This document shows, in pieces, positions 1 through 64,000 of a DNA stretch of 64,000 bases (its first letter is position 1; every line of letters begins with the position of its first letter). The stretch is from assembly GCF_000150275.1 (NCBI RefSeq), contig NW_002060971.1:413212-477211 (forward strand). Reading direction: 5' to 3'. Origin of the DNA: Trichoplax adhaerens. Lineage: Eukaryota; Animalia; Placozoa. Made by a program: the position numbers and the translations under genes. The notes beneath the pieces are model-generated. The model did no database searches, was not told the DNA's origin, and was given only the letters and a program-made list of their open reading frames with translations.

Positions 1-45
1 AATTCGTATTTTACATTAACTATTTCATTGCTAAATATTTTTAGG

Positions 46-1243
46 TTAACGTTGTTGATGCTGTTGCTGTTCTTGAAGGACATTTTGCTTGGCTAAAGCA
101 TCATTTAATAACTTCTTTAAAGTCACAATTTCAGATTTTAATTTTAAATTGGCTTCAGCTAACATTTGACATTCTTGAGTAATTCTTGTTTCACGCTCTT
201 TTCGAGCATCTCGTGATCGCTTAGCTGCTTTATTATTTTTAATCCTCCTTGCCCAGTATTTCGTATCTTTACAATTATCTGGAACTAAAGTTTTCTTAGC
301 TCGTTTTAATTCCGGTGAATCTCTTGAATTTTCGTCGGTTGTTGCTGGACTGGCGTGTTGAATCATCGCAGAATGTTTATCGTGATCATGACTAAAGTAA
401 GCTGTTAATAAGGTATCATCGGATTTATCCTCTTGCATGGATTGTTGTTGTTGTATTGGCTGAGCTGATAAAAGATCACTTTCAGCTTCAGAAAGAGTAA
501 ATGTTGAAGTTGTAATCTGAAATAAAAAGTGTACATATAACTTAGTTAATCATAGACCAATTTTATAACAATAATCACATTTTATTATAAATAAATTAAT
601 CCAATCGGTTCTATTTTTCTCTCTCTCTTACTCTTCTCTTTCTTAGTATTTATAATAAATTACTCACTTTTGTTTTAAAATGATGATTGTTGGCTAATGA
701 TACATCTTTGTCTTTAGAGTTAGTTAATGTTACTGTTGAATGGTGATTTGGCTGTTGAGTTGATGGTTGTTGTTGGTGTTGCTGATGTTGTTGCTGCTGC
801 AATAAATGATTTGATGTATTGGATAAAACAGTTGTTACTTGTAATGGTGAACGTCCACTTAAATCAAGTGAATGATGATATGGTGTAAATGATGAATAAT
901 TCAAATTAGAATACGGTGATTTTGAATTGGAATCAACTGCAAAATGATTATAATTGGTTGTAGTATTAATCATATTTTGACTTTTATGCTCGTTTCTTCC
1001 TCTAGTGGTATGATTATTCCACATCCATAATCTTGTAGCATCATCGTAATTAACTTGATGTTGCAATTGTTGTCTTTGCTGATGATTTTGGCGTTGTTGT
1101 TGTCCTACCTGGAAACGCTTATTTTCTATATTGTTAATGATAAATTCACTAGTATCTTCAAGCAGTTCATCGCCAGTAAAAATAGATTCAACCGGTTTTA
1201 GGTAATGCTCTAATTCACCAAAATCTGCTTTTTCCGATTGCAT
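46..1243 (-). CDS. PAR-family bZIP transcription factor (TEF/HLF/DBP/Pdp1-like), 2 coding exons (1243-668, 516-46), about 348 aa
   Basis: The C-terminus [41 protein letters not shown] plus leucine zipper matches the PAR extended basic region (cf. TEF [35 protein letters not shown]). A GTGAGT donor after 668 and a CAG acceptor before 516 join the two ORFs in frame (phase 0). The N-terminus is Gln/His/Asn-rich. The start codon at 1243 is a best guess; an upstream exon is possible. Confidence 0.9.
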
Positions 1244-3953
1244 ATCAATGCAATACCATCGACTAAAAGGAAAGATATTAATTGATGATACGTTTAATTT
1301 GGGTACCTTATAATTATATTTATTCAAATTTTTTAAGTTAAAAAAAAGATATAAAATAAGGTTCAATTTTAAGGATGGATTTGGAACAAGGGAGTTAATC
1401 AAATATCAATGTGCGAATTTTGCTAATATTTGATCCTCATTATAACTTTAAGTGAAATCTAAGGACGGTTTAATTTTTTCATTGATATGAACGTAAGTAC
1501 GGTAATAATCCAACTTATTGATAGTAATGTAATATGTATTTTATAAGTCTTGATATTTGAAAACCTTAAAAATCTATAACGGAAATAGTACGTAATAAAT
1601 CGTATGCATTTGTTGCTTGAATTAAGAAAATTGTTAACGGCGCCATAAACGTTTTGAAACATATGTTCGAAAAGTTAAAATGTCAAAAAATATAAAGAAG
1701 CTACTGAAATTAGCTATACCTATCAACTTCATTTATTTTATTACAATGTATAGAAGTAATTTGATTGAAAAAAGTGAAAGTAAAAATCATATCTATGAAA
1801 TCATGTGAATATCTAATTCTAGTCAAATTCCATGTTATATCATAAACAGGAGGTATCAAAGTAATGCATTATGCAGTTTGGAAATAGACGATTTGAAATC
1901 AAAGTTGAATACTAGTTGCTGATAGTAGGTGATTGATAAAGTGAATGCTTACTTCCATGCAAGTACTGTTAAGATTAAACTAGACAGATACACTATAATA
2001 TTCTTTCCCGAAAGTTGATAAATAAACGTAAGTACAGATCAACGAGCATGTACATTGGTATCTTAAAATAAGTTAAATTAGCTATCAATTGGATGTCTAA
2101 TTCAAAATTATTTTTGGCCATATTTTATAATCAATAATAAGCTGCAGAAATAAATATTTTATTACAAATCCAAAGTCTAATTTTCAAAATAAAAACGATC
2201 AATTTACCATAATTAAATGAGCTAAAATGATTTAACCATTACTATAATTGTATATCACTGTGGCTATGCATATCAGCTTTAACGCAATAAAACCTTGTTG
2301 ACCTCTTTAATCGGTAGGTAAGAGTATTTGTTATGACACAACAGACGTAGTGTCATGACGATTATCGACTGTCACCATCATAATTTTTATACTTTTTTCA
2401 AATTTTTTGATGCTGATCAGATTAAACATAGAGGACATCTATCTACTATTAACTGATAGACGTTAAATGGATAACTTTACTTTAATTATCAATTATGATG
2501 ATTGTAGTTATGGCTAGTGGCTACTTACTACTGGAATGCAAACACGTGGATAGTTAATCGAATCGATGTAGAGAATAATTCGCTATGGCTGCTGTCAAGG
2601 CAATCTTGTCGTGTTGTAAAATCGATCCTTTTAACTTGTCGAATTGTCCTTAGACCAATTAAATGAATTAGTAATAATCAATAGCATAGACCAGCATGGG
2701 TTAGAGCATTGGCCAAGAGTGGGATATAGACTAATATACTAATGACTACTAAGTCTATTATATCTATCTATACAAATGAAAATTGAATAATTTTGCTTGC
2801 GTTTTTCTTTTCTATTCTCTGTGATTAATAGGGCGCTAAATACAGTATATCAATTTCTATCGTAGCTATTCTTTCAATGGAATAATCATATATACCGATA
2901 CCGTATCTGTTTACGTCTACTTCTGATAATACTCTCTATAAGGATAGTTCTTAAATAGATTATAGTAGCATTCTATATTAATTTAATACGTATGTATATA
3001 GTCTACAGTATTTATATATAATGCTCTATGTCACAGTTTTTTGTTGGCTATAGAGGCGCGACATCTATATGACAGCTTTCTACCTGTTTGACCAAGCAGG
3101 CTTACAATTCTGAAATACGATAGTTATATTTATAGATGAAAGTCATAGCCCCTATCATCGACAAAGGTTACATATGTTGTGTACATAGGAGTTAATAAAG
3201 CAATCCTTCCCATCTCTATTTTTAATCTATTGAAGAGCTAAGGTGGGATACTAATATTAACTCTCCGTTTACCCTGATACATGATAACAATAGGAGCAGT
3301 TTGGATGAAAATCTGATGCCAACAGACGTTAGGGGGAGTAAAGTAAAAAAATTTTCACTTTATCCATTTGATTAGAATGTCATTATCATTAGACATAAGG
3401 AAGGAATCATCGTTATTTTAGGGTGTTGAATCAATCCATAATATTGCGTCTTTCCTTCGATTATCGATTTTTAAAACGAAATGAGAAAATTTTAAACGTT
3501 TAACATTTATTAAAATCCATACAGAAATGTCTATTCCCTTATGGCGTGATTATACAATTGGAAAATCAGTTTCAAATTTATAAGCAATAATGTAGAACGC
3601 TATAAGTACAGATAGTTGTTTCAACTTCTATATAGAAGTAAAAAATATTCGCATTTTATTGTATTTTAAAACAAAATACACGCATACAGTATTTTTTAAA
3701 TTTTTATGTAAAATCAAATAATGAATTATGAAGCGTTGAATAAATGAGTTTTATATCAGTTGGTTTGAAATCAAATCAGTACTAAAAAGCTGACACATCA
3801 TCATGATCTATATATAAAATTAATAATGTAAAAATTATAATATATGAGTAGGATTTCAAGAAATGAAATAAATTAATCATGTAAATGACACAAAACAGAC
3901 GTACCCTGACGAAGTGACGATCGTCAGAATAAAGGATAGCTTTCAAAGTATCT

Positions 3954-3977
3954 AACAACAACAACAACAACAACAAC
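3954..3977. repeat. (AAC)8 microsatellite
   Basis: Perfect AAC run read directly, followed by a degenerate AAT tail. Confidence 0.9.
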
Positions 3978-6900
3978 GACAATAATAAAAATGATCCGAT
4001 TAAATTGCCATTATAGACCATCAATTGGTAAATCAATACCGTTGACAAATTAATTCTCTGTTTCGATATGATCAATAGATTTATTAGTCATAGATAATCC
4101 TGGCTTAGTCATTTGATTATTATATATTGTAGACGAAATGCTAATTTAAGCCTAGTCATTTATTATATATTCAGACAGTTACACCAACTACTGCTGCATA
4201 GGAAACTAAAACAAATCCAAGAGCCTAATCCAAATAGAGTAGCAGAAAGAAATCAAATAATAGATATTGCTAATGCAATCTATCCTCTTTCTAAAATTAT
4301 ACAAGAACCAGTAAGTAATTGAAAGAAATGATACAATAATATTTTCTTGCTTGTTTAACCTAAGAAACATATTGCAGTTTTCTTTTTTCATTTTTGAATG
4401 ATAAGAAGATTTTCATTTATAAATGAATATGCGGATAAAGAGTTTTATTATATACAAATGATAAATCTTTTCATTGACTATGATAGATGAATGAAAGACT
4501 TTCCTTGAAATTGTTCATGTCAATTCTGTAGTCTTGATTACTGTATATACTTTTCCTTTCACCGCACGCTTTGATTTTTTTAGGCAAGAGCCTTGACCTT
4601 CTGCTGTCTCCAGCAAGATGTTCGATTAAGAAAACATAAAACGTTTTATTTACCTGCACGCTATTGTTTTGAATGGAATTAATGAAATTATTATTCTGCT
4701 AATGTTATCCTAGACTAAGTCATCATCATGCTTGGCTGGTTATCCATAGTGATTTAAAGCTTATCTAAGCAATATTGAATTGATTATAAAAATATGACTA
4801 CAATCAGTCAAGTGAGAGTTTTAAGGCAAAATTTTAGCTTGAGTACTAGCTTACATATAGTTTAGGTATTAGAATTGGTATCCATCCAAGTCGATTTTTT
4901 ACTTCAGTTGATTTACAATAAATGTGGTCGTCTATCCACATTTTCGGCTAATGCCTACAAAGAAGAGTGAATAAGAAGATAATGAAAGAGGAAGTAGATA
5001 GTTTAATCTTTGGATAAACCATATGATTGTCTTTGATGGAAATCACAGGTGTTTTAAAGTCGCAGCCATTCAATAGCTTTTTATTCCATCGTCAATAGAT
5101 AGGATTACTTTGCTTTTGTAGCGTATCATCTTCAAAATGACTTATTAAATTAATGCCAGCCAGGTACTTTAGACGACATTTTTTCATCTATTAACATAAG
5201 ATTGTACCGATTATGTCTCAAACTGTCTTATTATTTTAAATTTTAACACTACCTATCGCGTAATACAAAGTAATAAAAACGATTAGTATACTATTGAGAT
5301 TACCACATGAATTTAAATTTAAATTATTTTAAATTCAAATAAATATGCCGTGATGATTGATCTATATCTGAGTAGCACATACTATGCGCTTTATTCTCGG
5401 ATATACGAAACTATGATATTCTTTTTATGCAATCAAACTACAATAAAGTACAACTACCTAATCTAATCCTATGCTTAATAATATGATTAGATTTTATTCA
5501 ATTCAGCGCTTTACTTACTAATTACATGTAATAAGGATTTAATTATTATGACTGAAGATTAGATTTAATGATGCTAAGATTGATCTTTGCTCAGTGCAAG
5601 TAAAATTCCGGTAAACATCTAATATAACTGTATCAGTATAGTATGGCTAAATTACTTTCAATTTGTATTTCCAGACATTTCGCTTAAATTTGAATAATTA
5701 ATATACAGTCTTATTCTATTGAGATTTAAATTTAAAATTCTACAATCATTCTACACTCATAACTTAATGAAAGATGTGTTGTTACATGTGTAACATTTGA
5801 AATCAGTATTGTAAAGAAAAAAATTTGCCTTATAAATTGAATCGTCATTTTCTGGGAATAGATGAAGCTATAACTTATTAACTTGGATAGGAAATAGATT
5901 GTCTCAAATTGTTTTAAATTGTTCAATTCGTTATAAAGTTCATATTTCTGAGAGTTGAAGTTAATGAAATTGATTTCAACATCGCGACATACTTTTGTTA
6001 TTGATTTTATAACGATCAATGTATCTAATTTTCTACCCTTTTAGACTGAAAGGTTTACTATTGCTTTCACGGAATTTAATAAACAGCATTGATATAGTTC
6101 GCAAAATCTAATTGTTAAACTAAAATAAACTTAATGAAAGAATAAATCTTTAGCATAAAATAGAATTATATACATAATCCTGGATGGATCGATACTGTCC
6201 TTGATATAATTAACTTGGACTCATTTTGGCAATAAAATAAGAGTACTGCAGTATCCTTATTTATAGAGTAATAACTGTGAAATATGCTAGCCAATGCAAG
6301 AGTAATCGATATATTTGATTACATTATCGATGGCGCAAGTCATTTGTTAGCCATGTCGGAGTGGATCAAAGTAAAATTGAAAGGGAAAATAAAATCTTGA
6401 AAGAGTTTCTTTTGTCTATAGTTATCGGTTTATTGCTGTTATGAATAATGTCGGGTTTTAAGATGTTCTTACTATTATTCTTATTCTGAATAAAGTGGAA
6501 AGTTACTTCTGTTCTGATTGTTAATTTTGCTTATTTTTACTATCAAAGAAGATAATAGCAAGACGTGCAAAAATATTGATGGCGGTATAATGCTAAATGA
6601 ACTACCCTGAGCCTAAGACAATGATGTCTAATACATAAATTTAAAGAAGATATTAGTTTTAGATTGAGCGAATAGTCGTAATTCATTTCTATTATTATCT
6701 TAAATAGAACTTCAATGATCCACATTTATTTGTCAGGATCGCTCTAAGTTGAAATAAACTCTTGAAATTGGCTATTACGAATGTATTTAGAAGAATTATT
6801 CCTCTATATTATCGCCTAGTCGGCTACATATGTAATCAATAGTGCAAGTAACTACCAAATGAATAAATAAATACTTCTGTTCTAGATGGCTTATCGCTTA

Positions 6901-9900
6901 ACGGCACTGTAAACTAATATAAAATTTCTGTAGAATATTTTGATTTTGCTTTCTAAGTGTTGTAAATAGCAATTTACAAGAGCAAGTTAAGATAGGGCTA
7001 TTAATTAGTGCAAGAAGGAAAACCACTGAGATATTGTATTATAGCGTAACTTTAAATTGATATATTATAGTTTATGAAATTAAGGAAAGGTATAATGATA
7101 GAGACTTTTTAATTAATCTCTGTTTTTTTGTATATTTATATACTTTCATACTAGCTTTTATGGTAATAGACGAAGTAGTTAATTTCTTGTTTATCATGCA
7201 ATAGCTTGTATGAATAAGCTCGTGTATTCATCTTATATTTCGAAAAGATCAATTTCTTAGTCCGAATAGGTGGGAAAGATGATAAGATAATCGATGTACG
7301 AAATATAATCTATTTTTAAATATTGCAAAATAACTTATGTAAATAGTATTCAAATAGATCAAAACAAAACCGAGGGAAAGACACCTCATTAAATTAATGA
7401 TTTATTTTCTTTCCATATTTACCCTATCAAAGGATCCGAATTGATTGTTAAAAATGGTGAAATCTTCATAGCAATGTTAATAATTCTATCAGTAAGAATA
7501 TCAATTATCAGAAATAGTGTGAAAAATATTGAAAACAATCCATTCTTCCTTTGAACCATATGTTGTCCATCTCATCTTTCTTTACATATATTTCGGTAAT
7601 GTTACATCTAAGTAAAGAGAAATGGGTCCTTGATGATTTAAGAAATATATTAAGAAAGATTAAAAAAACATCTTGGCAACTTGCCATGTATTAAAATAAA
7701 AATATTATAAGAAACACTAGTACATTACCATTTATTTGTTTACGTATGGACATATGGGATTCATTTCAGATTGGATGTAACTTAATAATCTAGTAAGATG
7801 AATTAAATAAAGGTAAATTTATATAAGCAATCCTACTTTCTATATTCTGTAATAGTGTAACTATAGTGTATGAGATAATTCTGCTCACAAATTTAATATC
7901 AGTATAATTCAAAATTTAATCTATGTTTCTCACTTGAATGATAGATTACATAATTATTACATACTATTGAAAGTAATTATACATTTTTGATCAATTCTAC
8001 ATCTATTAAATAATTATAAATTACTGGTTGACTAGAACTGGTATCAAGTATGGAAATTTAAAAGGCAATCAGAGATAGAAAAGAGCGAATCTTTTATTCA
8101 CGGTTTGAATAACCTTAGATTCTGATATATAAATGTTACTAGATATTTTAATTAGATATTAGTACGAATTTGACCTGCTGCTTTTTTAAAACAACTCTGC
8201 TTTCTTTTGTAATTTCTGCAGCATAGAGTTTGAATATATTAGCTGAAATGTAGAAAATGAACTCCAATTTTCCTATCAATATTATATATGATACTACGAA
8301 GGAAGAAGTATAGTTTCAGGTATAAAATAATTAATTTGCCGATTAGGAATGATTTTTCTACTGATTTAGCACTTTCTAGAGCTTCAAGATAGCCCACCTA
8401 CTAGGCAGTTTATTGACATCATTTGTTATCTATAACGACTTGATTATATATACGTCCAGTATATATATTATCAGTGTCGAACAGAATCAATGATAAGTAG
8501 TATACTTCTCTCGATTGCATAATTAAATTCATTACTGGTTATGAATATTAATACCATGTTAATTTTCCGAGAATGAACGTAAGCATATTTAGATTGGCGA
8601 AATGATACAGAAAAGTAAAAATATTTCAATTACAAGACTTCGAATGAATTACTATGGACCTTTTGTAGGGGTCATTTGCTAAAGTCTATAAAGAATTCCA
8701 AGAACAATTGTGTAAAAAAGAAGGGTTTGATAACGTTTAACTATAATTATAAATGATTATGTGCAAGTAGAACAGCAAAATCTTCATTATGGTTTATTAG
8801 TTAGTAAAATAGTACAATTCTTTGATACATGGGCATAGAAAATATTATTACCAGTAATTTAAGCAAATAAAGTAATACAAGCATAATGTGAGACATTGGG
8901 TTTCTTGCAACTTATTAGTTTTACTTTTGACGGCTGGTGAAGTTTATTCTATCGCTTGAATGAAAGACATCCCTGGCGTAGTATAATGATTGTTGGAGAT
9001 AATGTTGTTATTTATAAAGAGAATTTAGACATTGATGGATGCATATATTCACTTCTTTCGCGCCATTTCGATTTATTGAAGCTTTATAGCTCGTATTAGA
9101 ATATGAGAATGAAGGATTTCTATTGAATTACTATTTACATTTAAGCTATAAATTTAGTAAAGCCTTATGAGTTTAATCGTCTACTTGAATAGAATTTTCC
9201 TCGTAAGTAAATCGTTTGCAATATAAATTATAACGTCAGAATTAATATGTTCGAATAGAATCAAAAAGATGCATTTTATACGAGAAACAGATACATTCTT
9301 GTATTAAGCATAAAGTACGGATTGAATACAATTAAACCAATTAGCGATTCGAACGAAGTTTATTTGGCCTGTCAAATAAAAATGTTTTCTCATTATCCAA
9401 ATCTTTGTTTAAGGGTGGGAATCTTAAATATGTTAGATATCAGAGTAGAGTATTCCTTTATTCTTATCATAATTCTTTGCGTTTTTTGCTTTGACAAGAT
9501 CTTTGCTTCGTATTAAAGTTAGATAAAGCCAAATGAGTAATAAGATAGTTGAAAAGTAACTGCAGAATAGTTCATTATTGAACGATAGGATTTCTTAAGA
9601 TCATCTTCATATTATACATACTGAAGAACATAAAGAGCCAAGTTTACATTTGTAAACTACCGCATGATATTATAAAATGCTATGAAGTGTATTTATCCCA
9701 TAGCATAAGAGTAACCTATTACATGCAGGTAGATATTACTGTTTGATACTGGTTACATTCGGTCAAATTGTAGAAAGAATCGTTCATAAGCCCGAATTGA
9801 AAAGTAGAAAGCTAAAAAATAAAGCCTTTCTACTCTCAGCAACACTTTCTTATTTTGATTTAGTTTAATTGGTATCTAATGATAGGGAAAGTGAATTAAT

Positions 9901-12900
9901 CAGCAAGAAATTGGAATAAAGAAAATAGCTGTTTTCTTTCAATCTACATCGACATAAGGTACCTCTATTAGAAAATAAACAATTTACGCCTGGATAATAA
10001 TATAAATCTCTCTTTTTCATATCAATGAAATGATAGTCAAAATCAACAACAGATGTTGCTTTTCACAGAGAATTTTATCGGCAGAAAGTGCAATGAAATG
10101 GGGTAGTATCTGTTATTTAATAATTCTATTACTAGTTGAATGAGATATGGACAAATCTTACACGTATAATAACTATCATTTAGAATCTGCAGTAAATTGT
10201 GTAATATCCTTAAATGGATTCTTTGAAGCATCCAAGAAAGAAATTGTACTGTGTTATCTTTACTTTATTCTATATATCTAATCATTTTGTTTCTCTGATT
10301 ACCATAAATGCTATCAAATTTTGCCTACTTTGTACTCAAATGGTGCTAAAGCAACATCGCTACTTTTTATTTTCAGATGAAGTACTACAACTATTGATTA
10401 CCAATTAATTTTTAGAATTACTAAGAAAGCAATTATTTTTGTTTTATTTGAACCTAAAAGTTGCTATTTCAGTCTATAAAATATTAGTTGATTGAAATAT
10501 ATGACATGCATCTCAAATTAGCAATTTGATAAGGTAGTACTTGTTCGTCGTAAAATTCTATATTAAATTTAGTCTTTTTAGGTTACTTACAGACTTCCAC
10601 TAGATATTCTTAGTCTAATCTGTTTATCGATCATGTAACAAAGTTTACCAGTTGAAAATTCAGCGGAAATGATCGTATTGAGTTAATAGCAAACTAACAC
10701 CTTTATTCTATTTTACTCATATTCTTGATATATAAAATCAATGATAAATGATAGTGAATTCCAAAGTAAGCCAATAAAGATTAGAAATAGCTTAACTTTA
10801 TTATGTTTTAAGCCTATATTAATTTAGATTATAACTTCTGCTTTTTTACATAATTAGAATATTACTACCTTGAATACTAATCATTTATCACCTAATATCT
10901 ATAAATTAATTTTTATTGATCTATTTTGAGGAAAAGCCTGCAATGATAACATCACTCTTAGTTTTAAACTGCTATAATTCATATTGTAACTCTGTGTAAC
11001 ATTGAAAGTGAATATTTGCACGTTAGGTATTTCTGTCTGGTGCTCACATGGAAGGATGCTATTAGCAGAAGGAATAGAAATTTACTAAATTAAAATTTCC
11101 TCTAAGATCTGATGAGCGACTGTTATGAGTTCGCTTAGAGAATTGCTAATAATAATCAAATATAAGCACGATCTCAGTAGCAAGTTTTAAGCATATAGAA
11201 TTAAAGACTTAAACAATACATTACTTCGCATCGCCAATATAGGGATTAAGATTTCCTGCCTTGTAATCATATACATTAAATAAATGTATACGGCTTACTA
11301 TTCGGCATTATCCTAATGATAACTATAGCTAGTTTTCTTAATCAAAGCCTTGCTACTTAGAATTGTTCTCTTTAAGTACGGTGCTTTAGCTTCACGCTAC
11401 TACAAGTTCTGTTGACAATAATACGGCTGAAGTGAGGATTATCAGTAATAATAAATTAATACTTTCCTAGATCACCTTGGATATCAATTAGGCGATTAGT
11501 TGTACCTCTCTGGAAATTAATCAATTAATTGATCAAGCAAATGACGAAAATAAAACTTTAAGACCTTACTCTAGAAAAGAGGCCGTAAGAAATTAGTGAT
11601 AAAGGCTAATTTGACATATAAGTACGATTACGAATTAGTTATAATATAAGACCAAAATTAGTATATCATGAAATTTACGAAAGAAAATAGAGGTGTATCA
11701 GCTATAGTACTGTTTTAGTTAGCTCATTCGACAAAGTTAACTTTGTACAATTATTGATTAATAAAATTACGGAGAACATTCGTGGCAGTTTATGAGTTAT
11801 GGGGGAATGAAATAGTCCGATAATGATTGAGTCGAATTGGGGCACAAGCTGATTACTGACAGCATTAGTCTTAATAAAACTAAGGTAAGGACACTACCCG
11901 AATTTCTTTCGTTTGATAAAGATATTATTAACCATCGATTATCAAGAAATTGGTTAATGTTGCATCTTGTATGTTAGGCTATGGCCAGAATCAATTTGGC
12001 AAGCAGATAGCTAATTCTCTGATATATAAGATTTTACCGATTTAGTAGTGATATTGAATTGACCAGATTTACGAGAAATTGATTAACATTTGATGTAAGA
12101 CAAAGGCATATTCGCAAATGCAGGTGACAGATATCCTTTTCTTGATATGATGAATATATTATAATACGTCTTATGCGAATGCTAAATATTATTCTGCTTC
12201 ATTTTGCGTCATATAAAGTAATGGATAGCATATCAGTGGTTACGACAGCAAAAATGTTTATTTAACTGTAAGAAGATATTACGTACTAGTATGGCTACGA
12301 TAAACAAATTAAGTTTGCTGCCCTTCATTGAAAGTTATGCCCTCTTCTTTTCGTATGTGCTAGCTTTAGTCTTTAGTCAAGATTTGTGACGTTTAATCTA
12401 GGTATACTTACGAAATCTATCTCATGATTGGCTATTTATAGATGTTTTTAAATTTTAGGTGACTTTATTGTACGAGATATTCACAGCGAGCAAGAGAACC
12501 CACAAATTTAAATTAGCCAGTGTAAAATAGATTATTTTTCCATTCGAATTTCTTAACAGTGATATATCGATAATCTTTTTCTATAGAAACTACTTTATTT
12601 TTCATTTTACTCATAAGTTAAGTAATATGGTATATATATACCAGTAAGGAAGTGTTAGGGGCATCAGTGAAGAGATGATTTTTTGTCTAAATTAAGTTAC
12701 GAAACGGAAACAGTTCTGTTTTAATTATCGTTAGATGCAGTATCGGTACCCTAATTGTTAACTATCCGTCCTGATTTAATTTGATTTGTATTTGCATTCG
12801 ATCCTAGATTTATTAGAGGATGTTAGTTAAAAGTAACCTCAATAAAATGAACGATTTCTTCCTACTCTAATTGAAGCTAAAAAAGTGGTCGTTAAAATAT

Positions 12901-13653
12901 ACCTGTAGCTGAACATTAAGCAAGCTCTTGTTAGAATTATTCATTCATCTATGAAACTTCATTTTAAGTTAATATTTATAATTAGCTAAAGACCCTCAAG
13001 GGAATGCTAATTGAATTATACGGAGTTATAATCTATGGGTATCATTCTTAGCGATGGTGAATGATTAACAGCTGTAGTAGCTGAGAATATCTATCTATGC
13101 TTTAAATTGTAATAATTAAATTGAACTATAATTTTGTTTATTCTATATACTGAATTGCTGCCTTAAATCCTTTTTAAAGGTTTCCTTGCTTGTATTGACA
13201 AATATCAACAATTGCAATAGTTATTGTCAACTTTATTCAATAGACTACTGCTATACTGTTACTTTTACAATTGTTACTGCTGCTACTATATTGCGTCCAA
13301 GGCTATACTTAAGATCAAGTGTTATCCGTGTTGTTAACGAACAATAAACACAGCGAGAGAATGCTACTTTGTTGCGACATTTTGGATCATAAAAGATGTC
13401 CTCTATTTATTTACAAACGACGTCGACTTGGACACGCTTTTATTAACAATAATTGTTCCCAATTGTTACGATTAAAACAACTTTGACGTAGATTGCTGGC
13501 ATATGTGCTATGTACTGTGTAGAAGATTAACATCGAGATGGCTACTGTAATTATTTTGTGGCTAACGTATGGACAGTATGCGATGTTGATGATGCTAAAT
13601 GTATATGTTACGGCCATTCCTAAGAATGATTTTGTCCTTAACATATATATACA

Positions 13654-13810
13654 GTATATTAGCGTACAGAAAAATAAAAGCTATCTTGGTTTTCTTATCG
13701 ATGAACTCAAATGTATGGATAGTATACGATGTGATGATGCGTAATATATTTATATATTAGCATACAGAAATATAAAAGCTATCTTGGTTTTCTTATCGAT
13801 AAATTCAAAT
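13654..13810. repeat. Local direct duplication of about 58 bp (13654-13712 and 13752-13810)
   Basis: tatattagc(g/a)tacagaaa(a/t)ataaaagctatcttggttttcttatcgat(g/a)aa(c/t)tcaaat occurs twice about 98 bp apart. Confidence 0.85.
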
Positions 13811-16262
13811 TTAATTTATAGTAATGGAAGACATTATCAACTAAACGCCATTAATAACAGTTTGAACTACTAATATTGAAAAATTGTGATAGTTTCTTTC
13901 ACTTTGATTAATAAGTAGACCAAGTCTTTAACTATGGCGATGCTCCAATTTATAGAAAGTCATCGTAGCACCAGATATATTTCATAAAGAGAGGTTATTT
14001 TAAGGCTATTACAGCAACGATAAATACTTTTTGGCAGGCCTTAATCCAGCAATTATAAAATGATTACTAGCTTTTAGGAGTATGTATAAATAAACTCAAT
14101 TTAGTATTCAGCCTAAATTATTAATGTCAAATAAATTCATCATCTTTTACTAGTAAAGTTAGTAACTGATCGCTAAACGTCCTCATGAATGAGGGTTCAT
14201 AAATTTAGCCCTGTAGTTGAGAATTCGGTTCCGTGCGTGAGTTTCAAATAAATGCAACTTGGCTGCTTTAGTTTAATAATTAATGTCAGTCGACTTTACT
14301 AGATTACTAGATGTTAATAATACTAATAGTTAACTCTGATCGCAGAGACTCTTGACCGCGAATTTTAAATAATATACTAAGAAATACTAATAGATCAATT
14401 TGATTCTTAACCTGATTTAATTGAGTAGCGACCTGATGCTACCGATTGATTAATGATCGTTATGCGGTTATGAAATCAGTTTTATTGGTTGTCAATTTAA
14501 GGCATCAAAAGTAGCCAAATGCTATTGATGTAATAGGATAAGTGAGGCAGTTATTTACTAAAGTGGCCGCTGAAAAATCGATTATCATATCGTTTCTTTT
14601 AATGATCAGATTTTTTATGCCGTATAGTTTGGAAGTCGTAATAATGAACGTAAGAGTAGTTATAATTCGATCCTGGAATATCCAATTTAGTTCATTAGAT
14701 GATACTCTGAGATAACGTAAATAACTGTGTTTATCGATGTAGCAGAATAAAGGAACAAATTGTAGGTCAAAGTTTGCGTATTAGTTAGAATACTTTTATT
14801 GGTACAATATTACGCTAGATGCTGATGATATTAAGTAAAATCCGTTAAATGAAATTACAGAGGTAAAAAGTAAAGAGGACGAGATATGGATCCTTTCAAC
14901 AGGCTTAATTGCCCTAATATAACGTTAATTCCAGTATGTATTCATTGCGTTTAATTGAGATGAAATAGTGAGTTAGCTTCCTTCTATCTATAGTGGTATA
15001 ATAATTAATTAGCCGTAAAGGACTGATTGGACTGATCGTAATTAATAGAGTAGCAGCTTTTATACCGGTGATTTTAAATAATGATCGAATATTGAGTAAT
15101 TTATTTGAGTTATAACTTGTAATGCTCTAACCTTTCATTTTAGTTAATGCAAATATTCATTTTTAAAATCGATTTAAAAATGAGTGAAATATTTAAAATA
15201 AATGCTGGATCTTAATAACGCGGACATATATGATTACGTGAACTTGTAGAGAAAGGAAAATTGGAGATATGTGATGTTTGAAAGTAGTAAAGTACGACTG
15301 CGCTTGCTGTGAATATGGAAAACTATGAACATACGAAATATAAATTTCTAGACGGATGTGAAAAAGTAAATTATTATTTATAATAGTTGTAGGCATCAAA
15401 TATCGATATAAGATTTTAATTATAGGAGATATTAATGGCTAAACTTCATCAGCTAGTCTTAGATATATTTGTCTTAATCTGATGGCTATATTGAGGCAAA
15501 AAATAATCCATCAGAAAGTGGAATAATTAATATTTATAGCTTTATTGTGTAGAGCCATCTACTCTTGGAATATTATTGTAAGAATACTCCTTAGTATTAA
15601 CGTCAGGTATCTAAAATGATGCTCAGTAGCTAAGAATTTAATAAAAATTGTTTTTAACTTTAGTTACATAAAATTAGTACTATGCAATGTTGAACATTTC
15701 AAATTTATAGATAATTATTTTAATAGATGTTGTACTTAAAATTTTAGCTTCTATTAAGCTAGTAAAGTATTTCATGCAGACAAGCATAGATTACTTCTGG
15801 GCTTTATAAACAAATCAAATCTATTTTCTTTGCATCTAAGCGACTTTAATGCAAGTGTGAATATATCACGCTATTTCGGACAATAAAAGCTATAGCTGAT
15901 CGAAAAATATTCGCCATCGAGCGCATTTTTTTATCATCATGGTACGTTAATAGAAACGAATCATTTTGGAAATCGTTTCAAAGCGAATATTAAAATTGAT
16001 TTATCACTCTATACTTTTGCTTTATCTGATAATCTCTAGATAGCGTGAATTAAAATTTACCAGTCATCGATAATTAAATGGATAGCTGCTGAACTAGCAA
16101 CTTTTAATCATTAAAATATGTAGTACAAATGAGCTTATTTTTCGACGAAAAATTACAATTATCGCGGTTAGTCTATAAAATAGCACAATGATCAACATCA
16201 TTGGTCAATACTAACTACTTTTAATTACAGATTGGCCGACGGAATGAAGATGAAATCTGAAT

Positions 16263-16265
<3 letters not shown>

Positions 16266-16319
<54 letters not shown>

Positions 16320-16330
16320 CATAATAATAA
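16266..16330. repeat. (AAT)n microsatellite
   Basis: Long AAT run with a short interruption; it explains the poly-Leu ORF 16211-16459. Confidence 0.95.
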
Positions 16331-17367
16331 TGTGATAATCGAAATATTATTACGGTAATAACGATAATACAAATGAATGCACAAATCTATTAATTCGAAA
16401 GTTTTACTAAGTATTATACGAGTATTTCTTATGCAATGGAAGATGTTGCAAGTTAACACTCATAGCTTGGATCAAGAGAATAAATTAATTTAACATCATG
16501 AGAAAATATCATTACCCTTGAGTGAAACTTTTAACATTAATAACCGCCACAAACTCGAAATCTTACAAGTTCTTTTAAACTTCCATATCCCTAATGTTAG
16601 TATACGTACATTGGCCTAGGAATCTCACGCTATACAAGAAATAGCTTAACATAAAACTGGTTTGTAATACGCTCGCGATGTTAGTTATCTTAATATTAAT
16701 TCGTTTTTTTTGCCTTGATGGATCTCAAGATTGTGGATACCTAATTTTTCAGAGCTTACTTATGACGATCATGATAACTGCCTAGTTAGCTATACCACAT
16801 TTATAATAATAATAAAACGACATTTTTGCTACTATCTGTTAACAGTTAAATGATCTAGCTACATTAATAGGATGTTCAATTAAAATTTCTAGCCTATAAT
16901 CGTAAAAATGCTATAATAAGTAAATGATAAAATAATTCATTTTGATAAAAAAATCCTGAAAGAATCTATAATATCAATTTATAACCTATTCGTTAAGTGA
17001 ATGATGCTATTTGAATTATCTCAAATTCATATTTTATGTTTGATAATTTTAAAAAATAGACTTGTCTATTAAGAGTGCCTGCCATAATCTGCATATCACT
17101 GCAAAATGTTTGCCTGTACTTTTACCCAAACTGCCCGTTACATGTACATTATACAGTCTATTCTGCAAAGATAGCAGGATTAGCAAAGACTTGTTTAATA
17201 TCTGAATATAACGCGTTATGACTATATGGATAATATTAAACTATATTCGAAATAAGTTAAAAGATACCGGGACATTGTAGATACTATTGATCCTAGGAAT
17301 AATTTCTTTCACACATGGCGATACCATAACGGTTCCATAGTAGAATTTCCTCAACGGTAGTATGTAA

Positions 17368-20300
17368 TCAGTATCGGAATTGTTCATTTGGATTATTGTT
17401 ATTATAATAGTTTAAGCGCTTCTTTAAAACTCCGCATAAACGATCAGTTCTATCATAGCAAAAAATAAGAAGAGATGATAAGTCAATGGCTTAAAAGTTC
17501 CTATCGTGGTTACTTATTGGAGACAAGTTTATTTCCCAAAGGCTAGCTGAAAAGTATCAGGGCTAAACTATCCTAAGATTGTAATATATATTATTTAGCG
17601 GTAAAGAGCAAATAATGTAGTAAATTTCATATTAATGTTATGTGGATACTAACTATGATCACTGTGAATCGTGTCATGGATATCGACTGTACGTTATTAT
17701 GCTACAAAATACTATATCTGTTAGACTATTAAAATAGTTCTCGGCTGAAAAGTTATCAAGTTGTGGCTCTGGTTCTTAATGACATTATTTCAAGAGAGAG
17801 CTGTATTTTCAGTTTATTTTAAGATACCGTAAATGTTGCAAATTAATACCGTATTAGTTAAAGGCTTAAATTTATCATATAATAAAGTGAAGGTGTGATG
17901 CTGCATATCAGATTTATAATAATCATCTGTTTAAACTAATCAATATGTAAGTATCGTATCTATTTATTAAGATTATAATATTAGTCACTAATCTCCAATA
18001 GTTACTTTTCAGCTTTTTGTTCTGCTAAAAATTTTGATGTGGTGGCTTCGTGTAGCTGCCTAGCTTTTTCATCTCGTTCTCGAATGATATTGTTTAGCTT
18101 TGAATTTAATTCCTGATTATCTTGATCTAGTTGCCTGTTACTTGTTTCGTATTGCCGCAATTTATCCTCATACGCTTGGATTGTTGCATTAAATTGATCA
18201 CGAAGATTTTTCTCATCAGAAAGAGAATTATGAAGACTAAAGAAGGTAATCAAATATAATAAAATTGACAAATATTTATAGCCCAAACAGCGAAATAAAC
18301 TATCCGTATGCACATTAGATAAAAAATAACAATTTATAAGTTTTCTATTGGAGCAATAAGAAAATCTAGGAGACTACGGTAATTATTAAGTTCAGTAGAA
18401 ACGTTCTGAACCTGTAATATATTCTTAAATCTTCCAATTCTTCCTCTGATCTCTTGAGTCGTCTAAGCAGTGAATCTCGTTCTTCCTGTGAAGCAATCAA
18501 TTGGCTCTGCGCATATAAATATGACATTCAGTTTTTTGATATTGAGATAGGACATGCTTGAGTTTAATTTATAGTTTGAAGAGTAGTAGCAAGTACAATC
18601 GAAGTTTTATTACCCGTAAACTCTTAACTTTGGTATCCTCTAGGATGCTAATTTTGCTCTTCAGTGATTCCTTTTCACGGTGTAGATGCCGAACATCTTC
18701 TTCAAGAATTGAACACTAAGGTAAATAGAATTGAATTTTTTGTTTCAGTCATTACTATTAATTATTCTCGGTCAAAATTTAGAAAGTCTATCATAATTAG
18801 TATTGGGTAAACAGCATCAGAGAACCATATATGTATTCGAAATATGTATATTATAAAAAAATTTCGTAATTTACTTGGTTTACATGTGGCTGTATTGTCC
18901 ATTGAATACACTTATAGTGTCATATCTCATACTGCAATGCTGGCAATACAATACGCAGAGATTTGCCCAAATGAGCGAGTAATCACAATTCATGACCCAT
19001 TACATTAAGCTATTACCGTTATAGTGAAATTAAGGTTAAAAGTACGATACCTTATTTACAGCTTCATCTTTCTCTTTTAGTGCTGCAGTTAGTTCATGAT
19101 TAATAGTAACATGTTTTTGTTTCTGAACGGACTTAACTTTTCCAATAACTTGTGCACCATGGCGGTTTAATTCGGCAATGCTACTAGCCCGATTAATCTG
19201 TGTAAGGAGTTCGGAAACATCCTAAAGAAGGAATATTGATTTTTTACTTTGAGAAAGATTGCCAAAGTGGTTGTTTATTTTGTGCTGCGATGAACATTTC
19301 CATGCCCTTATTAATCAAATCAATTTACAAAATCACAGTTCTTTTATAGTGAATAAAATCTCAGATTGTAGCTTTGATTAGATGTTTACTGACTGATAAT
19401 GTATGTGCTCGTCCTAGCCATTCTTAATAACAAATGGCCGAATCATGTTTATCATATGAATTTGTTTTTAGTTCTTGAAGTTATTCATAGTTCAGGGAAG
19501 TTTTTGTAGCTCATGAAATGAATCTAGAGAATGAAAGTGGGTTTCCTGATGATATTTACTGATAGGTCTCGATTTCAAGAAGATTTTACTACAAGATAAG
19601 GTTATTGTTTTTGCCAGCATTGGATCCATTAACATTTAGCAAAGTCTTATTTACTTAAAGGTAGAAGTGATTAATATTAGGCAATATACAGCTTAAAATT
19701 TTCATTTATCATATACCTTGCCTTTAGATTTTATATCGTTATCTGATCTTGATTAACTTAGCGAACAAATAGAAGGGGAGTTCAACAAACTCAATCATAC
19801 CTGCTGACTACGTGCGCTGACTGGCTTTTCATCTTCCGATTCTTCACTTTCAGATTCAGATTCATCATCACTAGCATAATGCAGAATGAAAAATAATATA
19901 GTTAGCGTTTATTATGTTAACTTGTAGGTAAATGGAGAAAGGGTAATTACTAGGCTGTTCAAAAAATTGGAAGTAATAGTAAGGAAAAATTTTAGATTTA
20001 CCTTCCATAAAAGCTGCTTGTACTACGTGTAGACTCAATCTGTCTTAATTTTTTAACGGCTGCATCTCGTTCTTCATTAGCATGCCGTAGCCTGGCCATT
20101 ATGGCGCAATCCCTTTCCTTTTGCGCTTTATAAAGTCTTTCTACCAAAGCTAGCCATGGAAGTGATAGAAATATTACATATTTTAGTTTACTGATGTGGC
20201 ACAAAACAAATTTTACTTTTCTAGAGATACTTGGATGCATTTTTCTACTCAACGCCCTTTACCTGCACTTTCTTGGGCAACTTTTGCGTTAATTTCTTCC

Positions 20301-21285
20301 GACATCATCTCTCTAGCCGATAATACTGGGGCTTCAGGGCTTAGGCCATATCGACCAGGAGAATCACTTGACTAATGAATAAAATTACGATAACAAAATG
20401 TTACATTGATTATCGGAGTAATGTCAATATGAAGCACTTTGACATATATTATAATCTACGCGAGTATCCATACATTTATTATTATGATAGTAAAGCATTA
20501 GATTAATTATAGGAGAAATACAAATTTACAGCTTTTCAACTTTTTTATATGATCGGTAGAAAAAAGAATGCATTCATTATTATCAACTATGATAGGAAAT
20601 AATAACTGTATCATCACTAGGACAGGTTTACCTTGGTATAGTCTAACTTCAAATCACCATTTTTAAAGCTAAATGTTGGACTTGTTGCTCCAAATAAACG
20701 CTGAGAGCCATAATTGTACGAACTACCTAATGAATAATTATCACTCAAGACACTTTCTGATGGTGATCGATTACGCAATGGAGGAATAAATGGCGGCATC
20801 GTTCCAAGGTTATCTGGTACGTTACTATTTGCTTGGAATAAATTAACTTGGCTACCAATATCTGGTACAGGGATATTGTTAGAATTCATGGGAGGGAAGT
20901 AACGAAAGGCTGATTCGACAGAATTATTTGATTGCACTGGTATCGATTGTGAAGGATTTAGTGGTCCTACTGTAGAAGTTGAAATGGGCTGATGCATAGG
21001 TTGATGAATTGCATGCAGAACAGGTTGAACTAATGGTTGCAATATTGGCTGCGAGAAAGGCTGTGTTATAGCTGGCTGAGGAAATTGTTGGACCATTGTA
21101 GGTATATATGTTGGTGTATTATTGATAAATGCTTCTGCTGGTGCCATTTGCCCCACAGGCGAAGTTGGATGGATGCTTTCCATGTAGCTTTTTTGCATAG
21201 TATCTCCTTTCTCGTTATTGGTATATATTGTGTTTGTGTGATTACTTGGAAGATTTTGAGCTGTTTGTAGTTCAGGCGATGGCAT
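17368..21285 (-). CDS. MIPOL1: Mirror-image polydactyly gene 1 protein homolog (coiled-coil), 9 exons, about 553 aa
   Basis: Exons 21285-20632, 20371-20263, 20149-20002, 19870-19801, 19221-19051, 18715-18614, 18506-18412, 18236-18006 and 17449-17368 splice in frame at GT-AG sites (1662 nt). The motifs ALVERLYKAQKERDCAIMARLRHANEERDAA, LRIYYSLHNSLSDEKNLRDQFNATI and KTDRLCGVLKKR match, in order, my recollection of vertebrate MIPOL1 (ALVEEVYFAQKERDEAVMSRLQLAIEERDEA; LRVYYSLHKSLSQEENLKDQFNYTL; KLERLVDVLRKK). The start codon is tentative. Confidence 0.88.
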
Positions 21286-22011
21286 ATCGTTAATCAACCA
21301 AGATATGCTTAGCAATTAATAAAATAGGAACTCGTTATGAAATGAGTTTGAAGGCTACTACGGCGTATTCGGATGGATAATTAGTAACGGCGAATTAATT
21401 TCGTTTTGGTACAGGTCAATGGCTAGTAATTTGCCTATATTACTTTCTTTCGGAAACAGGAGTTATATTGAATCTTAGCTTCGAAGTGAATGGATAAGTA
21501 GAGTAGTGGAGGATGAATGATTAACTTTATGTATTAGATCAATCCTTAGCGATTTTCTGAATCACCAATTCATCACAAAATGTCCTATAAAAACAGACTA
21601 AAAGTCATACCATCACTTAGTATAAATCATTAGTCATAATATCACAATTTTTAACAAAATTTTTAAGAAGAATAAATAATAAATATTAATTATTGAATTA
21701 TCAATAGTAGACTTCCATTAAAGACGATTCTATAACTGCAGATGATGAAATTTCCATTATAATTTATTAATTGATGAATTTTAAGAATGCTAAGATTAAC
21801 TCTGTTTTCATTTTCCCATTTAGCCGTAAGCAGTCACTGTTACATAATTATTAATATAAGGCGAATTAAATTCAACTGAGAATCGCCTTAGTTGATGTTT
21901 GCATATGGTATGCGCTTAATGGACCTATAAATTACTTCACGATATGGTAAGTGAAGGCACTCTTTGCATTATTGATTTCAACCAGAATGATATGGATTTG
22001 AAGTCAAATGC

Positions 22012-22500
22012 ACAGCATTTTTAGATTTATGCATGCACTTTCTATATCGCATGTAATGGTTTAGTACCGCATTAGCACGTTTAAATTACCTTTATTGATA
22101 TAAATATAGGTTTAACGGGTACTAAGCTATTTACAAGCAGCAAGATGATAACAACATTACAGTTAATGAAATGTAATTAATTAGCGTCTACTATCAGTAT
22201 TCCAAGTTATACACTTACCGCTTCCAATATAACATTTTTAGATCTGTACATGTACTTTTTATGGCGGATATGGATGGCTTATTACGGTATTAGCACTTCT
22301 AAGTTACTTCCGTAGATGTAGACGTAGGCATTATGATGATTTAGTTCCGTATTAGCATTGCCGCATTACCTCTACTGACGTAAATATAGGCACTACGGGT
22401 ACTAAGCTGTTTACAAGCAGCAAGAGGATAACGATATCGCAGTTATTGAAATGAAAATTACATAGCACCATACATCTGTATTCCAAGTTCTGTACACTTT
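22012..22500. repeat. Degenerate tandem duplication (about 200-280 bp units) with an internal sub-repeat of about 60 bp
   Basis: taaatatagg..acgggtactaagct.tttacaagcagcaaga.gataac....agtta.tgaaatg..tattccaagtt occurs at about 22101-22210 and 22381-22490. A third gtattagca-ttac-tagg sub-unit lies near 22288. Confidence 0.8.
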
Positions 22501-25500
22501 AAGAGATATTTAAATCACCCATTTGCTTGCTTTATAAGTTGTTGGGTAGGACTTGTATTTTATATGGGTTCGTTAATGTTAAATCATTAGCAGATATTGT
22601 GACAACTTACTGCCGTAATTACGAACCATAAATTAAGACACAGTTATTTTCTTTAAGCCCGACTCAAGAGAAAGAATACATTATCAAGGAATACCTAACC
22701 AAATTACCTTTATATGATAACATCAACACCTCAATTAATTGATTGTAATGTTTTGAAAAGCTTTCATTTTTAATATAGTATTACAAAACAAGGGTTTGAT
22801 AATTATAATTAATGTACATCAATCTTTACATTTTTTCTTTTTATACTTGTTTGCATCATAACATTTTCAGTAAAGATAGCTGCTAGTGATAGCTTTAAGC
22901 CCTTTCAGTCATTCTGTATATCAATATTAGGGTCCGAGTTCAGATTTGTTAGAGGATACTACGGCATTGTGTAAAACGGATGTCTGTGAATCAAAGTGCA
23001 GGTATGGTGATATTAATTCTCGACTGTATTCGTAGAATTTATACAGTCTATCATATAAATGGTTACCAGTTACATTTGGAGGCTATTATACTTTTGGATA
23101 TAGGTATATCATCTTAGCTAATAATTGATTTATGATTTAGTATTATTCTAGATAGAATATTTTGGTTTATGTTGTTGAATCAAGGACGTACGGTACATAC
23201 TTTGCTTCTGCTGAATCATTTATTCGAAAATTTTAGGATGATTGTGGTGGCGATAGTTACTTTCTATACGATTATCATTTTATAGTATTTAGCTGTTGTT
23301 TTGTCACTCGTAAACCTTATAAACGGTGGAAATTAATCCACGTTATAGAAAGGATATCAACAGCATAATTAAATAATTATTTGGCAGCGGCAATGGAAGA
23401 ATTTTAGTTGTTCATGCCTTTCTAAAATTGGGTGTTACGAGTTAGAAAACATGAGTATGGTCATTTGACTATATTTGATATAAGTCTGCTAGTACCTCCT
23501 CCATGAAAAGAAGAATATATATTATAGAAATTTGAGAGTATGTAATTTTAAATTTTTCTCTTTTGGCCTTTGCAACATCTTGGTCAATCATGAAAAAATC
23601 ATTGTCACCTTTGTCTAAAGCTTGTACATTTTATGGAGGCCAAAAGGACACTTGAATTGATGTTGTTTTTGATAATGTTGTTATTAATGTCGTGGTTATA
23701 GTTGGAATTGATCGTCCATTTGCAGTATGCTAATGGCATAGTTTGAATAAGGGTACGATTGGTATCGGAAATAATGTAAACTAGTCGTATCGAATAGGGA
23801 GAATGTTCTTCCGTGACGGGAAGATATTAAATAAATGATCTCAACTCTACCGTAGATAAGGAAAGAGTGGATTTGTATTATTTTTTTGATCGGTTGAAAT
23901 TTCAATAAGAATAAATTAATTGAAGTTAATGGTCTGTAGCTGTTTTGGATAGATCTGATAAAAGGAATTAAGATAGAACAGTACCGAAATAAAAAGGTAA
24001 AATTACTGCCTTATGCTTAATTACAGTGGTACGGTATACTTTCATCTTAGCTGCAAGTAAAATAAATGATATACTCGTAAATTAACAAGGTGTGATATAT
24101 CGGGAATTATTTCACGAGATATGCATCAAAGAATTTAACTAGTAAAATTCCCATTAATTGATTTGTTGCAAGATTGATTCAGTAAGTGAAAACAACGCCA
24201 TGGTTTGAGATACTTGTGATTTTAACTGGGCGATTTCGCTTCGAGACAGAAACTGTGAGATAACCTTTATTGTTAAGTCTCGTGTTTTGTTTTCAATCTT
24301 CTTCTACAACTTGTTACTATATTTCCTTATTGTACCGCTACAAAATAATTAATAAAATTTGGCTATAGAATGATATCGAGATAAAACTGATAACGCGCCT
24401 ACAGTAAAAGTGTCTGAAGAGAATGAATCCATCTGGTTGATGCGATTAAGTCTACTCTTACTACAGAATCTCGCAATGACGATACATAGAGCAACGGCTT
24501 TGGCTTGCTATCCAAAGGATAATTTGACTATTTTGTATTCTTAAAGGTAAAGTAGATAGGTTACGTTGACGATAATAAAGCCTGGAGTACTTTAAGAAGT
24601 AAAATTACAGTATGTAGTCCTTACCGGATAATACAACAGCATTGGATTATAGTTAGTTTCTTTCGATTGATTTTGTATCAAAGTAATTATTTTTTTTTTG
24701 GTAACGATTGGTTGACTGAATCCATGTATTATTGATATATTTTATTTTGATTAACTAACAGTTGTTAGCTTGAAACTTTATAGAACTGAATTCTCTATGC
24801 CTGAGAACGATTTTTGTAGATAGAATTGTTTTTTACATAGGAAAATAGAAGCAGAATTAACCGCGTTAATGAGATGAAAAGACATTTTAATTTATAATTT
24901 TGTTTTAAACTTTATTTTAACGCTTTCCACAAGCAAGTTGTATGCGCATTTAGTTTGATGATAAAATTCTCTACCACTCAAAAGTTTCTAAATAAGTGAA
25001 ATATTAGTTATAACAGATTTATCCCTCGCTTATTAAAGGGTGATCGATTTGAACGATCAACAACGAGGCATTTACATTTGATAATGTTAGCTTTGAAAAT
25101 GTAACTCTAAATTGTCGTATCGGAATTTGTATCATCAATATCGCCAAGTTATAGAACCCGTAAAAATAGGAATAGCATGATTTCAACTTGGCTTTAGCGT
25201 GTTAATATTATTGCCAGGTTTTGTGGATTATGTACCGTATTGGTTAGCGTAGCTAGAAGAGGGAATTTACTCATCTAGTTTCCAGCTTACTCCATTTGTG
25301 CCGAAAAATAAAACTAATAATGTGCATCTTTCAAGGCTTTACTGAATTGATAGCTTAATATATTTTGATGAATAGTCATTGCGGTCTGAATTGACATTTT
25401 TTAAGATTGCGTCTAATTGTACTCGCTCCTTACTATGAGGGATTAGAAGCGTTTATAAAATGACTGGTGTTGAAATAGGATGACAATACGATTGAAATGT

Positions 25501-26469
25501 TATCCAATATTATGGTTCAAATCATTTAAAAAAGAAAACTAATCAACACGAGTAGGTTGATACCTAGCGTTAAAGATGGTGATCATCTACTAGTTCTGAT
25601 TTTAGCCTCTAATACTACTGGTATCTATCGATGCTATTTTCTATTTTCATTAAGCAGTAATTCATTCACAGCAAAATATAGAATCACTAGTAAATAAAGA
25701 TGAAGTTTAATGCTAGTAGCGAACTGGATGACTATAAATCATCCTCTTACCTTTAAACTATTGGAATTCACGTTATCAATATAGGATAGTTCATCAACTG
25801 GAATCGAATCAAGAGTATCACCAACCACTCATAGACATCATCATTTCTTGATGAAAACTTCTACTAAACTTAATCCTAATACAGCTCTTATCCTAAGTTG
25901 GATAATCAGGAAACTCTGGAACCAATGAAGAAGATGAAGGCAGTAAATTAATAGTGATCCTAGGCCCAATTTTAACAAGCGATAAATTGAACTTGTTACT
26001 AATTTATACATGATAATATCCATCTATTGTTTTCATCAAGTTGAAAATTGAATAGGACGCCGACGGGGACGCATTAATGCTGCTTGTTCATTGGAAAATT
26101 TAATTGAACACCACACGTGAACATCATCATGTGATGGTGGCCTATTGTAGATCAAGTTGTATTAATTAATTAGTTGTCGTTGAAGGCGAATTCTGATTGC
26201 ATCTGATTATCCTCGAACTAGTAGGTAGTAGTCCAAGGTGGTGATGAACAGTTATTTTGTGCTCCTTTCTGCCTACGGTATCAAAGAAGAGAAGATAAAA
26301 TCACTTATCTGTGACGCAGTAAATAAATGATTTCCAATGGTTGAAGCCTATTTCTGATTCCATCGGATAGTCCATAGGCTAATAGGCTGTAGTCTAGGAT
26401 GGAGGGGGAACTGACAGATAATTGTTTATGTGCTCTATTAATACTCATCGAGATAGTTGAAATGGAGAC

Positions 26470-27345
26470 ACGTATCGGTGATGCTATATTTATTCAATAT
26501 GAAGCAAGAGCAATTAGAGTAGCTAAAACTAAATGAGCGATGTGCGATATCTGTCTAATATGATATTCAAAGCTATGCTAATTCGAACGGTTAAAACTAG
26601 ATAAGTGATGCGATCTGTCTAGTATGAAGGAAAGAACAATGCGATTTAGAACCGTTCAAACTAGATGAGTAATGTGATCTGTCTAGGATCAAAAAATGAA
26701 GAATGATAATTGGAATTGTTAAACAAAATGAGCGATGCAACCTATCTAGTATGAAGAGTAGAGTAATATTCATTGCAACAATTTAAACTAGATGAGTGAG
26801 GCGATATCTATTTAGTATGAAGGGTAGAGTAATGCTAATTGGAACAGTTAAAACTAGGTCAGCAATGTGATATCTATCTATCGTGATGAAAAGAGCAATG
26901 CTAATTGAAACAGTTAAAACTAGAGAAATGATGCGATCTTTCTAGTATGAAGGGGAAAACGATTATAATTAAAATTATTGAAGCTAGACGAGTGATGCAA
27001 TAATTATCATGAAGCGAAGAGTAATGATGATTGAAATTGTTGAAACTAAATGAGTGACGCAAACTATCTAGTATGGGGAAAAGGGCAATGATATTTGGAG
27101 CAGTTAAACGAGATGATCCATCAGATATCTATCTAGGGTGGAGGGAAGAACAATGATAATTGAAATTGTTAAAACTAGATGGGTGATGCGATCTCTCTAG
27201 TAAGAAGAAAAGAGCGATTCTAATTAAAACAGTTAAAACTGGATGAATAATGCGATATTCATTTAGTGTGGATGGAAGAGCAATGATAGTTGGAATTGTT
27301 GAAGCTAAATGAACGAAGGCGCAATACTAATTGGAAGTTTTGAAA
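26470..27345. repeat. Degenerate minisatellite, about 13 copies of a unit of about 64 bp
   Basis: Consensus approximately aaaactagatgagtgatgcgatctatctagtatgaagggaagagcaatgctaattggaacagtt. Unit starts lie near 26525, 26593, 26658, 26721, 26785, 26850, 26916, 26980, 27042, 27106, 27171, 27235 and 27301. Confidence 0.9.
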
Positions 27346-28039
27346 TTTGAAGATAAGTTTAACTCATAATAATATAATATATTATATCTTGCAAGCTTTA
27401 ACATTACTCTTGATTGTAACACGCTTGCAGAGGTTCAACAAGTTAAGACTAGGCTGCATAATTGAATTGGGGAAAATAATAGAAGACGATACCGTTTACT
27501 ACTATACTCGGTAGATTGTTGGAAGTCTATCAGATATGGTTAATGGCATTATGTAGAATAATTCCCATTGCCTCGCTGATTATTTATTGACTGGAACATC
27601 CATTCTTCATTAAAGTTCCTGATCTTAAAACATGAAATCGAGTTTGATTATGATTAGGTAATCATGCCATCATTTTAATGCAACTTTATTTTGTACATAT
27701 ATATGTACATTGATCGAGACAGTACAAGTTGAGAGCAGCCATTGCAGTTATTCTTTCTATTTAATTAACTTATCTAAGACTGATCCATGATAACTTATTA
27801 ATGACGAAATTGAGCCACTGACGTAACCAAATTTAGATAGGATAAATCTGCTAACATTCTTTACTTTTTTTTTACTTAACTTTTATCTTCTATGTATGCA
27901 ATACTTGAGATAAAGTATGGCAATTAAAGTCATTACAGCGACTTGTAAGATCCTGTTTTATAGTTGATAGCAACTGCTACATTTGCAAGTAGTACTCATT
28001 GACGTAGGAAAAATCAGACCAAGTTTGGATTGTAACGTT

Positions 28040-28152
28040 TACTGTTATTCCTAGAACTTTATCCTATTTTACTGATTGATTCTGGGCGATTCTTAACGTT
28101 TGTAGTCTCGCTCGCAACTTTATCCATTTTACTGATTGATTTCTTGGTGATA
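28040..28152. repeat. Tandem duplication of about 60 bp (2 copies)
   Basis: aactttatcc(t)attttactgattgatt(t)ct.gg.gat occurs at about 28056 and 28117. Confidence 0.75.
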
Positions 28153-31100
28153 GTTTATACTTTAAGACTTTATCAAAATTGTATGACCTTTGGGGTAAAT
28201 TAAACAAGGTTTAGATCCGATGGTGTATATCGACTATTTATACACCAAGCAATTTTATCTTAAATTATATATGCTTATGGCATTAATAAAGACAGCGTTT
28301 GACCGTTGCAGTTATTAGAGTAATAAAACAGTCCCACATATTAATCGAAACTTTTATCACCTAGCTAAGTTAATGAGCAAAATCTATCTTTTAAAATAGT
28401 ACCTAAGGCTGATATTTTCAGGGTTGAGCTAGTTACACAAGTTGTAGACCTCATACATGAGGATAATGTGGATAGCAAATCTGTTTGTAGGCCTATGGTC
28501 ATGAGAAGTTAGAATGGAAATGTCCTATAAAATTCATAATTCATCGCATATTTACTAGTTATACTATAAATATTTGGGTAAACGTTACTCATAAGTTAAA
28601 TTTATGATCTAGTGTGACATTGCTGGTTATATGACACGGAGTTGAAAGACTTCTGAGCTTATTCATGATTTAACTATAAAACTGGTAAGTGCTTTTACAT
28701 TACTATATAATAATATGATAAAATGCTGCTTCTAAAATATTCTCAGTATTATAAATTGACTATGATAATGTAAAATAAAAAGTAAAAGTACAAACAGACA
28801 TACAGTACGCTATGTATAATGAGTGTAGGCTCTACTAGTAAAACTTAAAAGAAAGTAAGACAGATAATTTACATTTGATAGCATGTAGAGATAACTAAAT
28901 CCTTCTTTTAGCATTTTCTTGTTTATGACTATTCATAACATTGCAACATTACTATGAATCAATATATTCAAAAATATGACCCATTAATGCATCGCTAACA
29001 TACCCTCTTGCACTATCCCATAGGCTATAAGCATTTATAGGACTTAATCTTGTGCATAATTACACTAATTATTAGTTTATAGTATAGATGATGAGGTGTC
29101 TTTATTCAGAGTCAGTCCTAAACAACTAAACTAATAATGACGAAAAATTCTCATCTTAAACTTCTTATTGGCTAACTAGATAAATAATTATAATCTATTG
29201 ATTATATAGGCATAGTATATATACGCGTAATGGGGTGTAATATGTATCGCCAATAGTAACAATTTAATTTTAATTTTATTTACTACACAGTAGTCTTGCC
29301 AACAATTTGATAGCTTTAATAACAAAATGAGAAGGGCAGGGCTAAGTTGTTCTCCCAATTACGTAAAAGATGAAGACTACATGAGAAAGAAATGTACTAT
29401 TGATATTGTAATAAAGTCAATGAAAGATGATATTGCTCATCATTCATTGTTCAGGCTCAAGACTACATTGTTGGCTAACTTACAATTAAACTATTGATGA
29501 TTGGAAAGTAATCAATAATAGCATTTCTGTCTAATGAAAACAAATAAGGCAATCTACATGTAACTAGCCCTAGCTATTGTTATCTTCTGTTGAATCATAA
29601 TTTGGTATAGTTAAGATCCAATTTACTTTTAAACTTTTGGTCTTGTTTATATAATCTTCGAATTTCATATCGTTAGACAAGCCAATAGCAAGATGATGAG
29701 ACTTTATACCGCTGATTTGTTATCATATTTTTCAAGTAGGGATGAGTCTATGATGCGTAAATGAACCAAATCTTTTGACGTTAGTACTGATTCAGTTTTA
29801 AGAATATTTCTGGGTGCATTACTTTGTTTTAAAGTTAAAATTGGCATTTATAAACTGGCTTGTAGTCCTTATTATCAATAGTCGATAGTTATGGTTACCA
29901 ATTGTCATAATATAATGTTCTTTTAAGAACTCTTTCTAGTCTTAAATAGTTTAAATAATATTGAAATTCTGACACATCTTTTGATTCTTTATTTACTAGA
30001 TATAAAAAGTTAAAATTTAAACCAACTGGTTATTTATTATTAGTAGCGGAAAATGAAATGAAATCAAATTCAAGGGTCATGATATCATGCACATTAACAA
30101 ACATTATCTTCATATATTTTGTCTCAAGGGGTTGAACTATTGACTTGCTATTAACTCGTTTATGCTATATAGATGAGACTGGAAGTCTTAGAAGCAGGTC
30201 TCAATCAAAGGCTTGTTCCACGTGTATGATTTCATACATATGTTGAGAAGTAGTAATAATATCATTAACGAGAATAACCAGAATTATTGGATTCGAATGC
30301 TTGATTTTAAATAGATTATAATCTAGGTCGATTTAGCCCATTTTAAGAGATTAAAACTATCAATTAAATTGTAGCCAGAAGTTCTCTTAGTTGTTCTTCA
30401 TCATTAAAGGCTTCAAATTGATTTTTAAGTTGATGAGTGATAAATTTATTATCAAGACCTAAATTAATTTGATTGCTTTAAAAGATCGAAAGTCTAAAGT
30501 AGATATTTATATAATCTTGCTACGAATTGGCTATTGCTACGTAAGTAACTTGACCATTGGTATTTAAATAATTACATTTTAATTAATAAGATCTTGAATC
30601 AAGATAGTCTAGTTCGAGACATCCGTAGGTTATATGATGCTATACCTGTATTACCGAAATCTAAATATATTATAAGTGCAAAGTTATAGTCTGAATTTGA
30701 GGTTCTAGCTTTGAAAATATGCGAACAATTGCGTGCCTAATTAAGTTACCAGCATGCTTTAACATCAGAGTGACTTAGACTTCAAAATGAATTTAGATGA
30801 TGCATGCTAATGCTTTTATTAAACTTTAGATATAAAATACATCCACTTGTATATCACTTTTAATCGAGAACCAGCTATTTCCTCATCAGCTAAGAACTTA
30901 ATTCTATATAACTTTATAACAAAGTCACGGATTAACTCAAGTGTATCATAACTTGAAATTAAGAACAAGTTATTATTAAAATGCACCACAATTATCTCAA
31001 TGATACATTTAAACTTCACCAAAAATTCAAAAAATTTAGAATATTTATGCAGTAGTAGTTCATGTTCATACTAGTAAAATTCTAGCCTAGCCCTGAGGCA

Positions 31101-31214
31101 TATTGAAATAGATAATTAATATATACTTAAAATAAAAATTGATATATCTGGCTACTATTACTATATCGAAATATTTCTAAAGCTAATACATAATATTTGA
31201 ATAATGGTAAAACA

Positions 31215-31465
31215 CTAATTTCTTATTTGGCACTTGCATGATTCAATAACCAAAACGGAAACATCCTTATTTGGTCCATTATGACATTGCGTTGCAACCG
31301 AGACTATTTTAGTTTTTTCGGCTTTGCAACAGTGCGCTCCAACTTCGCAGCCACCTTCACATTTTCCAACGTCTACTTTATTGGCTGACTGGCATGTATT
31401 TTCCGTATTAGTAATGTAATTTCTTTGAGAAAGTCGTCTGCATTCGCGTGGCTTACCCACACCGC
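31215..31465 (-). other. C-terminal cystine-knot (CTCK/DAN-like) domain exon
   Basis: [32 protein letters not shown] contains the CxGxC and CxC knot motifs; 9 Cys in total. Confidence 0.85.
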
Positions 31466-34400
31466 CTATTTGTTTTCACCAAATAATTAAAGAGCATTGA
31501 GTCAACTATTTCTAAAATTTGCTAAGTATAACTATTCTTAGAATCAAGGCATAGTACTTACCGTCAGCACATTTTCCATCATAAAGAATTGAAATATTTT
31601 TCTTATCATTGCAGGCTGCTGCTTGCAAATGGCATTCACTGTCGTAGTCGATATTATCGGTACCGCAAACTGGCGCTATAGTAACTTCTCCACATTTACG
31701 ACATGTACACCGAGGATTATTAGAATCATCAATGGTACATTCAGCTTGATAGGCGCAATTAATATTTCGACATAGTTCTAAGTCATGTATGAAATAACAT
31801 ATTATTAATATGAAGCAAACGGTATTGAATATTCTTCTTAGCAAACTTATATCGCGAAATAACTTTATATTTGTACTTTAAAAATTACCTTCAGCACATG
31901 CGGGCATATTGCATGGTTTATACTGTTTCAGGCTTGGGCATTGTTTACCGTTATCATTAATAATTTTCCTAGTCCGCTCTTTTTGGCTATCGCCGCACGT
32001 TGACGAACAAGCGCTCCAACTGCCCCATTGAGATACCATACATTCTGTAGCCCAGAAAGTTAAATTTGTGTGATGGTATAAATACTTTACTTCAGTTTCA
32101 TTATAAATACAGTCATTACTACACAATGTATAATTTTATTATGCGATATCACCGACCGATGACTATTTAAATAATGTTCTTGTAGTGTCCGCATTTACCT
32201 GGATCACAAGCACCGTTGTATTCTAGTTGTACGCTCTTGACAAATCTACAATTTGTTTTCTTAAGCTGACATTCACTACTGTAGGTAATGCCATCAGATC
32301 CGCATACTTGGGTGTTGTTAATGTTGATGTTTGCATTGGGATTATCTTCAGGGCAAACAGGGCAATCACAAACTGGCCTGTTGAGCGTCGTATTCATCTT
32401 GCATACACCATTATTATTGCAAATGACGTTCGCACAAGAAGCTGCAACAAAACAACAAGCTATGTTTTAGAGCTTCGAAAGTGCAATGTTAGCGAGCAAG
32501 AAAGATGCAGTTGACAATAGTTGTGCTATAAATTGCAAGTTCTTTGAATGAATTATCGGCTATGACTATTATTATTGCGCTTACTTTCACATCTTCCAAA
32601 ATATTCGATACCGGTATATGTTCCGTAAACGCAGTTAAGCGTTTCTAAATCTCGAATGCTTTGATAGGTTACACCATCAGTGCCACAAATTTGTCCTTGA
32701 CGGTCAGAACAGAGTTGGCAAGAGCACGTGCACTTTGGCAAATTATTTTCGTCGACTGAGCATGAGCTGCCAGGTAATTTGCAAACATCTGGTCGACAAA
32801 TTTCTACGTATTTTTTAAAAAGAGAAAGCAAGGGAATGGATTATAAATTTTTAGATGCATATATTAAGAAATTGCCAAGACAAGGCTTACGCTCGCAAGT
32901 TTTGCCATCGCCGCGATAACCATGAAGACATTGACATTTATATCCGCCGATGGTATTAACACAGTCAGCTAGTGGGCTACATTGATATTGCATTGTTGCA
33001 CATTCGTCAACATCTAATTTCGTCATAACAATGTCATGTATTATTAAATTGTGGAATCAATATAGTCTCTCAATGAATGTTACCAAATAAAAAGGCCTTA
33101 TAAATGATTTAAACAATTAATACTCACCGCTACAAGAATAACCATTACCAGTCCAACCGTTTTTACACTCACACTTGATAATATCGCCAATCCGAGAGCA
33201 TGTCGCATTAGGATGGCAATTAGATTTCTCTAGTACAGTACATACTTGAGGTTGCATTTCTGTACCCAGGATTTCAAAAAATAAACAGTAATCAGTTACT
33301 TTTAGTTATTTTAAAGCCATCATTTACTGCAGTTTTCTTGGGCTGGTGTGTCAGAAAGAAGTCAATTAATATACCTATGCATGTTTTGCCGTCTCCTGTG
33401 TACCCTGATTTGCATTTACACTGGTAAGTTCCAGCTGTATTGATACAATCAGCGTGAGTATCGCATTCATCCAGGCCAGCTGAACATTCGTTTACATCTA
33501 TGAAAGAAATTGTAAATCTTTAACTTCATAGCTAAAAATGCGTTATAAAGTATTATTTTACTGCTGGTCATAACAATTAATAGATTATGATATTCTAGCT
33601 ACATGCATACCAACGCATGTATTGCCTATATGGCGATAACCGTCGTTACAAATACAGGTATAAGATGCCGGCAGGTTAACACAGAAACCATTATAGCATA
33701 AGTTGCTAGTAACCACACACTCATTGATATCTTGTTAAAGATCAAAATATTGAAAATATGAGTTATATTAGTTTGATTATATTGTATGTAAGCATTTGAA
33801 AAGCTTACCGACGCAGCTGGTATTGTCCGCGGAGACGACATAGCCATCTCGACATTTGCATCGATATCCACCGGCTAAATTGATACATGTTTCATTCACT
33901 TGACAGGCGTGTATGTCCTCGCATTCGTTTATATCTAGTTGAAGGGTAATATTTGATTTAGAAATATGCATAACAGGATCTGACCTGCAAGATTCTCGAA
34001 TATTGTATAAGCGATTGTGTAACCGAAAATTTACCTTCGCACTCGGTACCATTCCCTCTAAAACCATGTTTACACTTGCAGAAATAGGAACCTTTAGTAT
34101 TTTGACATGTAGCGTTGACATGGCATGGAGATTTCCCTTCCGTGCACTCATCGATGTCTAAATGGTATAAATGTAGTGATTACTAATCAATAAGCTTTGC
34201 TATAGTGCAATATCATACCGATATTGAAAGCTCTCATTAGAGTTAATAAAAGTTTATCATAATAAAAATAAGTAGATAGAGCTAATAACCTACCTTCGCA
34301 AATTTGTCCATTACCCTTATAACCAGGTTTACAGATACATTTATATGAACCTTCTGATAAAAGAATACAGGTTGCATCTGCATCACAGTCATTACCACCT

Positions 34401-37400
34401 CCACTGCTGCAGTAATTTATGCCTAGCACAGATCAGATATATTACTATTTGCTTTTCCAGGACAAATTCGATTTTATATATTTAAATATTGACAAGAAAG
34501 GAAATGATTAATATGGATTAGGGATATATTTACCAATGCACTTTATCCCATCGCCCACATAACCAGACTGACACTGACAAGTGTAGGTACCAGGGAGATT
34601 AGTGCAATCGGAATCTTTACTACATTTGTTGAGCGGACTGGCACATTCGTTGATATCTACGTAAAGTGATAGAATTATTCCTGTATTCAAAAAGCCTATC
34701 TAGTTTATTAGGTTTTATAAAATAATTAGAAATGTATACCATCACATGAAGTTCCATTTCCGGTATATCCAGAGTCACATTGACATGTAAACGATCCTGC
34801 TGTATTAGTGCAAGTTGCCTTGCTATGGCAATTATGGTCTCCAGTTGCGCATTCATTTATATCTGGAGAGGTAGAAATTTATATTTATAAACTACAAATT
34901 ATCCTTTTAGGGGTATCAGCAGCCAACTGAGCTTGTTACCTTGACAGAACCAACAGTTTCCTTCATATCCAGGTTTGCATGTGCACTTGTATGATCCAGG
35001 TTCATTGACACATACAGCAAATTGTGAAACGAGAAAAACTTCGCATTCATTTATATCTAATGGGAGGAATACGTTACAAAATTTGTCATGTATATTTCAC
35101 AATTCACAATCTCCAATTAATAGTCAAAATAGAAGCGCTTATAGCTAATAGTAAATGTAGGAATTACCGTTGCAGCTTTGACCGTTACCATAAAATCCTG
35201 AATTACAAACACATTGGTATTGGCCGGAAACGTAAGAGCAACTTGCGTTTTGTCCACACTGGCTTGAAACTGAGCTAGGGCAAAAATCGCTTGGGGTACC
35301 TATGTAAATGTGTATGTACATAGTTATGCAAAGGCAGTTAATATATAAATGCAATTATCTACGCTTCAATCATGCTATTTATAGCTCATTTAATAATATG
35401 CCAGACTCGAGGATGTACCTTTCAAACAGTTACCATTTACAAGTGTGAAACCAGCTTGACAACTGCAAGAATAGCTACCGACTGTATTAGCACAGATAGA
35501 GTTATTGCCGCAGATATTTGATATTTGGCATTCATTGATATCTGATGTGAAAGATGGAGAAAATGAAAATATTTACAAAATTATCTGACGAATACAAATT
35601 TTATTATTATTATCTGAAAACATACCGGTACAAAGCACTCCTGAGCCACTATAGCCACTTCTACAAGTGCAAGTGTGTGATCCAATGGTATTAATACAAT
35701 TAGCGTAAACACTGCAGCTATCTAAATTCTCTGTACATTCATCGATATCTACAAAAGTGGAAATAGAAAATGTTTACGATGATATGTTCAGCTTACAGGT
35801 AGCTTATTGATATTTGTAAAATAAAATTACCATCGCAATCACGGCCAGGAGCTGCGGCACTATTATCACGGTATCCGGATTTACATGTACAATCGTAACT
35901 GCCATCAGTATCAGCACAAATTGCATTTGGACTGCACTCATTTAGTGATGGTAGAGCACATTCATTGATTTCTAGATGACAGTTTGATTACAGCCGTTTC
36001 GAATCGATTAAATGTTAATTACCTAACGATATTTATTATTCATTTTGTACTTCTGCTTTTATTTCAAAATCAATTTCAATTGTATAACTTACGTTGACAA
36101 GTTATTCCATCACCGACGTAGCCCGTCTTGCAAACGCATTTATACTTGCCTCCTTGATAGATACATTCAGCAGCTGCGATGCAATCATTACCTCCTATAG
36201 TGCAGTGGCCAGGATCATTTTGGGTAACTTGATCACATATTTTGCCATCACCTGAATATCCTGTCTTACACTGGCATTGATATGATCCATCCGTATTGAC
36301 ACAATCAGCATTCGATGAACATTGAGCAGTGCCAATTATACACTCGTTTATGTCTGTATTATATATGATAAATATTAGCATATAAATTCTAGTATAAAAA
36401 TTGACGAAGAATATTAAATTAACGCTGAAAAATGGTAAATTGAATACAATACCGTAGCAATTGCCACTAGCGGATTCTGTGTAGCCATCTTTACATTTGC
36501 AATGATAGGAACCGATGGTATTATTGCAAGTACTATCGTAATTGCAAGCTCCAGTAGAAGCCTGGCATTCATCAATATCTAAACCAGAATATAAATTTAA
36601 TTTTAATAAACTGCAATTTTACTTTAACGTAGCATAGATCAAAGCCCGATAGAAAACCACTATGCTTACCGGAGCATGACCTCCCATCACCAGTATATCC
36701 AGGTGAACACTTGCATTCGTACGATCCCCACTGATTAATACATTTTGCATTGACATGACAATTGTCAATTCCGAGAAAGCATTCATTGACATCTGTAATA
36801 GTAGCCGAAATATTATAATTAAGTATCTGTTAATAACCAACGTAAGTTAAGGAGCGATACATAAAAACTGACCATAACAAATTCGTCCGTCACCGTGAAG
36901 ACCAGGCTTACAACTACATGTGTAGGAGCCAATAGTATTGTAACATATCGCGTTTGCATCGCATTTACTTAAGCCAGCGAGACATTCATCGATATCTAAA
37001 ACAAAATAAGTATCGGTACTAGGCTTACCAAACAATCAATGAGAATTATGCGGTATTTTAAACAAAACTATCATTACGGCAGTAATAGCTCCAATTTACC
37101 TTCGCAAGCCTCACAATGTCCTATAAAACCAGAGTTACACACACATTTATAGGATCCAATCGTATTAACACAACGTGCATTTGCTTTACAATTTGCTGTT
37201 CCAGTAGTGCATTCATCAATATCTACAGCAATACATACATAAAAAATATTCAAACCTTCTACTGCACCTAAATCTTTGAACAGAATTGAAGTATTATTTT
37301 AGCAAAGTATGCCTACCAGTACACTGTAGGCCGTCACCGCTAAAGCCATCTTGACATGCACAAGTAAAGGATCCGATAGTATTTGTACAAATAGCATGAG

Positions 37401-40400
37401 CATGACAGTTATCAGTATTAAGGGCACATTCCGGAATATCTATAAATAGAATGAGCGATTGAAAATTTCAATTATTTTGAAATCATACTGTAAATTTATT
37501 TGCAATTATTGAGATGAATTGTGCCTTGTATGTGAATATTTAATAATAGCATCATCGATGAAATGGATTAAAGATTCTAGCGATAGTTCGGTGGTTCTAT
37601 TACCTTTGCAGTTATCCCCATCTCGAGTGAATCCGTTTCCACAGACACACTCATAAGATCCAGGATTGTTGATACAAGTTGAATTTCCAACGTTAATGCA
37701 AGCATTGCTATCGTCACATTCATTTATGTCTAAATTATTGAAATAATAACATTAATTACAAGTCTTTATAGTTACTATTTCTGATGGTGCTTAGTTATTA
37801 TTTTCTCTGAAGCTTAAATAAGTAGTTCATAGTCAAGATGTGGCGGTATTTATCCATCAAAATAAGAAATAGGATAATTTACCGTCACAGTTATCTCCAT
37901 TATATCCTTGATTACAAACACAGGTATAAGAACCAACTGAATTTTCACATGTAGAGTGTTGCGGGCATGCATTAGCATTGTTACACTCGTCAATGTCTAA
38001 GATGACACGAAATGGTAAAAACAGCAGAGTTTAAGATAATTAGACGTTGAAAAAAATTTAATCAGTCTATAATTGTGATCTTACCTTCGCAACTTTTACC
38101 ATCACCACTATAACCCGCTTTACAAACACAAGAATAGCTACCGGGGTTATTGACACAATTAGCGTTCTCGTTACATTGATCTTTCATTTCAAGACATTCG
38201 TCAACATCTACATTTATCCAAATTAAGACACCTTGTTTAAATTAAGACTTTATGGTACCGCTAGAAGTTAGTTATAAGTGTATCTAGAGTGATAAATTAT
38301 TAACTGATTTATCTAACTATACCCTGACAAGTTTTTCCATCGCTGCCTTTTTTGTAGCCATTACTACAATTACACATATAACTTCCAACCGTATTTAAAC
38401 ATATAGTATTATTTTTGCAGCTATTCGTACTAGTTTTGTTACATTCATCAATGTCTAAAAGACAAAAAATTCAATAAACACAGATATAAATGATTCTGAT
38501 TATAAGTTCAATTAATATTATTATTATGGCAGGAAAGTTACCATCGCATGATTGACCATTGCCTGTATATCCGTTGCGACAGTTACAAGTAAATGAACCA
38601 TCGTTGTTTACACAGGTTGCTTGTACATCGCAGTTATGACTATTTTCGGCACATTCATCGATGTCTATATCAATACGAGAAATATCGATAATAAGTTAAT
38701 AACATGGTAATTATAATAATGACTGCTGCCATATATAAAATCTATCCCTTGCGGTATAAAATATAAATCAGAGAGATGCAGGCCATTTACTAGAACATAA
38801 TCACCTTTACAACTGCTACCATCACTTCGGTAGCCATTAAGGCACGAGCATTGGTATGAACCAAAAGTATTAACGCACTGAGCATTGCTTCCACAAATGC
38901 CACTCATTTTGCACTCGTCGTCATCTTAATATTAAAAGTAAGGTATTTTAGTCTTAATGCAATTAAAGTTCTTATGCGTCATTGTAACAACATCTACATG
39001 CAGTTAGGTTCATTTAATAGATTAGCAAATGCTAGAAATCGATAAATATTTATTAACCTGTACAGTTAACTCCACTGCCAACAAAGCCAATTCTGCATTT
39101 ACATGTAAAACTACCAGCTGTATTGACACAATCAGCATTTGCATGGCAGTTGTCAGCGCCATTTCGACATTCATCAATATCAGTACATGAAAGTCCGTCG
39201 CCAGTGAAGCCCGATTTACAAGAGCAATCATATGAACCGATATTGTCAATGCAAAGTGCATCTTTATGACATTTATTAGGTTCAGCACATTCATCAATAT
39301 CTAGTGTTGTATTAAAAAAACATCGGATTAATTATTCTGCTTATCCATTGCTTATAAGATTCGAATTTGATATTTTAATATTACTGTAATATATTTAAGC
39401 TCGAGGTGGCCGAATAATTTTAGGTTATAGGTTTTTATATCTTACTTGTACAGGTTTTTCCATTTCCAGTATATCCGCTATTGCATGTGCATGTGAATCC
39501 ATTTCCAGCTGGGGTGCAATAAGCATTAGCGTCACAGTCACTTTGTCCAGCTTTGCATTTGTCTATAGCTATTTTGATAGACAATATGAAATTGTCAAGG
39601 GCGAGAAGTCAAAAACAAGAAGTAGTCTATTTTAAACATTTTATCATGTTTAAGTTGCAGGTAGACAACATTTCATAAATATACTTACTAAAATTTTAAA
39701 CATTTAACCGAATGAAACGAAATTTAAAATATCAAATTGCGATTGAACTATTTTTATTCGAGGCTCAGTTTAAGGCCTAAATTCCATGAGGTATAATAGT
39801 GTATATGCAACTTTAGATATAATCTAAATTTCTGTTTAAACATCATTGAAAATTTTCGTTTAGTACAATTTACCTGAGCATGTGTAGCCATTACCGGTAA
39901 AACCAGGCTTACAACTACACTGGTATGAACCAGGGGTATTAACACAATTTGCGTTCTGACTACATCGGTTGTCGGAGCTCCTTTGACATTCATTTGTATC
40001 TATAGACATATATTTATTACAAGCAAGTTATGGATTATGCAAGTTCTTATAAAGAGGACTGTAGCATGGTGTTTTTAGTAATTACTTTAAGTGTGCTAGA
40101 CTACGACTACATTAAGCCCAATTTTCATCGGTTAAAGCACTTACCATTACATACTAATCCATCTCCAGTATATCCTGTATTACATTGGCATTTATAGCTT
40201 CCAATTTGGTTAACGCATGTTGCATACGGACTGCATTGGGCTGATCGTTTCACGCATTCATTAATGTCTAAAAATTGAGTGGAATTTAGAAACGTGCGCT
40301 GATGCCAGTTGTGTATAATGTTGATCAATGTACAATTTAATATCAAGAGTTGAAATAACTAATATAATTTGATCAATTGTTAGAGTGTAATATAATAATA

Positions 40401-43400
40401 TCTTGTATTTCCAATTTGGTTTATAACTACGGTAGAGCACAATGTAATAACGACTGATTTAAGATTTTAAGCCTGGTAATTCTAAAATAAAAGCTTATGA
40501 CTATTTTAAAGTACTTTTACTAACAATACGAATATAACTGTAACAATCTTTAATAAGTAGTCTAAAACTTTAAAAAGATCTCATCCAACCGTGACAGATT
40601 TTTCCATTGCCAGCAAAACCATTTCTGCAGCTGCAAGTATAGGAACCGTTGTTGTTAATACAGTTGGCAAATTTGTGGCAGTTGTGCTGATTCTTGGCAC
40701 ACTCATCGATATCTGAATACAATATGTCGAAAAGATTTTAGAGACTATCTCTAATATATTCCATTTCGACAAAAACTATCACAATCGCTTGTATTTTTAG
40801 GACTTTTGCTGTTCCTATTGAAAGTAACTTACCAACACAAGTTTTATTTTTCTGTTGATAGCCATGCTTGCAATTACAATGATAGGAACCAACTGTATTG
40901 ATACAATTTTGAGTCTGACTATTGCACGCGTTAGCATTGCTGTGGCATTCATTGATATCTAAGCACAAATTGTTGAAGTACAAAAGCAATTAGGGCTGTA
41001 TCTGGATCAATATTAGGTATTGATCGTTAGTATATCAATTTGCAAGACTTCCTACCATGACAGGTTTTACCGTTACCAGTAAAACCAGGACGACATTGGC
41101 ATTGGAATGATCCCATAGTATTAGTACACTTTGCATGGGCATGACAATTATGACTGTTTCTGGCACATTCGTCGATATCTGCAATGGCAGCAGCAAATCT
41201 TGAATTATCTAGTTTTTAAGAACAGTTATATGCCTATTTTCTATTAATATAACTTACCTTTACAAAGACCTTGGTGCATGTAGTAACCGGGCTTACATCG
41301 ACATATAAAAGACCCAGGAGTGTTAGTACATATTGAATTCGCGGAGCAAGAATTGGGATTTAAGCATTCATTAATATCTGTTAAAAAGAGATACATCAAA
41401 AGAATATGATCGAGTTAACCATCCCAGAAAATGATTTTAATCATTAATCCCGCTAAGTTATCAACCTGTGCAATTGGATTTGCCATTGCCAACATAGCCT
41501 GGTTTACATCTGCAATTGTAGCTACCCTGTGTATTTTCGCAGACACCATGGAGATGACAGTGATGGAGAACACTTTTTGAACATTCGTTTATATCTAAAT
41601 TTAATAAATTTATAATTTTCTTATCATAAAATATTGTTGAAACTAACTGCTGTTACTCTCGAATATTATCTTATCCTGTGAGGATGATGGCTGATAGTTG
41701 CATAATAATATCAAATATTATCTTCGCAAGTAGATAGAATAAATTAAATACAGCTACTTCTATAGATGAAACTTTAAACCAATAATATCCGATATATATT
41801 TTACTAGTAATACCTGTACAGGTTCTTCCATTTCCAGTAAATCCAGCCTTACAATTACATCTGTAGCTTCCGACAGTGTTGGTGCATATAGCATTGGAAT
41901 GGCAGTTGTCTTTATTTTCAGCACACTCATCAATATCTAGTTGTATCCATAAAACACAAATATTTTAAAACGTATTATATGGTTAAGGGAAGAATTTTGA
42001 AGAAAGTAAATGTCTTGACGATCTTAGCTTACCATTGCAAGTTGTTTTGCCGTTGCCACGGTATCCATTGCGACAGATGCATGCATAAGAACCGGCTTGG
42101 TTTTGGCAATACGCCATAGCATGACAAGAATGAGTGCTTGCTTTTTGACATTCATTGATATCTATACGTAATAGCGTTTAAGAAAAATTCTTAGTTTATT
42201 AGTTTGATTTTTGCGATTGTTATTAGTTTATACTATACCTTTGCAGCTTCTTACACCGTATTTTATATAGCCTGGCTTGCACTGACATGTATAAGAGCCT
42301 TTAGTATTCACACAGATCGAGGTATCGTTGTTGCAATCATTCTTTCCTTTACATTCGTCAATGTCTAAATGAAGAAGAAATTATCAAGCATCGTTTCAAA
42401 TTTAGATCAGAAAATAAAGCAATTATACTGTAAATCATCTCTGCTGTTATGATTTTCCTTATTAAATTGTCATACAATATGTATTAAATGTTTGCGTTAT
42501 TTCTTCGTAATTCTAACCGTTGCAGTTAATCCCATTTCCAGTGTAGCCTTTGCTGCAGTGGCATTGGAATGAACCTTGAGTATTTGAACAGTCGGCATAC
42601 TTATGACAGTTATGATTGCCAGTAACGCATTCGTTGATATCTAAGATTTAAATTTAATTACCCATACGGTATCATAAAACAACATAATTCATAACTTGGA
42701 GTATTTTACGTTGTGTAATAGTTACTGCACAATTATTGAATGATCACAAGGTACCTTGACATCGTTTTCCATCTCCTTTGAAACCTTTTGGACATCTGCA
42801 ACTATGTGATCCAGGCGTATTTTCACAAATAGCATTAGCATGGCAGTGATGAGTTCCATTATTACATTCATTGATGTCTTAAGGTGAACAAAGCATCGAA
42901 ATTAATTAGGAATCTTACTAGAGGTTAGAAAGCAATTTTATGGATTTTACCAGTGCAGTGAAGTCCATCGCCTTGATAGCCATTTCGGCAGTAGCATTTT
43001 CGTTCATGATTACGGACGGTGCAATATCCTTTGTCATGACATTTAACTTGATTACAGACTACCTTGCCACTAGGTGTGCAAGTGCAGTTGTTTCGACAAC
43101 GTCGGTCAATCCATGATGTACCAACCTGTAGAAAAGGTTCAAAGATAGTGAAAGAAATTAAGCCTTTTTTGGTCAATTTAGTGAGGCAATAATAATATTT
43201 GTAATACTAAATTTTATCATTAAATCTATTCAGTATTGCTATCGATGCATCCAGATATGAGTACACCTACGAATATTTTGATTACGGGTATTTTAGAGTA
43301 TATTGTAAGCGAGCGCATAGTATGCTATTAGAACTGCTGCTAGATATTGTATAAATGCAGATTTTTAAAATTTAAATTACTGCTGTAATAGAATATCAGT

Positions 43401-46400
43401 ATTTTTAGACTGTATATGCACTATACAGTTATACATGCATTCTGAATCAACTAAGCACTTACGTCAATATAAGCACAGCCGACTTTACAACCACAGCGAT
43501 TAGATTTTATACATTTGTTGTTTTGGATAACCGTTCCTTTCGGACATTGACAACCTTCTGTACAAGTATCTTCATTCTCGTCACAATTAGGATTTGGATT
43601 GAAGCAGGTAGCAGGACAATTGGAAACACAGTTTGTAAACTGCATACCTTGAGGGCATTGCAAGGCTAGTAATGTACATAATATCCATTTAAGAAATGTT
43701 TAGTTCAATAGTTTAAAAAGCTCTCATAAGCAGACTATGGACATCATCATCCTTACGACATAAATTTGTTTTCCTCCATGATATCTTAATTCCGTTTTCA
43801 GCACAAGCAGTAGCATAGGTTTCAACAGCGGCACAGCGTACTGAATCCATATTGTCAGCATCCATACATACATCGTACATGCACGAGTCATAGTAGGTAC
43901 TAGGATCCAAAGTAGCATGACAAGGCTTAAAGATATCGCTGTTGATAACCTGTTATTGAAATGGCGTAACATATAATAATACTATTAAGCTTTAAAGGAA
44001 CTTATAAAATTTAGGAATGCATAATTTTAAGCGATATCTTTCTAAAAAATCTATAACATTATCGCTAAATGATTACAAATTGGTAGTGTATACTAGTGCA
44101 GAGTTTATAAATAATTTATTAACTTACACCACATGCTGTCTCTGCGCGTTTTTCAGTCGTTGGATCCTTATTGCAATCGTTAGGTACGTCAGATGGAGTA
44201 TCAAGGCATTCTGGAGCACTGTTATTGGACAACCAACTGTTTCCTACATCGTTATATGTTTTACCTAAGGATCCACCCTTCATTAAAAAGTCGTCTTTAG
44301 GATTGCCATTATAATTTCCGCATATACCGCAAACTTTATTTTGATAAGTGGCGGGTAAGTTGATCAATAGCTGATGATTACCGTTCCAGATAACCACCAA
44401 GCCATGTACAGTTTTTACTACTACTCTACCACCAATTAGATTAATGGATACATTCTGATTTGGATTAGCAGGTACATTGATTTTTTGGCCGTCAAGCAAG
44501 ACTACATTTTTGGGTAATAGTGCAATTTCCATGCCATCTACTAGGACAAATGCTGATTTGGTCCAAGTAACCTATTTTATTTGATAAATTACAAAATGTC
44601 AAAGTAAAATCTATAGGCAAAATGCAACGTAAAATTTCTTTACTAACTCGCTTATTGTTTCTACGATGCTCATTTTGGCCTTCTACAATAAATGCAGGAT
44701 TATCGACGCAGTCCTTTACTAAAACATATCGACAACCGCCTTGGAAATGAATCCAACGGTTATCGAATGTTCGATAATGAGGATCACCCATAGCTGTACA
44801 TTTGCCGTATTCTAATGAAAGGATTTGTAATATTCCGTAAATTCATGCTTAGTTACATTTAAAATTTATTATTGAAAATTTCTGTATCATATCTACTTGA
44901 AATTTAGCAACTATTATATCATACTTCCGCAAATAACGCCATTTCCGCTGTAACCTGGTCTACATCTGCATGAATACGAGCCCGGTGTATTAACGCACCT
45001 AGCATATTTACTGCACTTATGGCCTCTTGCAGCACATTCGTTAATATCTGCAATGTTATGACATACAATCGTTCTTTAATAGTTCAATATAAATTCTATT
45101 ACTACAGAATTTACTGTCTTACCAACGCATTGGGTTGCTGGACCGTTCCTAAATTGTCTACGTCTTGTAACTTCAGTATAACCTGGAAGACATACACATT
45201 TATAGGAGCCGATAGTATTGACGCAGCCAGTATTCTGAGGGCAATAACTTTTGGTAGCATTGCACTCATTAATATCTATTTTATAATTTTTTTGGAGACA
45301 AGTTAGGAGAAGAAAGCAAAAAATGAAATTAGTACAGGTTAATACATGCTGTATCTTTTATAATGAGGGAGCGGTTGGGTAAGCGCGATTTTCTAGCAGT
45401 GATGGCAGAATTTTATTGAATTTAGTCTCTTAGTATACTAAAGACACGACATTACTCCATTACCGGATATGACATTTATTTACCTACGCAGCGTCTACCA
45501 TTGCCAGTAAATCCTGGTTTGCAAGTGCAAGTTACTCCCGACCATGCATCACCGTGACATACTGCGTTTGGATCACAATCAGAAAAGCCAGCGGAACACT
45601 GATTATAGGCTATGGAATAAAGGGTAACATGTTAGAAATGTATAGCCATAGGAATTCATATGCTGCATATACCATTACTCGATCAGCTATTATCTCTACT
45701 TGAAAATTTTAATTTCTAATGTACAATAATTTCTTGCAATTTTTCCTCTTAGTGGATTGAATGCATTTAAAGTGATTGGTTACCATCATCAATCTAGCAG
45801 TTATTCATAATATTGTGAGGCTTCGCTGTTTTGCTTACGGAATTTTTTAGGGCCACAAATCAATGGTCCGAGGGCAAATTTAGCCAATTTTGTAGATCCG
45901 TCGACGTCGCTAAACTTGACTTTGGTAACAGGAAGAGAGTTTTTATTTTGTAGTAATCCAGCATCACTTCTCCATAATCTACCAGCACCACCATCGCAGT
46001 TACATAAACCAGTACTATTAATACATGCCCTGTTTTTACCACATGCACATTTATTATAGCCATCACTACCTCCCCATCCTAACTGCTTGATATTATTACT
46101 GTCAAACCAATAACCGAATGATTGACCGTTGGCAGCTTTCAATCGTGAATTTTTGCAGTCATATCGAATACCTAGAAATCAATCGAGTTATATAAGGCCT
46201 TAAAGATATATTTAATCTTTAGTAACGTTATGGCTGATTACCTTGTAAGCAGTGGCTTTGAGTTTTAATTAAGGCCTTTAATTGGGCTATTGATGCACCG
46301 TGATATGAAATAGCGCGTGTATAATAACCATCGGAACCCTTTGAGCCAACTGCGTTATCCCCTGGACTATTATGATTGATTATAGTCAGAGCAATTCCAA

Positions 46401-49400
46401 ATCTTCTGTTTTCAAGATCGCAATGAACTGGGAAAGGAGCTACACCACCAGGACCATCTATAAATTGGTGTGATGTTAAGTTAGTAAAATGATCATATTA
46501 TATTTATTTTTGTGATAATGTTAGATATATAAGTACTACTAGGCCATTAAGCAAACGATTGCTGCTATCGATTTTAATTGGAGCAGAGTGTTTATATGCT
46601 TTACAGGAAGGTTTTACTTATAAAATTTCTTGATAGACGCTATTGGTATTAAACAAGAAACTATTAACTAATTCAGAGTATTATCTGAATATAATTGCGG
46701 CTGTAATACTACCTTTGTTTTGTTTAGTTTTTTGATCTTGAATATATCAATTAGTCAATAACACAGTCGTTTATATAACTATAATTAGCACTAGCTACTC
46801 TAAAAGTTCGATTGCATCCTTTGATATATCAATACTTGATTCATAATTATGTATCTATACCTGGATCGATTGTATAGGTACCACTATGGGCGTCATTATC
46901 TTTACAAAGGACATCGTAGCAGTTCTTGGGTAAACCTAAGACAGTGTAGATACATAAAGCATATCTTGTGAAGCTGAGACCAATTGGAATTAGTGAAATC
47001 ATGCAAAGTACGTTAAGTTTAAATTTAATTTAAAATCTCATAATTACCAAATACACGAGAGGAACATTCGACTGGCCCAATTTCGAAGACTCCTCTACTA
47101 CTGTGCCTTAAACCTCCAAATCGTACTCGTGCAAGAGGTAATGACTGTCGATCGAAAATATAACCACCATCCCATCGTGTTTTGCCATCTAAAACATCGC
47201 AGTTGCATAGCTTATTGCTGCCAGCACATGTTTGAGTTTTACTACAACCACACTGATATCCTCCTTGTGCACCTCCCCAGAAACTCATGGCTTTATGTGA
47301 TCGAGATACTAAGTAACTATACCTATAAGTGAGGATTGTGTTTCCATGCGATAAGAAATGAAGAAATGTTACATAAAGACGTTATGCTGGGCAGCTAATA
47401 AAATCTTACGTAAAGGATTGAATATAATAATACCTGGGTTTGTTACTATAAAGTAAGGGTGCGTATCTGCATTCATAAGAAACCCATTGCTTACAGAATT
47501 GGGACGCATTTACGAGTGCTACGGCTTGAGAAAATGAAGCATATTTATAATAAAACGAAGGACCATAGGATCCAGGAGCTCGGGCAGAATTAGGAACGCC
47601 CTATATAGTAGATACACAAGCAACCAAGATATAATTTTAAAATTAATAATTTGTAGCTGAACATTAGAATGATTATTATTGTAGAAAAAGTGTTTAACCT
47701 TAGGGCCATTAATATTGTGATTAAGGATGGTTACGCCAATATCTTTATACGTTTGGACGTCGCAATATGCTTTAAACGGTTTTAGCGATCGTGGACCATC
47801 TAATTTGATATTCATATTAAAGATATTAATTTTCACTGGATACGATAATAAACTCAATTGCTTTCTTATGCAAACATGACAGTAATTCCTAAAGTTATAG
47901 TATATAGGTTATTGTTTGCAAATTACCAGAATCTAACGTATAGAAACCATTTGATCGGGCAACACCGGCAGCTTTTAAATCGTTACATGTTGGATGGATA
48001 GCTGTTGGGATAAACACAAATATTAAAATTTTTACGGATTATTGAAAGACCAAAATTAAGAGTATGCACTTGATGAGTATAAATTCATAGAACTAAAATT
48101 GACATACAAAAGCAGCGAAGTTTCTCAATATTGTATAAACTGTAAGAGTTTGATCCTAGATTTCGAAACTTTAATCCCATAACTGGTAAGTTATTTTTAT
48201 CAAGTAAATCTCCTAAATCGGAACGGAATCGACCATCCATAGTATCACAATTACATAGCCTATTTTTACCACCAGCGCATGATTTCGTTTTTGAACAGCT
48301 GCAACCAACGCCTCCATCAACGCCACCCCAGTGTCGTACATCTAAGACAAAATTTATCAACAATCAAGAATAATAAATCTCAACTTTATGTTATTCAATA
48401 GATAGAGTAAGACCTACAAGTTAACTAAAAGTATTATGCATACTCATATAATTAGTTGTAATTATCAGCTGAAGCTAGACCTCAAAAACTAGTGCAAATT
48501 AAAAGGTTCCATTACAGTCAAGTGAGTTTTGTACTATATTTGACAAATCAGTTGGGCAGCAATAACTGTCTAATAGAAGCAAACCTTTGTCGTTGGAAGA
48601 AATCCATGATAATGAAATTTCGTTATTAGCAAAGATTGGAGCATTCTTACACTTATAAATCACATGTTGAGTACAGTATGTTGAAGACTTTGTTAAGGAT
48701 TTTAACTGATCCAAGTCCACATTTGTATAATTGAAGCGAACAGTTTTGGATCTTGCATTGGCTGGGGGTGAATTCTGAACGGAATTGCTACCCAATTTAT
48801 CATGGCCAATTTCTGTAACTCCATAAGCTGGATCTGTATTCATATCGCAATATGCAGGGAAGGGCTTTACAGGTCCATATCCGTCCTATAAAATATGACT
48901 ATCATGATCAAGATTTGCTACGGCATGACTCAGATCATACTTTTACGCGCAAATTCTATGCATTCTTGTATTAATACCTTTATGAATAGTATCATAAGCT
49001 AGAACTAATACAGAATTTCCGTTCTTTAACCAACTTATTATAAGTAATAATGACATGATATGATTTAGACATGATAGCACCTACCGGATCAATAATATAA
49101 GGATTACTGACTGTAACTCCTCGAATACGTCGAATATCATCACAATTTTTAGCAATTTCTAAAATTTTCATATGTAAATTTATCATAAGATTAGTCATAC
49201 ATAATTAAAATTTTTTGGCAGTTAACGGTATTGTTATTCATCATAAGCTGCAACATATCATAATTGAAATATGGTTGGGATGCTTTAGCCTATACAACAG
49301 CAACTGCAGATTACAATGTTTCTCATTTAGCGTACAGAGAAATTTTACTACTAATAGCATTACATGAACAATAACAGATTCGAAACCTGATCGTGATAGA

Positions 49401-52400
49401 GTCATTTAAGTCAGCTGAAATAGTTCTACAGTATACTTTTGGGCTTTCAAAATTTCTATACACAAGCTGTACACATCCTTTTTATAGGAATACCACTAGA
49501 AAGGAATCTAAGTCATATAACTGTTTCTAGAAAGGAAGTTATCAAACTTTAATACGGTCATGCTACAATGATCTCTTTTATGAAAGCTCTTTGCTGCTGA
49601 CACAGTACAATAGTGTTTGGTCTTCTAAAAGCTCGCTTTAATTAAAGAATGGATTATTACTTGAAGGGATTAAGTAAACCTGCAGTATATGTTGCAATCT
49701 GTTACTATAGTATCAGTTATATGATTAACCTATTTTCATATCGACTGTTTGTAATATCGATTTAGTGATATTACCATTGGAGGAATTCATGATTTAACCG
49801 ATACTAGTGCAAATCCTACAATAGCGATTATGTTAAGATTATCGAAAAAGTTACCATAAGCATATGTTGAGCAGCGTAAGGGTCCAAGAAAGAAACGAGC
49901 TCGCATGGATGCCGAATTTCCTCCCATTTTCATTTCTGTGACAGGTAAATACCTTTTATCAATGATTGGACCGAAATCTGTTCTAAGTACGTTGTCTGCT
50001 TTATCGCAATTGCATTTAGCATTCGGGCCTCCGACACAAGTACCGCTCATTCCACATAAGCAACCTGTCCAACCGTCACTGCCACCCCAGTAATTCATGT
50101 TAACACCTTGGCGAGATACCCAATAACTCATTAAATTACCAGAATTATCGGTCAATCTAGCATGCCTACATTGGTATTTGACTTCTTGGATACAAGATTG
50201 AGATACGTCGATCAGCTGCTTTAGCTGATCCAAGTCAGCATGTTGATACTCAACAGGGGATTTATGAGCATCAGGTCTGTTTAATCGATGAAGTGGCACA
50301 CCAGCAGCAGGAATATTGTGTTGAATCACGGTTGTAAATCCATCGCATCGTGCATAAAACTAAATTATTGAACAAGCAGAAGAAAATAATCATTATGCAA
50401 TCACAGTGCAAAGTAAAGTATTACTTTGATTCTAGAATTTACCGGTTTTAGATCACCAATACCATCAGGATCGATCGTGGTTAATGAAGAGCTACCTTTA
50501 CGTTTAGCGCCGGGAATATAAGCGCATGCAGCATATATATCTATAAACATATTTCAAAGTACTCATTAGGTTTTGCTACCGTAAATATTCGTATGTTTAC
50601 TTTAATCGTCGATCCAAAGTGACTGTAATACTATGATCACTCTGATAAGCTTGATTATAAAGGTGCATGCAGGTTATATATATCTGTAATAATATTTTTA
50701 CGTATTCATTAGATGTCTGTACCGTAAATAGAATATTTGACAAGACATCTTCATTTTCATTAACATGATTCTACCTTTGCGTAGGATTGTTAGGATCTTA
50801 TTAAATTTAATACCTGAGCAAATCAATCGGCCAACTCGAACAGCTTTATATTGATTTCCTGATATACCCTCGACTTCTATTCCTTTAATTGGAAGCCTCC
50901 TTCGATCTTTAACGATTCCTTTATCACGGCGTAAAACATTGTCGCCTTTATCACAATTGCAGCCAAAGTTTTTACCACCGCTACATTTGCCATCAACACC
51001 ACAGTCACTTTTAAAATCCTGCCGTGAATTTCCCCAATAGTTCATTTTATTACCATTTCTGTCAAGCCACCAGACGCTGCTTTGACGTCTACCAGCTTTG
51101 ACATACATGGGAGCTTTTTGACAATCGTAGACTAATTCTTGGCCACAAGCTGCTGATACTTCGACTAATTTGACTGCTTGACTATAGCTTACACGATAAT
51201 CTATCGAATGTACATATCGAGAGTTGTTCACTGGGACTGAGTCTTGTTTCGTATGAGTTAGAATGGTTAAAGCATAGTCAGGATCAACATGCATTTCGCA
51301 CCGAACATAGAACGGCTGAGAATTGCCTATTTCATCATCGAGCAAAATGATACAAGAATTTATGAAACAGGTACTTTAAGAGCTGATGAATAAAAATTGA
51401 GCTGCAAAGACTTACCATCAGGGCCATCAGGGTCAATAAGGTAAGTTCCACTATATCTATGTCCAGCATCAAAAGCCTCTTGGCAGGTTCTTGGTATACC
51501 TTTATAGTTTATGCAAGATGATTTAATAAATCAAGTTTACTTAGAGGCATGCTACGTTGAGAAAAATGTACTCTATAGAGCAACCAAATATATGAGCTAA
51601 CGAGATAAACGGAAGCCACAAATTACTGATTGTACTTTACAGTTAATTATGATATATTCTTAACTGAATGGATTCTAACATACCAAATTGACGTGATGAA
51701 CACTTTAGCGAGCCAAGTGTAAAGTTAGCGGCACTATTTGATTTTACCATGGAATTAAATCTAACAATTTTAACTGGTAAATTATCCTTGTCAGTAATTA
51801 GTCCACCATCTCGGCGTCTTTTACCATCTTCAAGATCGCAATCGCATACTTGGTTTGGTCCACCAGCACATACTTTGCTGTAGCCGCATGGACAACCTTT
51901 ATAGAATTTGGTTATACTATTGCCCCAAGTATCGACCTTCTCTCCTTTTGGTGAAACCCAAAAAGTTCTTGAACGAGTTCCTTTAAATAATGGCGCGTTA
52001 ACGCATTCAAAATTGATATATTGCGAGCAAAATCCGGACACTTTAGTTAAGGCAGTCAGCTGAGGCCAATCGACTCCATTATATCGTACATCTTGATTAT
52101 ACGAATCTTCTTTGCCAGAGCGGAGCCGAATCACTTCCGCTAAATCATGTCTAATCTCTGTTATCCCTAGGCCTTTTATGGTATCAAAGTCGCAATAGAC
52201 AGTAAATGGCTCAACACCACCTGAACCTGTGAATAGTATATTTAGAACAGTAGTATATCATCAGAAAGAAAGTATAGCTTCAATCCATAATTTCAGAGCA
52301 GCTTTTAATAGTTACGTACCGTCTGGATCAATAATATAAGATCCACTTTTAGAATTTGGATTGCGTTGTCTAATTGCTTCACAATCTCTAAATATTCCTA

Positions 52401-55400
52401 ATTAAGGTGTTGGAAATTTAATTTTTAAATCAGTGTGGTAATTTTATAAAATTTCGGTTTAAATCATTTCAGATTCAACACACGATTATTCGATTATTTA
52501 TGTCATAGGTACGAACCAACTGGAACGGGAGAACAGTAGAGCTTGCCCAAAGAAAATTTTCCTTCTCGAGGCGGTTTTGCATCGCCAAGTCGTAGTTCCT
52601 TAACTGGTAATGCATTCTTGTCAATAATCAGTCCTCCATCACTAGTTTGCCCATGTCTACCATCACAATTGCAAGCAGCGCCAGGGCTACGGCAAGAACC
52701 TAAAATTCAATTGTCATTATTGATTTAATCTTAAATCATAGTTATGCAATATACGAAAGATCAGATCAGAACCATCAACGACAATTAAATGCAATGAGAA
52801 TTTGTGTTTTGTCCAATAGTAACCTGTGATGCCGCATGCACATCCTTGCTCATTTCCGGTTACACCGCCCCAGTAGTTCTTAGCATTTCCATTTCTATCG
52901 ACCCACCAACCATATTTATAGGAATTAGAGGTCATAAGTCGAGAATTATGACATGTATAGGAGAGTTCTTGATAGCAAAAGTTAGACATTTTAACGTAAG
53001 CGACGACTTGCTGTAAGGAGGCACTGTAATACTGAACAGATACTCTGTAAGATCCGGCACCATTATAGTTGTATCCTTTGACCTAGAAAAGAAATTGAAA
53101 ATTATTGTCTTTGGTAATAGGCTTATTGGTGTAAAACATGACTACAGAAATGTAAATTTTAACGATATAACAAATATGGCTTGCACAGACGCCATACACG
53201 ACGAAAAATTGAACATTAGCTCTTTAATTTCGTTTGCAGACTTTGCTAACAAGAAATCAAAGTCTTACTGTATTTCATTTTGAAATGCCGTACTTTTTCT
53301 CGGAGTTAAGATTACTACTTTGCAGTGCAATAGTAAATGGAATTGGCTTACATAAATATCGAATAAAATTTCTATAAGATATGCGTAATTTGCCCTTAAG
53401 TGAGCGAATAAGAAATTGCATAAGAATTTCACATTTAACGAAGCTATACTGCATAGGTTTACACCAGTTTCAAAAAGTTCTTTTTCCCTGGACTAGCTGT
53501 ATACATTGAATATTCGTTCTAGTCATCTTAAACCTTAACATGTTTATTTATATATTGTATCCTTGATACTCCATTTTACCAGATCACCTTAATTTACTGC
53601 AATAATTATAATCTTTGATGTTTCTACGTGTTATGCATTATTTTTGTGTTGTATGGCTGTGAGTCAAATTTGTAATCATGTATTCTTGGTTTACTAAGCG
53701 CGTTCGATTACTTCAACGGTATCTGACATTGAGCAAAACAATTTTCTACAGTAATAAGCTTACGTTTCCGCATAAACGATTATGTGAAATTACACCAACT
53801 CCAAAAGAATGGTGCGACATATCGCAGTAAACTTTAAATGCTGCAATTGGTCCAGAGCCATCTGGGTCGACAGTGAAATAGCCGTTGGCTTTGGTTTTTG
53901 TCTTCTTTTTAATCTCATCGCAAGAAATCGGTATTTCTAAAGTAAAAATATTTCAAGATATCGAATGCCTTATTAAGTGGATTAGCTAGAAATATCGTTG
54001 CAATTTGCTTCTGTAATTGAGCTATCTAAATTTAAAATTGTCTCAGAGATTTTTTATTTTCCATGGTAGGGCATTTGTAGTTATTTCTGCTGTATGGATA
54101 AATTTCAAATCACTTGTTTGAAATTTAAAACTTACTCTCACAATTTTTTCCATCTCCTTTATATCCTGGTCTGCAAGCGCATCTATAACTTCCAGGCATG
54201 TTAAAGCAATTCGCCTGAGAATGACATGTCGAGTTGGATTGTGCGCATTCATTTATATCTAATAGAGTTAGTAAGATTTTTGAGTTGAGACCAATTTGGG
54301 TAATTTACATACGCGTTGTTGAAATAAGATTAAATCTAGCAATATAATTTATACCTGTGCACTGAAATCCATCACCCTTAAATCCAGGTTTACATTGACA
54401 TTTATACGAGCCAGGGTTATTGTTGCAAATAGCTTGGCTATGGCATCGATGAGCTCGTACTCGGCATTCGTCGATGTCTAAAACAGGAGTTATGGGAGAT
54501 GATTAGTTACAGGCTAACTGTTAGCGATCTTGTCGATTTTAGGAAGTGAGATCCTTCACCTAATTTTAAAACTTACCTTGACAATGCTTTCCATTACCAA
54601 TATAACCAGTTTTGCATTTACAAGTATAGGAGAGAGGAGTATCGGTACAAATGGCTAACTTATCGCATTGATGTTTACCATTAGCACATTCGTTAACGGC
54701 CTCTGTAATTGACATAACAAATAAATTTCATGACCTCTATTAATCCGATCATGGTCAAGTTAATGAAATAAAGTTGTTAGTATTACTTACTGACACAAGT
54801 TCTCCCGCTAGCAACATATCCAGTTTTACATTTACACAAATAAGTACCAATCACATTGACACAAACAGCATTTTCGTCACAATGCGCCATTTGGGATGTA
54901 CATTCATCAATATCTAAGCAATAGTTTATGAATAAAATTGCAAATTATCATGCGCGCTGTTTATAATATTAGACAAAAGTTTGATTTTGGTTATGTTGTA
55001 ACAGTCACCATTTTTTAATTGATGAAAGGCCTAAATGATTAATATACCTTCGCATGAAGTACCATTTCCATGGAAGCCATCATTACAATTGCAACGGAAT
55101 GATCCTTGTGTATCATGACAGCTTGCATTAACATGACAGTTATGCGTTCTCGTATTACATTCATTGATATCTAAAGGCAATGGAATTGGATGCTAATGTT
55201 AAAAATTATTCCAAATTATCATTTACAATCTTCATTAATATGTTATTCACTGTCTTAGAAGATTGTTTAATTTCAAGCATTCCCTCAGTAGATTATAACA
55301 TAATGGAGAAGTTCACGTTATTCAATAGTCTTAATTTTACAATACAATTCACGAGATAAAAAGGTAATTTGCTCTGCTTACATTAGTGGTATTTCCATAT

Positions 55401-58400
55401 AAGTAAGATTTCGAAATATTAATACTGTGCATTATAAATAACAAATTTCATTTGCGAAGTAGTTTCAAAATACATATCAGTTGTAATTATACTGTAACTA
55501 TCATTTTTAAAGGCATAGGTTATACTATACGATTTAGTGAGAAATTTATAGTTATATTTACTTCAAGAAGTACTGTGAATTTCGCAACTTTGTGTTATAG
55601 GAATTGAGAATTACTGATATGAGAAGGGGAGTTTTGATAGTAGAATAATATAAAATTGGGCTGCTCCTTCTGAACAGTTAGGTCATATAGATTGTATTTA
55701 AATGACTTTGTGTTATTAGGAATCAAGGTTTACTAATATTACATGAAGGATTTTAATGGCGGAATAATATGAAGTTGGACTACTCCTTCCGAACCATTGA
55801 GTTAAGTTGGATGAAAATGGTATTTAAATGACTTTATGTTATTAGGAATTAAAATTTATTAATACGCGTGGGGGTTCAGTGGCAGAATAATATAAAACTG
55901 GACTGCTCTTTCTCAACAATTGAGCTATATTGATTGCAAATGGTATTTAAATAACTTTGTGTCATTAGGAATTAAGGTTTACTAATATTACATGAAGGAT
56001 TTCAATGGCGGAATAATATAAAACTGGGTTGCTCCTTCTGAAGTGTCGAGTTACATTGATTGAAAATGATACTTAAATTTGATTAATTAACTGTTAATCG
56101 GCTGAAGTCCATTAATTCGATGGTAAAGAACAATGACTCTATCAAGTTATCGAATAAATAATTGCTTACTGTAGCAGGATCGTCCAGTTCCTTGGTAGCC
56201 ATTTCTACAGCGGCACGTATAAGAGCCATCTGTGTTCGCACATGTTGCCGTGCCTCGACATGGATTACTAATTTTACATTCATCAATGTCTATTCGGACA
56301 ATAAAAACATGAAGAAGGCAGCAGCCCATTAATGTTTTTTCAGTATCAAAATTTTAAGCTATAGAAAATATCCTGTCTATGAATATCTCAAACATTTGGT
56401 GAAAGATATCCGTTAAAGAATTGCAGAATTTATAGCATTACCTATGCAGCTACCGTTGAACACCTTATAGCCATGACGGCAAACGCATTTATACGATCCA
56501 TAAGTATTTTGACATACCGATTTTCTCATATTGCAGGGATTGATGTTGGGTAGACATTCATTTATATCTATTGCAAAATCGGAAGGCAATGCCGTAAAAT
56601 ATAAATAATCAATTTATCATCATCACTCTACCAGCTTGATCATTTTGTGAACAAAATGAATCGTCGCGTGATTTCTATTATTTATTTTCGTGTGGTGTAC
56701 ACTATGTTTATTGTGGAGAAAAGACTCGTTCACCCTATTTTCTATTTATTTTAAATCTGATTCCGGTTCTATTCTTTTATGAAATTTAGCTTATGGCTAT
56801 AAGATTTAATAACAACACTTAATTGCATATTAAATACAGTTGATGATTAACTACAGCAAATACCAGAAATTTAAATTGTTACCCTAAGGTTATTAATTAG
56901 TAAAGTCATTGACTAGACGTGCTGTGAGTCCTCTTGCATGCCTTTTATTTCATCTTTGAGTAAAAATTATTAGGTGCATAGTTGATGTATTTTACATTTT
57001 AATTATTGCAATAATGATTTCGACATTTGTATATTGTTAGTATTGAAAGCTAATTACAGTAAGGGATAAAGCAATGATTGAGTTATGTCGTAGATTTAGA
57101 TTTCGTATTGAGGTTAAACTATCACGGGGTACAGACTGATTAAATTAGATGTTGTAACGCAATTTAACATACGCATAATTATAATACAAATAAACTTAAC
57201 TCCACCAGCATTGTATGATTCGCTAAAAGTCAACTACATGACATAGTCTTCTCAATTAATTAAGTTAAACAGAAGAATATTGTACACTATTTAAAGTACT
57301 ACATAAAATTATTTCGAAGATAATTGTGTAAAATTACTGTCATGCTGATGAATGATTTGTTTAGGCATTTTAATGGCAGTATGTTTGAGATCTCTGTCTC
57401 CTGTACTCATTCTTAAGGTATGATCTTGATTAAATTTTGGTAGAATGAACAGAAAAGTAGATTACTATGCCATCATGGTAAAAGATAATCTATCATGGCA
57501 TAGTAGCAAAACTACTTTCAAAGAGATTAATAGCAAATTCAGCTCATAGCCCACTGCTTATATAAATAAGAATGTGCTGCATAATAATAATTATTCAATA
57601 GGTAAATTAACAAAAGATTTTGTTTTCTAGCAAAATATGGTCAAAATGTATAAAAATAGTAATCGAATTGACTGTCATAATAAATTTGAAGCATCGTGTT
57701 ATGACTTCTGTTAACACACAATTGGAATAATTGAGATAGTATAGGAAAACTCTGTTTGTTCATATAATATAAGGTTACTCAGAATCAATCTTACCTCTAC
57801 ACTGGTTGCTACCGCTACTTTGGAAGCCAAGTTTGCAATTACAACGATATGATCCTATGGTATTAACGCAGCTTTGGCTATGCTTGCTGCAGCGATGTCG
57901 GTTGCTGGTACATTCGTTGATATCTAGTGTTATATTAAATTTACGGACGCATCAATATTTTTGTTAAGAGCGATAGCATTGGATCGATTTCCTTTGATTT
58001 TATAAATTCGTAATCGAGGTATTTTGTAGCTGTAATATATTATCAATTAAGGATCATGAAGTAAAGAAATTAACACTATGAATACACTTGTTTCGTTATG
58101 TTAGTAGATTAAATCAATAGTTGTTATTTTCTTGGCTAACCCTTGCAGACTTTTCCACTGCCTTCGAATCCATACTTGCACTTGCAGGTATATGAACCTC
58201 TTGAATTATGGCATACCGCGTTTTGATCGCATGGCTTATTTCTACAGTCATCCATATCATTACAATGATATCCATTGCCAGTAAAACCACTTTTACAAGA
58301 GCAATACCACCGGCCACCTAACATTTTGCAACTTGCATTTTTGTCACATTTATTACATACGGATTTACCGCCATATCTACTATTAGACTTACTATGCCCT

Positions 58401-60086
58401 ATATTCAGTCAAATGGGAAAAGGAATTGAAAATTTTTTAGGACTATTAATTAGATAACGCACTATCTATATATTGAAGAGATAATTTATTAAAAATGAAA
58501 ATCTTCTTATTGTTTCAAGTGACTGAAGTAATAAGTCATATTTATGGCATTAACTTAAATTACAAAGAATGAGTGTAGCTGGGAACTATTTTATAACGCT
58601 TTAAAGATAACCCTCTTAAATCGAAGGTAGAAGTGGTATTCATATTATTTAGGGCATGCTTCTTACTACCTATATCTTTAGTTAAAATTTTGAAATTGCT
58701 AAAGCTACAAGGCCATGTAGTTTAAATCAAAATTAAAAATTTATTCAGTTTTCACTTAGGCGATCATTATATGTTAAATTCTTTAGCGCAGTTGGACGAC
58801 GAGCTAAAGTGAAGTAGATGAGATATTTTAAGTGGATTTAGCGTAATAGAATAGTTTACTAAAGCTCAATGTGTATAATTGCAATAGTCAAATTAAAGGT
58901 CAACTGTAACACTAATTCTAAACGTATTTTTCTTCTGTTTAATTTTAACTGGTAAAGTAAACCGTAAAAACTGTTATACGGTAAGATTTTTATTAATTAT
59001 AAAGTTTAAATGGCATTTTGGCTAAACTCCTTCGGTCTCATTTTCATTTAGAACAACAAAGTGTAAATGGGACGATATGGGGTGTTCTTACTTAGATTTA
59101 GTACTAATTTCGATAATAATTCGAATAAATTTTGGTTTTACTTTGCGCCCGGAAATGGATTGTTAAAGCTACAAGTTCGAAGTTTTAAATCAGATAACTA
59201 AACCTAGCCCCTGGTATTAGCTTTTTAACTGCAAAGATTAAACTTTCAATCTGCTACAAGAGACGTAGTTAAGATAGTTGCAATACAGGTAATATTTATT
59301 AATTCTAGGATATTTGCTCCATTCTATTTTAAAAGCAATAGCATGATAAGAGACTTTACATCAAAATAAGGCTGACGATCATTTGTATTCCTATTAATTC
59401 TCTTCAATTCAATTTCAGTCTAATTTAGCATAACTGAAAATAACCAACATTAAGTAGATTCTTTACTAATGTACTGATAAATTCGCTCATACGAGGTTTA
59501 AATCGAATCTTAAGCGAAAACGTAAAATTACTTTCTTTTGCTCTTAGTTCTTTTTACGATATGAACGTGATTACTGAGATTCAGTTGTAGATGGTATTTC
59601 AGTCAAATAAAAATATGTAACCGGATGTATATATACTAGCTAATATTTCTAGAAAATGATATAATTAATAATCTAGCCTTTTCCATAAAATTCACTCATG
59701 GTATTTATATGTCGAAAAAGTAAAGAGAATATTGAAATTTTACTTAGAATTAAATTAAAATGATTAGAGAAGAATCATGTTCCAAGCTGATCATTTAATA
59801 TAATACTACAGCAAGGTTTTGTGTTGGATGTGATAGCTGAAGGTGTAAAATTTTTAGTTTTAATAAATGAGATCTTTGTGTTGGCAATATCCTCGTTTTA
59901 GCGATATCACAGCGAGATGATCAATTAAAATGGAAAGAAATTAATACTTAATTTCTTAATAGATTAATAATTGGATTATTTAGCGAGATTAAATACGAAA
60001 AAGTGCAAAAATACTGTTCGAATTAACTTACCTGCGGCATTGGATATAATGCTAACCAAGAAAATTAGCACTAAAAATTTACGCAT
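31215..60086 (-). CDS. Giant secreted cysteine-rich mosaic protein (about 82 exons, about 4,500 aa): SP-EGF10-(CASPR-type FBG-like)7-EGF3-VWD-C8-TIL-TILa-EGF~43-FS-FS-TSP1-FS-CTCK
   Basis: A chain of GT-AG exons runs from a signal-peptide exon ([19 protein letters not shown]) to the stop at 31215; phases were compatible at every junction I checked. Domain motifs were read directly from translations. No transmembrane segment was seen. That all exons form one transcript is inferred from phase continuity and the absence of internal stops or a second signal peptide. Confidence 0.85.
31562..32803 (-). other. Follistatin/Kazal x2, TSP1, follistatin/Kazal exons (32803-32585, 32441-32199, 32044-31889, 31777-31562)
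   Basis: The [30 protein letters not shown] and ICGTDGVTY Kazal cores are each preceded by a 4-Cys FOLN segment. [24 protein letters not shown] is a spondin-type TSP1 repeat. Confidence 0.9.
32891..43125 (-). other. Array of about 43 EGF domains (mostly calcium-binding), nearly one per phase-1 exon; the first exon also carries TILa
   Basis: Repeated D-I-[DN]-E-C...C.N..GS[YF].C.C..G[YF].G[DN]G..C exons of about 120-130 bp separated by short introns. Confidence 0.92.
43462..44811 (-). other. VWD-C8-TIL assembly (VWF/mucin/zonadhesin/FCGBP type)
   Basis: [22 protein letters not shown] and [19 protein letters not shown] (VWD); [25 protein letters not shown] (C8); [28 protein letters not shown] (TIL). 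Confidence 0.93.
44926..45609 (-). other. Three EGF exons linking the FBG-like array to the VWD domain
   Basis: Includes [30 protein letters not shown] and [29 protein letters not shown], plus a third DINEC exon. Confidence 0.85.
45839..53936 (-). other. Seven tandem fibrinogen-like (CASPR/neurexin-IV/axotactin-type, COLFI-related) domains, 19 exons
   Basis: Each copy of about 200 aa has C.....G.Y.IDPDG.G...PF...CD, T.I.H, QL..L...S..C.Q...Y.C, W....G....WGG.....C.C.....C......CNCD......D.G.I.DK..LPV and LG.L.C. Copies start near 53936, 52397, 51499, 50541, 49158, 48001 and 46935. Confidence 0.85.
54136..58398 (-). other. N-terminal block of 10 EGF domains (9 exons)
   Basis: Exons near 58398-58141 (2 EGF), 57924-57796, 56567-56443, 56289-56170, 55170-55048, 54913-54791, 54702-54577, 54477-54355 and 54258-54136, each with the 6-Cys EGF pattern. 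Confidence 0.88.
55585..56078. repeat. Intronic tandem repeat, 4 copies of about 123 bp
   Basis: gaataatat..a.tgg..tgctcctt recurs at about 55643, 55762, 55885 and 56011, with actttgtgttattaggaat between copies. Confidence 0.88.
60032..60086 (-). other. Signal-peptide exon of the giant protein
   Basis: ATG at 60086 gives [19 protein letters not shown] (basic, hydrophobic, then small residues). A phase-1 GTAAG donor is compatible with the next exon [18 protein letters not shown]. Confidence 0.8.
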
Positions 60087-63000
60087 ATTTATGTCCAAAT
60101 ATTGTAACCATCTAACGGTAATCTTAGGATAGTTCTGATTCGCAAAATTGAGATCGACCACTTTTTGTAGTAATTAAGTTGGATATTAATTAATAATAGC
60201 CAGAGTCAGTATTATTCATCAAATCCAGATGTTGCTACAAGTTTTATTATTTTATTATTGAAAGTAGAATTCAAGATAATTAAATCATTCAGGAGATTTT
60301 AATTCTCACTTTTACACATTGTTAAGAAATTAGAAGCGGTATTTGGACTTATTGAATGTTGTCGTCTGACCAAAAAAATAACACTAATTGTTTTACTTAA
60401 GTGTTATTCAGCTAATTTAGTTACTCTAAGATGAGTAATTATTTGATTGCCTGTGATTAGGCTTGGGAAAAATAATATTTCTGGTGCATATGATAATATT
60501 CACGCGAATTCTCTTGAAATTGAGATTTACTGTAGTCTCATTGGTCGTTATTCACTTCAGGACAATATTTAATGACCCTTTTTGCCTAAAGCAAGATAGG
60601 TGAGTCTAAATTAGAATCATTATGAAAAGTATTATAATATAAATTGTTTCAAATAACTAAGTTCGTCGCGTGCGACACTACATCTTACTAAATAATTCCA
60701 TGAATTCTAAATAATATTGATTAAAGTCATAGAAGAGTATAAATATATGCCAGTATTGACTGAATTAGCATTAAATGAAAAAGTTATTAGTGCGAGTTCA
60801 TGTATAAATAATACGATATTGCGAAATTATTATTAAAATGGTTGCAGAGATCATTTTGGTTTGTTAAATGCGGACATTGGATTAGAGAGGAATTTAAAGA
60901 TCAATTTTCTCAGTAAATTATTGACCTGGATAAATAATCTGCTATTTCCAGTGCATTGATAATAATTAATCAGTATTGCATATCGAAATCTATGATACAT
61001 CTCTTAGATAGCAGTCCCATTAATAATCTAATTTTTATGCTTCAATACAGATATCAATAAATCTATTTTGTCGATGAATTAATGCGTACAAAGCTTTATA
61101 CTATCTGTCGCATTATATTTATAAAATGGTACTTCTATTTTAAAAACTTTCTCACGCGGCTCCATTAATATCTTGTAAACAGCTTGTTATAATTGTAGCC
61201 CTTGATGTATATCTATGTAAATGTGACTTGATATCGATGTACTCCGGTAAAGATTAAGGAATGAAGTAATATGTATTTATGTAATCTTTACACGTTACGT
61301 TTATTGACTTCTATCCAAATCAAATTAGAACTACTCTTAGCAATGCAAGAGGTTATACACCAATAATGCTCTCCACAATCGATATCAAGTACCTTGCTAC
61401 ATTGAGAGTATCCCTTAACACTAGAACCCTTCAAGAGCCTCTTCGTACGATGTGCACCATTATAAGTATGTTGTCTTTCGGCTAAAGGTTGGTTACAGAT
61501 AAGTCAGATCAATTGATTGGATGTGGTTCTCTTATGATAATAAGTACCGATATAGCTACCCTGTCTTATGTTGTACCGCAGGATGATATCCGTGCGTATT
61601 CGTAATAGTACTAAGTTAGAGTATACAACATTTACTGTATACTATACCAAATTTCAACACAGCTTTAACACCATCAATTTAATTTATGTTAATCCTGATC
61701 GAAAGTTACTTCTGGTTACATTTGGGGTGTAGAACTTTTAAAAAAATCTTAATAACCGGTAAAAGCCCAAATACTGCCCATTATCTTTATATGCTTGATA
61801 TTGGATGTCACTTCTGCTATATAAAAAGATCTAATTTTAATAATTTGGATGAGGATCGCTTATGATATTACAATGTAGGAATTATAAAAGCTTTATCAGA
61901 TCACTTAACTTAAACTAAAAAACTGCTGCATTTATTAAATCTGCTGACTACTTTGTCATGAATTTAATAGATATATGCCATATCTACAGTGGAGTCTCAT
62001 TTTTTATATTTGTTCGCTTTAAACTTAGTGAGCTCAAAGTATGGTGCCATACTTAGAGTTGATTGAAGATTGCGATTATGCTGTGATATAGTATGATAAT
62101 ACTCATGTGGACAAGCGTAAATATCTAGATTTGAGCAATAAGGGTCTAAAAGACGTAAAATAAAGATAGATATTTGTGGTTTAGGTACTAGTACTATTGC
62201 TAATGTGACTAAAAGGCACGTTACTATTGCACGTGGATTTTAAAAGTAATTTATGACGGCATGAAAGGAGTAAAATTGATTGCCTATTTCAAAAGCATCT
62301 GCGCTTAATAATGCTATTGGTTTATCTGTGACGAGTATTTATTTCTAAATAAGCTTTTTTACTAAATGCCAAGATTTATATGTAGTGTTTACCACTTAAC
62401 TGTACTGCCACGTTTTTTTCTAAAGATTTCATTAAACTAGTATTTTTCTTAGCATTATGCGTTTATTCGTGCAGTTAGTGTGATTCCATCATTTTATGAA
62501 AAATTTTTGAAGTTCTCATTTTATTAATTGGCGGTAACTTTAATTCTTTTTCGATAGATAGATTATAAATTGATAAGCTTGCTAGTTATATCAAGTCTCT
62601 GCTTTTCTAAAATACTTCTTATTTAAGTGAGAAGAAACCGTCAATATATTAGGTTACGGCAAGGAAGACAAAGAGGATGAAGGCTAGAATTAGAAAGAAA
62701 CCCATATAGATGTATAAATTTATACATATATGCTTCATTTCGTAATCTTAATCTGCGTGTGTGCAAGCTTTATTATATTCGTAAACCGATAAATCAACTA
62801 GTTTTAACTTCTATTTAGAGTTTTATCATGGAGTGATGTCCGTGATACTGTATTGATTTTGTTTACCATTAGTTGCAGATGGGCTTTAGAAGCATGTCAA
62901 TAATTTATCATACTTCAGCTTCCATGTAAATAAATCAATGCGGTTGTACAATAATACTGCACAATCCTAACTATTCAAATCAATTATATTTAGGTTGTAA

Positions 63001-64000
63001 CTATAGAACTAATCACTGTCTAAAGAGAATCACTTTGTATAAATTATTATTGCTTTTATGCAATCAAATAAAGCATAAAAAAGTCGGTTGTATGACAAAG
63101 ATTGATATAAATTTTATCCTAATAGTAATCCAATATCAAATCGGACTAAGTTTATCCTTCATGAATGAAATTTATCTACCCTGATTGTTATTTATTAATT
63201 GTATAGATCAAATATTAAATCTATTAATAACAGTATTCAAACTTTGCTTAATCCGATTACATTTAAAGGTAAAAGAGTAGATGATTATATCTAGATTTGC
63301 TGTCACAAGCCAATAGGAAGGGTTTAGCGAACTGTAGTAGCTTATTTGCATGATTAGGTCAGGTAGTTCATTAGTTTCGTCATGCTTGCACGCGATCCTG
63401 TAATAATAACAGAAAAGATAAATACCGTAAAAACACTGTAAAAAAGGCAAAAAAATCCTATTTTTTACGTTTATGTGAGAGATATGATGGCATTTGGGTA
63501 ATAGGTTGATAAGTTGTGCAATAGTATAGTCATAAGAATATGGATTGATAATATTTGGTGGAATAAATATCTAATTACAGTGCATCATTGGATATACATG
63601 ATTAGATATTTTGTTCCCATTTCTTTCCAGATATTGGTAGCCGTAGCAAATTGCTTATTTCGCAAGGAATAAAAGTTGCGTTAAAATTGATTATGTCGGG
63701 CTCATTGTTTTCTTGAAAAATCTGGAGATTGTGCACGCGATACTTCAAATGCAATTTTTCAAAATATTGAATAGGTTATGATATCTAAGTATTCTCCTAT
63801 ATGGATTACCATCATATGTAATGCGATGGGTATAAATTCTAGCTGTGAATTTTGCACTAATTTTGTAATCCATTTCTTCCCTTACTCCTAACGGATGGCT
63901 TACAAATATTTCAATTTTATATTTCATGCTACTTACGAAGCAAAACTGTAATTCGAGTGACGTACATTACTTCTATGGTATTATTTTAAAATACCTACGG

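What the first reader, a model, noticed from the sequence alone, without database searches (positions are those of the whole stretch)
31215..60086. Giant secreted hybrid of mucin/VWF, fibrillin-like and CASPR-type modules: candidate novel polymerising matrix, mucus or adhesive protein
Seen: one reading frame of about 4,500 aa with a signal peptide, about 56 EGF, 7 CASPR-type fibrinogen-like domains, one VWD-C8-TIL unit, 3 follistatin/Kazal, TSP1 and a terminal cystine knot. No transmembrane helix, no PTS mucin domain and no fibrillin TB domain. Established: VWD-C8-TIL plus CTCK drive disulfide polymerisation of VWF and gel-forming mucins, and tandem cbEGF arrays form Ca-stiffened rods in fibrillin. 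Inference: a tail-dimerising, rod-shaped fibre or gel former in which a cbEGF rod replaces the glycosylated PTS spacer and a multivalent head binds ligands. I do not recognise this domain order as a named family. If the host is a placozoan, it would be a candidate for the gliding mucus/adhesive layer or a cryptic extracellular matrix.
Basis: partly seen in the sequence, partly recalled or inferred. Interest (0 to 1): 0.85.

Follow-up and report, generated by a model that had tools for sequence, protein, structure and literature searches.

The report
Giant secreted EGF–VWD adhesive-matrix protein gene
This stretch of the Trichoplax genome is one large, expressed gene for a secreted, cysteine-rich matrix protein from an old, unnamed animal family; one limpet member has been found in adhesive foot mucus, so it is a candidate glue or matrix component, not a new kind of molecule.

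Summary
It is not one reading frame but a minus-strand gene of about 80-95 small exons and roughly 4,500-4,900 aa in Trichoplax adhaerens.

- **Confirmed parts:** signal peptide, about 55 EGF (mostly Ca-binding), seven CASPR-type "fibrinogen-like" domains, one VWD-C8-TIL-TILa unit, three follistatin/Kazal modules, TSP1 and a terminal cystine knot. There is no TM helix, PTS region or TB domain.
- **Transcript evidence:** RNA contigs splice exon 1 through ten exons into the first fibrinogen-like domain.
- **New here:**
  - The "fibrinogen-like" domains fold like procollagen C-propeptides (Z 12), not like fibrinogen.
  - The VWD carries a conserved GDPH self-cleavage motif.
  - The whole domain order is colinear with uncharacterised proteins of molluscs, annelids, nemerteans and flatworms, each with exactly seven such domains.
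  - One member, limpet P-vulgata_2, was found by proteomics in pedal adhesive mucus.
- **Paralogue:** a tandem paralogue lies just upstream. This scan had already reported that paralogue on other DNA with the same family verdict.
- **What is not supported:** mucin/VWF-style polymerisation, because there is a single internal D assembly. Placozoan mucocytes also use a different, PTS-bearing mucin.

Most likely role: a cohesive scaffold of secreted adhesive mucus or matrix.

The parts
60032..60086 (-). Exon 1: start codon and signal peptide ([19 protein letters not shown])
   Evidence: RNA contigs of three runs join it to 58397 across a 1,633-base GT-AG intron. The frame stays open across the join.
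54136..58397 (-). N-terminal array of 10 EGF domains in 9 exons (58397-58141, 57923-57795, 56567-56442, 56289-56170, 55170-55048, 54913-54791, 54702-54577, 54477-54355, 54258-54136)
   Evidence: All nine introns are seen as GT-AG joints in RNA contigs. The joined exons give 435 aa without a stop, and 8 of 9 inter-EGF junctions read C-x-D-I-(D/N)-E-C. EGF_CA hits.
45839..53936 (-). Seven tandem CASPR-type fibrinogen-like (COLFI-fold) domains. Approximate spans: 1: 53936-52517; 2: 52401-51682; 3: 51530-50803; 4: 50553-49853; 5: 49204-48104; 6: 48038-47048; 7: about 46950-45839
   Evidence: ORF pieces; alignment A1; HMM hits per piece. The loose end of RNA contigs at 54136 matches 53936-53907. 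The profile hits neurexin-4/CNTNAP proteins. AF2 model pLDDT 91.9; best fold match is the procollagen C-propeptide.
44925..45609 (-). Three EGF domains between the seventh fibrinogen-like domain and the VWD
   Evidence: EGF_3 and EGF_CA hits on 45631-45479 and 45357-45079.
44128..44811 (-). VWD domain in two exons, with a GDPH motif at 44788-44777
   Evidence: Pfam VWD E 3.9e-12 and 7.6e-21. GDPH is conserved in the paralogue and in nine relatives: eight colinear family members plus the partial-architecture Acanthaster protein. Best PDB sequence match is FCGBP 8rde, E 9.5e-99.
42951..43949 (-). C8 (43949-43736), TIL (43665-43463), and TILa fused to one EGF (43206-42951)
   Evidence: Pfam C8 E 5.6e-21, TIL 4.2e-11, TILa 3.4e-10.
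32891..42877 (-). Long array of about 41 EGF domains, mostly Ca-binding, nearly one per exon
   Evidence: Pattern count; Pfam EGF_CA on sampled exons; phase-1 exons dominate the rough model.
31562..32803 (-). C-terminal cassette: FOLN/Kazal 1 (32803-32567), FOLN/Kazal 2 (32459-32199), TSP1 (about 32044-31924), FOLN/Kazal 3 (31845-31562)
   Evidence: Pfam Kazal_2 E 2.1e-5, 1.1e-7 and 3.2e-13; TSP1_spondin E 5e-15. The same order is found in the orthologues and the paralogue.
31215..31465 (-). C-terminal cystine knot (CxGxC ... CxC) and stop codon (31217-31215)
   Evidence: Pfam Cys_knot E 7.5e-4, 20.2 bits against a cut-off of 24. PDB sequence hits are only Norrin (E 0.005) and VWF CK 4nt5 (E 0.04). 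The pattern is conserved at the C-termini of the orthologues.

Best explanation
One expressed Trichoplax adhaerens gene encodes a secreted glycoprotein of about 4,500-4,900 aa. Domain order: signal peptide, 10 EGF, seven CASPR-type (COLFI-fold) domains, 3 EGF, GDPH-VWD-C8-TIL-TILa, about 41 cbEGF, Kazal-Kazal-TSP1-Kazal, cystine knot. It belongs to an unnamed, conserved family known so far from Placozoa and Spiralia, and one limpet member is a component of adhesive pedal mucus. Proposed working (inferred): the protein is secreted and the VWD self-cleaves at GD/PH. The two chains stay disulfide-linked, as in FCGBP. The C-terminal cystine knot pairs two molecules tail to tail. The tightly linked Ca-binding EGF arrays form stiff spacers. 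The seven-domain head and the D assembly bind other matrix or mucus components. The molecule would then act as a cohesive cross-linker or scaffold of the secreted adhesive mucus or extracellular matrix, not as the gel-forming polymer itself.
For: Shown. Domains. Transcript: GT-AG joints in three RNA runs link exon 1 through ten exons to the first fibrinogen-like domain, with an open frame. Colinear architecture with exactly seven fibrinogen-like domains occurs in Lottia, Patella, Pecten, Mercenaria, Dreissena, Liolophura, Lineus and Dimorphilus, and on 8.5-kb intronless Logan contigs; the Macrostomum model is colinear but truncated at its N-terminus, with six copies detected. The tandem paralogue is colinear at 44-84% identity. 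GDPH is conserved. The VWD is closest to FCGBP, whose GDPH sites are all self-cleaved and held by disulfides (PMC8267560). Eight of nine tested EGF junctions have the fibrillin-type C-x-D-I-D/N-E-C linkage. No TM or PTS segment. The ISH primers of P-vulgata_2 encode YECTAS and NCNCGI, and both occur exactly and in order in the Patella caerulea orthologue. P-vulgata_2 was detected by MS in all three limpet pedal mucus types (PMC7333891). Flatworm ap1, which shares the VWD-C8-TIL-cbEGF core, is needed for adhesion by RNAi (PMC6410801, PMC6745481).
Against: There are no expression-site or protein data for Trichoplax. RNA support covers only the first 6 kb; the remaining exon chain rests on homology and a rough model. 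The cystine knot is weak by sequence, and the dimer prediction gave no verdict. GD/PH cleavage is inferred from the motif alone. The limpet protein's role in adhesion is itself untested, and its in situ hybridisation gave no specific pattern. Trichoplax fibrinogen-like copies do not pair one-to-one with spiralian copies in a tree, so the shared count of seven could be partly coincidental. Placozoan mucocyte mucus is already ascribed to another gene (PMC11452194).
Confidence: 0.6

Rival explanations
1. It is an internal extracellular-matrix scaffold between the epithelia and around fibre cells (microfibril-like). It would give tissue cohesion rather than act as a component of externally secreted adhesive or mucus.
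For: Fibrillin-type tight cbEGF linkages. Kazal/FOLN, TSP1 and cystine-knot modules are typical of basement-membrane and matrix proteins such as agrin and SCO-spondin. The COLFI-like fold is otherwise known from collagens. Placozoans carry matrix genes without a visible basal lamina (PMC3308698).
Against: The only family member with protein-level data was found in secreted pedal mucus (PMC7333891). There is no TB domain and no collagen repeat.
Confidence: 0.2
2. It is an extracellular binder or regulator of growth factors or proteases. The follistatin-type modules and cystine knot would trap TGF-beta/BMP/Wnt-class ligands, or the Kazal modules would inhibit serine proteases, with the rest serving as an anchor.
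For: Three FOLN/Kazal modules, a TSP1 repeat and a Norrin-like cystine knot form a conserved C-terminal cassette.
Against: The cassette is under 10% of the protein. The bulk is structural repeats. No reactive-site analysis was done.
Confidence: 0.08
3. It is an innate-immune agglutinin or clotting factor of the hemolectin/FREP type, binding microbes through the seven-domain head and cross-linking through the VWD and cystine knot.
For: The combination of VWD and cystine knot recalls hemolectin/hemocytin. The head domains carry a 'fibrinogen-like' label. The animal feeds on biofilms.
Against: The head domains have the COLFI fold, not the fibrinogen-C fold; no FReD appears among the top 50 structural matches, and Pfam Fibrinogen_C scores below its cut-off.
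Confidence: 0.07
4. The stretch holds two or more genes (for example an EGF/head gene and a VWD/EGF/knot gene) that only look like one.
For: RNA joints were examined only for 54101-60100. No annotated Trichoplax protein spanning the locus was found in the protein collections.
Against: Independent gene models and intronless transcript contigs in many spiralians carry the same parts in the same order in one protein. The tandem paralogue repeats the whole unit from signal-side EGFs to cystine knot. There is no stop-rich intergenic-sized gap after 54 kb, and only exon 1 has a signal peptide.
Confidence: 0.05

Closest known systems
Limpet pedal-mucus protein P-vulgata_2 (Patella vulgata; Kang et al. 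2020, PMC7333891) and its database orthologues (Lottia V4AG22/LOTGIDRAFT_230443, Patella caerulea SNE40_010470, Pecten LOC117321874, Lineus LOC135497618, Dimorphilus DgyrCDS8121)
   Same: The order is the same: EGFs, seven CASPR-type domains, GDPH-VWD, TIL, cbEGFs, Kazal/TSP1/Kazal cassette, cystine knot. There is a signal peptide and no TM.
   Different: The Trichoplax protein, like those of Lineus, Dimorphilus, Liolophura and Macrostomum, has about 40 cbEGF in the second array, against about 5-10 in limpets and bivalves. Its seven head domains do not pair one-to-one with the spiralian ones in a tree. The seven head domains were not recognised in the limpet paper.
FCGBP (IgGFc-binding protein) and the D assemblies of gel-forming mucins and VWF
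   Same: A VWD-C8-TIL(-TILa) assembly. FCGBP is the best PDB sequence match. The GDPH motif sits at the start of the VWD. A C-terminal cystine knot is shared with mucins and VWF.
   Different: There is only one D assembly and it is internal. There is no D1-D2-D'D3 head, no PTS region and no VWC/VWA. Head-to-head multimerisation is therefore not expected.
Fibrillins/LTBPs
   Same: Long tandem Ca-binding EGF arrays with the C-x-D-I-D/N-E-C linkage.
   Different: No TB/8-Cys domain. Placozoans lack TB domains altogether (PMC3308698).
CASPR/CNTNAP/neurexin-IV
   Same: The head domain is the same sequence family as the single 'fibrinogen-like' domain of CNTNAP1/2 and neurexin-4 (E about 1e-39 to 1e-45). 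Trichoplax has five such CASPR-like genes.
   Different: No discoidin, LamG or transmembrane parts. Seven copies in tandem instead of one.
Fibrillar procollagen C-propeptide (COLFI; PDB 5k31, 4ae2, 6fzw)
   Same: Best and only clear structural match of the head domain (Foldseek E 1.7e-6, TM 0.54-0.58; VIA-align Z 12.0 over 157 residues). Weak sequence echo.
   Different: No triple-helical Gly-X-Y region and no stalk. The Pfam COLFI score is below the family cut-off. Trimerisation is not implied.
Cohesive proteins of temporary adhesives: flatworm ap1 (Mlig-ap1, Mile-ap1) and sea-star Sfp1
   Same: Large, cysteine-rich, secreted proteins with a VWD-C8-TIL plus cbEGF core. Sfp1 also self-cleaves into disulfide-linked subunits (PMC6410801, PMC6745481, PMC9382459).
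   Different: Those proteins carry C-type or galactose-binding lectin, discoidin or Lys/Arg-rich regions instead of the seven-domain head. They lack the Kazal/TSP1/knot cassette as described. Macrostomum has both ap1 and a separate member of the present family.

Membership tests
Unnamed EGF / 7x CASPR-type domain / VWD / cbEGF / Kazal-TSP1-Kazal / cystine-knot family (Lottia V4AG22, P-vulgata_2 type) | Seven tandem CASPR-type fibrinogen-like domains after an N-terminal signal peptide and EGF run | tested here: met
   Seven copies in the window and in the paralogue; exactly seven in nine spiralian proteins.
Unnamed EGF / 7x CASPR-type domain / VWD / cbEGF / Kazal-TSP1-Kazal / cystine-knot family (Lottia V4AG22, P-vulgata_2 type) | A single GDPH-bearing VWD followed by TIL/TILa, then cbEGFs, then a Kazal/TSP1/Kazal cassette and a terminal cystine knot, all in that order | tested here: met
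   Exon-wise Pfam; colinear BLAST map on the orthologues; GDPH conserved.
Unnamed EGF / 7x CASPR-type domain / VWD / cbEGF / Kazal-TSP1-Kazal / cystine-knot family (Lottia V4AG22, P-vulgata_2 type) | Position-by-position orthology of the seven head domains | tested here: not met
   FastTree on 206 columns: each spiralian position forms a clade (support 0.83-0.99), and Trichoplax A/B copies pair by position. But Trichoplax copies do not join the spiralian clade of the same position. The signal may simply be too weak.
Gel-forming mucins / VWF | N-terminal D1-D2-D'D3 assemblies (three or more VWD) that drive head-to-head multimerisation | tested here: not met
   VWD was found only at 44811-44128. 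All other non-EGF exons were scanned and none is a VWD.
Gel-forming mucins / VWF | Central Pro/Thr/Ser-rich O-glycosylated (PTS) domain | tested here: not met
   No 40-residue stretch above 45% P+T+S in any model exon; the maximum is 0.38 per 60 residues in the orthologues.
Gel-forming mucins / VWF | C-terminal cystine knot that dimerises | tested here: inconclusive
   CxGxC...CxC pattern; Pfam E 7.5e-4, below the cut-off; Norrin and VWF CK are the only PDB hits. Dimerisation was not shown.
Fibrillin / LTBP | TB (8-Cys, CCC-containing) domains interspersed among the cbEGFs | tested here: not met
   No CCC motif in any exon. Placozoans lack TB domains (PMC3308698).
CASPR / CNTNAP / neurexin-IV | Discoidin, four LamG, EGF and a transmembrane helix around a single fibrinogen-like domain | tested here: not met
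   Only the fibrinogen-like domain type is shared. The LamG and TM context occurs at five other loci, L007-L011, not here.
Fibrinogen-related domain (FReD) proteins, Pfam PF00147 | Fibrinogen beta/gamma C-terminal globular fold | tested here: not met
   The Pfam hit is confined to one small exon, at 17.5 bits against a cut-off of 22. No fibrinogen-C structure appears among the Foldseek or VIA-align top matches.
Fibrillar collagen C-propeptide (COLFI, PF01410) | COLFI fold at the C-terminus of a Gly-X-Y triple-helical chain | tested here: inconclusive
   The fold is met (Z 12.0). The sequence score is 24.3 bits against a cut-off of 26.2. No collagen repeat is present, so this is a fold relative and not a collagen.
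Flatworm ap1 / sea-star Sfp1 cohesive adhesive proteins | Lectin (C-type, galactose-binding) or discoidin modules, or Lys/Arg-rich regions, beside the VWD-C8-TIL-cbEGF core | tested here: not met
   The core is present. No lectin or discoidin hit in any non-EGF exon.

The most novel reading that the evidence does not exclude
The family is a pre-bilaterian adhesive or cohesive mucus scaffold, used for substrate attachment and gliding in placozoans as in limpets. Its conserved seven-domain COLFI-fold head would be a so far unrecognised assembly or ligand-binding array. GD/PH self-cleavage would yield a reactive end for covalent cross-linking. This would tie the CASPR 'fibrinogen-like' domain and the collagen C-propeptide to one ancient fold used for extracellular assembly.
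Probability: 0.3. Interest if true: 0.7.

Novelty: new member of a known kind. Interest (0 to 1): 0.5.

Why it matters
- **Age of the family:** a protein known only as one entry in a limpet mucus proteome now belongs to a family that reaches back to the placozoan-bilaterian ancestor. It keeps the same module order, and a head of seven domains that standard annotation does not see.
- **Fold reassignment:** the 'fibrinogen-like' domain of CASPR/neurexin-IV proteins is predicted to have the procollagen C-propeptide fold. This bears on how that domain is interpreted in the neuronal proteins.
- **A testable candidate:** Trichoplax adheres and glides without organs and has no visible basal lamina. 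This gene gives a concrete, expressed candidate for the cohesive part of its adhesive layer or hidden matrix.
- **Limits:** it is not a new kind of molecule, and its function remains inferred.

Tried and rejected
- **PDB searches with single head-domain exons:** no hits. A profile gave only a weak COLFI echo.
- **Complex prediction on two copies of the cystine-knot exon:** no verdict. This is not evidence either way.
- **Annotated Trichoplax protein for this locus:** not found. None of the 150 best representatives is above 70% identical to the window. Two long-protein searches found none. A Kazal-exon search had no candidates. I therefore could not look the gene up in the cell atlases.
- **Cell-atlas paper (PMC10580291):** no gene-level information in the text or in the held supplements.
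- **Accession and locus names of the orthologues:** they occur in no searchable paper.
- **Whole-gene exon model by dynamic programming:** it overshoots. It reads through some introns, misses three small exons, and gave 4,904 and 5,292 aa in two settings. I use it only as a bracket.
- **Macrostomum family member as adhesion protein Mlig-ap1:** rejected. Mlig-ap1 has Lys/Arg-rich regions and a C-type lectin, with 17 EGF.
- **Whole spliced protein:** it was never joined for any search or fold tool. Every window query was a single exon by reference, and the whole-protein architecture search is left out.

Full report
**What is there.**
The window is G000:C1386:413212-477211 of a 105.6-Mb, 1,414-contig, roughly 30% GC genome. 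A CASPR-like locus of the same genome is 99.7% identical to TRIADDRAFT_52048 and lies on a contig of identical length, so the organism is Trichoplax adhaerens.

Between 60086 and 31215 there is no long ORF; the longest is 215 aa. The minus strand instead carries a dense chain of short open pieces that read as extracellular modules.

**Domains, tested exon by exon by reference.**
- Pfam finds VWD in two exons (E 3.9e-12 and 7.6e-21), C8 (5.6e-21), TIL (4.2e-11) and TILa fused to an EGF (3.4e-10).
- It also finds three Kazal modules preceded by FOLN-type cysteine patterns (2.1e-5, 1.1e-7, 3.2e-13), one TSP1 (5e-15) and a weak cystine knot (7.5e-4, below the cut-off).
- The knot exon's only PDB sequence hits are Norrin and the VWF CK domain. 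It has the CxGxC and CxC hallmarks, conserved at the C-termini of the orthologues.
- A pattern count gives about 55 EGF, about 40 of them with the Ca-binding consensus. All ten sampled exons hit Pfam EGF families, and nine of them hit EGF_CA.
- No exon has a TM-like, PTS-rich or CCC-containing stretch, apart from three places where my rough model reads through introns. Complete orthologues have only N-terminal signal peptides.

**The seven head domains.**
Seven copies lie between 53936 and 45839. Pfam is nearly blind to them: only the first small exon gives sub-threshold COLFI and Fibrinogen_C hits.

The same domain occurs once in each of five other loci of this genome, flanked by LamG-like ORFs, an EGF and a TM segment. 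That is the CASPR/neurexin-IV layout.

A profile of eleven copies (A1) was searched against 1.84 billion representatives and found 2,584 proteins. Among them are bona fide neurexin-4 and CNTNAP1/2, matched at residues of about 600-800 with E of about 1e-39 to 1e-45. 'CASPR-type' is therefore confirmed.

An AlphaFold2 model of copy 2 (main exon, 37-row alignment, pLDDT 91.9) matches only fibrillar procollagen C-propeptides clearly:
- Foldseek E 1.7e-6, TM 0.54-0.58.
- VIA-align Z 12.0 over 157 residues for 5k31_A, with the next match at Z 6.2.
- No fibrinogen-C structure is listed in either search.

The domain is therefore a COLFI-fold module, whatever its traditional label.

**One gene?**
Contigs of three RNA-seq runs (X4, X5, X7) were laid on 54101-60100.
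- They show nine GT-AG introns on the minus strand, chaining exon 1 (Met and signal peptide, 60086-60032) through nine EGF exons.
- Their loose end at 54136 matches 53936-53907, the first head-domain exon.
- The ten exons give 435 aa with no stop.
- This was the part of the gene with the longest introns, and so the likeliest place for a gene boundary.
- One further joint (54915 to 58281, AA..CA, 21-base side) looks like an assembly artefact between EGF repeats.

It rests on three points:
- A tandem paralogue lies 6.7 kb upstream on the same strand (C1386: about 479,970-510,993). It repeats every module in the same order at 44-84% identity.
- Independent gene models in other animals carry the same order in one protein (below).
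- 8.5-kb intronless Logan contigs encode a complete 2,604-aa member.

My dynamic-programming exon models are imprecise and bracket the product at about 4,500-4,900 aa in 80-95 exons, mostly phase 1. No joined model was given to any search or fold tool, and the whole-protein architecture search is left out.

**The family.**
The best hits of the head-domain profile each carry seven copies, and all are 'uncharacterized':
- Lineus longissimus (5,886 aa), Lottia gigantea V4AG22 (2,658), Pecten, Mercenaria, Dreissena, Babylonia and Lymnaea. The N-terminally truncated Macrostomum model (4,265) shows six.
- Further searches add Dimorphilus (5,422), Liolophura (5,476), Patella caerulea (2,659), Mactra and Pinctada.

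A labelled BLAST map shows the same order in all of them: EGFs, seven head domains, VWD, TIL/TILa, a variable number of cbEGF, Kazal/Kazal/TSP1/Kazal, then the cystine knot. Nine full-length spiralian members have exactly seven head domains.

Partial versions exist in Saccoglossus, Amphiura, Patiria, Acanthaster (3 head domains plus 3 VWD) and the jellyfish Rhopilema (EGF plus 4 head domains).

A GDPH motif at the start of the VWD is conserved in the window (44788-44777), in the paralogue and in nine relatives, one of them the partial-architecture Acanthaster protein.

A FastTree of all copies gives three results:
- Each spiralian position is a clade (support 0.83-0.99).
- The two Trichoplax paralogues pair by position (about 1.0).
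- Trichoplax copies do not join the spiralian clade of the same position.

Whole-architecture homology is therefore strong, but one-to-one descent of the seven copies is not shown.

**Link to the literature.**
Kang et al. 2020 (PMC7333891) list P-vulgata_2 among the proteins found by mass spectrometry in all three types of limpet pedal adhesive mucus. It is 2,500 aa with a signal peptide, vWFD, 11 EGF, 2 Kazal and 1 TSP1.

Its two in situ primers (supplement) encode YECTAS and NCNCGI. Both occur exactly, in order and 250 residues apart, within head domains 6-7 of the Patella caerulea orthologue P0254. P-vulgata_2 is therefore a member of this family. Its roughly 1,400 unannotated residues are the seven head domains.

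Related findings from the literature:
- Its in situ hybridisation gave no specific pattern in that paper, and its function is untested.
- Flatworm ap1 proteins share only the VWD-C8-TIL-cbEGF core and are needed for adhesion by RNAi (PMC6410801, PMC6745481).
- Sea-star Sfp1 is a self-cleaving cohesive protein with related modules (PMC9382459).

**How it most likely works.**
Shown:
- It is secreted (signal peptide, no TM).
- It is transcribed and spliced, at least at the 5' end.
- Eight of nine tested inter-EGF junctions have the tight C-x-D-I-D/N-E-C linkage of fibrillin-type Ca-stiffened rods.

Inferred:
- Self-cleavage at GD/PH, with the chains held by disulfides, as shown for FCGBP (PMC8267560). 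FCGBP is also the closest solved relative of this VWD (E 9.5e-99).
- Tail-to-tail dimers through the cystine knot, by analogy with VWF, mucins and Norrin.
- A seven-domain head and a D assembly that bind partners.

A single internal D assembly gives no basis for VWF/mucin-type head-to-head polymers. I therefore read the molecule as a cohesive cross-linker or scaffold of secreted adhesive mucus or matrix, not as a gel-former. The rivals are an internal matrix scaffold, a growth-factor or protease regulator, an immune agglutinin, and more than one gene. They are listed with their tests.

**Novelty.**
The architecture is not unique and not categorically new. It is a new (placozoan, duplicated) member of an unnamed family whose only studied member is a limpet mucus protein.

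An earlier report of this scan on the neighbouring paralogue (s1-742972) reached the same family verdict on other DNA. I confirmed it independently here. I add the limpet link, the COLFI fold, the conserved GDPH, the RNA-supported 5' exons and the copy tree.

Noticed in passing
G000:C1386:479970-510993 (L001-L004), 2.8 kb beyond the window's end: A tandem paralogue on the same strand with the identical module order, from the two-EGF first coding exon to the cystine knot. It is 44-84% identical per module and carries its own GDPH-VWD.
   Followed up: partly
L007:2745-6714, L008:1716-7368, L009:3263-6537, L010:3325-7228, L011:2431-7239: Five CASPR/neurexin-IV-like genes (LamG, fibrinogen-like, LamG, EGF, LamG, TM), each with a single-exon copy of the same head domain. 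L011 is TRIADDRAFT_52048, named 'Contactin-associated protein-like 5' in Trichoplax sp. H2.
   Followed up: partly
window 54915-58281: RNA contigs of three runs also show a non-canonical joint (AA..CA, skips 3,365 bases, only 21 bases on the short side). It is probably an assembly chimera between near-identical EGF exons rather than exon skipping.
   Followed up: no
window 54101-60100: The RNA runs (organism B) differ from the window at many sites (95-99% alike), while the presumed DNA run X1 (organism A) shares only some of these differences, which suggests a different strain or haplotype. Low-level intron coverage is also present in the RNA runs.
   Followed up: no
window 46-438 (-): An ORF with a bZIP-type basic region and leucine zipper (…KAAKRSRDARKERETRITQE… followed by heptad leucines). 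It is likely the last exon of a PAR/C/EBP-like transcription factor.
   Followed up: no
window 650-1402 (-) and 20617-21315 (-): Gln/Pro-rich low-complexity ORFs of 250 and 232 aa with no obvious domain.
   Followed up: no
P0013 (Acanthaster planci XP_022108975, 3,748 aa); P0018 (Chiloscyllium punctatum, 1,332 aa): The same head domain occurs in other uncharacterised architectures: three copies followed by three VWD-C8-TIL assemblies in a sea star, and two copies in a shark protein.
   Followed up: no
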